This document shows positions 1 to 64,000 of a stretch of DNA of 64,000 bases, in pieces. Numbering within the stretch: position 1 is the first letter of the stretch; each line of letters begins with the position of its first letter. Location: positions 51,010,201-51,074,200 of the forward strand of contig NC_085843.1 in assembly GCF_035594765.1 (NCBI RefSeq). The letters are read 5' to 3'. The stretch is from Anolis carolinensis (taxonomy: Eukaryota). The position numbers were made by a program, and so were the translations under genes. Under the pieces are notes generated by a model. The model saw only the letters and a program-made list of their open reading frames with translations. It searched no databases and was not told where the DNA came from.

Positions 1-699
1 AGCATGGGCCGCAAGTGGCAAGTAAACGTTTTAATAATAGAATAGCCTGGACCTTGAGGTAAATTATGCATAATTATTCATAACTGCTGTTTTTGGCTAG
101 TCTGTAGTTGTCCTAGACTTCTGCCGGAGGAAACAATTTGCAATAATTAGTGCACTAGTGTGCTGACAATGATGAATGAATCAAACTTGTCTGATGCCAA
201 ACATGGAGTTTGATAAAACCAATGTGTTAGAGAGGCCACACTTATTGGACTTCTGAGTTCCTCATTTAGAATATGTTACTTTGCATGTGTGTGTATATAG
301 ATTTATGTGTTTGTGTTTGTATCTATATGGATACATCAACACACACATTTGTGTATATACATGTATGCATCAGAACAGTATGAATTTCAGAACCTTAAGA
401 AGCCTGAATTGCATACAAATTCTACACAAATTGTGTCTGGTGCAGAGTAAACTAGCATTACTCTGGGGCATTCTATAAAAAATGCATAAAGTAGAAATGA
501 CTGACAGTGATTTTTATCACAAAGAAAGAACGTGTTGAGGATGTGAGCGAACTCTATTGCTTTGGTAACCTTTTGGAAAGCCAAATGTTTCATCTAAGTT
601 GGGGGCAAATACAAAGTCAATAAACAGATTCTTTCTTGCATGCAATAGGATTGGCACTCTGTGCCTACCATTATATGATGTTAGTAATTCATAGAAATT

Positions 700-1320
700 C
701 CTGGGATATAGAAGTCTTAATAGACCACAAACTAATCATTAACTGACAGTGTGATGCAGCAGCTAAAAAGCCAATGAGATAATAATTGGAATATAGTGTC
801 TAGACTGAGGAAACAAATAGTACCATTCTATTTTGCATTGAGCAGACATCATCTATAATAGTGTGTCCAGTACAAGAAGGATATTGGCAAACTGGAACAT
901 GTCCAGAGGAGAATAACCAAAATGGTAAAAGGTCTGGAAGCTAAGCATCATGAAAAACAGCATAGGGAGCTGGATATGTTTTGCCTGGCCATGAGAAGTT
1001 TGAAAGGTGATGATACCCATATTTAAAGGATGTGTCATATTGAAGATGGAGAAAGTTTTATTTTCCTGTTCTAGAGACTATGACATAAAGCAGTGCATTC
1101 AAACTCCAGGAAAAGAGATTCCACCTAAACATTAGGAAGAACTTCCTGATCCTAAGAGCTGTTCAGTAGTGGAGTATGCTGCATCAGAATGTTGATGGGA
1201 GTTTCCTTATATGGAGTATTTTAAACAGAGGATAGATGGCCATCTGACTGGAATGCTTTGATTGTTTGTTCCTGCACGGACTGGATGGGTTTTGTGGTCT
1301 CTTCTGACTCAACGTTTCTA
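700..1320 (+). mobile_element. Degenerate CR1 LINE 3' fragment
   Basis: Decayed similarity to the CR1 ORF2 C-terminus and 3' UTR (cagtgtgatgcagcagc...agattccacctaaacattaggaagaacttcct), matching the better CR1 copies at 39930 and 61320; ends approximate. Confidence 0.75.
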
Positions 1321-4300
1321 TAAATCCATCTGTAAAGTCTTGAAAAGCCAACACTTTTTCTTTTTAGCTTTCTGTTTGGAAAGCAGACAAATATTCCTGT
1401 CTTTTGTTTGGGCTCAGTTTATTCACGTTTCTTTATAGTAAAGCCATGCCACTTAAAGGTGTGATGTATGCATATGCTTCAATAGCATATATATGAGTTG
1501 AAGAGTGAAGATGGAAGTAGCTTGAGTTCTTTGTTCATTCTCAATAAAATACACTCTTGTAAATGTAGTGAAACGAACACAGCTCTGCAACACCCCCATC
1601 TCCCAAATTGGTAGAAACAGCCTCAGGTCACTAAGGTCAGTAACTCTGGTGTAGAGTAAAAACCCTCCAGTTAACACATAGCCAGGTGTTTTGTTCCAAA
1701 TATCCTTTGATGTTTTAATTATAACATTCACTGCACACATTCTTTATAGATGTCCATTCTAGGCATCTGTAAGACAAACATGGTATTTTGTGTTGATTAT
1801 TTATAAGGTCACTTCCTGGTGGTGAAGATGAAAAGCACACAAGCAATGTCAAATGCCTGTTGTCTTGACCAATATATTTTCCTAGGTAGATCGCCAGCAG
1901 CTTTGATTTCATTGTGTCACAACATAAATGCAGACATCAGTGGAAACAGAAGCAACTGTCAAAAATGATCAAGTACTACTAATCAGAATTAATGATGGGG
2001 TCTGAGTGTCAAAAGTAATGAGTAATGCTGGGCAAGCTAGGAAGAAGGGTGGTTTCTCTTTTCAAATGTTATAATAATGCTACACTAATTGGTGCTTAGT
2101 TCTTAAGGAATGTTTGTACCCAATCAATGATACCAAAGGGAAGCTGGCTGTAGAGCATGTGAACTGTCTTGTGGCTGTCAAGCCTTTTGTTTTATGGGTT
2201 GGGAAAACAGATGAAGGAAAGGGAAAATGCACTCTATGATTCTGCAAAGGGAAAACACTAACATATATCAAATGTTGAATTAAAACATACAGTAAAGTCA
2301 GCAGACCATCATGGATGTAAACAGTCTAGTAACAAAGAGATAATCAATTGAAAGATGAATCTGAATCTAACCAGCATTTCACTGGAGTGGAAAGTACTAT
2401 AATTATTTCATTCCACAGAGAGGGAGGAAGGGAGAGGGAGAGAGAGGGGGGGGAGGGAGACGGAGACGGAGACTGTTTTTCTTTCACATGGTCACATACT
2501 GGTGACAATCCAGCCATTTGGAACCACATTTTTTTTCTGAAAAGAGCATGAACCTATATTTCTTGAAGAATATTTCTTGAATATGCAGGCTCAAATGTCA
2601 TTGATGCTATGACCAATTCCAAGTGTGCACTCACAACAAGAATATTTTGCTTTACAATTACAAAATGACTGTACCGTCCCTATAAAAACTCTTTGGAGAA
2701 TTGAAGGTGCTGTATTCTCATTCTCCATGAGCTTTTATTTAATTTTCATAATGCGTAATATGACTAGCTGCACTACATAAAATGAAATTTGATTGACAGC
2801 TCTTCATCAGGACTGCTGGCCAACAGACAGACTATTGTTACTATCTGTATCTGATACCCACAAGACAAGGCAGACAGTTGTTGCAACAACTTAAGATGGT
2901 GAACTCAAGACCATCATTCTTCAGTCTAGCCCTAACAATGTCTGTTCTGCATTTACAGGCCCAATATCTAATCTACAGATGACACTTCTTCCAGTGTTAG
3001 TCTGATGGCACTATTAAAATGTCTTGTAGTCAACTCTTAATAGCCTGTTGGAACAGACATGGTCACTTGCTGGCAGAAGGACAGAATGGAAAACATCATA
3101 GCACTGACAGGGAGCAAGTTACAAGGTTTGGGAAGGCTTTCTTCTTTGTTCCCATCAAGCATTCCTGAAATGGATCCAAGGATTTAAAAAATCTAGGTTT
3201 TTCTGATAGCTTGGACCCAAGGTCATACCTTCTAGTTGTATTAATAACTTCTAGTTGTATCCAGATATAAACTTGGAATTATTTGATCTGTGGCAAGAAG
3301 AGAGTTGTATGCTTTAGGCTAGGAAAGGAAATTATGCAACCTTTCTAATGTTGTTGGAATGCAGCTCCCATTAACCTCAGACTACGCTGCAGGGATAGTC
3401 AATTGTAAGGATTGATGGCAGCTCCAATCCAACGACATTAGGAAGGCAAGACTCCCAGTCCAGACTTTTGATGGCCTGTCAACCTGCATTGAAAAGCCAA
3501 TCAAGGCTCATTGAAACATTGAAACTGGCTTTGCGCTGAAAAGTTGCAATACATCTTTCATTCATTTGCAGCATAGAACTTCAGTACAGCTGAAACTGGA
3601 ATTGTTCAACTATCCTCTTATCTCGTTGACAGTTGGAGCCACAGGTTGTTCAGTGCCAGGTGGGGACTGCAGGTCATTTGTACACAAACAATATCCATGC
3701 TGTGAAGAAGAGATGTGTGTTAGAGAGTGATACATCTGTGTTCAAGACCTGACACTGTGTTTTGCCCTTCCCATGGGTTGCACTAATGTTATAGAGACAA
3801 AAGGTGGATCATGTGTCCTTAATGAATAAATCAAATAATAGTTTATGCTCTGATACAAACAGGCATTTGTAGTGACCAGGCAACATATTATTATAGGGGC
3901 TAAAGCAAAAGGAGATAGTGGCATGGGTTTGTCTATCCATTATTCCTGGGTGGAATGATGGCAGTGAGGCAAAAGGAAGTCTCTCCTGCTGCTTTGTTAT
4001 TGATACAATCCCCCTATCATTCTCCTCCCACCCATCATTCCCTGGTTAAACTCCCAAGTCCATTTGCAATCAATGGTGTGGCTTAACTGCTAGCTTGAAG
4101 GTTATTAGCATCTTGTTATAAATGTTAATGGCCACAATGATGTGTAGGGTGGCTCTTTGTTTTCGTGCACATCATGACTAAATGGAAAAATCTGTCTATT
4201 CAGCTGGTAGCCCTCTTCTGTATTCAGCTGTCAGGGGCCTATTGTGGAACTAAACACTATCAGACATCCTTCCTTGCTTAATGGCAGCAGCTTGTCATTG

Positions 4301-6264
4301 AAGGCTGGGAAGTGGGAGGGTAAGGATGCTGGCACCAGCCACCAGGTGGTGGCCAACTGGCCATCAACTCACACACTGCTGAACTTAACACAAGTTGCAC
4401 TGAGGCTGGCTACAAAAGGCACACATGTGTCCCCTCTAAGCTTCATTAACTCCTTTGGAAGAGCCGAGTACCTTTCTGACATATTAATTAGTTGCTGGGT
4501 TTTTTTTACTCCCAGTTTAACCTTTATGGTGGTCACTTCATTCAAATTACTAGTAATTGCAAGGCTGTGAAAAGTCCTGTTTATGCAAAGCACCAGGAGA
4601 GCTTTCCCAGTTGAAATGAGGAGGTAGCTGTTCTGTATCATTTTATTGCCGATGTTCACAAAAGAGGGCTGATGGACAGGCAGAAAGAAACAAAGAAGAG
4701 AAAAGAGGATGGTATGAGTATAATGGTGTCATTTGAAAAGCCAGTTTGGTTAAACATGCAGCCATAAAAAAGCTGGGCTTTTTCATGAAAACCATGGGAA
4801 CTACAGCACTTTTTTAACTTTAAAAGTTTTTTTTAACAAGATGTCATTACAGAAAAGTACACATTTCCCTTCATAACTCCATTATACTCAGCATGTACTT
4901 TAAATCCCACCATATAAATATCTCAGTCAACAGAACAGCTACCTGAAAAAAGTGGTGCTTGAACACGTCAAAGAACCCTTTTGTCACCCACTTCCTCCTG
5001 CAGTTTAAAGCTGCTTAAACAAGTTTTCAAATTGTTTGGGTACTGCAGTGGGAAGGAGAGATTGCTCTTCTCCAAACTTGGGCTGGATTCCACTGATGGA
5101 TGAGTTTTTATCCAGTGCTGAATACTGTAGTGGCTGAAAGATGGCATCACTTTACCCAGTCAAACAAATGTAGAATAGCAAAAGACTTGAATGCACGGAT
5201 CCACATCAGAGATTAAAAAGTACTTTTTAAATGAATCACAACTCTTACTTTGAAACAATTTAGCATTAAAGTTATGGAAAGAGTTAATTCCCTGCCTTGC
5301 ATCTTTTCAAAAATGGCTACAATGTTCCACACATATTTTACATTAAGAAATTCAATATCCACTTTTGGAATAGGGTGGGAGGGCCTCTTACTGTTTTTTA
5401 AATTGAAGACAATCAGTATACTCCAAGAGTGCTGTTTTATTTATTAATGAAATATGTAAACCTACATAAGACATTTGAACATTGTGAGGCATGTAATTTA
5501 AAGAAATGAACATCAAAGCAGAAGAGACTCAGGAAAAGCTTGGAGATTCTCACTTTACATTTTGTTCTACAGCAGGATTGTAATCTTATTATTGTTTTTG
5601 TAAAACTCAGAGCCAGCCGATGTGTTGTGGCTTCCAACTTTTTAAAGGAGACACATGCATAATGCTATGCAGGCATGCCCTTCACGCTTGACAGGACAGA
5701 CATGCATATTGTACTTGTGCATGCATTCTGAGTACAGCTAGAATCATCCATTAATAGTAGTGTGTTTAGTGCTTCAAATCAAGAATGACATGAAACCATG
5801 TGATCTCAAATGAATAACACTGGTTATTTGGGGGTATTTTTGTCCTGCTTTTTGAGAGTACATAGTGTTGTAATTATAAGTCAATTGAATATAAAGGTAA
5901 AATAAAACTGAGTGGCTGGTGGTTCTTATGCTAGAAAGGAAAATAATCTGTTCTATATTTTACTCTGCATTTGAAAGAAGCTACCCAGTGTGCTGAGCCC
6001 AACCCCTAAAATAACTTCAAATAATTTGGAGAACTTATTTATAAACTTATTTATTGGTCAGACTAAAATCCAGAACAGATTCAGCATCCTACTCACATGG
6101 AAGTCACCTCTGCTGACTTTACTATCCCACAGCTGCATCTTAGCCTAAGGTTGTTAAGCTTCTTGGAAGTTCAGGTTGGGTGGAAACTACTGTGGTGTAT
6201 TGGCATCGTATTCTGCCAGATCTGTAAGCCGCCCTGAATCCCCTCGGGTGGGATAGAAATGATG

Positions 6265-6266
<2 letters not shown>

Positions 6267-6311
<45 letters not shown>
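6267..6311. repeat. (AT)n microsatellite after a short L2-like 3' end (tgtaagccgccctgaatccc)
   Basis: Seen directly. Confidence 0.9.
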
Positions 6312-6313
<2 letters not shown>

Positions 6314-6964
6314 ATTATTCCAGGTTTTGACAATGTTTACAATGTGAGCAACATGGAACAATACTGAATTACAGATTCCATATTCTTCCCCAATTAGCAA
6401 GCAATACTTGGTTGGTCTGATGGGTGTTCAGTTCAGTGTCCTTTGCCTAGCCCTATCTTATGGGTATAAATGGTTAATGTAATATATTTTGTTTGACCAT
6501 CCTATCTTAGGGAACACAATGTTACAGTGCTTTGTGCAGAGTGGTGAATTCAATAGTCATTGTTAACTTCTTTGTTTTGTGTACCCCCTTCAATGAATTC
6601 AAATTCATACCCAAAGTCTGGCATCTTATTTTTCTATAGGCTTTTTTCTTTCCTGTGAACTATTTTTTTCTTTGATTGTTTATATGGTGATAACCCATCA
6701 AAGAAGTTGCCAACCAAACAATGCTTAATTAACATGACAGCTGGACTGACTTGTTCCCATCCCACCCCATCCTTAATTCTGACAAACAGACAGTTACTGT
6801 GCTCTCATTGTGTATCTCCCACCCTGTAAAATCTTATATATATCCCTCATGTGTTACCTAACAAAGAAAGTGGTGATGGATGACCAAACAGGACACATCA
6901 ATAAATGAGAAATCCCAGTGGAGCTGTTTTAGTTAGAGTTCTGCATAAACAAGTATCCATTTAA

Positions 6965-6991
6965 TACACACACACACACACACACACACAC
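6965..6991. repeat. (CA)n microsatellite
   Basis: Seen directly. Confidence 0.9.
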
Positions 6992-7696
6992 TTTAGTGTT
7001 CTTAGCAATCTTCCTAGTCTATGACCCTGACAGTATCCATGATGGCACCACCAGATCCTATTAGCCACCTAAGAAGTGTCATTTCATCAGTTCCTGACAC
7101 TGTTGGGTCACAACAATCCTAAATTTTAGTAAGGTTGGAGTTGGAATTGGATTGCTGGTGCGGATCCCACTGAAAGAAGAGTTACATTTTGAGCTAGGAT
7201 TCACTGGATGTTGTAGTTAACTTTTCTAAGCTCTAGGAAAGATATTTCATACCAAGGAGGACTGTGACAAAGTGGCAGAGGAAGGTCATTCTGGAAGAAC
7301 AATCAATCATGGATTACGTTCACAGTTGGAGAGTCACATTCAGATGTCTGAGCTAGATGATAGGATTTCCAAACTGTTGGCTTGGCCAGATTTCAAATAG
7401 TTTTTAGGTTTGCCATCTGGTGCCTGTTTGTACCATCATCTGCCCCAGATTCCAAGATTTCTTCTCTTCCACCTTAAAAAAAAAACCAAGCCTCTGCCAT
7501 AGTATAGTTGTGGGGCAAAGCGTGCAATTATGTTTCTTTCCAATTTCCAGTTATGTTTCTTTCCAGTAGTTTTGTGAGAACTGTACTTTGCACTTAGCTG
7601 GTGAGTGAGGTCTCACATCTAGCACTATCAATAACAATAGAAAGTGCATTAGTCCAAACATGACTTGCATATAACCCAGGAAGCAAGGGAGCTGAG

Positions 7697-8081
7697 CAGG
7701 ACCGGCCCCACCATGGAGGCCACGTGACGCCGCCGCCTCGGGCGCAGGTCCCGGGGGGCGCCGTCAGGCTGGGCGGGAGGCGGGGCACCGCTCTGACGGT
7801 GCCCCGCCGCCCGACCAGTGCGCCCTGACCTTGTGGCCTGGCTGGCCTTGCCCAGGCTCCCTCTTTCGCCGCCCGGTAAGGGGAGGAGGGATCCCATCCT
7901 CCCCTCCCCGGGCGGGGAAGGCTCCCTCTTTCCAACCCTGGCCCCGCCTCCCACGCTGCGTGGGAGGCGGGGCCAGGGCGAATAGCATGGGAGGCGGGGC
8001 CAGGGCGCAGGAGGCGGGGCCGGCGGGGGGCGCTTTTCAGCACCCCCGCTTAATATTTAAATTTATCTCCGGCCGGCCCTG
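7697..8081. mobile_element. GC-rich non-autonomous hAT element (MITE)
   Basis: TIRs caggaccggcc / ggccggccctg; perfect 8-bp TSD GAGCTGAG at 7689-7696 and 8082-8089. Confidence 0.85.
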
Positions 8082-8525
8082 GAGCTGAGGCATGGCAACA
8101 GTGTGGCGTGAGGCAAGGGAGGTGAAAAGAGGAAAGTTATAATGAGAGATTATCCCGGCCAGGGAAGTTGCTGTGGTGGTGCTCTTTTCCACCCACCGTC
8201 TTCTACAGGGCTCCTTCTTCCCAGGGAGCCCTGCGCTGTGTGCTCACGGTGAGTATTGGGATGACCAGTCAATCAGGGGCAGGTTCCTCCCTGCACTCTG
8301 CTTGGCTGCTGCAGGTTGACCAGAGGTCTGCCTGCTGCACATATAAGAAGGCATCTAGGCTCTCCCAGCTCAGTTGCCTTCAAAGCTATCCCCATCTTCC
8401 TGCCCTCTAATTTGTTAACTTTGTTGATATAGTGTGTGGTTGCTTCTTTCTTTGTATCTTCATGTTAATTTGAGGACAGTTGGCATGGGCCCTGGATCCG
8501 ATATATGCATCACCCCCATGTCCTT

Positions 8526-8526
<1 letters not shown>

Positions 8527-8559
<33 letters not shown>
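8527..8559. repeat. (GT)n microsatellite
   Basis: Seen directly. Confidence 0.9.
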
Positions 8560-8560
<1 letters not shown>

Positions 8561-11402
8561 TGGTCTGCAATGTGGCTGCTAGCGGGTGTGGTGATGCCAG
8601 TGTCCTAGGGCAGAAAGAACTGAAATCTGCACTGTGCCTCCTGTTGTCTTCCTTGGTGCATCAGTCAGTAGGAGGCTGTCCGATACCTTGACCCATGTGT
8701 GGCTGCCAACCCTGTTTTTATTTGTAACTAATAAGCAGGTTATGGCCTTTGGTTATCCCAACAGCATGTGTGAGACTGTTTCTTACAGTCGGTGTGTGTG
8801 TGTGTGTGGGGGGTCGCTATTGCCCACACAATTGTAGGGGGTTACAAGGAGGAAGACAGGTATAAGATGATGAAGTGTGCAGGAGCGTTGAACCAAGGTA
8901 AAGTAATGAGGGAAGAAAGGGTAGGAAATGGAAGAAAAAAGGGAGGAAGCATGGTGATGGTGCAAACTGAGACAAGGAGGACAAAGGCACAGCTGTGGAG
9001 TGAGAAATTATAAAGGCAAGAGAAGAAGGGAGGGATGCAGTTAGAGTCTGCAAAGAACAAGATAAGTACAAGGTGAAAAAATACAATGGAAGGAGGTGTG
9101 CTTTATAAGTTGACCCCTGTTTTCCTCTGCATTTTCACTTGGGTCTCAGATGAATCTACCTTTTTTGCCATTGGTGAGAAAACTGACAACTATATAAGAA
9201 GAGGGTGGAGTAGCACTAGAAATGTCTGTGCATGATGATTTTTTTTACCACATTAGACATATGTATGGGTACTTTACCCAGTTCCTGTCCAGCTATTAAT
9301 CTCCACAACAATGCCATAAGCTCTATTTGCTGAAAGGGAGTGTTAGCTCAAGGTCATTCAGTTACTAAACAAGAATTTGAAATTGTATTTTTCTGGTCTA
9401 GGTTCAGTACTACGAATATTGCTCTATAAGTTCCTTCAGAAATATTATTTTTAAAAAATGGTATTAGGAATGAAATATACTAATGGAAAATACACTTAAT
9501 ATGTCATGATCAGCTTAGATAGTGAGGATGAGGAGTTGCTAAGGGCCAGCAGAAGAGATGGAGGTTAGCAGCTCACAGCAGTCTACTGAGCCTAACTCAG
9601 AAGCAAAAAACAAAAACAAAAACAAAAAAAACAAAAAACAACTCCTCAGCAGCTGATATCTGAAGATAAAAAACCCTGAGTGTTGTGACTCTTTTGCATC
9701 TGACAACATTGTTATCTAGCTTGAGTCCAGTGCCTGTTTGCTCTCTTCTTGGGACCTGACTCTGCTGCTTCTCAGTTTACCACTCAAGGATTTCTGGCTT
9801 CAACTTCTGGTAATCTGATTTCTGGCTTTGGCATCTTTGTTTGAAGTGTGCATTTCTGACTCTGGACTGGACTTTTGGATATTCCACTGCTTTCTTTTTT
9901 ATTTTTAAATTTACACATTCATAAAAAAAAACACAATACAAATCTATACAATCTATACACAACTTTTATTTTATTTTTAAAGATACTCTACTGCTTTCTA
10001 AAGACTCTTGTAATTGACATTTCTGACCATGGACTGTTGACCTTGAAAATTTCAGTGAGTTGGTTTTGGATTTTGTTTCTACATTGTGTCTCTGACATGA
10101 TGGTGCCCCTAAGTAATAATATGGCTGTCAGTTGTCAATAATAACCATTGTGTGATAAAAAAAGAATAACCCTGAAATGCCTTTTTAAAGTTATGAATCC
10201 ATAGAGATGAAATAAAAAGAAGTGGGAAACAAGTACCTCATGAAAAACAAAACCCAGAGTTTTTTCATGTAGAAAAATACATTGTGTAGAAGATGCTGGA
10301 TTCTACACAAAAAAAACCTATTTGCATTGTTTTGTACAGGATATATCCCAAATTGCAGTCTGCAAACTGTGCAGTTTTGATTAATTTTTCATAGTGAGGA
10401 GAAAAAAACAAAACTAAAACTTCTCTTTCTTACCTATGAGAACAAAAAATATGAAGACTTACATCCTTAATTTAATCATCATAGATTAGCTGAATCTTGA
10501 ATGCTAAAGTGCTCTCTTGACCCAAGGAATGTAATTAAGTCTCCATTATACATTATCTGCTTGGATTCTTTCTAACTGTACTCTTCCACTTTACTCTTCT
10601 TTTTAATGATATATTTAGAATATCTATTGTTAGGCTAGGAAAGCCCTGCTGACTATTTTTCTTTAATAGCAGCTTCAAACTTTGCAAGTGAGGCAGCACA
10701 TCAGCTACATTTCTGCTTTATAAAAAGCTGGTTTGTTTTTGAGGAAATACATAACAAAATCAACTATTAGTCTGAACAATATTCATGGGTCAACAGAAGG
10801 AGACATCAGAACTGCATTGACAAAAAGGTTTACAATCAATCATCTTTTTAAAAAGATGACAGCTTTCTGAATCATCATGCCCAGTTGTTTGCTGGGGAAT
10901 TCAGGAAATCTGGATAATATGTAGTCCAAAAACCTTTCAGGCTTTGCTTATGTTATTGAAGTAAGAAGGATTTAGATATTTTATAACATACGTGTTGTCA
11001 CATGTGTTTTATTGATTTGTTCTCATGATTGTTACAATAATTGTCGTTTTAACTATCTGCATTTAATTTATATGTATTTGTATTTTTACTGTGTATTATA
11101 TGTCATTGTATGGCTGCCATTTATGTTGTAAGCTGCCCTGAGTTCCCAAGGGGAAATGGGATGGGGTATAAATAAAGTTGACTTGACATGATACCTAGAT
11201 AAAACTGGAAAATATATATTGTCTGCAGCTACTAGTAGTGTTAATGCAATAATCATATCATCTTAGTAAAGCCTCTGGATATTTTGCATCAAACAATAGT
11301 GTATCACCCCCTTCCCCAAGTCAATTCTGTCTTATGATGAATCCCATCATAAAGCTTTACTGGAAAGCTTTATTCAGAAGAAGTTGGCCACTGCTCACTT
11401 AT

Positions 11403-12317
11403 TGTGATGACTCATGGGCCATGTAGTCCCGTTCCTAGTGCTGTTGTGACAGATGAAGAGGAAAACTTGGGTTTTCCACCATTTCAGCCAGAAAAGGAAC
11501 TTTCCCAGCCAGAAATGGAGCCCTTGCACCTGCAGGAGGTTTGTCTTCCAGAAATCTGCCAAACAAGCCCTGAGTCAAAATCTCCCCCTTTTTCTCGCCG
11601 TAATTATTATCTCCAGCAAAAAGGAGTGCAGCAGGCTAATCGCAGGAGCTTGAGAATTGCAGCAAAGCATTCAGATGATTAAGCCTGCTTCCATGAGAAA
11701 TTTTAGGGAGTCATACATCTGGACACAGAGATTGACTTTCATTTCTGATTCCCCAGAGAAGTGTTCTCTGGTGGGAAAACGAGGCCTATTTAGGTTCCTT
11801 GCTCCCGAAGGAATCTTGCGGAGTCAATTCGTCAGCTACCGGAGCAGCGTGTGTGGACAGCTACTCCTGCTCTCAAGCCTTTGTTCCTGTTCCAAGCCTT
11901 CGTTCCCAGCCTTGTTTTCTCCCCGGATCTTGCCTTGTTTCCCGGACCTCGCCAAGTAATTACCACGGATCTTGTTCTTGCTCCTCGTTTCCTTGTTGCC
12001 TTGAATCAAGCTTTGTGTTCCAAGAATCAAGTTACTTTCTAGCCTTGCTCAAGTTCATGGACTAAAGGACCTTGTCATCTCCCCTCACTTTGCTTGGCAA
12101 AGTGAGTGTTTCGGTTATTGGATTACAACTTTGGACCTTAATATTTCATATTGGACATTGTTTCTTGGGACTAATTTTGACCTTTCCTGAAAGGTCTATT
12201 TCTGGACTATTTCATACACTTGCTTTTATTAACTTTATATATTCCTTCAATAAAGATATTAGATAGATTCTGGCCTCTGTGTATGGTTATTGGTGCTCTG
12301 CAGCCTGGGTTGTGACA
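11403..12317 (+). repeat. 5' LTR (915 bp)
   Basis: TGTGATG...GTGACA; direct repeat of 16792-17706; AATAAA at 12249-12254. Confidence 0.97.
11787..11827 (+). promoter_or_regulatory. LTR promoter: TATA-like box and predicted TSS/self-primer GCGGAGTCAA (11818-11827)
   Basis: TATTTA lies 31 nt upstream of the motif; the related solo LTR has TATATA 30 nt upstream of the same motif. Confidence 0.65.
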
Positions 12318-12319
12318 GT

Positions 12320-12329
12320 TTGACTCCGC
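12320..12329 (+). promoter_or_regulatory. Primer-binding site of the self-priming (Tf1/sushi) type
   Basis: TTGACTCCGC lies 2 nt after the 5' LTR and is the exact reverse complement of LTR 11818-11827; it has no TGG start of a tRNA PBS. Confidence 0.8.
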
Positions 12330-12359
12330 CGCCCTAAGCACCAATTAACCTAGGCCAGA

Positions 12360-13346
12360 ATGTCTACCGGAACCGTGCCGGGTGGCCAGCCACTCAGCTA
12401 CACCATCGACAAGGACGAAGTGGACCGCATCCGTGACAAGCTCAATGCGCAGGATGGGGAAATAAGGGGTTTGAAGGAGCGCGGAATCCGTCTCCCGGCC
12501 ATGGCGTTGCCAACCAAGTTTTCTGGAGAAGCTTCTAAGGTTCATGTTTTCCGTCGCCAATGCCAGGCTTATCTAGAGGCCCGTGCTGCCGAGTTTCCCC
12601 AAGAAGACATCAAGGTGGCGTGGATTTACAGTCTCCTAGACGGGCCAGCGGCCAACTGGGCGACGGCACTGTTCGACCAAGCCTCCCCACATCTAAGAAC
12701 AGCGCAACACTTCTTGGACCACCTTAAGGCGACTTGGGGGATCGAGGACAATTTGGAGGCAGCCGGCCACAAACTCCGGCGCCTCTCCCAAGGAGACAGA
12801 CCCTTGTCCCAGTACATAGCCGAGTTCCGAGTGCTGGCCCATAACACCGGCTGGAACGATGTAGCCCTCAGAGGACAATTTCGGGAGGGTCTCAACATTG
12901 AGATGCTGGAGGAAATCTCCAAGGTGGATCCTCCACACTCTCTTGAAGCACTCATTGATCAATGTTTACGAGCTGAAGTCATGCTTGCCAACAGAAAGCA
13001 ATGGATCCGAGGCCAGAGCGGTAGGGCTGGAGCGAAACCTCCCGCTCCCACCGGCGTCCAGCCGCGTCCTGTGCGGAGACCCCCGCCACCAGCCCCATAC
13101 CCCAGAGGAAGCGAGGAGGTGCCAATGCAGTTGGGCAACGTGTGTCCCAGACTAGATGCCGCCGAGCAGGCCCGCCGCCAACGCCTAAATCTCTGTTGGT
13201 ACTGCGGAAACGGGGGCCACTTTGCCAGAGAGTGTCCAGCCAAAGGGAAGCCCGCCGCTCGTCTGGCAGCGGCGTCCTCCACGGAGACGAAGACATCTGA
13301 GGCGGCTGGCGCGCAGCCGGCGGGGGAAGCCAGCGACCGGGCGTAG
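12360..13346 (+). CDS. gag: Gag (328 aa), PEG10/RTL-like capsid with CCHC zinc knuckle
   Basis: PTKFSGE and QGDRPLSQYIAEFR capsid motifs; CWYCGNGGHFAREC knuckle. Confidence 0.95.
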   Translation: MSTGTVPGGQPLSYTIDKDEVDRIRDKLNAQDGEIRGLKERGIRLPAMALPTKFSGEASKVHVFRRQCQAYLEARAAEFPQEDIKVAWIYSLLDGPAANWATALFDQASPHLRTAQHFLDHLKATWGIEDNLEAAGHKLRRLSQGDRPLSQYIAEFRVLAHNTGWNDVALRGQFREGLNIEMLEEISKVDPPHSLEALIDQCLRAEVMLANRKQWIRGQSGRAGAKPPAPTGVQPRPVRRPPPPAPYPRGSEEVPMQLGNVCPRLDAAEQARRQRLNLCWYCGNGGHFARECPAKGKPAARLAAASSTETKTSEAAGAQPAGEASDRA

Positions 13347-16300
13347 AGAGGCTCGCCAACCCGGTCAAAAACCCCACTCAAGAGCCGCCAACCGGGGTCC
13401 TATTTCTCCTAGTGGTCACCTTGTGGTCGGTGAAAAAAGGACCCGTCATGGTCCATGCCATGATAGACTCAGGAGCCACAAACAATTTCATTGACAGAGA
13501 GTATGCCGACTCTCTGGGATTACAATATCATGATTTCAAGAACGCCCGTGTGGTGCAAGCCATCGATGGCCGCCCCCTCAAGACAGGTCCAGTAAGCCAG
13601 TGGTCGGAACCCACCAGAATGTGGATAAGGGAACACATGGAAGAGATTTCCTTCTTTGTTACCGAGGTACCCCACTTCCCTGTGATTTTGGGAATTCCAT
13701 GGCTGACACTCCACGACCCAAGCATCTCCTGGTCCAACAGAGAACTGCAGTTTGCTTCAAAATATTGCCAAAACCATTGCCTTGTAGCCAAGGTCTGCCA
13801 TGCCACAGACGCTGAACCCATCATCACCTTGCCCAAGAAGTACTCAGAATATTGGGATGTATTCAATGAAAAGGAAGCCGAGAGGCTACCCCCTCATAGA
13901 CCTTATGACTGTGCCATTGACTTGGTGGAGGGGGCCCCGATCCCGCGAGGACACCTCTACTCCCTGACTGAACCAGAGCAAGAAGCTCTCAGGGAGTTCT
14001 TAGAGACAAACCTCCGCAAGGGGTTTATTAGACCCTCTCAATCCCCAGCCGCTTCCCCAGTGATGTTCGTGAAAAAGAAGTCAGGGGACCTACGCTTGGT
14101 GGTGGACTATAGAGCATTGAACAATATCACTAAGCGAAACCGGTATCCCCTGCCTTTGATCTCGGACCTCTTAGACCGGCTTCGAGGGGCTAAGGTTTAC
14201 ACCAAACTGGATCTTCGAGGAGCTTATAATCTAGTCCGCATCAGGGAAGGGGACGAGTGGAAGACTGCCTTCCAGACTAAATTCGGTTTATTCGAAACCC
14301 TGGTCATGAATTTCGGTTTATGTGGAGCTCCCGCAACGTTTCAACGTTTTGTCAACGATATCTTTCAGGATTATCTAGACCGGTTCTTGATCATCTACCT
14401 GGACAATTTTTTGGTGTTTTCTAGATCGCAATCAGAACATGAGAACCACGTCAGAATGGTGTTACAACGATTGCGGGATCATGGACTTTATGCCAAGCTG
14501 GAAAAATGCGCTTTTGATCTACAAGAGGTAGATTTCCTGGGTTATCGTGTCTCGCCACTAGGGCTCACCATGGACCCGGCCAAGGTAGCGGCAGTATTGG
14601 AATGGCGGGCGCCAACCAACAAGAAAGAGGTGCAACGCTTCTTGGGGTTTGCGAACTACTACCGCAAGTTCATTCCAGACTTTGCCCGCTGGTCTGACCC
14701 AATCACCAGCTGCATCCGTGGGAAACAGCCCTTCCGCTGGACAGACCAAGCAGAGAAAGGGTTCCAGCAACTAAAGAAATTATTCACGTCCCAGCCAATC
14801 CTTCAGCACCCAGATCCTGAAACCCCTTTTGTCGTGCAGGCGGACGCCTCCGATGTGGCGATTGGGGCTGTACTCCTACAACCAGTGGGAGATCATCTTC
14901 ACCCTTGTGCTTTTTATTCCCGTCAATTGACTGCACCAGAGAGAAATTACACTATTTGGGAAAAGGAACTTTTGGCCATAAAGGCAGCCTTTGAAACTTG
15001 GAGACATTGGTTAGAAGGGGCCAAATTTCCCATTGAAGTCCATACTGATCATCGGAATCTAGAGCATCTAAGAACTGCCCGCAAGCTAAATCAGAGGCAA
15101 CAACGCTGGGCTTTATTCTTTGAACGTTTTAACTTCCAAATTCATTATGTAACCCCAGCCCAGACCAAGCAAGCAGATGCTCTGTCACGGAAACCGGAAT
15201 ATGCTGCAGGGCGCAAAGAGACTTTTGAGTCCCAGCTGCTACAGCCCGAGAACTTTGCCACGCTCACAGTGGGAAACACCAAATCCACTCCCATTGAATC
15301 AACTCCCTCTACTCCAGGGCCCCTTTGTGCTCAGGAAATCAGGGCTAGTCAGCAAGCAGATGCCTGGGCACAGGACCAACTTCGCCAAGGACTACATTTC
15401 CCCTTTTCGCTTAAGGATGGGCTACTTTGCTATAGAAATCATGTTTACATCCCTCCAGGACCGGGCAGGGAAAAAGCACTTCGTCTGTGTCATGACTGCA
15501 AGCCAGCAGGGCATTTCGGACTATTCAAAACCATGCATTTGATCCTAAGAGATTTCTGGTGGCCCAAGATCCGCAAGGATGTGGAAAAATATGTCAACAC
15601 CTGCCCAGTATGCCAGCGCTCCAAGACAAGAAGGGAAAAGCCCTCAGGGCTTCTGCATCCCCTCCCTACCCCATCTCGCCCATGGGAAATAATCTCTGCG
15701 GATTTTATCACTGATCTACCACCTTCCTGTGGATTCACCACGATCCTAGTGGTGGTGGACCTTTTTACCAAGTTAGCCCATTTCATTCCCTGTGATGGCC
15801 TTCCCACGGCCAAAGAGACTGCAGATTTATTCCTTCAACATGTCTTCAGATTGCATGGATTGCCCAAGAGTTTGGTCACAGACCGTGGGTCCCAATTCAC
15901 CTCTCGTTTCTGGAAAGCACTACAAAAACTATTGGGCATAGACTCTCGTTTATCTTCGGCTCACCATCCCCAAACGGATGGGCAAACTGAGCGTACCAAT
16001 GCCACTTTGGAACAATACCTTCGCTGTTATGTGAACTACCAGCAGGACAATTGGGCTTCCCTGTTACCGCTGTCAGAGTTTGCCTACAACAATGGGGTCC
16101 AGGCTTCAACTAAAGAAACCCCGTTCTTTGCAAACTACGGCTTCCATCCACGTTTCTTTCCTCCTGTCATTGAAACCTCAGAAGTTCCCGCAGCAGAGGA
16201 CTGGCTGCAGGAACTCACAGCGGTGCAACAACTTTTGCTCCAGCAACTGGACCAAGCCAAGGAGGACTATAAACGCCACGCTGACAAACATCGCCAGCCG

Positions 16301-17071
16301 GGCCCCGAAATCAAGGTAGGAGACCGGGTTCTTCTGTCCACTCGCTTTTTGCCCTCCCACCGCCCTTGCCGGAAGTTAGATGCCCGTTTCATTGGCCCCT
16401 ATCCAGTGGTGGCGCAACTTAACCCCGTGACTTTCAAACTCCAACTTCCGCGCTCTATGCGCATTCATCCAGTGTTTCATCGCTCCCTGCTCCTTCCGGC
16501 GGATGGTGTGCGCCCTGATGCAGACCGGCCGGCCCCCACTCCTGTTTTGGTGGATGGGGAGGAGGAATTCGAGGTTCAGGACATTTTGAATTCTCGCTTT
16601 CACCGCCGCCGCCTACAATATCTCATTGACTGGGTGGGTTTTGGCCCCGAGGAACGCTCTTGGGAAGACGCTTCCACAGTCCATGCCCCCGATTTAACCC
16701 GCCGCTTCCATCAGACCTATCCCGCCAAGCCGCGGCCTCGCGCCTCGGGGAGAGAGTCCCAGTTTGAGAGGGGGCTTGAGGAGGGGGATAGTGTGATGAC
16801 TCATGGGCCATGTAGTCCCGTTCCTAGTGCTGTTGTGACAGATGAAGAGGAAAACTTGGGTTTTCCACCATTTCAGCCAGAAAAGGAACTTTCCCAGCCA
16901 GAAATGGAGCCCTTGCACCTGCAGGAGGTTTGTCTTCCAGAAATCTGCCAAACAAGCCCTGAGTCAAAATCTCCCCCTTTTTCTCGCCGTAATTATTATC
17001 TCCAGCAAAAAGGAGTGCAGCAGGCTAATCGCAGGAGCTTGAGAATTGCAGCAAAGCATTCAGATGATTAA
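13301..17071 (+). CDS. pol: Pol: protease, RT, RNase H, integrase, chromodomain and U3-encoded tail; -1 frame relative to gag
   Basis: Frame is open from 13301 (after TGA at 13298-13300); motifs IDSGA, KLDLRGAY, YLDN, QADAS, TDH, H-H-CPVC, ADF/TDRG/TER, GPY and a chromodomain; last 93 codons lie inside the 3' LTR. Confidence 0.95.
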   Translation, partial: GGWRAAGGGSQRPGVERLANPVKNPTQEPPTGVLFLLVVTLWSVKKGPVMVHAMIDSGATNNFIDREYADSLGLQYHDFKNARVVQAIDGRPLKTGPVSQWSEPTRMWIREHMEEISFFVTEVPHFPVILGIPWLTLHDPSISWSNRELQFASKYCQNHCLVAKVCHATDAEPIITLPKKYSEYWDVFNEKEAERLPPHRPYDCAIDLVEGAPIPRGHLYSLTEPEQEALREFLETNLRKGFIRPSQSPAASPVMFVKKKSGDLRLVVDYRALNNITKRNRYPLPLISDLLDRLRGAKVYTKLDLRGAYNLVRIREGDEWKTAFQTKFGLFETLVMNFGLCGAPATFQRFVNDIFQDYLDRFLIIYLDNFLVFSRSQSEHENHVRMVLQRLRDHGLYAKLEKCAFDLQEVDFLGYRVSPLGLTMDPAKVAAVLEWRAPTNKKEVQRFLGFANYYRKFIPDFARWSDPITSCIRGKQPFRWTDQAEKGFQQLKKLFTSQPILQHPDPETPFVVQADASDVAIGAVLLQPVGDHLHPCAFYSRQLTAPERNYTIWEKELLAIKAAFETWRHWLEGAKFPIEVHTDHRNLEHLRTARKLNQRQQRWALFFERFNFQIHYVTPAQTKQADALSRKPEYAAGRKETFESQLLQPENFATLTVGNTKSTPIESTPSTPGPLCAQEIRASQQADAWAQDQLRQGLHFPFSLKDGLLCYRNHVYIPPGPGREKALRLCHDCKPAGHFGLFKTMHLILRDFWWPKIRKDVEKYVNTCPVCQRSKTRREKPSGLLHPLPTPSRPWEIISADFITDLPPSCGFTTILVVVDLFTKLAHFIPCDGLPTAKETADLFLQHVFRLHGLPKSLVTDRGSQFTSRFWKALQKLLGIDSRLSSAHHPQTDGQTERTNATLEQYLRCYVNYQQDNWASLLPLSEFAYNNGVQASTKETPFFANYGFHPRFFPPVIETSEVPAAEDWLQELTAVQQLLLQQLDQAKEDYKRHADKHRQPGPEIKVGDRVLLSTRFLPSHRPCRKLDARFIGPYPVVAQLNPVTFKLQLPRSMRIHPVFHRSLLLPADGVRPDADRPAPTPVLVDGEEEFEVQDILNSRFHRRRLQYLIDWVGFGPEERSWEDASTVHAPDLTRRFHQTYPAKPRPRASGRESQFERGLEEGDSVMTHGPCSPVPSAVVTDEEENLGFPPFQPEKELSQPEMEPLHLQEVCLPEICQTSPESKSPPFSRRNYYLQQKGVQQANRRSLRIAAKHSDD
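13322..13386 (+). promoter_or_regulatory. Candidate -1 ribosomal frameshift signal (G_GGG_GAA, stem-loop, possible pseudoknot)
   Basis: Gag/pol overlap is limited to 13301-13346; 6-nt spacer, then stem GACCGGG (13335-13341) / CCCGGTC (13360-13366). Confidence 0.6.
16559..16723 (+). other. Chromodomain coding segment of integrase
   Basis: EEEFEVQDILNSR...QYLIDWVGFGPEERSWE...FHQTYP. Confidence 0.92.
16766..16791 (+). promoter_or_regulatory. Polypurine tract
   Basis: gagagggggcttgaggagggggatag directly abuts the 3' LTR. Confidence 0.85.
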
Positions 17072-17706
17072 GCCTGCTTCCATGAGAAATTTTAGGGAGT
17101 CATACATCTGGACACAGAGATTGACTTTCGTTTCTGATTCCCCAGAGAAGTGTTCTCTGGTGGGAAAACGAGGCCTATTTAGGTTCCTTGCTCCCGAAGG
17201 AATCTTGCGGAGTCAATTCGTCAGCTACCGGAGCAGCGTGTGTGGACAGCTACTCCTGCTCTCAAGCCTTTGTTCCTGTTCCAAGCCTTCGTTCCCAGCC
17301 TTGTTTTCTCCCCGGATCTTGCCTTGTTTCCCGGACCTCGCCAAGTAATTACCACGGATCTTGTTCTTGCTCCTCGTTTCCTTGTTGCCTTGAATCAAGC
17401 TTTGTGTTCCAAGAATCAAGTTACTTTCTAGCCTTGCTCAAGTTCATGGACTAAAGGACCTTGTCATCTCCCCTCACTTTGCTTGGCAAAGTGAGTGTTT
17501 CGGTTATTGGATTACAACTTTGGACCTTAATATTTCATATTGGACATTGTTTCTTGGGACTAATTTTGACCTTTCCTGAAAGGTCTATTTCTGGACTATT
17601 TCATACACTTGCTTTTATTAACTTTATATATTCCTTCAATAAAGATATTAGATAGATTCTGGCCTCTGTGTATGGTTATTGGTGCTCTGCAGCCTGGGTT
17701 GTGACA
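16792..17706 (+). repeat. 3' LTR (915 bp)
   Basis: Matches the 5' LTR except one difference found (A11741 vs G17130); AATAAA at 17638-17643. Confidence 0.97.
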
Positions 17707-17734
17707 CTTATAAGGCTAGCATTCAAACCACTAC

Positions 17735-18136
17735 ACTGCAATGGTCAAAGTGTGCTCCGCTGAGCACTTAGGGCTCCACGAAGCATACTGAGGGGCTCCA
17801 CGGTTTCCTTCTTTTCCTCCTTCCCCCAGCTTTCCCTCCACTTTCCCGTTTCTCCCCCTCCATTGTCTAGTTCACCACCAAAAGCCTTTCCCCATGCCTT
17901 CCTAGCCCCCAAAAGCCCTGTTTCATCGCCTACCTCATCCCCCTCACCCCAAAAATCCTTTTTCCTCACCTTCCTCACCCCAAAAGCCTTTCCCCCCTCA
18001 CCCCCTTGTCACTCAGATCCTTTCCCCCCTCGCATTCCTTATTTCCAAAGTGCTATTTCCCTCCTAGGGGAGTGCTTTGATTGTGCCCATGTCTGAAATA
18101 TATGCACTATATAGAGAATATATGCACTATATAGAG

Positions 18137-18174
<38 letters not shown>

Positions 18175-18245
18175 TTTCTTGGGGCTTGACAAGAAACTTT
18201 TGCTTAAAAAAGAGCTCTGTGGCTGAAAAAGTTTGAGAACCCCTG
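17735..18245. mobile_element. Degenerate hAT-like MITE with C-rich interior and (CA)n
   Basis: Right end gtttgagaacccctg resembles a hAT TIR; left end unclear. Confidence 0.4.
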
Positions 18246-20142
18246 CTTTAGAGGGTTATAAAACAATCTTTGATACCTTCGGTTCATCAGAATCCCTTGT
18301 TATTGTCTATTGTTATTTGAGTCATTCACTTTGTACACTCAACAATGAAATGTTACCATTCAGTAATGTTTAAAGCTCGTAGCAGGCATCTGTGGATTTT
18401 ATCAGGAAAGGTGTAGAGTGGTGATACAAGGTATTATGATGCCCCTATAAAAGAGTCATCATAATATAGAATTTTAGAGTTTTCCCCTTCTGTATCAAAA
18501 GACTCATCCCAAGATGTTGTGACAAGATTCTTCCTACACAGAAAGACTTTTTTGCCTCCCCCCTTATGTTGAAGAACCACTTGGGAAAAGGAAGGTGACG
18601 TCCTGAATTGATTGATAACATGACCAAGTGCATGCACAAGGATTCAAAGAATTCATAACTCATCACTTTGCCTGGGTGGAGACATCAATCAGTTTCAGTT
18701 TCTCACATATGTAAATTTTGTTATTTAGAAGTTTATCCTTTCTCAAATATGAAGATGTTTGGAAATCTTGCCAAGTTCTTCCAAAATGAACTAGTCTGAA
18801 CAGTGACAGTAACATATACCAGGTCTCTTATTCCAAAGATGCCAGAAGAATTCTTGATGGCCTGAACACAGATTTCTGGCATGTGTCTTCAAGATGTAAG
18901 TATTGCTATAGGAAAACAAGTGATTAATGCAGCAATTTTACACACACATATGCACAATGGAAGGGAGAACATATGCACCATCCATTAAAAATCTTTCCTT
19001 ATCTTACAGTATACTGAGCTAGCTTCTGACATTTGATACTTTAATTCAGTTCGAATGAACTCGGTGGTCTTGTCTCAAACCCCTGAGATTGAGTCGTCTT
19101 TATCAGAAACGCAAATAATTTGACATGTAGTAACTCAGAGGCTGACCTTTGGCCAAGGAGATCCCAAAGGACTAAGATAGTCTGAAGGTTAAACCACCTC
19201 CTATCCTTAGAGGAGTATTCCAGTTCTGATGCTGAGGTCATACATCGGGCATTATGGAAGGTTGTATTGTTACCTACACAAGGTCTGACTGGTGAGCAAA
19301 TAGAGACTTCCATTTATAGTCTCATGATGTCTGTAGTTTTACCATGGAGGCGTAATTCATCAAAGAGTCAAACAATGAAATCTTTATGTAGCTTTTCCCC
19401 AGTCTCCACTCCCTCGTGAAGGCTCAAACACAGAGCAAAGAGTTAAACACACTTGTAGAAACATGGTCCCAGCAGGGTTGCATTTTTGTTTCAAGCTGTT
19501 CCTTAGTTAAAAAAAGAAAAGAAAAGAAAAGAAAATAAAGAAAATAAATTCAAGTGTCTGGTGTGCAGCTTATTTGTTTTTGACCTTGGTACAATGTCTA
19601 ATGAGTTCCTATATGAGAACAGATTAGATTTATATATTTATACTGTGAAATCCAATACACAGAACACTTAAAATATGAATACAAAGAAAAGAACAAATAA
19701 ATAGAAACCACACATAATTTTGTAGTCTCAGCTTGGTTCATACCAAGTCTCTTCATGAGGATGCCATAACGATGGCATAGACCATCATTTTTTATTTGTC
19801 TTAAAATCTGTAATTGGACAGTTAAATTAAGGAGCACTGGATGTTTTATAAAGTTTCTGCCCTTTGAACCTCATATTACCTCTCTGTGAAAATTGATAAT
19901 GGTTTTTTTTTTTTTGTTATTCCGCATCATACTTGGAGTTATTCTCCTCAAGAACTCTACATCTATCCTGATATATTTTTTCAGGCAGGTGAAGATGGGC
20001 CTCTTTCTGTCTAATGTATGCTCTGGTACAGTCACCGCTTCTGGGTTGTGCTTCCTATAAGGCATTAAGTTGAGGAATAATATGGTTTGGATAAGGGTTA
20101 TTATGTTGTTTTATTATCTTTTGTAGATTGGTATTGTCATTC

Positions 20143-20460
20143 TGGAGCCCCTGGTGGCGCAGCGGATTAAACCGCTGAGCTGTTGAACTTGCTGACCGAA
20201 AGGTTTGAACCGGGGAGCAGGATGAGCACCTGCTGTTAGCTCCAGCTTCTACAGACCTAGCAGTTCGAAAACATGCAAATGTGAGTAGATCAATAGATAC
20301 CGCTCTGGCAGGAAGGTAATGGTGCTCCATGCAGTCATGCTGACCACATGACCTTGGAGGTGTCTATGGACGACACCGGCTCTTTGGCTTAGAAATGGAG
20401 ATGAGCACCAACCCCCAGAGTTGGACACGACTAGGCTTAACATCAGGGGAAACTTTTAGC
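20143..20460 (+). mobile_element. Sauria SINE
   Basis: tRNA-like head ggagcccctggtggcgcagc; body matches the copies at 28689 and 45189. Confidence 0.88.
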
Positions 20461-21636
20461 TATTGTCATTCTTAACATTGTATTTAGCAATTTGGTTAAC
20501 CACTTTATGATGAGGGATAATAAAATAGTACCATATTTAAATTCCTAAGCATCCTACTATTAAGTGGAGTGAGATAGTTGCCTCTGATTGGAAATGATAA
20601 AAGGCATTGACATGCTGGAACATATTGGTAATGTTTTCTGCCCAATTTACTATATTTTTTTGTTGGGGAGGTATTTTGAGCATTTCACGCATCTTTCAGA
20701 GAGTCGTGGGGAAGCACCTGCACCAGCCTATGCAGCCATGTAGACCAGGGTGCCCTGGTGCTGGCTTGGCATCCAGCCCACCATTGGCTGCAAGGAGGAA
20801 TTGATTCCATCAGCTTGAAGACTTCTAAAATAGTCTGTGATGTGAAACACCTGCTGTATCCATTAATCACCAATGAATTCTCCTTTGACATCAGTGACTT
20901 GCGCTAGTCTTGATATCACACAAATCTCTGGAGGAAGGCCTGGAATGGCTCCAGTTCCAGTTCAGAACAGAATATTACATATTCAGGCAGCCTACAGAGC
21001 ATTTTTAAATTGTTCTATGAAGTAGCAGTGGGAGTGGGCAAACTTTTTATGGAAAAGTTTGGGAATAGTGTATACGGATTTTGTAACCAGAAGCATTATT
21101 TAATAGTTTGCTCAAACTGATGAACCTTCTTGATGCTTATTAACAGCACAATAACTGAATCCTCTTCTTTTAATGCATATCTCTGCATATTAGTGGCTGC
21201 TGTGACTGCACCAGTGTAAAATGTATAGATTTAGGTCTTTTCATCAGAGCAAAGCAGTTGTTCACAGAGAGACAGACAGAGATGGAGACAGATTCCCGGT
21301 TGTGTCATGAGCCAGTCAGGAGAAATAAGACATGGTTAAATTTGTAGATAGGAAAGATTAGTGAGCATATTTGTGTTTTGTGGTTCGTAGTCATAGGATT
21401 GCTGATTATATTTATTAGCTCTAAATATTAAACAGCCGGCAAAATTCCATTGTATATAAATAAGACATTTGAGACCTGGAAGTAAGCCATTACTGATATA
21501 GCCAGCTGGTGCTTTTTAACAGTTTTATTTCAGAATAGCATTTAAGGAATCTCACTGAACATTTGATGCTTTTTAAAATTACAATAAGAGTATATGCATT
21601 CAACTGAGATATCAGTATGGATTTCCATTGCATATA

Positions 21637-21976
21637 CAATAGGGTCTCGCTTATCCAACCTTTGCTTATCCAACATTCTGGCTTATCCAACGCAGTCTGC
21701 CTTTTAGTAGTCAGTGTTTTTGTAGTCAATGTTTTCAATACATTGCAATGTTTTGGTGCTAAATTCGTAAATACAGTAATTACCACATAACTTTTCCAAG
21801 TATTGAACTGCTTCTTCTGTTGATTTGTTGTAAAACATGTCTTGGTGCTTAATTTGTAAAATCATAATGTAATTCAATGTTTAATAGACTTTTCCTTAAT
21901 CCCTCCTTATTATCTAACATTTTCGCTTATCCAACGTTCTGTCGACCCGTTTATGTTGGATAAGTGAGACTCACTT
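21637..21976. mobile_element. Tc1/mariner (Tigger-like) MITE
   Basis: TA-flanked left end; inverted repeats gtctcgcttatccaac / gttggataagtgagac; internal ttatccaac repeats. Confidence 0.75.
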
Positions 21977-24900
21977 TGAAAGCAGGATAGAATAAAGGAA
22001 TAGTATATTGTGTACCTGTTTGATGTACCATATTCTTCATTTCAGGCAGTAGGAATGCCAAAAGTTAAGTTATTTCAAATATGAATTGAGAATATTTTTG
22101 ATAACAATAAAGATGTTCTTAATTTCTTTCATGATTTTATGCATTTTTCACCTTAGGTTCTTCATTTATTAATGGTTTTATTTAGATAGATGTGAATTTT
22201 TCTTAAGTATAAAATATTGCTGTATGTGTGAACCACTCGCTCCAATGTGCCAGAAAATTAATTTAAATAGAGATGACTATGGAAGTGTGACATTATAACC
22301 ACTTTCCCTTGTGTTATATTTCTCCACTGAAAATCAATCATGATCCAAGATTACCTTAACCTCACATATGCACAAGGGAGTAGTGCATACCAGGACCAAC
22401 TTTTCCTTGTGGTAAGAACATCTCACACCTCACAGGAGGCAACAAAAGGAACTGGAAGCTTTATTTTGAACATGTGTGATACTTCCTCCCTCCCTTGCCT
22501 AAAACTTAGATCATGTAAACAGAATACTCAGGAATAGAAGTTGGGGTGCATACATTCCCAGCACTATATAATGAGTGTCAATTAGCGTTCAGATCTGTAA
22601 AGATCTACATTTCTGTACCACATGGAACAAAAAAACCCAAAACATCTGTTCTTGATCTTGGCTTGAGGTCCCCACCTGTTGCTTTCCCTTCAGACCTTAA
22701 CATTATGCATTCATTAGATCCTAGTGCTGCACTGTCTCCTGAATTCATAGCAAGCTGCTTGGTAGCTCTTCAGCAAGGTTTCTGCACCCCTCTTGTAGGT
22801 CAACATGGCAAAACATTTCTGAGAGGGCATGGACAGTTATATGTGTTTTAATTATAAGTCCCAGAATCCATCAAGCTGCACAGCCTGGAGCCGTACCTAC
22901 TGGGAGATTTTAAGAGCCACACTCTAAATAATGATAATGATATAACAATGATGCCATTGATGATGACATTAGTCTGCAAGTAATGTTTGGAATTCTCTAA
23001 CATCCTTCTGCTCTATTTTAATTTTTGTTTACCATTTGTTAAGGCAATTGCTTGGCAGCCCAAAAATGATATAATCAGTCCCTTTGTGTTCTTCCCCCCC
23101 CCACTTCCAAATTTATGATATTTTGAGACAGAGCATCTGTGTGCAGTAAGAGTCCCACTGCAGTTGCATTATCTTTATGCAGAGAAAAACTGACTGAATA
23201 GATGTCAAAAGGCAGAAAAAAAGATAACTCTGCATTCTGTCTCCATCACCTCCCGTTTACAAAACCCTATTGAATGCTATCAAATAGAGTGGGAGCAGCC
23301 ACAATTCTGAATGTTATCAACTGCTCTTCACTGTGATGTGTCTGTTGCCTGGGTGAGTTCGCAATGTGATGTAAAATAATTACACTGACAACAAGAATGC
23401 CATGCAATTTCTTCCCCCAGTTGTCTATTTTAATAAGTGATGATATGTCTACTTCCAACTGTGTATCTGGAGCTTGTTAGCACATGTAGCAATCTTCATA
23501 TTATATCAATATCTTTTCATTCGATAGTCATTTTTCTTTTGATATTTCTCTCAGCCGCATGTTCACAGTATGTTTTCTATGAATGTGTCAGGTTCAGTTA
23601 AATTCAGTTTATATTTTGTTGCCAACTGCTATCCGAGCATAAGTCTGAAATGAGTGTAGGAATAATTGGAAATAGTTTATTCTGTCGACTCAGAGTAAAT
23701 TTGTAACCCTGTTGCAAAGAATTATATACTTTGAATGGTCAAAATACAATTTACTTTTTTCAATTGAAAAATATTATTACATAAATCAAACATCTTAATA
23801 GGAGTTGTGACCTCTAAAATCCTGGAAGTATGTTAGCATCAATTGTGATAATTATTAACATCAATAATTTCTTATGATATACAGCGCATATTATTTCTCT
23901 GAAAGCAACATGTTTTGACTGACATCATCTCTTACTATTTGATTTTTTTTTCTTGAATGTGGTTAGACTTTTCCCTTATCAATATTCTTTGTATTTGAAT
24001 ACAGTGTGTAGGAAAGTGTGTAGGAAAGTGATATAAGACATTGAGCATAATATATTTTCAGATTTTATGTAGGATGCTTGATGTACCACCATCAGTATTC
24101 AACCCCAAAGTGTTCAGATTAGAAACTGAAAATTTAACAATCTGGATATTCTTTGCATTTCTTGATGGGACAAAATATGAAATGGGCTGCTCACATAGAC
24201 AAATGCAAATGTATTCTTGCAAGCAAAATAAAATGTGATGATTATCAACCTCGTTTCTTTATGAACCTCTCTTTCATTGCTTTCCTCTGCCCTTATGGTC
24301 TTCTGCTTATGTGGCAGCTGTGCTAATATTCCCATCGGAAATATATTTCCCGCAAAGGTGGTTTATATAGACTTGCAATGTGTTCTGCTGCACTTCTGCC
24401 ACTTTTTGTCAGGACGTGTTGTAGAAGAAACACAGGGATTTTGTACACAGGGATTATTTGAGGATTCAATTGAAACACTCAAAAAAACCTTGAATCCCTT
24501 TGGTTCAAATTAATGATAACTCATGTCTCTGCAAAACATGATGGCTTCTTCTGCAGAACATGAAAACAATATCGCAACTGTCTCTTGCTATCTGGCTTGT
24601 GCTGCTCATGTGACAAATTAGTGTTACTTTAATATGGAAAAAGCATGCGACATCTACCTAAGCAGGGCATATACATGTAGGACTTTTATCTTGTTTTTTT
24701 ATTGAAAGAGAAAAGGCACCAAGTACTCACAGAACTACATTTCCATCAGACTGAAAGTAATTGCCATAGAAATAAACTGGCATGTTGGAGAGTGTTAATG
24801 CTATAGTCTAGGAATGGGAACTTTGTTGACCTTGAAGCGCTCAGATCTCATAAAACTCTACACAAAAGAACAATCACACTTGCAGAGGCATCCACTTAAT

Positions 24901-27329
24901 TTCTATTCTTTGTCTATATCTCATTTAAATCCCAAATACAAGTGACTTTTTGGTGATTTTTAGTTTAGAGAAAACATCTGTGGCCAAGTATTATCCAGGT
25001 GGGACATGGGACAAGCCCACATCAGTTATACCTCCGTGAGAGCCAGGTCTTAAGATATTGCAACGTGCTTTTTAAAAAGGGGAACTGAAAAGGCTTATTT
25101 CCAAAGTACCTCTCTGAAGTAGATCCTATGAATTCTTCATGATATTCTTGTTTTCATATTGAATGTTGCACTCCCATGCACTGACATTCACCTTTCAACC
25201 CTGAAAGATTGTGGTTAACAATAAGCCTTTTTTATTGTTCTCTCCCTCTGCCATGATATCTCCCACTCAGCAACAAGGACAAGTGATTTCCTTCTTCCAG
25301 TTCTTCATATAACATGGATGTTGAGGACTGTTCTGAAATGTAAAGGGGTATTATAGCACTTTGGGATTGAAAGTAACCCGTGTCATAAGCTTTCATAGAC
25401 AGTCTACAAAAGGTTTTACTACAAATTTCCTTCAGTTATTTTCAAATGTGCCACAATATCCCTTTGCATTCCAATCCACATTAATGTCTGCAATAGCTGC
25501 TCAAAATAAGCCTAATGATGGTGTCTAAACCTTGTAATGACAATATATAATAGCAAGCAACAAAGATGTTGAAAAATGTTGTCATGAGGATTAACTAAAT
25601 CCAAAGGGGAAGGATAATGTATCTTCACCGTGTATATTTTCCTCGACTTTCCTTGATTTAAACTATAAAAATTTACTGTAGTTTGACAATGTTAACATTA
25701 GGCATGATAATATATAATTATTTAGCTAAATAAATAACTAAATTCATTCAGTGTTGTTTGTATTACATTTCTTGGTAGATAGGGTCTGTAATTTTCAACA
25801 TTATGGCTATGTAGTTTTATGTTTTCTACTTAATCTGCTCAGTTATGCTGGTTTTTAAAAGTCTCTATATTAAAGAGTATTTCTATAGTTTTCTGTGTAC
25901 ATTGTTTTAAGCAAGGAAAAGTTTTATATTAATGAGAGAATCAAAATAATTATAGAAAGTATTCATACATGCTTTGAAGTCAGCATGGTGTAGCAGTTTG
26001 TGTGCTGAACTATGACTCTGAAGACTAAAGTTCAAACCTCTTCTCAGCCATTAAAACCCATTTGGTGCAAGTCACATTCTCTCAACCTCAGTGGAAAGCA
26101 AAAGCAAACCCATTCTGAACTAATTTGTGCTTTGTACAAATATTTGAAATCAAAGAGTAGAACACAAGAGGCATTCTAATGCTGACAATTCACCCTGAAA
26201 ACAGTCCGTGTAAATCAGAATACCAAGATCTAGAATGGGAATTGGGAGGAGGAATATATATGAATATATATTAGAAACTTCCTTGTGTACCATGGTTAGG
26301 CTATAGAATCAATCTAAAATACTTCTAAGGATATTTAATGTATATACCCAAATTGAGCAATCATATAAGAATTCTCCAGTGGTGTGGCATTTAAGCACTA
26401 TATCCTGAGTCCAATTGATCAAATAGTTTCTACTGTATAACAGAAGGTAATTTGATTGAAAGTGCTGCTAGAGTATGAAGTCCCATAAAAAGTCCTATCA
26501 ATAATGAATGAATTAATGTCTTCAGATAACAAGCAGCTGTAATATACAAAACTCTGTTTAAACTTCAGCGTTAATGCTCAGAGCATTAACAGTTTGAAAA
26601 CTTTTAAAAGCTCTTTAAAGGTTATTTGTATAGTGTCCCTGCATAAAACAAATGCTATTCAGCCTGTCTCAGATAAGATCAGAATATTGTATTTTTATTC
26701 AGTGTTTCACTGTTACCTGCTAATCTGTTTTGCTAGCTCTGCAAAGGGCCTGAAATCTCATTCTCCTATAATTTTACAGGCAATTTGGCCTTCATTACAA
26801 ATTAATGTCATGATAATAGCTCATTGCTGCCCTTTATGCAGAGCATATAGTGACATTGTTTAGTTTGTCATGCAATTTATACCCCAGAGTTCATGTCCTT
26901 GTGTCAATATGGCAAATTTAAAGATGTCAAGCATGGTAATAGCTGACAAAGGGACTAAAAGACTGATACTCCATTTTATTGCATGCCCATCACATTACTT
27001 TATGATGTATCCATATGGTAGTGTGATGAAGTAAGTGTAAATCAAATTTAATTTTGATGTATTAGACAGATAAAATGGGTTTTCTGTTTACATCTATACC
27101 ATTGTATTTGCTCTCTGGAAACAAGTTCTCTTCAATATGTTAATATCAAAAAATACTTAACTGAAAAACTATAATTGAGATTGCAGCTTGGGCACATCAA
27201 TGCCAACCACTTAGTTTGGTGCGAGTTCAGATCATCCCATGAGTGACTATACAATATATGAGGGATGATCTTGCTTAATCTACAGAAAAAAATGGAACTG
27301 GCTGTTATCCCACACTCCCCAGGCACAGC

Positions 27330-27880
27330 TTATTCCACAGTCTAGGAGTGGATGATGACAAGGTTGTCTGGGTGACAGTTGCCAGTCGGGTTCTGTCTGG
27401 TTGGAACAAATGTCCCATTGAAGATATCAGTGCATAGGGCAGGCAGACTATATGAGGGAAGGCAGTGCTGTAGGTAACCTGGACCCAGATGATGTAGGGA
27501 TTTAAATAGCAGAAACTTTCCCCAGAAACTAAGAGGCAGCCAGTGGAGTAAATTTAGTATAGGTCTAATATGCTCACTGCTAGATGTAACTAATCTGACT
27601 GCCATGTTTTGAACTAACTGGAGTTTCCAAACCTGGTACAGAGGTAGCCCAATTGCAGAACTCCATCCTTGAGGTTACCAGCATGTGTGCTACCATCTTT
27701 TGGTCTTCCAGTTCTAGAAAAGGATGCAGCTGGTGTATCAGATAAAGCTGGTAGTAAGCACTCCTGACAGTTGCATCTATCAAAGCTGTTGGAGAGACTG
27801 ATCCAGGAGCATTCCCAAGCTGCGAACACAGTCTTTCAAGGGGAGTGTGACCCCATCCAGGTCTGGTTGACACACCTCCA
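27330..27880 (-). mobile_element. Degenerate L2 LINE ORF2 fragment
   Basis: Translations HIRPILNLLHWLPL and AHMLVTSRMEFCN resemble the L2 at 48330. Confidence 0.8.
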
Positions 27881-28032
27881 AGCCTAGGTTATGACCCTTA
27901 ATGGCAACCAACTTTGTCTTATCTGGATTCAATTTCAACTTATTTTTCTCCATTTAGCCTATTAGTTCCTCTAGACATTCATTAAGAATATACAAGCAAT
28001 ACTTAGCTAAGGCTGTTTTTAATGCTCTACGA

Positions 28033-28167
28033 CAATGGTTCTCAACCTGTGGGTCCCCAGATGTTTTAGCCTTCAATTCCCAGAAATCCAAACAGCTGGT
28101 AAACTGGCTGGGATTTCTGGGAGTTGTAGGCCAAAACACCTGGGGACCCACAGATTGAAAACCACTG
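28033..28167. mobile_element. hAT-Charlie-like MITE
   Basis: TIRs caatggttctcaac / gattgaaaaccactg; TSD ctctacga / ctctagga (7 of 8). Confidence 0.85.
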
Positions 28168-28688
28168 CTCTAGGAGGAGGAAGTTTTCTCTAGGAAGAGG
28201 AAACTGGATTTAAAATGAAAAATGTCTATATTTGTTTATAGTTTCAAACTTATGAATCCCAAGTTCGGAGTTTTTAATCAGGTATTTTTATGATGATCCA
28301 TGCTACTGGAGCAGTGGAGGGAGCCATCTCCTCTTCCTCCTCCTCCATCTATCCTTATATCGGAGAGTGGCAGGATAAAAATAAAGTAAATAAATGAAAT
28401 GTTAGATCACTTTGACAATCACTGGCACCATTGTTTCAATTTCTACTTCCTTCTTTGTCATCTCCTTTTCCTCCCCACCATATGTCTCCTCCATCATCTC
28501 TTTCTCCTTCTTTCCTCCATTTTTCATTCTCACCAAATTTCAGGGTACTGAAATTTTACCTAGAGAAGACTGGAAAGAAATACGTGTAATAGTTTCCTTG
28601 TACTTGAACATTATGGGACTTTGCTTTCCAAAGGAAGGAATTATGAAACCTGGTGACATCTCAATATATTACAGCTATGCAATCAAGT

Positions 28689-29016
28689 GGAGCACTGGTG
28701 GCAAAGTGTGTTAAAGTACTGAGCTGCAGACCGAAAGGTCCCAGGTTCAAGCCCCGGGAATGGCAGGAGCGGCCGCTGTTAGCTCCAGCTTCTTCCAACC
28801 TAGCAGTTCGAAAACATGCCAATGTGAGTAGATCAATAGGTACCGCTCCAGCAGGAAGGTAACGGCGCTCCATGCAGTCATGCCGGCCACATGACCTTGG
28901 AGGTGTCTATGGACAATGCCGGCTCTTCGGCTTAGAAATGGAGATGAGCACTAACCCCCAGAGTCAGACATGACTGGACTTAACATCAGGGGAAACCTTT
29001 ACCTTTACCTTTACCT
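28689..29016 (+). mobile_element. Sauria SINE
   Basis: Same body as 20143; (ACCTTT)n tail. Confidence 0.9.
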
Positions 29017-29339
29017 ATGCAATAAAGTAGAAACACATATTTTAGTTCCATTCAAGTCATTCATAAGATCTGAGTCTGAAATCCTATATCCACTTAGTTG
29101 AACTCAGAAAGATAGATGTATTACTTAGATAAGTATTGGAATCCATTGTAAGTCTGTAAAGTCTGTGTCATTATTAAAACACTTGCTAGGTTAAAGTAAC
29201 CCATGAAGAAAATTCATTGCTACACATCAGTAGATAGATAGGAAAAGACAGAAGTGTGAACAATTAGAAAGGGTTCCCCTTTCACACATTTCCATCATTT
29301 TATATCATACATTACTTTTCATGCATCACACCATATAGA

Positions 29340-29420
29340 TAGAATCATAGAATAGTAGAGTTGGAAGAGACCTCATGGGCCATCCAGTCCAACCCCCTGC
29401 CAAGAAGCAGGAAATCGCAG
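29340..29420 (-). mobile_element. Very short CR1 3' end
   Basis: Nearly identical to 39948-40025. Confidence 0.75.
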
Positions 29421-30794
29421 ATAGAGGCTACTGTTATAAGAACAGGGCAAATGAGTCAACATCACAATTTCATTAGTGGTTTCTTACTGTTTTTGGCCAA
29501 TAAGAAATTAATTGAAAAGTGATGGGGGTTTTTTGCATACATTTCTCTGTATACTATTGAATTTTCATTATCTGCTTGTCTAAGACCAGATCAATGTGTT
29601 GAATTCTGTACCCTATAAAATCATTAAAACAACAGAAAACTGTTCTTCTTTCATGATGAGATCTTCTATCACAGAGCAAGTAATAATGCTTTCAAAGCAG
29701 ATACTCTGTATAATGAAGGTAAATGGACCATCCTTTTCTTAGACAGGAAATTAATTTCTTCTGTATAATAAATAACATTCTATATGTGAGGCTTCTTTCT
29801 GTCTGTCTGTCTGTCTGTCTTTCTGCTGCTGTGACATGTTTCAAAGTGCAAAAATCATAATAAACAGTGAAGGCACAGAACAGAAACAAATTAACATATT
29901 TTCTCAGAATATGTCACATTTGAATTTTCAGATGATACTTATTAGTCAGTTGTGATGACAGGAGTTTCAAAATACAATATAAATATTAAACATAAATAGA
30001 TGCATATATACATGATGTCCAGTCTGAAAATGATGCATAGAATATTGAGAATTAAAGACAACACAACAAAGATTTTAATTAGTTGTCACACTTCAAAATT
30101 ATAGAAAATACAGAACACTACAAAAATATGTATTGTGACACTTCTAATTTCACAGTTGTATTGTGCTATAAATTATTGATTATTGCACTTACTAATGTTG
30201 TGTTTATATATGTGTGTTCTTATTTATTTACAATATTTATATCCCGCCTTTCTCTACACCAAGGGGACTGAAAACGGCACCTGTGCAGTGCCTTGGGCAT
30301 AAAACATGGACATGAATAAATTATTAAAATTAAAACAGACATAAAAACATAATTAAAATACATTCCAATATGGATGTAAAGCTATGGGGTGACCAGATTT
30401 GTTCTGCATTGTGTTGAAGGGAGATGAAATTTTAACTCAATACACATCATTTCTTGATGGCAACCTTTTTGATTGGAACTAGTGTGAATAGCAGCTTTAG
30501 GAAGGGTGCACATTTTGTGTTAGAGAATTAGTATATCAACTCTGCACAATTGTAACAGGAGGTTATTATTTTAACTGTTCAGGCTCCATCCAACAGAATC
30601 CTGGGATTGAAAGTGCAATTAATTATTTACCATTCTGTTCTAATGCAATTTCCCCCGATCTGAGTTAAGTGCTAGAACTCAAGGGAGGAGGGAGAAGACT
30701 TCAGGGCCTATTGAATACCTCTTTTCTCACCCTTTCTCCCTTTTTGAGTTTTGATGTCCCATCCTCCCACCTCTTTGTCTTCTTCTTTTCTTCT

Positions 30795-30995
30795 TCATTC
30801 GGTCAGTCATTTCCGACTCTTCGTGACCTCATGGACCACTCTGCACCAGAGCTCCCTGTCGTCCGTCACCGCCCCCAGTTCCTTCAGGTTCATGCCAGTC
30901 ACTTCAAGGATACCATCCATCCATCTTGCCCTTTGTCGGCCTCTCTTCCTTTTTCCTTCCATTTTCCCCAGCATCGTGATCTTTTCCAAACTCTT
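30795..30995 (-). mobile_element. RTE-BovB LINE 3' fragment
   Basis: EKITMLGKMEGKRKRGRQRARWMDGI...WCRVVHEVTKSR, the BovB ORF C-terminus. Confidence 0.88.
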
Positions 30996-32318
30996 TGTAC
31001 AGTGTAGGTATTACTGGTTGCTTCAGGGCTGGATAGGAATCTTTCCCCCATGTAAGGTTTTTTTTATGTATCTTACACAGGGATTGTGAATTTGGGATAT
31101 TGACTTAGGATGGAGACTTAAATAGATTCCCATGGCAGGTGTAGGAAAAAGATTTGAGTTGGCAAGCACCTTCTAGCACAAATTTGATGAAAGATAGGAT
31201 GTTGGAACAGATTCTATGATCTGGGAGTTGGGGAAAATTAACTGTCCTTGAGGTGGATCTCTGGGTCTTTGCTCCTTCCAGGGCCATGTGGCTTGAGGGC
31301 TTACACCCTCTGATCTGCTTTTTATTTTGTGACTTGCTTTAGAGCAATCCTCGATGTCAGAGGTTCATCTTAGAGGGCTATGGTGTTTTCAAACTGGGGA
31401 GGCTGGAGGGTCATCTGGATGAGACCTACTGCCACAGTCACTCCCACACCAGTTTGTTCCCTTTTTAACTAACCACAGTAGATGTGTGTTCTTCCTTTGT
31501 GCTCTTATATATGTTTGTACTATCTTTTAAGGTACTGTTAATTTTTTCAGCAACACAATAAATGCCTATCCTTTTGTGCATTTATTTAATAGCATAGAAC
31601 ACAGTAAGTCCTAAATATATGTTTCTTAAAAAGAGGTTTATTTGTTAGGAAAAACATTCACTGTACAAGTCTATTAAAACTCTGCCATCTCAGAATGCAG
31701 ATGAAAGAAAATCTGCCCACATAAAATTAGTAGAAAAGGATCTCAGTTATATTCCTCTATGACATATGTTACTGACAATATTTGAAAGGATGCTATACTG
31801 AATATGCAGTAAACTTGCTTTCTGCAAAGACTAAGACAAGAAGCAATAAATTCAAACAATAGGAACAGAAATTCCACCAAAACATTAAAAGGAACTTCCT
31901 AATGGTAAAAGCTGTTCGACAATGGATTAAGTTGCCTTAGCGAGTGATTGAGTTTCCATTTTTGGGGAAGGTTTTTTTCACAGAAGCTGGATTACTATTG
32001 TCAGGAGTGCTTTGCTCGTGCATTCCACCATGACGGGGAGTTGGACTGGATGGCTCTTTCAACTCCATGATTCTATGCCTGTGTTTTGTTCTCATGGGCT
32101 TTTTTTTTTTTGCAAAACTTTAGAAAATGTATTCTCTGTAACTCTAATAATGTACATAGGTGGACATACCACATATTTTTCTAAGCATGTACATTGATTT
32201 CCCAACTCTTCTTTGTGTTAACCCGTGGAGAGAATATTAGTTTATGATTATCAATGTGTATTTTCCTTTGATGTTATAGATAATTTCATAATGACTGTTC
32301 TTCTATATATGTTTTCAG

Positions 32319-32979
32319 TGGGAAGAAATAAGTGGAGTTGATGAGAACTACACGCCAATCAGAACCTACCAGGTTTGCAATGTTATGGACCACAGTCAGA
32401 ACAATTGGCTGAGGACAAACTGGATACCACGCAACTCAGCCCAAAAGATCTATGTGGAGCTCAAATTTACCCTGAGGGACTGTAACAGCATCCCACTAGT
32501 ATTGGGCACTTGCAAAGAGACCTTTAATCTGTATTATATGGAAACTGATGAGGAGTATTCTGTCAAGTTTAGAGAACATCAGTTTACAAAGATTGATACC
32601 ATTGCAGCTGATGAGAGCTTCACTCAAATGGATCTTGGGGATCGAATTCTTAAACTCAACACGGAGGTTCGTGAAGTGGGACCAGTCAGCCGGAAAGGAT
32701 TTTACTTGGCTTTTCAAGACGTGGGTGCATGTGTTGCCTTAGTATCAGTGAGAGTATACTTCAAAAAGTGCCCTTTCACTGTAAAGAACCTTGCTATGTT
32801 TCCAGACACAGTACCTATGGATTCCCAGTCATTGGTGGAAGTGCAAGGTTCTTGTGTTAATAATTCCAAAGAGGAAGACCCACCCAAAATGTACTGCAGT
32901 ACAGAAGGCGAATGGCTCGTTCCCATAGGAAAGTGCTTATGCAATGCTGGCTATGAAGAAAGGGGCTATGCCTGCCAAG
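32319..32979 (+). CDS. EPHA3: Ephrin type-A receptor 3, large internal exon (exon 3 equivalent; ligand-binding domain and start of Cys-rich region)
   Basis: ttttcag|TGG acceptor and CAAG|gtaatg donor, 661 bp; [69 protein letters not shown]...[15 protein letters not shown] matches EphA3. Confidence 0.95.
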
Positions 32980-33467
32980 GTAATGTCTAATGGTTTTTAC
33001 ATTTTCACTGTTTTTTCTTCCTTCAATGAATTTCTGTGCTTTAAACTTCTTTGGAAAAGAACAGAGGGAACAGGCTTGTAACCACTTCCAAAGTGATTTC
33101 TTACATAAACATATCTATTACTAACTAGATGCCTGCAAGCAAAAAATTGACTGGTTGGTTTGACCTAATATGGACAATTCAAACCCTGGGTTGCTCACCA
33201 CTTCTTGGCTGTTGTTACTAAGAAGAAGCCACAACTGACATAATTTTCATAAGGGTCTACTACACAAAGGGTAGATTTTGATAACTGTATTGGTCAGTGA
33301 CCAAAATGCTGCCCAGGAATTCTCATGCCACCCAAACTACTGAACATGTTTAAAAAGAGGGAGGTGACCGAAAATATCTGAAAAACTACTTCTAGTTTTG
33401 AAAAACTACTATATTTTCAGGATGAACTGACCCTGTGAAGAACATAGGTTCCTGGAAACTTCTAGGG

Positions 33468-33555
33468 CAGTGTTTCCCAGCCCACTTACCAGCTGTTAGG
33501 AATTGTAGGAGCTGAAGTCCAAAACATTTGGAGGAGCAGAGTTTGAGAAACACTG
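33468..33555. mobile_element. Internally deleted hAT MITE
   Basis: TIRs cagtgtttccca / tgagaaacactg; TSD ttctaggg / ttctgggg; a related copy lies at about 33758-33890. Confidence 0.7.
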
Positions 33556-34752
33556 TTCTGGGGAGACCATTTCATACAGATGCCTCATTTTTCCGACTCA
33601 ACAGGTCGACTCAAGACAACTAATGTGTACAGCCACTCTAGCTTTGCAAAGCAAACAATTACGTCATGGTTTAGCATTCTTTATCTTCTTAAGATCTGGA
33701 GAAATATAGCAGCATTAAAGCAATTCATGTATTTCTAAGGTTCTTTGCTGATATAGGCAGTGTTTCCCAACCTTTGGTCCTCCAAGTGGTTTGACTTTCA
33801 ATTCCCAGAAATCCCAGCCAGCTTACCAGCTGTTAGGAATTGTCTAGCTGAAGTCCAAAACACCTGGAGGACCACAGGGTGGCAACCATACCAATGCTAT
33901 AGAGGAATGACAATGTCACTCTATTTCTCACTTTGTTTATGTTGGGTATTGTAATAATTGCACTATTGTTGTGTATGAAAAAGCTTTTTATTGCACAAGG
34001 AGAGAATTGCTTCTATTATCATGCTTAGGATCTAGAGGTGATCATGGAACCTGCAGGTTATTTTTTACGTTAAATTCTACAAAATCCTTGCATTCTGCTA
34101 TTTGTGCAGTAGTCAATGGAGATCAAACCATTCTTGATTTCATCAACTGGAATTCATACAATATCAATAATGAAGTCCTAAAAGAAAACTGCTTCTGTGC
34201 ATGACTCCTTTCAAAGTAAAGGCAGTGGCTGCCTTCTCAACACATATATACATGCATGCACAACTAAGTATTTCATCTATGGAATTCAGATCCTGAAAAA
34301 GTTATAGTTTGAACTACAGTCCTCAAAGTTACCATGCAGTATATTGTCTAGGAGACTTTTGGAGTTACAGTCCAAAAAGAAACTATTCTACATTGCAGGA
34401 ATTTGAGTAGAACATTGGTGTGATGTTTTTTTTGTTAATCACCAAATAGAGTAAGACCCATTGGATCCATGAGATTTAAAGAAACACTGATTCAGTATTA
34501 AACATTTGAGTCTAGAAGACCTCTCTGACTTGGGCTGCTAACAAGATGCAGTCATGGTTTTCTAGTTGGCCTCTTTATTTAAACTAATCCTGTATTTTGG
34601 TTATAAATCTGAGTCATGCCTACACAGATATTGATGTATGCAGCTTTATGGGCAGCTATAGGATGGAATTGAGAGGTAAATTGGAATAAAGGGAGCAGAA
34701 TTCCCTGTTTTAAAATAATGAAACCTATGCTATATTTATGCACTCATACTTA

Positions 34753-35418
34753 GGGCCCTTCCACCCAGGGCCCATAATATGGGAGCTCCTGTGGTTTTAC
34801 CGGAGACATCCAAACAACATTTCCAGTAAAACTGAATTAATTTGGGACAAAGCAGGAAAACCCTACTTTGTCACGAATTAATTTGATGCAGCATTAGACC
34901 CAGGTCTTCCTGAAAGATTTGGGTCTAATGCAGTATAGGCCCTATGGGAACTGACCTGTTGGTAGTCCTGGGACTACCGAGGGGCTCAGTGTGCACAGCT
35001 GAATCAGCCCCGAAAACTCTGAGGGCACCAACCTCCTCTCCCCCCCCCCCCCAAGAAGATAAAAAAAAAATTAAACTGCTGCCGGAGCTCTCCTGGAACA
35101 TAGAAATGACGTGCCAGGAGGGGGGGGGTGAGGAGCAATTTTCCTGTTCACCCCCTTCTCCTGGCAGATAATTGTATGTGCCAGGAGAGCTCCGGCAGCA
35201 GTTTAATGGCAGCCGAATAAGCAATTTTATTTTTAAAAGTCTTTTTGGAGAGGTGGTTTGGGTGTCTGGGTCTTCTCCCAGAATCTATTGGGAGGACATC
35301 TAGACACCCCCCACAGAATGCGCAGACTTTTGGGGACTTTGTGAAGGCTAAAGTTCACCCTGCCCTGGGTTGTTTAAGCCCGGTCCAGTGCTGACTTTTC
35401 CTTTGTGTGGAACCGGCC
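34753..35418. mobile_element. PIF/Harbinger-like MITE
   Basis: Imperfect TIRs gggcccttccac / gtggaaccggcc; TTA TSD. Confidence 0.7.
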
Positions 35419-37196
35419 TTAGATGCTAAGGATAAATTTTGTGATTGTGTGACTAGTTTCTTTAAACCCAGCGAGGAGTGATGCTGTATGTGCATGGAGG
35501 GGCATATAGATTGGGACTTCAGCAAAGACTAGGATAATATTTCTCTTACATTTATTCCCCAGTCCAGATGATCTCCATGGTGACCATTTGCATTTTAGGG
35601 GAGGGAATTAACATTGAAATGAATGATTTCACAGTGAAGATGTCATGTGTGAAGCACGAGATCTGTACTGTGACAGTAGCAAAGGGGAAAGGATGAATTT
35701 CTCCCCAAACACTGCAATATGCCAGGTATCTAATTATGATTGAGCTCTTGTATAAGAATGTAAATGAACACTAAGGAGGTTATAGTTCCTGGAATGAACC
35801 AAGTTGAAATTGCCACCACTCTCTTTTTGAACAAGTCTCCGTAGGATACATGTCTATAAATGAAAGTTAAATGTTTGTTCAGGAAGCAGAGTTTAAGTCC
35901 ATATGGTACAATTCCACAAACATGCAACACCCAGTGCTTGCAAATTCTTTTAAGAGACCCGTTATATGCTCGAGACTACGGTCGAGGAACATAGAGTGTA
36001 GTTGTACAATTTTGGTTTGGTTTTGCATTTGTGTTTCTATTGTCAGAAATTAGATGAAGATGCATACTTTAAAATACTCCAGATTTCTTTCTTTCTGGGC
36101 TTCCATAGTTGGATTGAATTTGGAGAGATGAGGATTGTAAGAAAAGAATAACATTCAAGATACAGAGTATAAATTTCTTTGGAGCAGCTTTAAAGAAACC
36201 TTTACAAATGTAATCCCATATAAGTAAAGTTAAACTTTGAGTTGCTTGAACATCCATTTGTTAAAACTGTAAGAATGAAACCGAAGACAAATGTATTTCT
36301 AAACGTTTATACAACCAGACTAATCCTGTTTTTTAGACACCATATACTGATGCACTGCCTGCTGATTTCAGTCAGCAAGAGATTCCTTGTGACCACAAAT
36401 GTGTAATGTAAAAATAGACTCTGATCCCGCAATCATTTCTTGGCATCCAGGGGTGCTGTCTTTCCTTTTTGATTGCAATTCCATTTGTTCATCAAGGGAC
36501 CTTTGTTTGAGCGGGCTGTTAACAAAAGTGACAGAGTATTCTGGTATGCTCTGGTTTTACATACAATATCCTGCTGTCCTGACAGCTTTTATCAAGACCT
36601 AAATTTGTCAATTTTTTTCACCAGGGTGTGATTTAAGTGGCACTTGGAAAGCAGTTGGTAATCCAATCCCCTCCCTGCTGTTGACGTCAGTAACACAGCA
36701 GGAATTGGAAGGCTGAGAACCATGTTGAGCTTTTTTCATATACTTCTTGACACTCCAGCATGGCTCAGCATGGTGTGTCCTATGCTCTTATACCACCCTC
36801 ACTCACCTAAGATGAGATGAACAAAACGTCTTCATGTAGGCAATACAAGCAAAAAAAATTAAGGCACAAAATTATCATATTTCATTACAAAAATGGTTCA
36901 GAGCCAATATCTATTGCCTATCTAGCCAAGATAGACAATGAGAAAGGATTCCAGAAGAAAATGCAGGCATCAAAAATAATTATTGTATCTATTTCTGTGG
37001 ATATTTTCCATTTTTAAATCATACCAGCACTGATCAAACTTTGAATTTTCAAATATATTCCAGTTTAAGACAGTTATAATGTATCCATAATAAGAAAATA
37101 TACATAAAATATGCAAAACACTCAAGATTACAGTGTAAAAAGCTGGTTTATACAAAGCTTGATGAAACTGTTTTTCTTAATCCTTTTAAAGAATTA

Positions 37197-38999
37197 TCAA
37201 TCAATCAATCAATTTATTAATGCTCCGACCAATGGTCATATGCATTTACAGAGACAACATCAAACAAACATCTATACAAAACACTGTAAAATCCAACACT
37301 TAGAAGTAGGATGCAAGCAGGATAAAACAGAACATGTAAACTATACATTGTGAGGTGCAGCAGCACAAGTGCAACATGTGCTGGGAACTGCACAATTACC
37401 GGTAAAATGCCAATGTATAAGATCAGTCATTTAAAAAACATAAAAAATATCAACCAAGCATCTATAGAAATCCTATAAAATTCCACAGTTACAAGCAGGA
37501 TGCATGAAGTATAAAACAGAGCTTGCAAAATATAACCGGTAAAAAGCCAGTATAAAATATCAGTCATGTTAAAAACTAGATAAAAGCATCCCCGGCGCAG
37601 TCGATTGCAATATCCGCAATCAGTCTTGCTCTGATTTTTTTTGCTGCCAAGGTAAAGAGGGAGACCTTATAAGGAGTGATTAAGGAGTTGGTATCAGATA
37701 AAAGATAGAAGATCTTTTCTTCAACCGTGTTCGATCGTAGGTACCATAGAATAGGCCCTAAGAATTTGTGGAGTATAGAGTGCAGGCAAACAAATAGTGG
37801 GGAAGGTCCTCAATTTCTGAGGCCCCACATACACATATTCGGCTAGCCAAAGGAGTGCCCGAGTATCTACCATCCAGCACTGCTGAGGGCATGCTTTGGA
37901 ATCGTAGAGCTGTAAAAGCTTGTCTGAGGTTAGGGAATGTGAGGTTGGTTAGATACATAGCCCTTTCGTGGTCGAATTTGTATAATTTGTACCATGTTGA
38001 GAATTTGGAGCTGTTAATAGCCTGTCTGTCCATTTGAATACCTTGGTTATAAATGTATTCATGCAACTTCTCTCTTGAACTCAGGATTGAAAGCTCATGA
38101 GACAGGGTAGGGTATATTTTCAGCAATTCCTGATGTTTGAGCTCCATACTTTGCATTCAGATAGATGTTCAAAGCATAGCTTTGGGAAAACCCTAGCTGA
38201 GGAATCCTTTATGATTCTCCGATAGTTGTATAGGGAGAAGTGAATGCGGGATCTTATGGAGGGTAAACCAACCTCTGCTCTGACCAAGGCTGCTGGAGTG
38301 CCAGGTGGGAGTCTTAGCAGTTTCTTAAAGAATGTATTCTGGATGGCCTCCAATTTTGGTATCTGTGAATCGTCCCATCCCCAGACTGGGGCGCCGTACA
38401 GAATCTGGGCAATAACTTTGCTCTGGAATATTTTCAGAGCTGGGGCAACCAGATGGCCCCCTGCTGTATTATAAAATCTGAGGATTCCTCCAATAGATTT
38501 TAGTGCCACTTCTCTGCTATGTTCTATATGGGGCTTCCATGATAAAGTCTCTGAAAAATATACACCCAGATACTTAAATTCCCTGCATTGTTCAATCTGA
38601 TGGCCACCAATGGACCATCTGAACTGTGAGTGTCTTTTTCCGAACACCATCACCTTTGTTTTATTATAATTGATGTTCAGCTTTTCTTTGGAGCAGTATA
38701 TGCCCAGTTTAGTAAGTAGCCTTCTTAGACCTATTTGGGCAAATGAGACTAACACCATATTCATCTGCATATAAAAGAGCAGAAATCTTCTTTGAACCTA
38801 CTGAGGGTGGGAAGAATTCTGGACCTGAAAGCGCTGTTATTATATCATTCAAGTATAAATTAAAGAGTGTGGGTGCCAGCAGACAGCCTTGTTTTACTCC
38901 TTTCTTGATGTGAATTGCATCAGTTAGTGAGCCAGAGGTGCCAACTCTTATTCTAGCTGTGGTGTCAGAGTATAGTGCCTTAATAAGAAACAACAGGCG
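37197..38999 (-). mobile_element. 5'-truncated non-LTR retrotransposon (RTEX-like), frameshifted RT and C-terminal Cys/His region
   Basis: GVKQGCLLAPTLFNLYLND, LLYAD, FKYLGV, CVCG...EDLPHYLFAC; AATAAA plus (ATTG)n tail; 13-bp TSD TTTTAAAGAATTA at 37184-37196 and 39000-39012; clade assignment less certain than the element itself. Confidence 0.85.
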
Positions 39000-39928
39000 T
39001 TTTAAAGAATTAAGTATTGTAACTTGTCCAGACAGAAAATAATGACTCAAACATAGGATGGTACTAAAAAAAGTAGATTTGAATTATTAAGTGAAGCTGT
39101 TTTTTAATACAAATTTTATTACGTGCAAAAAGAAAGAAAAAAAAACAGCAAAGGGAGTACAAATAAATGAGATTTTTGTAACATAGAACACTAAAACTAC
39201 TACATCTTAAAAAAACTAAAAATAAGACAAACACATAAAGGTTCCACCTACATATATTAGTATACGGATACTAAACAAACGACCACTGAAACTTATTTAT
39301 GAATCTCACACTCATTGTTGATTTTTAACCTTCATTATCCTACTCTTTTTAGATAATACAGGTGAAACATTTAGCTTTTCCTCTCATGAACATTTAATCC
39401 GGATTTTAAAAAAGTGTTTTATGTCAACAGAACAGCATTATTTTCTTTTAAAAATAAACCTTGTGTCCAACTAAAAACATTTTATCCTAATTTTCCATCA
39501 AAAAAAAAAGAATTGATATGTTAGGAGTAATTTTTAAGTAGAACGAATTGTCATTAGTTGCCACAAAGCCTTACTCACTTTTCCACCACTGGAAACTATT
39601 TTTAAATTGTGTATATCTGTTTTTGCTGATTATTTTATTAAAATACAGTTGAATCCATCCTCTTTCTTTAAAATTAATTGTCTAATGTTCAATGTCCCCT
39701 TTGAATTATTTTAATCGTGTCTCTTCATAAAAACTTCAAAGCATTTGTGTCCACATATTTTCCTTTGTACAAATCAAAACTCTAAAGATGGCAACTTTTG
39801 CAAACAAATGATAAAATGTTCAGCTATGCAAATACAATAAAATCTCAAATATAAATACCTTGAATGCATGTTCAGTTTTCCATGCAATGGTGGCGGTGAC
39901 TGAGACTTATTTAAAAGCATGCTGTCTT

Positions 39929-40620
39929 TAGAATCATAGAATCATAGAATCATAGAATAGTAGAGTTGGAAGAGACCACATGGGCCATCCAGTCCAACCC
40001 CCTGCTAAGAAGCAGGAAATCGCATTCAAAGCACCCCCGACAGATGGCCATCCAGCCTCTGCTTAAAAGCCTCCAAAGAAGGAGCCTCCACCACGGCCCC
40101 GGGGAGAGAGTTCCACTGTCGAACAGCTCTCACAGTGAGGAAGTTCTTCCTGATGTTCAGGTGGAATCTCCTTTCCTGTAGTTTGAAGCCATTGTTCCGT
40201 GTCCTAGTCTGCAGGGCAGCAGAAAACAAGCTTGCTCCCTCCTCCCTATGACTTCCCTTCACGTATTTGTACATGGCTATCATGTCTCCTCTCAGCCTTC
40301 TCTTCTGCAGGCTAAACATGCCCAGCTCTTTAAGCCGCTCCTCATAGGGCTTGTTCTCCAGACCCTTAATCATTTTAGTCGCCCTCCTCTGGACGCTTTC
40401 CAGCTTGTCAACATCTCCCTTCAACTGTGGTGCCCAAAATTGGACACAGTATTCCAGGTGTGGTCTGACCAGGGCAGAATAGAGGGGGAGCATAACTTCC
40501 CTGGATCTGGACGCTATTCCCCTATTGATGCAGGCCAGAATCCCATTGGCTTTTTTAGCAGCCGCATCACATTGTTGGCTCATGTTTAACTTGTTGTCCA
40601 CAAGGACTCCAAGGTCTTTT
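39929..40620 (-). mobile_element. Young 5'-truncated CR1 LINE
   Basis: Uninterrupted 191-aa ORF2 C-terminus ([13 protein letters not shown]); (ATTCTATG)n tail. Confidence 0.93.
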
Positions 40621-41564
40621 AGATCTCATTGCTTAGATCTCATACTAAGAGAAAGGTGGGGTATTGAGAAGTAATTTAACGCATGCTTCCAAAATGTGTA
40701 TATTTTCTAAAGGCATGCTTACAACTATGCCCAAATTTTCACATGTACTTAAAACATGCAGAAATTGACATGGAACTGGAGAAAATGTACTTGAATAGCG
40801 AGAAAATAATTGAACCAAAATTGACATAAGTATGAAGCCTGTAAGACAAACATCCTCACCATGCTCCCTTCAGGTGAGATGTTTATAGAGCAGAATCCAA
40901 TAATATTGTATTGAAGCTAGCAAAATTTTAAATCCATCTGCATTTATGGTAGTATGTGCATGACGCTGCTCTGTTTTGTTGCGTTCATGCGCAGTCTTGA
41001 TGGGACTTGCCATATGCCATCACACAAAGCACGGCAGGTTCTGCCCACCTTCCCCCCCCCCCCCCCCCCCGTAGTGAGGAAAGCATAATGTGGGTAGCTC
41101 CGATGGGGCTAACTGCACTTTTGGCCCCAAAAGCCGATATAATGGAAGAAAGGTCAGAGAGGCAATACACGTTGCCACCCTTTCTGCCATGGGATGAGGG
41201 GTGGGAAAGAGTTCCAACGCACCCTTTCCTGCCCTCCATGTGTAATGAGGGGAGGAGGGAGGGCTCGTGGTTTACCACAAGTTGCCCCACGCATCTTCCT
41301 TTTTGTCGTCGAAAGCCGGTGAGATAGAACAGTGCAGCTGGGTCATGTGACAAGGCTCTGGGTAGTTGAAACAATTTGCTTTTGATAGTTGTTGAAACAA
41401 TACGCTTTATTGAGAAAATAATACAAAAGCAAGAACTAAACAAGCATGAGGTGGTAGTATGGAATGGATGGTCCCTGTGGCCTCCAACGCCTTGATTCTA
41501 TTCTGTTCTAGGACACCTATATCATATATCAGTAAAAGAACCAGATGATTTATTCATTAAGTTT

Positions 41565-41732
41565 GGCCCCATCTATACTGATCATTTAATGCAGTTAGAA
41601 GCTAACTGTAAACTGCAAAAAAGCGTGCGAAAAAATACCTTAATCCCTTTGCATCAATGCTCTGTGTATTGTGTAATCACTTTCTTCAATAGTGGTTTGC
41701 AACTGTATTAAATGGTCACTGCAGATGGGGTC
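41565..41732. mobile_element. Short Harbinger-like MITE
   Basis: About 32-bp imperfect TIRs (ggccccatctatactgatcatttaatgcagtt and its inverse). Confidence 0.7.
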
Positions 41733-43087
41733 TAAATCTGTGAGCTTTAGCTTGTCCAAGCCCTGGAAAGACTCAGCATCATTTAAAATAACACTGCAAC
41801 ATTGAACATAAAACATATTTTAAATAATTGTGCCCATTGTTTTCAAATCATACTGCTGACTTGTTCATCTATTGATTTCATGAGGATGGCATGGTTTGTA
41901 ACAATTGCATAAGTGCTTTCCGGAAGAGAAATAAATCAGCCAATAATAAAAAGGTCTTCCATAATGTGCAGTGCTGTTTATATTTGTTGTTCTTTTTTTA
42001 ATAGCATTGCTTCTAACTCTTTTTGATTATATTGATAGTTTAGTTAGGTTTTTATGTTTTGTATGATGTGTGTTTTTCACCTCTGTCTCTGTTTTAATTA
42101 TTGTGAGCCACTTTGACTCCCAGACTAAGAAAAAAGTTGGGATATTATTATACGTTACAGTTTGCTGAGCGGGGGATATGAAGCTGTCCTAATATTTTAA
42201 ATGGCTGCCAAGTTTCTGTTAATGTTTGGTAAGAGGAAAGAGAAAAAGAAAACTAGTACGGAAGCAATGCTATATCAGATATGAATAAAATGCTAAAGTT
42301 TCAGTTTCGACTTTTTGGGATTTCTAATCTTAGTAGCTCCGATTTAGCCCTGCTGGTTTTGCAATGTGAGTGTCCCTAAATTATACATGAGTAAGTAGTG
42401 GTTATGTATTTCGAAATTATTTTTCTCAGAAGATACATTTATGTAACACAGATTTATGATTCACTTGGATAGGTGGTTTGCTCCTGCTGTGAATTACTGG
42501 AATGAATTTTACTAAAACACAGCTACTTGAAAGCAAGTTTATTTTATGTTATCCAATAGAATGTGGACAAATGTACAGTACATTTTTCTTGGAAAATGCA
42601 CAGAAGTTGTTACTTGCTTTCAGCTGTTACTTGCTTTCTCTAAATCTCTTGGAATTGTTCATTTTAATGCTATGTGATATTATTATTATAATGGTGCTTG
42701 CTTGCTTTTAGATGGTTCTATTCAATGTATTCACCTGAATTCTAGGGCAAAATGTATGAAATTACAAAATTTAATGAAATCTTAATACAACTTCAGACAA
42801 CAATATAGCAAAACAAGATGTCTACTCACAATAATAATATTAATAATGATAACTTTATTCTTATATTTCATCTCATCTCCCCAAAGGGACTCGGGGTGGC
42901 TTACATGGGGATCAAACCCTAAAAACATGATACATAACATAAAATTACATTCCAAAATTAATACATAAAATATATAAAAACATCAAACATCATAATTCAA
43001 TAATCCAACAACTGACCAGTGTCGTGGACATATTCAGAGTTGGAGCGAGGGATCAAATCCATATATAATAGGAATAAAGGTGATTGG

Positions 43088-43947
43088 TGTCAGGACCCAG
43101 GCTGCAGAGCACCAATAACCATGCGCAAAGGCCAGAATCTATCTAATATCTTTATTAAAGGAATATATAAGGTTAATAAAAACAGGTGAAGAATAAAGTT
43201 CAGAAGTAGACCTTTCAGGAAAGGTCAATTATAGTCCAGGAAAACAATGTCCAATATGAGATATTAAAGTCCAAAGTTATAATCCAATAACCGAAACACA
43301 CACCTTGCCAAGCAAAGCGTGGGGAAATGACAGGGTTCTTTTAGTCCAATGGAGCTTGACAACAAAGACTGGAAGCAAACTAGATGCTTGGCAAACAAGG
43401 CTTGATACGTGGCAACAAGAGGCAAGAAGCAAGAACGAGGTCCGTGGCAAGATCCGAGGACAAGGCAGGCTTGAAACTGGAACAAGGTCCGAGGGAACTG
43501 GAGTAGCGTAGTCCACACACAATCTACTCCCGAAGCTGCCGAATTGACTCCGCAAGGATTTCTTTGTGGCAAACACCTATATAGGATCTTGTTTTCCCGC
43601 CAAGGAACACTTTCCCTGGGGAACAAGAAACGAAACCCATACTGTGTCCAGATGCATGACTCCTTAAAGTTTCCCAAGGGAAGCAGACTTAATCAGCTAA
43701 TTGTCTGGCAGCTATCCTGGCGCTCCGGCGAATCGCCTCCCGAGCGCCTCTATCTTGATTATAATAATCCCGGCGAGAAAATGGGGGAGATTTCTGCTCA
43801 AGGCTTGTTTGGCTGACTTCTTGTGGGCAAACATCTTGCAGGTGCAAGGGCTCCAATTCTGGCTGAAACGGTGGGAAACCCAAGTTTTCCTCTTCATCTG
43901 CCTCAATAGTACCAGGAACGGGACTACATGGCCCATGAGTCATCACA
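43088..43947 (-). mobile_element. Solo LTR (860 bp), diverged subfamily of the 11403 element
   Basis: TG...CA ends homologous to the 11403 LTR; 5-bp TSD ATTGG at 43083-43087 and 43948-43952. Confidence 0.95.
43689..43946 (-). CDS. U3-embedded ORF (85 aa) homologous to the Pol C-terminal tail
   Basis: MTHGPCSPVP...DEEENLGFPPFQPE...KSPPFSRR.YY...RRSARIAA aligns to the last 92 aa of Pol; probably not expressed from a solo LTR. Confidence 0.6.
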   Translation of the reverse strand: MMTHGPCSPVPGTIEADEEENLGFPPFQPELEPLHLQDVCPQEVSQTSLEQKSPPFSRRDYYNQDRGAREAIRRSARIAARQLAD

Positions 43948-45188
43948 ATTGGTAAGAAGAGGCATAAATCAGTGCAAAGCTATAGGTAAGGTGCTGATTT
44001 AATTGAAAGCACATTGAAATAGCCAGGTTTTCAACTTTTTCCGGAAAGAGTCTAATGTGGGGATTAATCTTTTTTTGGGGGGGGGGGGTGGTCCAGAGCC
44101 GGGGGGGGGGCACCTCTGAGAAGGCCCATTTCCTTGTCCCCGCCAATCATGTTTGAGATGGTGGCGGGAGTGAGAGAAGGGCCTCTCCAGAAGATCTTAA
44201 CGCTCGTGCAGGTACATAGCAAAAGATGTGATCATGAAGATAGGCTGGACCCGAACAAACATGATTTTAATCAGCTAAAAATACAGTAAACCCTTTCCTC
44301 CTTTTACTGGCTTACATGTCATTTAGGAAGAAAGATTGAAAATACCTGAGTTTCATCCCAAGCAATACTATGAAATACTTGAATAAAGTGATTTATGGGG
44401 TATTTTTGGACTACAGAGAGAATTTTAGTTTGAATTAGGATTGTGTTTGGGATCAGGGTCAAGGTCAGAGTTAAATATTAAGGTATGATTAAGGTACAAA
44501 AGTACCCTTCTTCTATTGCCTGACCTCAATGAAAATTCCAATGTGCCCCCACACATTAAATAAGGTCAGATGTCTGACAACCATAGCAATGCACCTGCTG
44601 TCTTGTATCATGGATTTCTGACAGACAGCAAGGGACATATTTTTTCCTCCCCAATACTTAAAAAATACTTTAGCCAGGGCAGAACATACGTTGAGGCCCC
44701 CTGTGTGTCCATGGTTCCATCTGTTTATATGCCTCATCAGCTGTTTTGGGATTTTAAAATGAGGAGAAATACTGGAGTAGTCTATACCAGCATACCACAA
44801 GGAAATCTTGGATTTTTCCAGAGCATCAGGATATCCAGTGCTCTGTCCTCGCTACTTCCTACTGTCTCTTAAGTTATTATTTGTTCTCCCACTTTCAACG
44901 TACTATATTCACATGAAAAAAATAAAAACTATTATAAAAAAAGGATAGCCAGTGCTCTGTAGCAGCTTATTTTTCGCCCAATATTGGATTTTATTTTAAC
45001 CTTTTTATCATGTGTTTTTCATGCAGTCCCATGATCAAGCGTGCATTTTCAATCTGAGTTTTCTACCCCCCCCCCTCCAACCCCACTTTCTTTTGAGTTT
45101 TGAGGCCTGTGTAAATAGGGCCTTAGACTGAGGGGAATTGTAGCCCAACATGTAGATCCATCATTCCCCATTCCAATGTATAGTAGTT

Positions 45189-45512
45189 AAGGTAAAAGTT
45201 TTCCCCTGACATTAAGTCTAGTCATGACAACTCTTGGGGTTGGTGCTCATCTTCATTTCTAAGCCAAAGAGCTGGTGTTGTCCATAGACACCTCTAAGGT
45301 CATGTGGCTGGCATGACTGCATGGAGCGCTGTTACCTTCCCGCCAGAGCGGTACCTATTGATCTACTCCTATTTGCATGTTTTCAAACTGCTAGGTTGGC
45401 AAAAGCTGGGGCTATCAGCGGGAGCTCAATCTGCTCCCCGGATTCAAACTGCCAAGCTTTCAGTCAGCAAGTTCAGCAGCTCAACGATTTAAGCCACTGC
45501 ATCACTGGGGGT
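45189..45512 (-). mobile_element. Sauria SINE
   Basis: Reverse complement of the 28689 family. Confidence 0.88.
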
Positions 45513-46111
45513 TCCATTTCCCATATATAGGACTGGTAAAAAAATAAACTTTTTAGGCTGCCATTTTACTAGTTTAACTGAAATGTATGGAACTTCATTC
45601 TGAGATGTATCAACAACTGCATTATTACTGTCTGCAGACATGTTGACTGTTTGGAATAAAAAAGCACAGTGAGACTGAAGATTAAGATGCAAGGTTAATG
45701 TCAGACTGAACCACTGAGTTCATGTATCAGTGTGCTCTTTTCCTTTTCAATGAATCATCCTTCAGTTGAGCCTCTGTTTAGAGTTATTAGACAATCCTTA
45801 ATTAGTTCCAGGATGGAATTGAGATGAACTAACAAGGGCTTCCATTAAAACACTGACAGCTGTTACAAGCTTGTCATAAAGAATAATTGTAGTGAGCAAA
45901 GTATATTTTGAAAATGCTATAGTATAAGTTTCGGAAGTAAGCGACTTGTACAGCATCATTGAAGCACAGATGTTTGGTAAACACTGTTTTCAGATAGCTA
46001 GGGTTGTCTGAATGCAGGCTCATGCTCATAATTCCCAATCATAAATGTCACCATATTCATAGGATTGTGAGCTCACAGTCACAAAAAGGAGAGAGAAAAA
46101 AGTGGGTCAGA

Positions 46112-46632
46112 GCACTTGATGAACCAACCTGGACACAGTATATTATTTGAGAACACAGAAATGCTTGACCACTCCAACAACTATCATGTCAGACTACACA
46201 GAGAAGCCATTGAAATTCACAAGCATGTGGACAACTTCAACAGAAAAGAGGAAACCATGAAAATGGACAAAATCTGGCTACCAGTATTAAAAAACTCAAA
46301 AATTAGAACAGCAAATAAGAAGCAACACTCTGAAAACAGAAAAGTTCCAAGAGCAGCTAATGACTCTGGATGCCCCCAGGCAGAAATAGCCAGGAGATGA
46401 ACCTTTCCTATGCTAATGAAGGTGATTAACTGCAACATTCACACTGGCTTTCCAACTGACAAAGAGTTTTTCTCTCACTCTGGACTTTCCACAGATATAT
46501 ATATAAACCCTCCTTGCTTCGTTTCTCCATACCTCACAACCTCTGAGGATGCCTGCCATAGATGTGGGCGAAACGTCAGGAGAGAATACTTCTGGAACAT
46601 GGCCATACAGCCCAGAAAACATACAACAACCC
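46112..46632 (+). mobile_element. Penelope-like element 3' fragment (end of GIY-YIG region plus pLTR)
   Basis: VRLHREAIEIHKHVDNFNRKEE; flanking 9-bp repeat TGGGTCAGA at 46103-46111 and 46633-46641. Confidence 0.88.
46540..46580 (+). ncRNA. Minimal type I hammerhead ribozyme in the Penelope pLTR
   Basis: cct-CTGAGGA-t-gcctgc...gtgggc-GAAA-cg-TC-agg: CUGANGA, stem II, GAAA, palindromic ACGT stem III and a GUC site. Confidence 0.8.
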
Positions 46633-48329
46633 TGGGTCAGAAAATTTCTGATAGCTTTTGTGGAATGTTTTTTTTTTTTAAAAAGATGTAGCAGCAGCCA
46701 GATCCTTCTACTTTGAAACTTTTCAGTTAACTTTCAGACAGTTGATCCTTTACTTTCCCATAATTTTGATGCTTCTCCAAAAATGGGTATCTTATTATAT
46801 AATTCGTCTGAGGAAGGACAGAATATGTAATCTTTCTTTTTTCTGATAGACTTTGCAGTGTATTAAAAATATCACATCTTGTAATGTTACTTCTTGTGGA
46901 TTACAACTGCCATCACCCACCAGTCTACATGGTCAGTAGCCATGCTGACAGGGCAATTCTGGTAATTGTTGTACAAAAGGTAACATTTTCAAGGTAATCG
47001 CATCAGATTTTATGGAAGTATACAAATAATTTGTAACAGACAGCTAGGGTATGTTTGTCGGTTCATCAATAAATCCTGATAAATATTAGTTGCTTTGCAC
47101 AGAAGGTAACTAGACTTTAACTGAATAGAAATTACTCCAATAAAAACATCATTTTTTTTTAAAGTAGACAAAGCAAAGTCTGGCATGCAGTGTTGGGTTC
47201 ATTGGTTGCCTACTATAAGGTTAAGCTCTGATGCAATCAGTTCAAGTTGCTGTTCTTTGGCACCGTGTTTCATTCTTAATGAAGGAAAGAAGAATATATG
47301 GTAATGCTGGGTGTGAATGAAAGAAACTATGTCATGAATAATGTGGATGAAAAATTTCCCTGTAGTTGTGCTAGATATTTGGGCCTTTTGTACTATTAAT
47401 CCTGATGTCATGTCTACTTTGTTTGAGATGGTTTATATAGAAATTGGATTTGTTTTTGTAGAATGGGGGCACATCTGCATTTACCACTTAGGTCTTTGTG
47501 AAAATGGCAGAGAAGAAAGTGATTTCACTGTGCAGATGATTACATGTGAAGTCCTAGAATCATTTAGAGACATGGATGAGTTTATAAGGACTGCGGAGGG
47601 TGGCCTTGTACAGGTTTCAGTATCTGCAGAATCTGACATGACACCTTCCCCAGCCTTGTGCAGATTGCCAGAGCCCCTGTCCTTTAATCGGTTTTGCCAT
47701 GCAATGTGTTTGGGTTTTTTTTACATTTAAGCATACTGATGTGCCCTATAGTTTCTATTTCAGAGTATCTAACTTTTTATTTCATTTATTTATTTCTTTA
47801 TTATTCAAACTTATATGCCACCACTCCCCTAGGGCTCCACCACTCCCCTAGGGCTTTACTTACCATTCTTCAAAACCCTTATTAAGTATTGCTGTTTGCA
47901 TTCACTGTGTGTATCATAAACACCATGCTGTCCAGCTGCTTTCAGACATGTGCTCTGGGTCTCAGAATAAATGCAAAAAAGGGAGTAGTGGAGATGAATG
48001 GCCATCTTCCCTAGATTTTAGTTAATACTTAGTGTACAACTTGGAGTCTTCCAGATGATTTTGGACTCATAGAAGCCCTAGCTAGCAAAGTACGTGGTGA
48101 AGAATGTTGGAAATTGAAGTTTATCAATATCTGTCCCAGCATTATGCAGTAAATAAAATTGTCACCAGACATATCATGCATCATGGGACTATGGAATATG
48201 GAAAGTCCAGGGATATCAGCACTGACCATGACACAATAAGATTATGCATGTGACATGATTACATCTTTTGCCAAGAGATAGGAAACATGTATTAAGATGG
48301 ACTACAAACATCTTCAAGCTTTAAAACCT

Positions 48330-50841
48330 CCGCAGGGGTGGTGGACCTATTAAGATGGTCCGCCCCAGGAGACTTATGGATCCTGAGGGATTCCTGAGGT
48401 CTCTTGGGGATCTGTCTGCCATGGAAGCTGACGATCCTGTTGATGCCTTGGTCGCTCGCTATAATAGTGAGTTGTCCAGGGCAATAGACACGATCGCTCC
48501 CGAACGTCTCCTCTCGCTACGTTGAATTGCCCCAGTTCCCTGGTTCACCGGGGAGCTGGCGGAGATGAAACGCGTGAAATGGAGACTAGAGTGCCGCTGG
48601 TGGACAACTCGTGATGTATCTGACCGAGCACGGTCTAGAGCCACTATTAGGGCCTATTCCGCGGCGTTGCGGGCAGCCAGGAAGGCTTTCTCGACTGCCC
48701 GCATCGCGTCTGCAACAAATAGATCCTCAGAGTTGTTTCGGGTTGTTGGGGAGCTCCTCCACCCTCCTCAGGCTGGGGGGGGCACCTGACATCCTGGCAA
48801 CTCGGTGTAGCGAGTTTGCTCACCATTTTGCAGACAAAGTCGCTCAGATTCGTTCTGACTTAGATGCTGGCCTTGTTGCAATGCCAGGTGAGGTAACCGA
48901 GGCTTCTGTCTGTTCGATCTTGTGGGATTCGTTTCAGCTTGTGCAGCCTGATGATGTGGACAAGATTCTTGGAGCGGTGAGGGCGACCACCTGTGCCCTT
49001 GACCCTTGCCCATCTAGGCTTTTAAAACAGGCCAGTGGTGGGTTGGTTGATTGGTTTTTGAGAATAATTAATGCCTCTTTGGGGCAGGGTAGATTTCCAT
49101 CTTGCCTAAAACAAGCGGTTGTGAGACCTGTCTTGAAGAAGGCCTCCCTAGATTCGACCAACTTGTGTAACTACAGACCAATCTCCAACCTTCCATTTTT
49201 GGGCAAGGTCTTGGAGCGGGTGGTTGCCTCTCAGCTCCAGGGATTCTTGGATGATACGGATTTTCTGGACCAATCACAGTCTGGCTTCAGGCCTGGTTTC
49301 AGTACCGAGACGGCTTTGGTCGCCTTGGTGGATGACCTCCGCAGGGAACTGGACAGGGGGAGTGTGACCCTGCTGGTTCTCTTGGACATCTCAGCGGCTT
49401 TCGATACCATCGACCATGGTATCCTTCTGGGACGTCTCTCTGGGATGGGCCTTGGGGGTGCTGTTTTGCAGTGGCTTCAGTCCTTCCTGGAGGGGCCTTC
49501 CCAGATGGTGAAGCTGGGGGACATCTGCTTGGACCCCTGGCCATTGTCCTGTGGGGTCCCGCAAGGTTCTATTCTGTCCCCCATGCTTTTCAATATCTAC
49601 ATGAAACCGCTGGGCGAGGTCATCCGGGGTTTTGGAGTTCGGTGCCATCTCTACACGGATGACGCCCAACTCTATTACTCTTTTCCACCAAAATCCAAGG
49701 AAGCCCCTCGGATACTGGATCAGTGTCTGGCCGCTGTGTTGGCCTGGATGAGGGCGAACAAGCTGAGACTTAATCCTGATAAGACAGAGGTCCTCCAGGT
49801 CAGTCGCAAATCTGATCGGGGTATTGGGTGGCAACCTGTGCTTGACAGGGTCGCACTCCCCCTGAAGGCGCAGGTCCGTAGCTTGGGGGTCCTCCTGGAT
49901 TCGGGGCTGACTCTTGAGGCTCAGGTGTCAGCCGTGGCCGGGAGGGCCTTTGCACAATTAAAACTTGTGCACCAGCTGCGACCATACCTCAAGAAGTCTG
50001 ATCTGACCATGGTGGTCCATGCCTTAGTTACCTCTAGACTGGACTATTGCAATGCGCTCTACGTGGGGCTGCCTTTGAAGACGGCTCAGAAATTGCAACT
50101 AGTACAACGCTCGGCAGCCAGGTTTCTAACTGGAGCAAATTACAGGGCACGTTCAACGCCTCTGTTTAAGGAGCTCCACTGGCTGCCATTTACCTTCCGA
50201 GCCCAATTCAAGGTGCAGGTTCTTACCTACAAAGCCCTAAACGGTTTGGGACCCGCCTACCTTAGAGACCGCATTTCCCCCTACGAACCCACACGATCTC
50301 TTCGCTCGTCGGGGGAGGCCCTTCTCTCGCTTCCACCACCCTTGCAAGCGCGGTTGGTGGGGACAAGAGAGATGGGCCTTCTCTGTCGTGGCCCCCCCCA
50401 GCTTTGGAATTTGCTCCCTAGGGAGATTAGGCTGGCCCCCACCCTCCTCTCCTTCCGGAAGAACCTGAAAACCTGGCTTTTCCGGAAAGCCTTTGATGAG
50501 TGAATTCTGTTGGTTCAAGCTGTCTGCCTACATAATAATAGACCCACTGATTCGCCTTCTTATTGTCATTATTGTCATTTCTAGTACTTTAATGACTATG
50601 TCAATTACGTAACTACCTCCCCCTGATTTGACACATTCGCCCTTTGGCCTAGACTTGTGTTTTATATCTGTTTTTAACGCTTTTTCCTGCAATATTGTTT
50701 TTATGATGGTTTTACTGATATTGTTGATTTATTGTTGTAAATTTATGTGTTTTGATTTGTTTTTATATTGTGATGTTGGGCAAGGCCCCCTGTGAGCCGC
50801 CCCGAGTCCCTACGGGGAGATGGGGGGGATAGAAGAATAAA

Positions 50842-50889
<48 letters not shown>
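48330..50889 (+). mobile_element. 5'-truncated L2 LINE with long RT ORF remnant (48611-50503) and (ATT)n tail
   Basis: NYRPISNLPFLGK, QSGFRPGFSTET, LLDISAAFDTIDH, GVPQGSILSP, YTDD, TSRLDYCN; frameshift near 48780; tail at about 50842-50889. Confidence 0.93.
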
Positions 50890-51725
50890 GCAGTCATGTT
50901 TTTCTGGCTTAGTTTGTGACACAACAGAATTTGAAATATACAATAATCTGTAAACTTCTAAATAAACATTAAAATTTTGCGTGTTTTTTCTTTCTTAAAT
51001 GATTTAATCTAATGTACATTTGTTTTAACAGATGCATTTATTTTTAGTTTATTCCTGCTGTACTGTTTTGAGGGGCAATTTTTATAAGCTACCTAGGAAA
51101 TGTTCTAGATGTTGCTTGTTTTTTTTCTTTAAAGAGAAGTCATAAGCTGATTTTATCAAGCAATAATTATTTTAAAGACAACAACTTTATTTTGGGAAAT
51201 TCAAAGTTTTGTTATTGTGTATTGTGCTTAAATAAAAGGAAAACACTCAAACCCCATTTTCTAAACACTTTCAATGTTTTAAAGTCAACATTTTAGACGT
51301 TGACTTTAAAATTAAAGTCAAAATCTGAAACATAGTTTTATTAATATGTTAAATATAAATATCAGAGAAAAGGGTCTGTCTATTTTACATTTATATTCAT
51401 TATCAAATGTACTTATTTCAGAGGGATTCACACCACCCCACATAATGCTTTAGACTGCAATTCTATACATAGATATTTGTAATGCATCTTATTGAACTTG
51501 ACCTCCTTCTGAGTAGACACATTTCTCCTTTGTGGTCTCTGTGAAATGTGCATATATGGTAGTTGATGCACCTGTGCAGCAACTATCATATGTGCGTATT
51601 TCATAGATGACCACTCAAAGAAATATGGTTACAGGTAAGCAACCATCATATTTTATTATATTGTCAAAGTTCACTTTGTGCATAAAAGCTAAATGGGTGG
51701 TGGAGCCAAAATTTGACATTTTTAT

Positions 51726-52824
51726 TGTCAAAGACAATAACGCCACCAAATAGAGTACAACACAGTTTATTGAAGTTACAGAACTAAAAAATGCCCGTAG
51801 GAAACAAAGGACTAGGCAAACACTTGTCTTCAGTGTGAAAAGTAACAGAAACAGCTCCGTTTGAACTAAAACGGTTCGAAAGGATAAACCGGATTAAACA
51901 GGAGTTTAATCCGGATTAAATCAAAAGTGCTTATTTCAGCCTGGCAATTTAAACAAACAAAAGTTGGTAAACAAAGGTCAAAATGAACACAAAAAGCTGG
52001 CAGCAGATTCCTCTCTGCTACTCAAAAGCTACAGATGAGTAACTCAGGCTGTTTACTCCTCCGTGCAACGAGCGAAATCCGGGTCCAGGCACATCAATCA
52101 GGGTAACGGCGGTCAGCAGGGTCCCAATCCGGTCCAAGGTCGAAAGCCAAGTGCAGACGTCTAAAGTTCCACAAGTTCCACTGAAAGCCACAGAAGGGAT
52201 AGTCCGAGGTCGTAGTCAGTCAGTCAGTCCAGCGTCAATCCAGAGTAGGTAATTAATGTCCGTCAAAAAGACGACGGAGGTCCAAGGTATCCAGCAACGA
52301 ATCACACCCGTCTTCAGGAAGTTCCCCAACAAGAGCCCAAGCGTTCGTCCAGATTACCTTGCCCAATGCAATTAGCCATTGATCCTAAACCCCATTTTAT
52401 CCCAGTTCATAACTCCTCATCGCTGTCAGCTGCTATCCTAATTCCAGGTGCCTCATCATCATCATCCTCATCAGAGCTAAAACACCTTTGACTACGCCCC
52501 ACAGCATCCCCAGCTGTGGATCCCGCTCCATCCCTCCAGCCCGTCCATGGGTCTGATCCTGCAACCCGCCAATTGCCTCCCATGCTATCATTGCCGGTGA
52601 CACCCAAATCCTCCCTCACACGAGTCCACTCCATGTCATCCTCCTCTGAGCTAACCAACTCTTCCTCCATTCCCTCGGTAAAACCCTCAAATGAGTCTTC
52701 ATCTATTGGCTCTGCAAATAAGTCCCGGAGCCGTTTCCTTTCACGCTCCTCAAAAGAGTCTGACTCTCGAGGAGTCTTACGACCCCGTCTCCTAGTACCG
52801 GAGCCAGAAGGCTCAACCATAACA
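51726..52824 (-). mobile_element. Solo LTR (1099 bp) of a second LTR family
   Basis: Minus-strand ends TGTTATG...TGACA; 5-bp TSD TTTAT at 51721-51725 and 52825-52829; minus-strand AATAAA at 51766-51771. Confidence 0.88.
52407..52820 (-). CDS. U3-embedded acidic ORF (137 aa) with basic NLS-like clusters and a DLF-x8-FEGF motif
   Basis: Open from the LTR 5' edge, with ATG at LTR nt 5-7 as in the other LTRs; coding role is inferred. Confidence 0.55.
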   Translation of the reverse strand: MVEPSGSGTRRRGRKTPRESDSFEERERKRLRDLFAEPIDEDSFEGFTEGMEEELVSSEEDDMEWTRVREDLGVTGNDSMGGNWRVAGSDPWTGWRDGAGSTAGDAVGRSQRCFSSDEDDDDEAPGIRIAADSDEEL

Positions 52825-54040
52825 TTTATTTTAGTTGTTATCATTACTTTCTGTTATTTATCATTCCACCTAAATTAAATTGGGGCTAAAGTACAAATAA
52901 CAACATAGAGTTTAGAACACATTTTGCCAGACTAAAAATGGACATAAGGACGAGTGTCCATTCAACATGGTGCCAGTTGTTATGTCTTTGTAAAGCTATG
53001 TTCACCAATTTTTTGCAATGAGATATATTACACGTTCCTACTAATCATTTCTGAAGGGTCAGTATGACACTGTTTCCATTGGTCCCTTAATACCAGACAT
53101 GTCAGACATCCACATTCTTTCATAATTAGGGATTACTACATATCTCATCTGTTACCCATCTGTCAGAAAACCTGGCATCACTTGGCAGTGAAGGTTTAAT
53201 GAAGTCAGAGCAAAAGAAGAAAAAAACATTCACTGTAATGAAGATAGTGGGCACCTTTTCCTTTCTGGCCAAATCTGAATTGTGTGGAATCGTAAAATAC
53301 AGTACAGTCCAAACTAATATTTCGTCATATTACTGTACAATATTTTCTGTGTGAAAAAATAGTGATTACATTTCCTGTTATACCCAATCCAGTCCTATTT
53401 TCATTTCATATGGCTCATCAACAGCTTACATTTCTTGCTAATGAAAGTTTTGAAAGGGAATTCAAAGTTCTCTTTTAGGTATTAGGAGCATATCAGTAAT
53501 GCAGGAGACCAACTGCAAAATGGGTTTGCTCGCCAAAGGATTGGGAGTGAATCAGTCAGCATATTTTTCCCAAAGCAGCAGTTGCTCACATTTCTGGCCT
53601 GGAGTAGGATTCAGAGAAAGACTTTTCATCATGTCAGGTTTTTTTCTGATATCCTAACTTGAGTTTGCATTTTATACCAGGAGTCCATCTGCTTTGTGAT
53701 TTGATATCAGATCTTGCTTAGGATGGAGGTATTTTCAAGGCACAATTTTAAAGTAACAGAGGTTGTCCTAATGGGAAGACTTGTAAAATCCTGTAATTAC
53801 TTCAGTAAAACAGGAAGATAAAGCTGAGCTGCATGCTGTATACACAGTAGGACAAATCGGTCCCTATATTTATTACAACACACACATATACGGACATCCC
53901 TCCTTGTTTGCAGTTTTGACTGTTGTGAGTTTGATTAGTAGTGTAGCTGTAAAGAGGGGGATAGAGAAGATGACCTTCATCCTTGACTTATTTAAGTTGA
54001 TGCAAACTAAGTTCAAAGTGCAAAGATAGTTTGTGCCCCC

Positions 54041-54099
54041 CTACACTGCCATATAAAATCCAGATTATCTGCTTTGAATTGGTCTATATGGCAGTGTAG
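54041..54099. repeat. Small palindromic MITE-like repeat
   Basis: Perfect 15-bp inverted repeat ctacactgccatata (54041-54055) / tatatggcagtgtag (54085-54099). Confidence 0.8.
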
Positions 54100-55182
54100 A
54101 AGGATCCTTTCTTCAGTTAGTAGCAGAGGGAAGGAGGCAGAATCTTGCTTTCCCAGTCAACCCAGACAAAAGCAAGTTGGTCCTATCTCTCCTAGCTTGT
54201 CTACTCTTCCTCATTAATAACTTTTCACATCTTGATCACAACTCTGATGTTGCTTGGCTACATATGTCCCAGTTTTCATTCATGAAATACTGAAGAATAA
54301 GCTTTAAGAAAAAAAAACATTTAAAAATCTCTTTCAATGTTGCTTTTTCCATTTGTCTTTTGCCATATTCAGACTGGAGATGTTGATACTTTATAAAGAC
54401 AGTATACACTTTGTTCTATAGGGCTGGTGGTGACAACTGTTTCTTAGCAACAACCTCAAAATAAGGTATGGCGCAGGTTACAATTGTGCCTGTTTTATAG
54501 AATATAAATTAAACTATCAAAAGTTGTATTTGACTTTCAAAGGATTGAGAAAAGATTTAATAGGTTTCTTGACTCTAGACAAGGTTGCATGGGATTTAAG
54601 GGTATTTACTGTGGCTGTCAAGGTCAAAATGCATTTTTTTTTGTTTTTTCCTCTATAAGTGAGGCAATCTTGTATGTACAAAATGCTGTATAGACAACAG
54701 AAACATGATGAGAGACAAAATTGACAGTGATCATCTTTATTTATTTGGAGGGGGGTTGGTTTGGGAAAGAGAAAGGTGATTGACAACTGAACATAGGGAT
54801 TCTGTGGTGTTTGTTTTTAATTTAGCTACCAACCAGAAGTTCATTTTAAAGATGTATGGATGAGAGGATTTTCCCCCTGCAAGTAAGTATGTGTTTACTC
54901 AATCTGTTTGTAAGAAACTATTTGCCAGACAGCCAAAACATAACTCTGACATTCATGTGAGACACTGTGAAGGCCATTGCTTAGGAAGCTACTTCTTATT
55001 GATTTAAAATGGGTTTCTGAGCTGAGTCAAGTGAAATAAGGGATTTTAAAAGAGTTCTCCTTCCCAACCCAGAATATCAGCCCTTTCCCATGTCGTGTTT
55101 TGGCATCAAGATATTTCGTATGGCTTAGATATCTGCTTTGCATTAGCCGAATAAAGGGTTAGTCATCAACACTGCATATAAA

Positions 55183-55790
55183 CTTTATTTATTTAATTTA
55201 TATACCGCTCTTCTCCACCAGGGGGACCCAGAGAGGTCTTACATAATGGCGGAATTAAATGCCACATATAATACAACATGTAGAAAAAACAAACATAAAA
55301 CACAAATAAAAGCTGGTATCCAAATCAAATTAAAACAGTTAAAACCATGTGATCATTACAAAAGGGGAAGTTTCAAGCCAAAGTCAGAGCCAATCTGTGT
55401 TTGAATTAATATTAATCCATCAGGTCATATCAACTCATATTTAGGGTGGGCCAAATGCTTGATCCCACAGCCAAGTCTTCAGCTGCTTCCTGAAAGACAT
55501 GAGTGAGGGGGCTTTCCTAATCTCCCTTGGCAAGGAGTTCCACAGCCGGAAAGCCACCACTGAAAAACCCCTTTCTTGTCCCCGCCAACTTCACCTGTGA
55601 TGGCGGCGGGACCGAGAGCAGGGCCTCACTCAAAGATCTTAATCTGCAGGATGGCCCGTAGGGGGAGATAAGTTCTGAGAGGTAAATTGGACCAGAGCCG
55701 TTTAAGGCTTTGTAGGCCAAAGCCAGCACTTTGAATTGTGCCCGGAAGCTAACAGGCAGCCAGTGGGGCTGCTTCAACAGAGGAGTTATT
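55183..55790 (-). mobile_element. L2 LINE 3' fragment
   Basis: HWLPVSFRAQFKVLALAYKALNG followed by an L2 terminus. Confidence 0.85.
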
Positions 55791-55970
55791 ATAACCATTT
55801 TCTTTTTTCATCTCACTGATGTGAATTCAGTGTCTTATAAGTCAGAATAGGATTTGACCTTTCTTTCAAGAACAAAGGGATATATGATATGATAAACATG
55901 GGTCCTAACTTAAGCATGAATTTCAGGTTCATAATGTGAGGGGTGAAGAAGGGACTGAGAAGGACTATAG

Positions 55971-56105
55971 CAGTGGTTCTCAACCTGGGGTCCCCAGATG
56001 GTTTTGGCCTATAACTCCCAGAAATCCCAGCCAGTTTACCAGTTGTTGGGATTTCTGGGAGTTGAAGGCCAAAAACATCTGGGGACCCCGGGTTGAGAAC
56101 CATTG
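55971..56105. mobile_element. hAT-Charlie-like MITE (same family as 28033)
   Basis: TIRs cagtggttctcaacc / ggttgagaaccattg; perfect 8-bp TSD GACTATAG. Confidence 0.9.
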
Positions 56106-58643
56106 GACTATAGGAATACTAGCTTTGGTTTGTAGAACCTCATTAATGCAGTAGCTGAAGGTCCATCTTGGAAATTGTCAGAACTGAGAGAAAGTGCTGG
56201 GACCATTTGGGTGGACCCAAAATGGGACTCTTCCTTTCTAATCCATACCTAGGCAATTGGATCATTGATTTTGTCAATTTCCCAGCCAGGACATGAAAGT
56301 GAACACTACCACAATTCCTCATGACCTTCCTATGGTCAAGGATAATCAGTTATTGATACGGCTAGGAAAGACCCCTCCCATATACTATTCAGAATCTGAG
56401 TTTTCTTTTAAACTAATTTAATATGAATGTACAGTTTTGGTCACTCTAATGCAACTAGTCTGGTTTCATCCTAGAAATTACTTAAAATGTCTTCTCATAG
56501 AATCTCACAGTAGATTTATGTAAATATTAAATGAGTTTCCTGATTCAATGAATGAATTGCACCATCAATTAACTGCATACAAATCTTTAAGATAAGGAGG
56601 TGCTATTTTAAAGGTGGGAGAAAAATAAGCCAAAGAGATAACAAAACACTACTGCAGTCACTGACTTAAATTCTGTGCATTGACTAGAAATCTGCTGCCT
56701 TCAACTGAAGGTCTATTTTTTTTTTTGCTTTGTATGCCTTTGTGTATTTTAGTGGGAGCAAATGTTATAACATGGGCAGCATGTCTTGTGGTGGTAGCTA
56801 TTTATATGATCAAAGCATTCCTTCTGTGCTTTGTTGCTGTTGACATGACTTCTTACTTCACCTTCTCCTGCTGTTATGGACCTTTGGACCTTGTACAAGT
56901 GATCTTTTTTTTTCAGCCACTATGATGCTGTTTAGTATAACAGAAGGCAAGAACATTTTTGTGTGGGGGGGGGGGGAGAGAAGCCTCTGGTTTTTCTTTT
57001 CTGATAGATGCTGCTGGCAAGGAATTTTGCTTTGGGTTGCTGTTCAGAAGTTTAGGACTAATGCTGTTTGGGGTGGGAGGTGGAGCCATTTATGAATAAG
57101 ATAAATGACTGCAGGTTAAAGTTTGTCAGCAGGAAAATGCCATTAACTAAGGCAGGATCATTTTGCCTTTACTTGACTTCAGATACACTCTCCTAAATTT
57201 AAAAAGAAGAGGCTTTTATTTCCAGAAAGTGACTTTTGTAAGTTTGCACCGCTGAGCGTCAGATGCTTGGTTTAATATGAAGGTTGGGCTGGGTCTTTTG
57301 TTTAAAAATAATATTATAAATATAAACCATAGAATCAGTTTTAATGAATAGGACCCTGGCAGCCAGTTATATAAAACAATAATGTAGTGACTGAGAGTAT
57401 TGTTTTATATAGTGTGAAAATACTGTAGGCCTCCATGAAGGATATTGTGAATTTTGTATGGATAATGATCCAGGTAATGAAGGTTCTCCTATATTAACCT
57501 TTTGAAATAGGAAAAGCAGCTGTATGCAACTAACAGTGTGGAGGAGAAGGGGAATTTGCATAGTTTAATTTCTTCCTCTTGCCTTTTTTGAATGAAGATT
57601 TATTGATTGATCTTCACTACAATACTATTTCATCTGCTTATTCTAGAAGAACAGTATTAGGCTATGTTTCATTTATAATCCAGGAAGGAAATTAATTGAA
57701 AATTGGAGTAAGTTCTATTTCAGGATAATAAACCTACCCTTCTGAAGCAATAGTGGAAAGTCTAATTTAAACACAAAACACACCACTATTAAGGGGCACA
57801 TAGGGCAATCAATGTTAAAATGTAGACTTTTCTTTCTTGTGAAGCTCATAACAATCTTCTGTTTTCCAGCAATGTATGTTTGTGTTTATTTTGACTGGAA
57901 TTTAAAATACAATCAATTATGTTTCCTGTGTAACAAGCATTTTAGTCCATTATACCCTAAGGAAGGTTTGAAATTTACAAAATGCTCAGTTCACAATAAT
58001 AATCCACATGATAGTTTCAATTATCACCATGTGAGCCTTATGGATAACTTTAATTAATTTAGCTTTTTAGAGTTTGTATGCTTTCACTCTTCTTCATAAA
58101 TTGAATCTTCTTAGCATTTCAAAAATAAATAAATGTATCAGTATCTTTCTTAGGCTAGTGCTCCACTTGTGCCATGATACCTTTTTTGTGTGCTTGGGAT
58201 GGTCTCATGAGGATTTAAAAATGAAAGCACTACTGTAAGAATGGCATATCAACCTAAAGATCAATGTGTAATGAAAATACAGATTAGTTGCAAATAGCAC
58301 ATTTAGGCCATTTTCAGATGATCAAAATAATAGCAACATGCAATTCTTTGTTGTTCTTTTCAGTGTCTGTTAATGAGTGAAAACATCTCTAATCTGCATG
58401 CATAAGACAGAGACATTATTTCAGATGAATTAACACATAATGTGTTCTCCTGTATGTCATTTCTAGAGATTTTTACTGAGTGGATAAAGGAATGTCTCTC
58501 CTCCCATGGACATAAATGGGGTATTTGTGTATAGAGTTGTGCACCATGATGTCAATGACTGAGAATTCTAAATGCCCTTCCATGAACTTTAGGTTCCAGG
58601 ATTCCATATGATGGAGCCATTTCAGTTCTAAAAAAGACTCTAA

Positions 58644-59229
58644 GGGCCCTTCCAGATTTAAAATCCTGATTCCCTTCAAGATTTAGGCCATACAGAGGTC
58701 CTAAATCCTATGTTTTTCTTGGGAGTGTGTAGCTACATTTCTCCTGGGTCGATCCGAGGTCAACCTGGGAGGACATCTAGCCAGACCCCAGACCCCCATT
58801 TCCCTTCTAAGCTTACTGGAGGGGCCTGCCTGCATCCTCAGGTCCTTCGGAGCAAGCTCCCGACACATCAAAATGATGCATCAGAATTCTCGGAAGGGCT
58901 TGAGGATGCAGCCAGACTCCCCTGGTAAGTTTACAGGGGAACTGGGGGGGGGGGTCTGGGAGAGGAGGGTGGATGCTATCCTACTCCCTTGGGCTCTTAG
59001 ATCCCAAAGAACCAGGATGGCAATGGGGATTGGCCCTCAGGATCATGGAAGGCAATCCCAGGAGTCAATCCACACAGGCCCAACATCTCAAATTCCAGGA
59101 CCTTGCAGTAACGTCCAAATCATTTGAGGTTTTTTTTTTAAAAAAAATCCAGAGTAAATTGGTAAATTCCAGTTTACTCTGGATTAATCTGTAACCCGTC
59201 ACAGGCTTTGGTCCTTTCTGGAAGGGCCC
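58644..59229. mobile_element. PIF/Harbinger-like MITE
   Basis: Perfect 13-bp TIR gggcccttccaga / tctggaagggccc; TAA TSD. Confidence 0.88.
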
Positions 59230-61319
59230 TAAGTGTTACTGTTGTGCAATGTGAAAGAGTATCACAAGATACAGGCACTGTTGATTAGGAAGAATCCCTA
59301 GTTATGTCATTAAGCAGAGAATAGTAAATATCAACCACAGCTACACAAATAATGCCATTCAAGTTTTTAAAAACCAAGTCCAGCAAATGAACAAAATATA
59401 TATGCATATACCTCTTTGTCTAATGTACTCTTGTCTTGAGATTCCTTCCTGAGAAATCTGGCAATTCTAGCTCTAGTGTAGCTAATTTTTTCTTAGTATG
59501 ATCATGATTCACTACTTGTAGAAAACATGTAAATTTATTTAAATATGTGAATTGATCTGAAATAACACCCATGTACAGGTTGAATATCTGTAGGTTTTAA
59601 CAAATAAGATTTTGCCCCCTTTCAGAGCATGTACCAGTTTACCAATCTTTAACCACATATCTATTTATGTTAAAAGTAGTTAAATAGTATCAAAACCACA
59701 GTTATCAACTTTAATATGTGCTCTATAGGATGTTCTTTGAAGTGGGAAGAATAATTTAATATCCCTGCATTGCAAACCTAAAACTCTGTGCAGTGTAATA
59801 ACTGTATTACTACTGTAATTAACACCATCCTAGTACCCAAGAGAGACAACTTCATGCAAATTATTCTGTAGCTGAAATTTGGTTCTGAGCCCATGTACAA
59901 CATGCTAAACAGATTACTAGGAATGGGTGCATTGAACAATTCTGATATATTTGAAAGACTTTGCAACCTTCCAGTCACATCTGGTTCAATGATGTCATTT
60001 TGGGCTTTGAGAGATAGCCATTAACTATGATATACTTTACTTATAAACACGGGGCTTCCTTTCTTGAAATCCTGTGAATGTTTTACATAGAATTGTGAAA
60101 TTAACTTTATATGAGACAGACATCTTCCAGGCCCCGCACATTGATTCAAAGGCAAGCATAACCAATGTTACAAAATCCATGAACATAGTGGAAAACAAAG
60201 AACTTCATTTTCAGTGATACTATGCCTTAAATGAAGCATATAATTGCTTGTCGTATATTTGCCTTTTACTCAGGCTTGCATACGTTTAGCACACTCTAAA
60301 GGCAAGTCAGTGTCTACTGTATCCCACAGCTCTGCAACTAGTTGTCCAAAGTGTCAATACCCTCCCTATGCACCATATAAGAGGAAAGGCATGTATGTGC
60401 TTACAACATGATCATCTGCACAGGGAGCTGGGTTTACACAATCTCTCAGAAAGTCCAGTTGCATACACTCAGGCATTTCATAGATGAAAACTGGGCTGTA
60501 TGTTGCCAAACAACACAAGCCAAAAGAAGCTTCAACAGCTGGCTTTTGCCTGACCTTACAGGAAAGGGCAATGCTCTATACTAACTCCACATGTTCAGTT
60601 ATTTAGTGCACACTACTTTTACCCTTAAGATAAGTTTGCACCAATTGTAGTGAGGTGCAGACAAACTAGAAAAGAGAAAAAGGAGGAGAAATTAAATGCA
60701 AAGTAAAAAAAGTAGAATGACAGAGAATTTATCAGAACGTCCCCACCAAATCAGGACAATTTGAGGGCATGCAATTTGAGGGTATGCAGTTATTTGTATG
60801 CAAGCCATATGCTCCAGTAGAAGTCCATCTAGGATCAGCGTTTTCAAAATGCTGGTAGTAAATGTTTTCTCAGTGCATGAATGTCAGAAAATAAGAATTA
60901 CTCTAGTTTAAGTACATATTAGTAAATTTTAACAATGTGGGTATCAAAACATCTTGTACAGAGAGGGCTCTCAACTTATTTGTTGTTTTAATAGTAATAG
61001 CAAAAAAAAAAAATCTTCAAGAGCTGAATGTTTCTTTGATATTTCCACCACATGATAGGAAACAACATCCGTATCACTTTTCAGTTTAATGCCTTGTATT
61101 CAGCAGTGCAAGTTCCAGTATTGGAAAGATCAAAAGAGACCAAAGATGAAAACCCATGATCAGTGAACTGGAAATATTAGTTTGGATGGTTTTATCATTT
61201 AACATACAGGCAGTCCCCAAGTTAATAAAAATATGGGTCTTGTAGGTTCATTCTAAAGCTGAATTCGTCTGTAAGTCAGAACAGGTACATTTTTTGTGTA
61301 ACTCCAGCCATTACAATAA

Positions 61320-62112
61320 TAGAATCATAGAGTTGGAAGGGACATCATGGGCCATCCAGTCCAACCCCCTGCCAAGAAGTAGAAAAATTGCATTAAAAGC
61401 ACTCCTAACAGATGGCCATCCAGCCTCTGCTTAAAAGCCTCCAAAGAAGGAGCCTCCATCACACTCCAGGCAAAGAGTTCCAATGCTTAATAGCTCTCAC
61501 AATTAGGAAGTTCTTCCTAATGTTCAGGTGGAATCTCTTTTCCTGTATTTTGAAGCTGTTGTTATGCATCCTAGTCTCCAGGGCAGCAGAAAACAAGCTT
61601 GCTCCCTCCTCCCTATGACTTCCCCTCACATATTTATACATGGCCATCATGTCTCCTCTCAGCCTTCTCTTCTGCAGGCTAAACATGCCAAGCTCTTTAA
61701 GCCGATCCTCATGGGGCTTGTTCTCCAGACCCTTGATCATTTTAGTCACCCTCCTCTGGACATATTCCACCTTGTCAACATCTCCCTTCAATTGTGGTGC
61801 CCAGAATTTAACACAGTGTGATTCCAGGTGTGGTCCGACCAAGGCAGAATAGAGGGGTAGCAAGACTTCCCTGGATCTAGACACTATACTCCTATTTATG
61901 CAGGCCAAAATCCCATTGGCCTTTTTAGCCGCCACATTGCATTGTTGGCTCATGTTTAACTTGTTGTCCACAAGGATTCCAAGATCTTCTTCATACGTTC
62001 TGCTGTCGAGCCAGGCATCCCCCATTCTGTATCTTTGCATTTCATTTTTTCTGCCTAGGTGGAGTATCTTGCATTTGTCCCTGTTGAAGTTCATTTTGTT
62101 AGTTTCAGCCCA
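61320..62112 (-). mobile_element. 5'-truncated CR1 LINE
   Basis: 211-aa ORF2 remnant MNFNRDKCKILHLG...WNSLP. Confidence 0.92.
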
Positions 62113-62919
62113 TTGAAAATTGCTGCGAGATCATTTGTATCCACTTTTTTTAAAAAAAAAAGATACGATTTTTATATAAAACACATGGAATCCCAAAACT
62201 GTGGAAATTCACACACACGCACACACATAACAAGCAAAGAGCAATACTAGTCAATGCAACAAGATTTGAGAACATCAATTTATAAATTGTGGTATATACA
62301 GATATCATGTTGCAGAAAAAGTGCTTATGACAAAAATATAAAACAAACATAAGATCAAAGATTTGTCTTCTTGTGCATTCTCCAGTTACTAGCTCTTCAT
62401 GATTCCAAAAGTTTTGTCTTGGTTGAATATATTTTGTTGATGTGGCATTTACATTCAATGCCAAATTTGTGTGTTGCATTAATCTATAGCTTACAAACCC
62501 TATATATCTCAGATTTTATATCATCTTTGAACCTAGCCAAACATGCGTAAAACTAAACATCTGGATCTGTAAATTTATGGGCTGAATTCCAATTTGATAT
62601 CAACATGAAACTTCAGTGACCTGGGTTGATTTATGACTATTTAAACCAGGTGTCACTTTGGAACTCATAGATTAGCCAACCAATACTAGTAAATCTTCAA
62701 CCTCAGATGCTTTCATTTTGTCATTTCTTAGGTTCATAAATAAGGTTGCACCATCAAATGTTACTAACTCAACCAGGAATGGTGTTCCAACATGGATTCA
62801 ATTCATAAAGCAGTTCAAGTATAACTTATAGTTGGGAGAGAGAAATATATAGGGGAAATGGACACAAGAACTTAAAAGGAGGCAAGATTCATTGGGTAGC
62901 AATTGCTAATAACTATAGA

Positions 62920-63485
62920 AGACTATAGCCTAAACATGAATCCTTGTGGTGGAGTGACAAAAAAACCCAATGCAATTATTTGCTGACTGAATAGAAATAT
63001 AGTAGTGAGATCTGAGAAAGGAACAGTACAAGTGTATTCTGCTTTGGTCAGACTGTTGATGGAGTAACATGGCTATTTCTGGAGACCATATTTTTAAAAA
63101 GAATTCATGTTCAGAGGATGATGACCAAAATAGTAAAAGTTCTGGAAACCAGGGACTATAAGGGGTAGTTGGGGAAAATTTGGATATTTAGCCTGGCTGA
63201 GAGAAAATTGAGAGGTGATGTCATATCTGTTTTAAATATCTGAAGTTCTGCCACATGAAAGACGGAATAAGCTTGCTTTCTGCTGTTTCAGAGGGTACTA
63301 CCTGCAATATGCAGATTAGCTCTGATCAGTGAACTTCCAACTAAGTTCTGGATAGTGGTGAACTTTCCTTCATCCAATATTTTTTCCAGTGGTTAAATAG
63401 CCACCTCCCAGAAGCAGTAGGAATTTAGATTAGATCGCTTTTGTTATTCCCACCCATGCTGTGAACTGATGATTCTCCCAGTTCT
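62920..63485 (+). mobile_element. Old degenerate CR1 fragment
   Basis: Decayed similarity (tattctgctttggtcagac, gagaggtgatg) to the CR1 copies above; ends approximate. Confidence 0.55.
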
Positions 63486-64000
63486 AAGATTTACTGTTAT
63501 CCCATATAAGAATAGCCAGAAAACCTGATAATGCAGTATTTTACATCTATGTCACACTAACACTAGATTTCTGCAAACGTGTCAATTTCAATTGCTCTTA
63601 TATTCAGTTTTCTAAATCTCAAGTTCCTTCTAATATGTTAAAACAAAAGCTATATCCAGAAACCAACCACGTGAAAATACCACCCATCCTCACTAACAGA
63701 ATTCAGTGGAAGCAGTGCTCCTGAAGTGCTTCAAAATATTTTGCTTTTTCTTACCTATGTATTTATGGAATTTCTAAAAGTTTAAAAGTGCAAGCTGTAC
63801 ATTAAAAAGTTTACTCCATTGTGAATGCAACTACCATTCATCATACTGGGAATGCAACAATTTGATTGTCATTTGTAACCATTTAACTGAAATTTATATT
63901 CATTTATTGTACATAATACAATATTTAATGATATTTAATACATTGTTATTATTCCATTAGTGGACACTTGTTAGTTCAACTGAAGATTTCTCACAATAGC

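What the first reader, a model, noticed from the sequence alone, without database searches (positions are those of the whole stretch)
11403..52824. Shared LTR architecture: ATG at LTR positions 5-7 and same ORF phase in dissimilar LTR families
Seen: the LTR starts read T|GTG|ATG (11403, 16792, 43947) and T|GTT|ATG (52824), each opening an 85-138 codon acidic, disorder-like ORF that ends upstream of the (predicted) TATA-like region. The two peptide types show no alignable similarity by eye. Inference: U3 may be an exchangeable cassette supplying different host-mimicking linear motifs to integrase. The conserved ATG could also allow a separate accessory peptide, reminiscent of U3-overlapping retroviral genes such as nef and MMTV sag.
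Basis: partly seen in the sequence, partly recalled or inferred. Interest (0 to 1): 0.7.

Follow-up and report, generated by a model that had tools for sequence, protein, structure and literature searches.

The report
Integrase tails encoded inside lizard LTRs
In a group of lizard jumping genes, the integrase protein runs on into the terminal repeat and ends in a floppy tail carrying short look-alikes of host chromatin-binding motifs, a different one in the family that has lost its usual targeting domain, which may be an undescribed way of choosing where to insert.

Summary
The ORFs are real: the B frame beats shuffles (p 0.0008); A versus A' has dN/dS 0.36. They are the C-terminal tail of Pol, read through the polypurine tract into U3: seen in the window for A, and in database predicted proteins for B (27 of 29 rows reach the same DSVM junction), which lacks the chromodomain. 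A third unalignable tail exists in Podarcis. A and Podarcis tails end in an HMGN/Dot5-like RRSxR[IL] motif; B carries helix-acidic linker-FxGF, the LEDGF/HRP2-binding TIM pattern. The shared phase is the Pol frame. The ATG mostly follows from the att consensus (TGTNANR) plus shared ancestry; a fourth relative lacks it. No spliced RNA or tail swapping was shown, so the nef/sag-like peptide and 'exchangeable cassette' are unsupported. Closest known: plant CRM group A. Binding is untested. The scan noted other gypsy integrase tails in other genomes, not these motifs.

The parts
11403..12317 (+). 5' LTR of full-length family A chromovirus (915 nt, TG...CA; TSD CTTAT at 11398-11402 and 17707-17711)
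11404..11682 (+). U3 ORF in the 5' LTR (92 codons, ATG 11407); upstream of the transcription start, so not at the 5' end of the element's RNA
11786..11792 (+). TATA-like site (LTR nt 384)
   Evidence: predicted only
11818..11827 (+). Inferred RNA 5' end (LTR nt 416-425), 10 nt complementary to the self-priming site
12320..12329 (+). Self-priming primer-binding site (Tf1/sushi type)
   Evidence: self-priming in Tf1/Sushi: PMC6317226 passages
12354..13346 (+). gag ORF (Retrotrans_gag, zinc knuckle)
13301..17071 (+). pol ORF, 1256 codons: PR, RT, RNase H, IN, SH3, chromodomain, then through the PPT into the 3' LTR
16568..16714 (+). Chromodomain (pol residues 1090-1138); absent in family B
16713..16714 (+). 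Best candidate splice acceptor upstream of the LTR ATG (11 of 14 pyrimidines, no ATG in between); untested
   Evidence: crude count
16766..16791 (+). Polypurine tract, read in frame as ...EEGDS
16792..17706 (+). 3' LTR of the family A element
16793..17071 (+). U3-encoded integrase tail, 92 residues
17030..17056 (+). HMGN-like motif RRSLRIAAK near the end of the A tail
43088..43947 (-). Solo LTR A' (860 nt, TSD CCAAT); ORF 43946-43689, 85 codons
43704..43730 (-). Motif RRSARIAAR in the A' tail (7 of 8 identical to yeast Dot5 RRSARIAT)
51726..52824 (-). Solo LTR B (1099 nt, TSD ATAAA); ORF 52823-52407, 138 codons
52680..52754 (-). TIM-like segment of the B tail: predicted helix (residues 24-35), LF, 8-residue acidic linker, FEGF
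   Evidence: pattern from PMC9987994

Best explanation
These LTRs belong to a squamate clade of Tf1/sushi-type Ty3/gypsy chromoviruses in which pol has no stop before the polypurine tract. It reads through a conserved G-D-[SG]-V-M junction into the 3' LTR, so U3 doubles as the code for a disordered integrase tail of 85-143 residues (shown as sequence; read-through about 0.9). The 'shared phase' is the Pol frame; the ATG is an internal Met codon, fixed largely by the integrase attachment sequence and common descent. Copies in 5' and solo LTRs are silent by-products of LTR duplication (inferred). The tail is kept by protein-level selection (about 0.85) and most likely tethers the integration complex to chromatin (inferred, about 0.5): in family A and in Podarcis by an HMGN/Dot5-like RRSxR[IL] arginine anchor for the nucleosome acidic patch, next to the chromodomain; in family B, which lost the chromodomain, by a helix-acidic linker-FxGF motif of the kind that binds the TFIIS-N-terminal-type domain of LEDGF/HRP2, which would point insertion at transcribed genes.
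For: Pol ORF 13301-17071 includes the A ORF. Family B: of 34 cluster rows read, 29 have the SH3 end, 27 reach a DSVM junction, 23 carry the full tail, 0 of 34 have a chromodomain core (Pfam finds none in P0008). Family A: 17 of 17 rows with a recognised chromodomain core carry the full tail (30 rows read). A versus A': dN/dS 0.36, bootstrap 0.18-0.76; other frames 0.68 and 1.11; one 21-nt gap in the ORF, 17 gaps after the stop, 14 of them not multiples of 3. All 7 indel sites listed in public contigs lie in or after the tail's stop codon. A tails are 46-97% identical (median 65%, bodies 95%) yet 18 of 19 keep RRSxRIAA[KR], 12 of 19 as RRSARIAA. Podarcis: unalignable acidic tail after GDGVM ending RRSARL in 5 of 5 rows with a full tail (15 read); shuffle P for the motif 0.0001-0.0006 per tail. 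B: [LI]F-8-FxGF in 22 of 22 tails, shuffle P 0.002; the only confident helix in the AlphaFold2 model directly precedes it. Motif definitions: PMC12487698, PMC13347269, PMC9987994. A, B, Podarcis, Rhineura and one unnamed row form one clade (99/99); B is sister to Podarcis (98/98). Plant precedent: CRM group A.
Against: No binding or insertion-site data. Motifs were chosen after seeing the sequences, so shuffle P values are optimistic; 1 of 8 long read-throughs outside the clade also has RRSxRL (P0134). Six of 19 A tails have RRSLR in place of RRSAR. B copies are closely related (tail identity median 83%), so 22 of 22 is weak evidence of selection on the motif. The fourth tail (P0089) has neither motif. 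B fusion rests on predicted proteins, not DNA I could read; such sets favour long ORFs. dN/dS comes from one pair, 85 codons, and U3 also has DNA-level constraints. The B tail found no relative outside this family among 1.84 billion representatives. AlphaFold confidence is low overall (mean pLDDT 57).
Confidence: 0.6

Rival explanations
1. The tail is a functional part of integrase but does something other than choose sites: nuclear import, particle assembly, Pol stability, or holding off host silencing. The basic motifs would be NLS or nucleic-acid contacts.
For: Selection data show coding function, not its kind. B begins with a basic cluster (RRRGRK) and A ends with one. The P0089 tail has neither motif.
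Against: The conserved residues match two specific chromatin-binding patterns in spacing, the nucleosome-type motif recurs in two unalignable tails, and the motif change coincides with chromodomain loss.
Confidence: 0.2
2. The conserved ATG starts a separate accessory peptide from a spliced or read-through RNA, as with nef or MMTV sag (recalled), alone or besides the fusion.
For: M is kept in A, B and Podarcis junctions, against 2 of 15 same-phase junctions outside the clade. Purine at -3 in both types, G at +4 in B; a candidate acceptor at 16714 has no ATG between it and the LTR ATG.
Against: Position 5 = A and 7 = R are part of the att consensus (PMC3601003 Table 3), giving ATG about 1 time in 8; the three lineages are one clade; P0089 reads GDGVV. 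The ORF lies upstream of the RNA start fixed by the self-priming complement. No GT-AG joint into the ORF among 15 of 141 joints shown (run types only guessed, so weak). All length and selection data are explained by the fusion.
Confidence: 0.1
3. U3 tails are cassettes exchanged between families by recombination (LTR swapping), giving one integrase several tails.
For: Four unalignable tails on related Pol bodies (55-61% identical to A). B is sister to Podarcis while A shares the motif with Podarcis, and A+B is rejected (p-AU 0.024), so B's tail was replaced or rewritten. In family A, 10 of 136 pairs have bodies at least 97% and tails under 70% identical; the tail data reject the body tree. LTR swapping appears in plant literature (search listing only).
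Against: No mixed body/tail among the rows read. The body data do not reject the tail tree (p-AU 0.15, 5000 replicates, below the advised number) and the body tree is poorly resolved; main groups agree. Body and tail identities correlate (Spearman 0.66 in A, 0.93 in B). Fast divergence of a disordered tail explains the same picture.
Confidence: 0.2
4. Neutral read-through: pol simply lacks a stop and U3 happens to be open; conservation is at DNA level.
For: Read-through past the chromodomain is common outside the clade in all three phases (15 V, 9 C, 10 S of 108 rows; junctions inferred from protein only), and 8 of 108 run 70 residues or more. A-type lengths are only marginal against shuffles (p about 0.04).
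Against: B length p 0.0008; dN/dS below 1 in the Pol frame only; frame-keeping indels in the tail, frameshifting ones after the stop; 7 of the 8 long outside tails have D+E of 5% or less, against 16-21% in the clade.
Confidence: 0.07

Closest known systems
Plant CRM group A chromoviruses (CR motif / CHDCR); PMC3059260, PMC3605345, PMC6317226 (passages read)
   Same: [quoted passage not shown]
   Different: Vertebrate Tf1/sushi-type elements with self-priming; A and Podarcis keep chromodomain and tail together; no CR motif similarity was tested; motifs here match HMGN-type and TIM patterns.
V-clade (Tf1/sushi group) Ty3/gypsy chromoviruses; PMC6317226, PMC3601003 (passages)
   Same: gag, PR-RT-RH-IN order, chromodomain, self-priming site, TGTNANR-type ends, 5-nt TSD.
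   Different: Most listed relatives stop soon after the chromodomain (median about 8 residues past my anchor); long acidic U3-encoded tails were seen only in the squamate clade.
HMGN nucleosome-binding motif (RRSARLSA), Dsup (RRSSRLTS), yeast Dot5 (RRSARIAT); PMC12487698, PMC13347269 (passages)
   Same: A tails RRS[AL]RIAA and Podarcis RRSARLK keep the three arginines and the serine, in a disordered context.
   Different: Sits at the end of a retrotransposon integrase and is encoded by an LTR; binding untested.
TND-interacting motifs (TIM/IBM) of IWS1, MLL1, JPO2 and others; PMC9987994, PMC11740969 (passages; alignment figure not seen)
   Same: B tail: predicted helix ending in LF/IF, 8-residue acidic Ser/Thr linker, FxGF.
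   Different: Lentiviral integrases bind the LEDGF domain through the catalytic core (PMC5053271); here a linear motif in an LTR-encoded tail would do so. Untested.
MLV integrase C-terminal BET-binding tail; PMC5053271 (passages)
   Same: Flexible integrase tail with a short motif that tethers to a chromatin reader.
   Different: Other motif and partner; not reported there as encoded by U3.
U3-overlapping retroviral genes nef and MMTV sag (recalled, no call)
   Same: Coding sequence within U3.
   Different: Those are separate proteins from their own spliced RNAs; here the ORF is continuous with pol and no such RNA was seen.

Membership tests
Ty3/gypsy chromovirus, Tf1/sushi (V-clade) type: family A | gag then PR-RT-RH-IN, LTRs with TSD | tested here: met
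Ty3/gypsy chromovirus, Tf1/sushi (V-clade) type: family A | chromodomain at integrase end | tested here: met
   PF00385 E 3.4e-08
Ty3/gypsy chromovirus, Tf1/sushi (V-clade) type: family A | self-priming site in place of tRNA PBS | tested here: met
   10-nt complement to LTR nt 416-425, 32 nt after the TATA-like site
Ty3/gypsy chromovirus, Tf1/sushi (V-clade) type: family A | groups with named V-clade references (Sushi-ichi, Amn) | not tested
Chromovirus: family B | chromodomain | tested here: not met
   none in P0008, 0 of 34 rows; belongs to the clade by descent, so a chromodomain-less derivative
Plant CRM group A | coding region extends into 3' LTR | tested here: met
Plant CRM group A | tRNA-Met PBS and plant CRM clade | tested here: not met
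   self-priming site, squamate clade: analogue, not member
Plant CRM group A | CR motif | not tested
HMGN-like acidic-patch motif | RRSxR[LI] with three arginines in a disordered region | tested here: met
   18 of 19 A tails, 5 of 5 full Podarcis tails
HMGN-like acidic-patch motif | arginine-dependent nucleosome binding | not testable with these tools
   needs experiment
TIM / IBD-binding motif (family B) | alpha-helix, acidic linker of 8-16 residues, FxGF | tested here: met
   helix 24-35 predicted at pLDDT 70-74; 22 of 22 tails
TIM / IBD-binding motif (family B) | binding to a TND domain | not testable with these tools
   no TND sequence among the session's results
TIM / IBD-binding motif (family A, EENLGF) | FxGF | tested here: not met
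   A tails have N[LM]GF, no FxGF
U3 accessory gene (nef/sag-like) | own spliced RNA or start, separate from pol | tested here: inconclusive
   no such joint among 15 of 141 shown, run types guessed; ORF is fused to pol

The most novel reading that the evidence does not exclude
A lizard retrotransposon clade uses U3 as a fast-evolving slot for chromatin-targeting mimics: HMGN-type arginine anchors for the nucleosome acidic patch beside the chromodomain in two lineages, and, in the lineage that lost the chromodomain, a true TIM that captures LEDGF/HRP2 and redirects insertion from silent chromatin to active gene bodies, convergent with lentiviruses by a linear motif.
Probability: 0.3. Interest if true: 0.85.

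Novelty: new variant of a known kind. Interest (0 to 1): 0.65.

Why it matters
How vertebrate LTR retrotransposons pick insertion sites is largely untested, and the partner of the plant CR motif was still unknown in the paper read. Here two young, high-copy families in one sequenced lizard differ in targeting module (chromodomain plus HMGN-like motif versus TIM-like motif only), and both motifs point to named host partners. That gives a direct prediction checkable on the existing genome assembly and with peptide binding. If true it would be a retrotransposon integrase mimicking HMGN and TIM motifs, which I did not find in print, and a vertebrate parallel to plant CRM elements. The ATG itself is of little interest.

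Tried and rejected
No whole genome is held for the window, so no insertion-site analysis and no family B internal DNA. Pfam: no hit on the tails. PDB sequence search with the two motif regions: 2 chance-level hits and 0 hits. ESM Atlas: best scores 0.76 and 0.80, below the lead threshold. Representatives search with the B tail: 4 hits, 2 the family itself, 2 unrelated repeat proteins (fn3 and unknown), rejected. Sequencing runs: no RNA holder listed; joints 16825-17204 and 17233-17477 seen in three guessed-RNA runs lack GT-AG ends and have unknown letters between, rejected as splices. A first 37-row tree finished only as a quick tree, with 10 rows skipped by my anchors; I rely on the careful 12-row tree. 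First junction classifier missed 30 of 120 rows and was redone (113 of 120 anchored; P0111 fell in two classes and is counted as S). A-B similarity by eye (EENLGF versus DSFEGF; RIAA near both ends) is not significant, and RIAA is not kept in B copies. No complex prediction was run: no partner sequence was among the session's results. Literature searches listed no paper describing these tails.
Full report
Observation. The four starts are as described, ATG at LTR nt 5-7 with a frame open from nt 2. Two are on the minus strand. 11403-12317 and 16792-17706 are the LTRs of one young element (1 difference in 915 nt, TSD CTTAT). 43947-43088 (A') is a solo LTR 75% like them. 52824-51726 (B) is a solo LTR with no significant DNA similarity. 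There are therefore two independent types. Open lengths are 92, 85 and 138 codons; in 5000 dinucleotide shuffles a 5' frame as long arises with P about 0.04 for A and A' and 0.0008 for B. The peptides of A and B do not align.

The element. The full copy has gag (12354-13346) and pol (13301-17071) with protease, RT, RNase H, integrase, SH3 and chromodomain. Pol has no stop before the polypurine tract and its last 92 residues are the A 'LTR ORF'. Just after the 5' LTR lie 10 nt complementary to LTR nt 416-425, 32 nt past the TATA-like site, the self-priming arrangement of Tf1/sushi elements (PMC6317226, passages). This places the RNA start at about nt 416, so the ORF (ending nt 280) is wholly in U3 and reaches the element's RNA only through the 3' LTR (inference). 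Database relatives are labelled Anolis carolinensis.

Family B. The window has no B interior, but the B peptide is the C-terminus of predicted RT-RH-IN proteins (clusters of 46, 75 and 4 members, 34 rows read). Of these 29 have the SH3 end, 27 reach a DSVM junction about 38 residues later, 23 carry the full tail, and none has a chromodomain. Family A shows the same GDSVM junction 106 residues after the same anchor; 17 of 17 rows with a recognised chromodomain core have a full tail (30 rows read; the other 13 mostly end earlier, one, P0045, has a short tail). So the shared phase is the Pol frame. These are gene predictions, biased to long ORFs, and I did not see their DNA.

Selection. A versus A' over 85 codons: dN/dS 0.36 (bootstrap 0.18-0.76), other frames 0.68 and 1.11. 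The ORF has one 21-nt gap; 17 gaps follow the stop, 14 not multiples of three. In public contigs all 7 listed indel sites lie in or after the stop codon. A tails diverge far faster than bodies (median 65% against 95%, 17 rows) with lengths 85-97.

Motifs. 18 of 19 A tails keep RRSxRIAA[KR], 12 as RRSARIAA. HMGN proteins bind the nucleosome acidic patch by RRSARLSA (PMC12487698, passages) and yeast Dot5 by RRSARIAT (PMC13347269, passages). A Podarcis relative (61% identical body) has a GDGVM junction and an unalignable acidic tail ending in RRSARL, in 5 of 5 rows with a full tail out of 15 read. B tails have [LI]F, eight acidic residues, FxGF in 22 of 22; the AlphaFold2 model is disordered but for a helix at 24-35 just before it. 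TIMs are a helix, an 8-16 residue acidic linker and FxGF, the last essential for LEDGF/HRP2 partners (PMC9987994, passages, figure alignment not seen; PMC11740969, one passage). Shuffle P values are 0.0001-0.002, but I picked the motifs after seeing the data, from recall at first; one of 8 long read-throughs outside the clade has RRSxRL, a fourth tail in the clade (P0089) has neither motif, and B copies are close kin.

Tree. A, B, Podarcis, Rhineura and P0089 form one clade (99/99), B is sister to Podarcis (98/98), and A+B is rejected (p-AU 0.024) in a 12-row tree; a quick 37-row tree agrees. The simplest reading (inference) is an ancestor with chromodomain and RRSxR tail, with B losing the chromodomain and acquiring another tail. 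Among 113 of the 120 listed relatives that I could anchor, 12 extend 70 residues or more: 4 of the 5 anchored clade rows (D+E 16-21%) and 8 of 108 others (7 with D+E of 5% or less). 427 further hits were not listed, and the search favoured chromodomain-bearing proteins.

The ATG. Published 5' att motifs are TGTYANR (Sushi), TGTNANR (rGmr1) and TGTNATRT (Mag C) (PMC3601003, passages with Table 3), and plant CRM LTRs begin TGATG (PMC3059260, passages). The A at position 5 is mirrored at the 3' ends here. ATG then arises about once in 8; outside the clade, same-phase junctions give R 8, T 5, M 2 of 15, and the other two phases occur in 9 and 10 of 108 rows (inferred from protein only). A separate peptide is not excluded: context is fair and a candidate acceptor exists at 16714, but none of 15 joints shown of 141 supports it, in runs only guessed to be RNA.

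Exchange. No mixed body and tail was seen. In family A the tail data reject the body tree, but the body data do not reject the tail tree (p-AU 0.15) and the body tree is weakly resolved. Swapping is possible, not shown.

Comparison and novelty. [quoted passage not shown] This is the same architecture in a vertebrate clade, an analogue and not a member. MLV integrase uses a tail motif to bind BET proteins, and lentiviral integrase binds LEDGF through its core (PMC5053271, passages). nef and sag are recalled. Searches (listings only) showed no description of these tails; the library lacks most subscription papers and Repbase, where the families are probably catalogued, and I read no supplements. 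Earlier scan notes mention other gypsy integrase tails in other genomes (unchecked), none for this sequence.

Verdict. Real feature, new variant of a known kind. Read-through and selection are well supported; targeting by HMGN-like and TIM-like mimicry is a specific, testable inference at about even odds; the accessory peptide and cassette swapping are unsupported. Interest 0.65.

Noticed in passing
P0014, P0078-P0080 (ATP13A5-like), P0004, P0007, P0010, P0017, P0045, P0046: Several predicted lizard proteins are chimeras with these elements; four ATP13A5 models end in the full A-type tail of an LTR. Annotation artefact or exonised LTR; not resolved.
   Followed up: partly
P0089 C-terminus (unnamed source): Fourth tail type with a degenerate-looking chromodomain; its SSGEEDAEW segment resembles SSEEDDMEW kept in 22 of 22 B tails, a possible further acidic-Trp motif.
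   Followed up: no
window 16841-16864: A tails keep [DE]E[DE]EN[LM][GV]F in 19 of 19, and SxxFxR; unexplained, possibly a degenerate FxGF-like site or DNA-level constraint.
   Followed up: partly
window 13301-17071: The reverse transcriptase active-site motif of this young copy is altered, so the copy is probably unable to replicate by itself.
   Followed up: no
window 13301-13346: gag and pol overlap in the -1 frame, at a G-rich run that is not a canonical slippery heptamer.
   Followed up: no
window 11818-12317: If the RNA starts at LTR nt 416 and AATAAA is at nt 847, R is about 450 nt and U5 under 50 nt; R holds short pyrimidine-rich repeats.
   Followed up: no
window 48590-50503: 637-codon stop-free stretch encoding a LINE-type reverse transcriptase (L2/CR1-like by eye).
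   Followed up: no
P0164 cluster (Pleurodeles), P0113 cluster (Leptobrachium): Amphibian relatives also read 55-130 residues past the chromodomain, with other composition and, in Leptobrachium, another phase and variable ends; selection not tested.
   Followed up: partly

Follow-up and report, generated by a model that had tools for sequence, protein, structure and literature searches.

The solo LTR at 43088-43947 carries an open reading frame in U3, raising the question of whether the peptide it spells has been kept by selection and, if so, in which copies and for what. The window (the whole 64,000-nt stretch of Anolis carolinensis DNA that was analysed) sits inside an Eph-receptor gene, whose exon at 32295-32990 was identified as Ephrin_lbd by Pfam search. 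We take this gene to be EPHA3.

The solo LTR and its full-length relative

The solo LTR belongs to a subfamily termed B here and contains the following features (ω is dN/dS).

43088-43947, minus strand: solo LTR of 860 bp with TG...CA ends, sister subfamily B, flanked on both sides by the 5-bp target site duplication (TSD) CCAAT
43689-43946, minus strand: U3 reading frame of 85 codons plus stop, forming the C-terminal tail of Pol when the LTR is the 3′ LTR of a full element
43920-43946, minus strand: first nine codons, constrained at the DNA level, presumably as the LTR end or att site
43875-43898, minus strand: acidic block DEEENLGF, internal ω 0.13
43779-43790, minus strand: SPxF motif, whose S, P and F do not vary in any of the 167 intact copies, with synonymous variation present
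43707-43730, minus strand: RRSARIAA motif, internal ω about 0.05, a likely HMGN/Dot5-like arginine anchor
43544-43583, minus strand: TATA-like box (43583-43578) and probable transcription start (43553), with the 10 nt matching the self-priming site
43151-43156, minus strand: polyadenylation signal AATAAA

The same window holds a full-length element of subfamily A.

11403-17706, plus strand: full-length Ty3/gypsy element, TSD CTTAT
11403-12317 and 16792-17706, plus strand: LTR pair, 915 bp each, with 1 mismatch
12320-12329, plus strand: self-priming site, a 10-nt perfect complement of LTR nt 416-425 (11818 / 17207)
12354-13346, plus strand: gag (Retrotrans_gag, zf-CCHC)
13301-17071, plus strand: pol, a 1256-codon frame for protease, RT, RNase H, integrase, SH3, chromodomain and then the LTR-coded tail
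16568-16714, plus strand: chromodomain of pol
16778-16791, plus strand: polypurine tract (PPT), through which pol reads in frame
16793-17071, plus strand: LTR-coded Pol tail of 92 aa plus stop, with RRSLRIAA at 17030-17053

The Pol domains stand in the order PR-RT-RH-IN, as in the Tf1/sushi group of Ty3/gypsy chromoviruses, and there is a chromodomain at the integrase's C-terminus (PF00385, 33.7 bits against a cut-off of 25.1). No TGG-type tRNA primer binding site (PBS) was found behind the 5′ LTR. A TATA-like box lies about 30 nt before LTR nt 416, where the complement of the self-priming site begins, and transcription of the family's LTR probably starts at this nucleotide. With the start placed there, the ORF (LTR nt 2-280) lies wholly in U3, and the element would consequently transcribe it only in its 3′ LTR. 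The element is intact, with near-identical LTRs, and may be polymorphic. It lies in the sense orientation between a GC-rich island about 3.4 kb upstream (7.6-8.1 kb) and the Eph-receptor exon at 32295, and a 1256-codon open frame is common to many copies genome-wide. The window also contains LINE fragments, namely a 637-codon RT frame (RVT_1) at 48590-50503 on the plus strand and other RT-like pieces on the minus strand at 40026-40625, 61459-62130 and 37758-39083.

Within this lizard Tf1/sushi-type chromovirus family, the solo LTR represents a sister subfamily, of which it is a young copy. All 40 genome hits that were scored (the window's own copy included, from 2655 candidates) are 99-100% identical to its U3, ruling out an old decayed solo LTR. 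An earlier note on this DNA had called the LTR diverged, which is right only in the sense of a different subfamily. The same note had taken the frame as support for a U3-tail model, and full-length members of the solo LTR's own subfamily (L121-L123) bear that model out, with 1278 open Pol codons that run in frame into the LTR. The frame and stop are indeed shared: both LTRs read from nt 2, over 92 aa at 16793-17071 (plus) and 85 aa at 43946-43689 (minus), and both stop five codons past the motif. The two are separated by a single in-frame gap of 21 nt, whose placement is ambiguous because a copy of a short direct repeat flanks it on either side; EKELSQP is thus one valid reading of it. Over the motif, RRSARIAA (43730-43707) and RRSLRIAA (17030-17053) differ at 8 nt, giving five synonymous codon changes and one L/A replacement as the note described; when 8 random substitutions were placed in these 24 nt, a stretch picked post hoc, one amino-acid change or fewer resulted in 0.085% of 200,000 simulations. 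Pairwise NG86 ω is 0.38 for the whole tail (bootstrap 0.20-0.74) and 0.08 over Pol residues 40-1164. Since NG86 takes no account of transition bias, more weight goes to the maximum-likelihood results given below.

The genome contains 10,069 exact matches to a 30-nt LTR pattern, and the sample analysed here is less than 2% of the family; a pattern aimed at LTRs that begin with other bases returned only 7 copies, all of the same family. The family copies listed are spread along chromosome arms, and 50 of 56 unique solo copies have a 5-bp TSD. One LTR is inserted within the U3 frame of another LTR of the family (L201:1260-1371), and two family elements are nested or adjacent on C1 at about 2.12 Mb (L111/L112). 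This family's LTR tail also forms the end of two automated gene models from Anolis (P0004 and P0014; one is a P-type ATPase, the other uncharacterised), reflecting either exonisation or an annotation artefact.

Selection on the LTR-coded tail

The family-wide sample was drawn from the window and 183 + 40 fetched loci. It contained 241 LTR starts, 221 of them with an end, leaving 187 unique LTRs of 780-1020 nt in 44 clusters at 6% distance. An intact tail was found in 171 copies (167 after de-duplication). The 16 copies that failed had a premature stop (6), a frameshift before the motif (5), a frameshift after it (4, one of which is shared by two copies) or a substitution in the motif (1), and all 16 keep a recognisable motif in some frame. 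Values of ω come from an MG94-type maximum-likelihood codon model with κ set at 3.8 from the downstream LTR, a fixed tree and one rate across sites.

Using the 167 intact copies, we find an internal-branch ω of 0.325 for the tail (LRT 167.7) and a tip ω of 0.43. Three pseudo-frames of the downstream LTR gave 1.09, 0.80 and 1.07, and the first 255 downstream columns gave 1.28, 0.86 and 0.97. Read in its five other frames, the tail gave 1.5-2.1 in all but the antisense frame with shared third positions, which gave 0.41 and has 4 stops per copy. By block, ω is 0.40 in the first nine codons (where the synonymous rate is low), 0.13 in DEEENLGF, 0.56 in the spacer, 0.13 in SPPFSRR, 0.34 ahead of the motif, 0.049 in the motif and 1.09 in the last five codons; the tail minus the motif stands at 0.39. 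For comparison with Pol we used the 67 of 167 copies that have 330 open codons upstream, and in these same elements the motif has an ω of 0.053, the chromodomain 0.042 and the end of the integrase core 0.14. About 280 of the 415 nt of U3 are protein-coding, and the 8-residue motif within them is as constrained as the chromodomain.

Insertions and deletions inside the frame keep its phase. The spacers between DNA anchors there have 7 and 2 distinct lengths, all multiples of three (43 of 43 clusters scored), and are in phase in 180/182 and 178/181 copies, respectively; the chance of 7 independent length changes all being in phase is about 5e-4 at one third each. Downstream of the frame, spacers occur in all three phases (22 lengths, for example, are split 8/6/8). 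Single-base differences in length do occur in the spacer across the stop, so that the frame is maintained as far as the motif but no further. No subfamily has a frameshift upstream of the motif, and across subfamilies ω is far below 1. The purifying selection that the earlier note had claimed for the peptide therefore holds family-wide, and we regard it as almost certain that the LTR-coded tail of Pol is under such selection. Constraint on the tail as a whole may be overstated, because its nonsynonymous rate (about 1.0) is not below the synonymous rate of Pol (1.0-1.8); at 0.33, that of the motif is low by the same comparison.

Private changes in young copies look neutral: within clusters of at least 4 copies, singletons number 31 nonsynonymous to 8 synonymous against an expected 2.45:1 (p = 0.29). 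A tip ω below 1 is expected, since sparse sampling leaves active-lineage history on the tips. The neutral-looking private changes place selection on replicating lineages, making the solo LTR a passive recent copy, and the selection signal it bears arose in the 3′ LTR of ancestors that were replicating and that read Pol into U3. Every solo LTR carries a silent copy of the frame because reverse transcription copies U3 to both LTRs in each round.

The terminal motif and its possible contact with the nucleosome

In a test of the motif run without the motif filter (171 of 176 copies scored, 5 masked), R1 is kept in 166 of the 171, R2 in 171, S3 in 169, R5 in 168 and I/L6 in 171. Motif positions 2, 3, 5 and 6 have ω values of 0.002-0.04 (Ser 0.04, Ile/Leu 0.014). 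R2 and R5 are never Lys, though many copies use AGA/AGG, whereas an R/K site seven codons upstream is Lys in 17. Position 4 is loose (ω 0.39, with at least 7 changes on the tree, mostly between A and L), and since it toggles, RRSA is no nearer function than RRSL. The suggestion that the solo LTR's motif is closer still to HMGN thus counts for little; the likeness rests on positions 1-3, 5 and 6.

An HMGN-like motif of the Dsup/Dot5 type is defined as RRSxR[L/I], with Arg at 1, 2 and 5 and Ser at 3, and the tail has all of these. RRSARIAA and the RRSARIAT of yeast Dot5 agree in 7 of 8 residues. HMGN (RRSARLSA), Dsup (RRSSRLTS) and Dot5 share with the tail the RRSxR[I/L] core and its setting in sequence with little predicted order. 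Binding of Dot5 to the nucleosome needs R6, R7 and R10 and an intact acidic patch (PMC13347269). The arginine anchors seen by cryo-EM, HMGN2 R26 and Dsup R367, correspond to motif position 5 and occupy the H2A E61/D90/E92 pocket, the Dsup segment straddling H2A helix 2 (PMC12487698), and the most strongly selected positions of the tail include that of this anchor Arg. Arginine anchors in general are without a defining sequence motif (10.1101/2024.06.26.600687).

The Pol frame runs through the PPT into the U3 of the 3′ LTR and so adds a tail of 83-97 aa. We propose that the terminal RRS[A/L]R[I/L]AA of this tail would act as an HMGN/Dot5-like arginine anchor, tethering the integrase to the H2A-H2B acidic patch of the nucleosome. 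The tail would remain on the mature integrase, which could then, while integrating or while being tethered in mitosis, make a two-point contact with chromatin, through its chromodomain and through the anchor held on a flexible linker. In this role it would be comparable to foamy virus Gag or MLV p12 (PMC9040877). The motif serine may be a phospho-switch, as proposed for HMGN. Judging from sequence, we put the probability of this mechanism as a whole, a selected U3-coded tail bearing an acidic-patch anchor on the integrase, at roughly 60%.

In an alignment-based AlphaFold model the chromodomain is folded (pLDDT 90-94) and the tail is mostly disordered, with the motif in a low-confidence helix over residues 145-169 (pLDDT 51-67 by block); a single-sequence fold of chromodomain plus tail had a pLDDT of 54.7. 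The conserved Ala-Ala behind the motif suits a helix, unlike the course described for the Dsup segment. A complex prediction of H2A and H2B from the same genome with the 41-aa end of the tail, run without alignment and with no controls folded, scored 0.00 in 2 of 2 runs, which counts neither for nor against the contact. The tail alignment had no match at E ≤ 10 in a PDB sequence search, and no Pfam family matched the 85-aa tail (E ≤ 1) or the 92-aa tail (E ≤ 0.1). Membership of the HMGN family was rejected, there being no HMG14/17 Pfam match and the octamer differing at positions 6-7 (also at 4 in subfamily A); the motif further departs from HMGN in that it is on a retrotransposon Pol, has AA at positions 7-8 and lies in a weakly predicted helix. 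Nucleosomal 10-11 bp periodicity was absent from 260 insertion flanks (p = 0.4, at low power and with some LTR ends possibly mis-typed). These flanks do have a target bias, in that TSD positions 1 and 5 are G/C-rich and position 8 is A in 52% of the 260.

The motif could instead belong to a short amphipathic helix with a different binding partner (Gag, the integrase itself, or a chromatin or transcription factor of the host) in the style of the Ty1/Ty5 targeting peptides, with SPxF and DEEENLGF as further docking or phosphorylation sites. Such a role would fit the helix predicted over residues 145-169, the three separate conserved blocks of the tail, the spacing from SPxF to the motif, fixed at 20 codons in 42 of 43 clusters, and the fish-clade relatives that keep SPx[FY] without RRSxR (11 of 140 tails). 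We nevertheless consider it unlikely, as the helix is of low confidence and the 7/8 match to the motif tested in Dot5 would be a coincidence.

Alternatively, the tail may be selected as an NLS, or as a general basic patch that binds nucleic acid, for the integrase or the pre-integration complex. With a spacing of about 13 residues, the two basic clusters SRR and RRSxR look like a bipartite NLS, the C-terminus of Ty1 integrase bears an NLS (PMC3605345), and the tail of a second family (see below) has a bipartite-NLS-like start, with a non-significant Bimax1 match (E 2.3). A charge patch, however, needs neither the strict Arg-not-Lys at R2 and R5 nor the near-invariant Ser and Ile/Leu. The major site of a classical NLS requires Lys, and we find this role less probable still than a helix docked on another partner.

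It is highly improbable that the peptide is incidental and that the conservation either concerns DNA sites in U3 (for an enhancer or for host factors) or arises artificially from recombination, CpG or ascertainment. The first nine codons are indeed DNA-constrained: their synonymous rate is 0.69 versus 4.1 at the motif, and their H, G, C and S codons are without synonymous variation. This stretch is conserved as DNA in the way expected of the integrase attachment end of the LTR (PMC3601003). Over the final third of the tail (43790-43707 and its equivalents in all subfamilies) the synonymous rate is 3.4-6x the tree average and well above that of Pol, candidate sources being DNA-level escape from host repressors, a deeper genealogy and hypermutability. 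At the motif itself the DNA varies freely while the residues hold (R5 uses 5 codons and R2 uses 4), which largely refutes a constraint on its DNA. As to ascertainment, the first intact-copy filter demanded the motif and some copies were chosen by protein similarity; without that filter and without the 11 unique copies so picked, motif ω is 0.055. Region-specific trees alter little (motif ω 0.049), the distances measured in Pol, in the tail and in the downstream LTR are correlated (0.87-0.95), and indels keep phase inside the frame only.

Expression of the solo LTR's ORF alone, as a small protein under host selection made from an ATG at LTR nt 5-7 (166 of 167 copies retain this Met), can hardly be right and was rejected, even with two automated gene models that include such a tail, since the ATG sits within the part of the LTR end that is constrained as DNA, the ORF lies upstream of the probable start site with only 11 open codons ahead of it, the LTR is antisense to the Eph-receptor gene, private changes look neutral and 16 of 187 copies failed the intact-tail filter.

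Relatives, a second family and known systems

By its domain order, chromodomain and self-priming site the lizard element fits the Tf1/sushi chromoviruses (Sushi-ichi, Amn; V-clade, Metaviridae), which likewise have gag and a PR-RT-RH-IN-SH3-chromodomain pol. As in that group, a self-priming site takes the place of the tRNA PBS (PMC6317226) and the LTR ends are TGTnAnR...TnACA (PMC3601003, Table 3). A difference is that the Pol of the lizard family goes 83-97 codons into U3, where it carries three selected short motifs. The plant CRM group A elements also have a Pol that extends into the 3′ LTR, there coding a targeting module (PMC3059260, PMC3605345). The likeness is one of analogous layout only, and the lizard element is not a member: CRM group A is a different clade with a tRNA-Met PBS, whereas the lizard element is self-priming, and its CR motif replaces the chromodomain, whereas the lizard element has an intact chromodomain upstream of the PPT, with a second module supplied by the LTR.

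Short arginine peptides tether mobile genomes to the acidic patch in several viruses (PFV Gag, MLV p12, KSHV LANA, CMV IE1), the foamy virus Gag and MLV p12 being cases of retroelements that use this surface (PMC9040877). These tethers are on Gag products or nuclear antigens, whereas the lizard motif would be on an integrase and coded by an LTR. The string "retrotranspos" has no occurrence in the main text of that review, and the available text of PMC5053271 has chromoviruses and the acidic patch only in unrelated senses. Literature searches covering listed titles and the openings of abstracts, mostly of papers outside subscription, found no acidic-patch or HMGN-like motif on a retrotransposon integrase and no description of an LTR overlap of Pol in vertebrate sushi elements.

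Outside Anolis, RRSxR[IL] is present in 1 of 140 homolog tails (P = 0.11 by shuffling), many of the 140 proteins being spliced or frameshifted gene models. Two sister relatives from a separate clade have post-PPT tails ending in RRSARIAA and RRSQRLAT; the latter (P0164) has a different motif spacing and was found by a search seeded with its sister. In an SH3+chromodomain tree built from search hits alone (49 rows selected from about 190), the pair falls among sequences labelled as amphibian and not with the squamate clade. Relatives from Rhineura and Vipera have the acidic spacer and basic end, and in them the motif is absent. Read-through beyond the PPT-coded GG.V occurs in 26 of 124 short-tailed relative proteins. 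The 11 tails with SPx[FY], which resembles the invariant SPxF of the lizard family, are mostly from a clade holding fish-labelled proteins; in the fish-clade chromovirus Pols P0028, P0045, P0060, P0080, P0099, P0113, P0125, P0151 and P0153 it is conserved at the extreme C-terminus, a few codons after the PPT.

The window also includes an LTR of a second family, which has a tail of its own.

51726-52824, minus strand: second solo LTR, of a chromodomain-less Ty3/gypsy family, TSD ATAAA
52823-52407, minus strand: 138-aa U3-coded Pol tail of the second family, with DEDSFEGF at 52703-52680

The Pol of this family is 54% identical to that of the first over 892 aligned residues and reads 138 codons into U3 (L269-L281). 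For 34 unique intact copies of the 39 found, internal ω is 0.26 in the tail, 0.06 over the 24-codon block ending in DEDSFEGF and 1.09 downstream. We take the acidic FxGF motif to resemble ligands of the LEDGF/TFIIS N-domain.

We tentatively suggest, while thinking it rather more apt to be wrong than right, that in vertebrate Tf1/sushi elements the beginning of U3 serves as a swappable cassette from which the integrase tail takes its chromatin-tethering motifs: the HMGN-like anchor in the lizard family and, apparently separately, in the amphibian-associated clade, SPx[FY] in the fish clade and acidic FxGF, with its presumed LEDGF/TFIIS-N likeness, in the chromodomain-less lizard family. If so, integrases would read the nucleosome face and transcription-elongation factors by mimicry of host motifs, encoded in "non-coding" LTRs. 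Little attention has been given to how vertebrate Ty3/gypsy elements select chromatin and stay attached to it, and the integrase is commonly assumed to stop at the chromodomain. If the lizard motif does bind the acidic patch, it would be an HMGN-like anchor on a retrotransposon integrase and one of the wider set anticipated by the HMGN/Dsup structure paper. For this lizard family, LTR ages and neutral-LTR assumptions are biased between subfamilies, and its some 10,000 LTR copies seed false gene models.

The second family has 255 exact PPT-junction matches in the genome. Three of its PPT-LTR junctions lie 5205 bp apart (L273-L275, C1 26.75-26.77 Mb), which suggests a tandem array with shared LTRs.

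What the first reader, a model, noticed from the sequence alone, without database searches (positions are those of the whole stretch)
52407..52824. LTR-encoded acidic peptide with a LEDGF/p75-IBD (TND) binding-like motif DLF-x8-FxGF
Seen: a TSD-flanked solo LTR keeps a stop-free 137-aa ORF from its first bases. It has basic clusters (RRRGRK, RERKRLR), CK2-type acidic serines (SSEEDD, SSDEDDDD, DSDEE) and DLFAEPIDEDSFEGF at 52680-52724. Established: host partners of the LEDGF/p75 integrase-binding domain and other TFIIS-N domains (MLL1, JPO2/CDCA7L, POGZ, IWS1) bind through a helical D(I/L)F segment, an acidic linker and FxGF. As I recall it, the JPO2 motif is DIFNAPSDDEEFVGF, which has the same 8-residue spacing (from memory, needs checking). 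Inference: by analogy with the full element in this window, this ORF is the C-terminal tail of an integrase that could tether to LEDGF/HRP-2 or another TND elongation factor by host-motif mimicry, converging on the lentiviral targeting cofactor. The insertion probably lies inside a gene body. The internal region is absent, so fusion to Pol is not shown here.
Basis: partly seen in the sequence, partly recalled or inferred. Interest (0 to 1): 0.9.

Follow-up and report, generated by a model that had tools for sequence, protein, structure and literature searches.

The report
Lizard retrotransposon tail mimics LEDGF-binding motif
The end repeat of a lizard jumping gene encodes the tail of its integrase, and that tail keeps a close copy of the short motif that host proteins use to dock on LEDGF, the chromatin protein HIV uses to land in active genes; binding and any effect on where the element lands are not yet shown.

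Summary
Observation confirmed; the ORF is on the minus strand. Window 51726-52824 is a solo LTR with a 5-bp TSD, antisense inside an EphA gene. Its first 137 codons are the C-terminal tail of Pol/integrase: full-length copies read from integrase into the 3' LTR in one frame. This Ty3/Gypsy family has no chromodomain. The tail is under purifying selection between two subfamilies (dN/dS 0.25; codons 20-54 pN 0.10 against pS 0.72). The sister subfamily's motif, DIFAAPSDEESFEGF, has the JPO2 motif of PDB 6EMO as best PDB hit (11 of 15 identical, E 0.06); the window's own copy gave no hit. A third family carries three tandem motifs. Lacertid relatives carry one or two motifs after a chromodomain lacking two cage aromatics. 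Complex prediction with lizard LEDGF gave weak support only (0.37 against 0.01). Two rough proxies showed no gene-body bias, both underpowered. Best reading: a host-motif mimic tethering the integrase to LEDGF/HRP2. No listing of my literature searches described it.

The parts
51726..52824 (-). Solo LTR (1099 bp, TG...CA) of a chromodomain-less Ty3/Gypsy family (here family A)
   Evidence: 40 of 1994 first-look candidates scored, all 99-100% identical over the first 418 bases
52825..52829 (-). Target-site duplication, 5' copy (ATAAA)
51721..51725 (-). Target-site duplication, 3' copy (ATAAA)
52407..52820 (-). LTR-encoded last 137 codons of Pol (integrase C-terminal tail) plus stop
   Evidence: in frame with integrase in full-length copies; dN/dS 0.25
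52776..52793 (-). Basic cluster RRRGRK (possible nuclear-import or DNA-binding element; inference)
   Evidence: codons 1-19 weakly constrained, dN/dS 0.85 on few sites
52725..52745 (-). RERKRLR, the likely helix leading into the motif (helix inferred)
   Evidence: unchanged in protein between subfamilies with 5 synonymous changes in 7 codons
52680..52724 (-). TIM/IBM-like motif DLF-AEPIDEDS-FEGF
52410..52679 (-). Acidic, serine-rich remainder (SSEEDD, SSDEDDDD, DSDEE); its WTRVRED segment corresponds to the lead-in of family C's third motif repeat
   Evidence: correspondence by eye
51766..51771 (-). AATAAA polyadenylation-type signal near the LTR 3' end
   Evidence: read from sequence

Best explanation
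In full-length elements, Pol (protease-RT-RNase H-integrase-SH3) runs through the polypurine tract into the 3' LTR, so the integrase ends in a ~170-residue disordered tail [shown]. The tail's most conserved stretch is a basic-to-amphipathic helix ending in D(I/L)F, an 8-residue acidic Ser/Thr linker and FxGF [shown as sequence and as purifying selection]. This has the grammar of the TND-interacting motifs by which JPO2, MLL1, IWS1 and POGZ bind LEDGF/p75 and HRP2 [established]. The tail most likely binds the IBD/TND of these H3K36me2/3 readers, perhaps tuned by CK2 phosphorylation [inferred, about 0.7]. That would tether the pre-integration complex to reader-bound chromatin and assist or bias integration there, in place of the lost chromodomain [inferred; whole chain about 0.45]. 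The solo LTR in the window is a left-over copy; nothing suggests it makes the peptide by itself.
For: Fusion: IN-SH3 runs into the tail in one frame in 30 of 30 loci read, 26 of them stop-free in the part shown (hits were selected by a query spanning the junction). 29 of 121 scored places have a stop-free frame of 1209 aa or more (hand count). 60 of 150 rows of subfamily B sit in a 1214-aa frame. No chromodomain by Pfam, and only about 33 residues lie between SH3 and LTR. Selection, A against B: tail Sd 40/S 90 and Nd 48/N 321; codons 20-54 Sd 16/22 and Nd 8/83, Fisher p 1e-8. Subfamily B's 35-mer has 6EMO (LEDGF IBD-JPO2 M1) as best of 5 hits among 177,635 PDB sequences, 11 of 15 identical, E 0.06. 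Family C has three tandem motifs (FEGF, FMGF or FLGF, FVGF), all three listed in 21 of 30 loci; motifs 1 and 3 were not demanded by the search pattern. It also lacks a chromodomain and is in frame with SH3 in L179 and L180. Lacertid-type relatives carry F-x8/9-FxGF, for example FGTTDDEESFEGF in Podarcis P0274. The host encodes LEDGF-family IBD exons at three places. Review PMC9987994 (passages): FxGF is specific to LEDGF and HRP2 ligands and the linker spans 8-16 residues. Complex prediction gave weak support: 0.37 against best control 0.01, runs agreeing in at least 90% of contacts, partner pLDDT at least 59. That mark was reached by 51 of 78 solved and 2 of 108 mismatched pairs. At 0.60 or under it was reached by only 5 of 78 solved pairs and by all 4 mismatches that passed (of 180). 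Peptides are untested in that calibration, and like complexes are solved, so the pass may come from memory.
Against: No binding data. The window copy has D two residues before the first F, where the published consensus has S/E (PMC7337902 passages), and it gives no PDB hit at E 10. Amino-acid change in the motif segment is not significantly lower than in the rest of the tail (8/83 against 40/238, p 0.15). No sign of gene-body bias: strand skew of 6.5-kb flanks was 0.058 for 15 B sites, 0.056 for 15 chromodomain-family sites and 0.060 for 9 random sites (p 0.25; only 40 of 140 planned sites fetched, 1 dropped as all N). Small contigs C7-C20 hold 5 of 121 family A places and 7 of 124 control places, both under the 14% expected. 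Pooled anole Gypsy data fitted no preferential insertion with respect to recombination (PMC7561263 passages). That the tail stays on the mature integrase was not tested.
Confidence: 0.45

Rival explanations
1. The motif binds LEDGF/HRP2 but does not steer site choice. It holds the integrase on chromatin, stabilises it, or recruits the readers' repair or transcription partners after integration.
For: Same sequence and selection evidence. Both insertion-site proxies were flat. HRP2/LEDGF roles in homologous recombination appear in a search listing (abstract start of PMC4797281).
Against: The proxies are too weak to exclude a bias: random-site noise of 0.06 is near the genic signal of 0.077. The motif sits where targeting modules of other integrases sit.
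Confidence: 0.25
2. The motif is functional, but its partner is another TND protein (TFIIS, ELOA, MED26, PNUTS, IWS1) or an unrelated protein that reads acidic-aromatic motifs.
For: TND pockets are alike and many TIMs cross-react (review passages). The prediction tool cannot tell family members apart, and only LEDGF was tried. The window copy departs from S/E-x-F-x-G-F at one position.
Against: Both Phe and the Gly are kept while x varies (E, M, L, V, R), and FxGF is described as particular to LEDGF/HRP2 ligands. Subfamily B matches JPO2 at 11 of 15.
Confidence: 0.22
3. The tail is an unselected read-through into U3, kept by DNA-level LTR constraints; the motif is a chance feature of acidic sequence.
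For: A loose acidic-FxGF pattern also rang once in an unrelated chimeric gene model (P0056, 1 of 28 intact-cage rows). The tail has no Pfam or atlas match.
Against: Synonymous sites in the motif segment are near saturation while amino acids are kept. The motif is triplicated in family C and recurs in lacertid relatives outside the LTR. Shuffle rate 1.5e-5 to 1e-3.
Confidence: 0.08

Closest known systems
TND-interacting motifs / IBD-binding motifs of host proteins (JPO2/CDCA7L M1 in PDB 6EMO; MLL1, IWS1, POGZ, DPF3a)
   Same: Helix with bulky hydrophobic pair, acidic Ser/Thr linker of 8, FxGF. Subfamily B is identical to JPO2 M1 at 11 of 15 positions.
   Different: Carried by a mobile element's integrase. 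Window copy has D rather than S/E two before the first F. Binding is unmeasured.
Lentiviral integrase-LEDGF/p75 tethering
   Same: Same proposed host cofactor and chromatin context (PMC5053271 passages).
   Different: Lentiviral integrase binds through its folded catalytic-core dimer and N-terminal domain, not through a linear FxGF motif; this is a Ty3/Gypsy retrotransposon.
Gammaretroviral integrase C-terminal BET-binding motif (MLV)
   Same: A short motif in the flexible integrase tail binds a host chromatin reader and biases integration.
   Different: Different reader (BET ET domain, acetylated promoters and enhancers); not LTR-encoded as far as I recall.
Plant CRM group A chromoviruses (CR motif)
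   Same: [quoted passage not shown]
   Different: The CR motif is tied to centromeres and its partner is unidentified; I did not compare it by sequence. Here the motif points to a named reader of transcribed chromatin.
Chromoviruses (Ty3/Gypsy with integrase chromodomain), such as the window's element at 11.4-17.7 kb
   Same: Same Gag/Pol layout; integrase about 45% identical; placed among them in the tree.
   Different: Families A, B and C have no chromodomain after the SH3 domain.

Membership tests
Ty3/Gypsy LTR retrotransposon, chromovirus branch | LTRs with TG...CA ends, 5-bp TSD, gag then PR-RT-RH-IN order | tested here: met
   perfect TSD in 23 of 30 loci
Ty3/Gypsy LTR retrotransposon, chromovirus branch | Integrase groups with chromoviral integrases | tested here: met
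   nested among chromodomain-bearing rows (SH-aLRT 82-93, quick tree, 26 rows); in the 71-row tree it sat outside them on a long branch
Ty3/Gypsy LTR retrotransposon, chromovirus branch | Chromodomain at the integrase C-terminus | tested here: not met
   no Chromo match at E 0.1; about 33 residues between SH3 and LTR; so filed as chromodomain-less Gypsy, not as a chromodomain carrier
LEDGF/HRP2-type TIM (IBM) | Amphipathic helix with bulky hydrophobic anchor before the linker | tested here: inconclusive
   RKRLRD(L/I)F is conserved and aligns with JPO2 KEVADIF; helix not modelled with confidence (pLDDT about 60)
LEDGF/HRP2-type TIM (IBM) | Acidic linker of 8-16 residues with Ser/Thr | tested here: met
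   8 residues, AEP(I/T)DEDS or AAPSDEES
LEDGF/HRP2-type TIM (IBM) | (S/E)-x-F-x-G-F core | tested here: inconclusive
   FxGF met in all families; the S/E position is E in subfamily B and in family C motif 2, D in the window's family
LEDGF/HRP2-type TIM (IBM) | Direct, Phe-dependent binding to the IBD/TND | not testable with these tools
   needs ITC, NMR or pull-down; prediction weak
LEDGF/HRP2-type TIM (IBM) | Affinity raised by CK2 phosphorylation of the linker | not testable with these tools
   acidic Ser/Thr sites present; phosphorylation not observable here
Integrase targeting domains that tether to a host factor | Encoded in frame at the integrase C-terminus | tested here: met
Integrase targeting domains that tether to a host factor | Insertions biased to the host factor's chromatin | tested here: inconclusive
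   two underpowered proxies, both flat; no annotation available

The most novel reading that the evidence does not exclude
Lizard Ty3/Gypsy elements have traded direct histone reading for a borrowed reader. As the chromodomain lost its aromatic cage (lacertid clade) or vanished (anole families A-C), they gained, kept and even triplicated a linear mimic of the JPO2-type LEDGF/HRP2-binding motif. It would tether the integrase to H3K36me-marked gene bodies: the lentiviral cofactor reached by an independent, host-motif route.
Probability: 0.4. Interest if true: 0.9.

Novelty: new variant of a known kind. Interest (0 to 1): 0.78.

Why it matters
LEDGF/p75 is known as the integration cofactor of lentiviruses, which bind it through a folded surface. 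A vertebrate retrotransposon that reaches the same reader by copying the host's own short motif would be a second, independent solution, and would name a host targeting factor for a vertebrate Gypsy element. It is directly testable: the peptide is 35 residues, the assays for JPO2 and MLL1 exist, and the genome holds at least 60 near-identical young insertions beside a chromodomain-bearing control family.

Tried and rejected
Plus-strand reading: full of stops. Pfam, PDB and ESM atlas on the whole tail: nothing useful. Homology between this tail and the window element's tail: not detectable (E 0.78). A vestigial chromodomain as in Ty3 (bioRxiv 2021.07.27.453949 passages): rejected, the gap is too short. 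Capture from the host CDCA7L gene: a pattern for the JPO2-type motif found 0 matches in G000, so untested. Single against repeated origin of the motif: unresolved, AU test p 0.47 on 26 rows; the careful 71-row tree did not finish. Gene-body proxy by strand skew: calibration worked (26 of 30 USP loci positive; 24 of 26 after masking), but only 40 of 140 planned flanks were obtained, so it is inconclusive. Chromosome-class proxy: no difference from the control family. Wider spread: 2 of 148 SH3-similar proteins had the acidic FxGF motif, and many of the rest are short or chimeric models. Searches with P0053's tail and the family C tail gave 8 and 1 hits. Three papers asked for by id were not held; Tesina 2015 is known to me only through citing passages. 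Look-ups of earlier scan findings gave nothing on this motif.

Full report
Observation. The interval is closed on the plus strand and open on the minus strand: 137 codons from 52820, stop at 52409-52407. It starts four bases inside a 1099-bp solo LTR, 52824-51726, bounded by TG and CA and by ATAAA on both sides. The motif DLFAEPIDEDSFEGF is at 52724-52680. The host is an anole lizard: two LEDGF exons of G000 match the named Anolis carolinensis protein P0153 letter for letter. The LTR lies antisense between an Eph ligand-binding exon (highest score over the ligand-binding domain alone with EphA3) and an Eph juxtamembrane exon 116 kb further on. The window's chromodomain-bearing element lies about 15 kb upstream of that exon, possibly in the same gene, so one intronic site says nothing about targeting.

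What it is. A genome search gave 1994 first-look candidates; 40 were scored, all 99-100% identical. Of 30 loci read, 23 have a perfect TSD and 27 keep the 137-aa frame. One was a 3' LTR with 501 open codons upstream, and the element there has gag and pol. A search with the integrase end plus tail scored 121 places; 29 have a stop-free frame of at least 1209 aa (hand count). All 30 loci read run from SH3 through the polypurine tract into the tail in frame, 4 with a stop in the tail. These hits were selected by a query that spans the junction, so they show that the fusion exists and is common, not its exact share. Pfam finds integrase zinc finger, core and SH3 but no chromodomain, whereas the window's other element has one.

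Conservation. A profile search returned a 72%-identical tail, P0003, which marks a second, very young subfamily B: 150 scored rows with one score, 60 of them in a 1214-aa frame. Between one A and one B copy, dN/dS is 0.018 in the integrase core and 0.25 in the LTR-coded tail. In codons 20-54, a window fixed beforehand for the complex prediction, pN is 0.097 and pS 0.72 (Fisher p 1e-8). So the constraint is on the protein, not on LTR DNA. The drop in amino-acid change in the motif against the rest of the tail is not significant by itself (p 0.15). The motif is intact in 30 of 30 solo-search loci, 28 of 30 full-length A loci by a strict pattern (one miss keeps the motif but differs in the lead-in, one has a shortened linker) and 20 of 20 B loci.

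Recurrence. A DNA pattern for acidic-F-x-G-F that excluded the usual FEGF form gave 340 matches against 95 for the reversed control. Most of the 30 loci read belong to an older family C whose LTR tail has three tandem motifs, such as DILMAPTDEDTFEGF, DILTAPTDDESFMGF and DICAEPTSSDTFVGF; all three are listed in 21 of 30 further loci. Only the second motif was demanded by the pattern. Four places had the polypurine tract before this LTR; three of them show integrase upstream, with no chromodomain, and two of these are in frame with the tail. Among 148 proteins similar in the SH3 region, 2 carry the acidic FxGF motif. With their Podarcis muralis relatives they form one clade in which one or two motifs follow a chromodomain lacking the first and third cage aromatics: 4 of 4 such rows, a single event. 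By eye those motifs lie before the polypurine tract, not in the LTR. Whether anole and lacertid motifs share an origin is open (p-AU 0.47).

Likeness to host motifs. The review PMC9987994 (passages) defines TIMs as helix, 8-16-residue acidic linker and optional FxGF, with FxGF particular to LEDGF and HRP2 ligands. PMC7337902 (passages) gives S/E-x-F-x-G-F. Subfamily B's 35-mer has the JPO2 M1 motif of 6EMO as its best PDB hit, 11 of 15 identical, E 0.06. The window's own 35-mer has no hit at E 10 and has D at the S/E position. Complex prediction of window residues 19-54 with the P0153 IBD gave weak support: 0.37 in three runs against a best control of 0.01, contacts agreeing at 90% or more, partner pLDDT 59-60, alignment not used. 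The tool's counts: mark reached by 51 of 78 solved and 2 of 108 mismatched pairs; at 0.60 or under by 5 of 78 solved pairs and all 4 passing mismatches of 180; peptides untested. Like complexes are in the PDB, so this may be memory.

Targeting, tested only by proxy. No annotation was available. Sense-strand skew is real in this genome (26 of 30 USP-gene loci positive, mean 0.064). Mean absolute skew of masked 6.5-kb flanks was 0.058 (15 B sites), 0.056 (15 chromodomain-family sites) and 0.060 (9 random sites; a tenth was all N), p 0.25. Only 40 of 140 planned sites could be fetched and noise is about as large as the signal. Contigs C7-C20 (14% of bases) hold 5 of 121 A places and 7 of 124 control places. 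A population study found pooled anole Gypsy consistent with no preferential insertion relative to recombination (PMC7561263 passages); it did not test gene bodies or single families in the passages I saw. None of this supports targeting, and none is strong enough to exclude it.

Mechanism. Shown: fusion to integrase, chromodomain loss, purifying selection, motif multiplication and recurrence. Inferred: the tail stays on the mature integrase; it binds LEDGF/HRP2 (about 0.7); this tethers the pre-integration complex and biases or assists integration on H3K36me chromatin (whole chain about 0.45). Rivals: same partner without site bias (0.25), another partner (0.22), no function (0.08).

Comparison and novelty. 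Short integrase-tail motifs that bind host chromatin readers are known (MLV and BET proteins, PMC5053271 passages). An LTR-encoded motif replacing a chromodomain is known in plant CRM elements (PMC3059260 and PMC6317226 passages). Lentiviruses bind LEDGF through folded domains. Nine full-text searches listed no paper whose title or abstract start describes a TIM or IBM in a retrotransposon integrase. The library lacks most subscription papers, I saw listings and selected passages only, and I read no supplements; motif-scan tables in the supplements of the primary TIM papers could bear on this. Verdict: a new variant of a known kind, real and selected, with a specific and cheap test. Interest 0.78.

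Noticed in passing
window 11402-17706 (+): Full-length chromovirus with near-identical LTRs, a 1256-aa Pol and an intact-cage chromodomain; Pol also runs into the 3' LTR. Its tail keeps DEEENLGF and ends RRSLRI; a diverged copy in L177 keeps DEEENLGF and RRSARI while the rest of the tail is 54% identical. RRSxR(L/I) recalls the HMGN nucleosome-binding motif (recalled, untested).
   Followed up: partly
L177:650-7260: A chromodomain-family element is nested inside a family C LTR, splitting its tail between motifs 1 and 2.
   Followed up: partly
P0053, P0151, P0273, P0274: Lacertid-type Gypsy integrases whose chromodomain lacks the first and third cage aromatics, like plant type II chromodomains, followed by FxGF motifs; P0053 and P0151 end in a similar LLCWKR segment.
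   Followed up: partly
L063:1474-2049: Intronless PSIP1/LEDGF copy with a stop inside the IBD, probably a processed pseudogene.
   Followed up: no
P0002, P0279: Automated Anolis gene models built partly or wholly from these LTR tails (P0002 joins a LINE fragment to the family A tail); probably prediction artefacts.
   Followed up: no
L102: An LTR variant between A and B with extra bases before the tail and the motif DLFAEPSDEDSFVGF.
   Followed up: no
window 48590-50503, 38120-39083, 40026-40625, 61459-62130: Fragments of LINE reverse transcriptases (L2- and CR1-like by eye), and short palindromic MITE-like repeats near 28.0, 33.5 and 56.0 kb.
   Followed up: no
window 7594-8088: GC-rich island with short tandem copies, possibly the promoter region of the Eph gene.
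   Followed up: no
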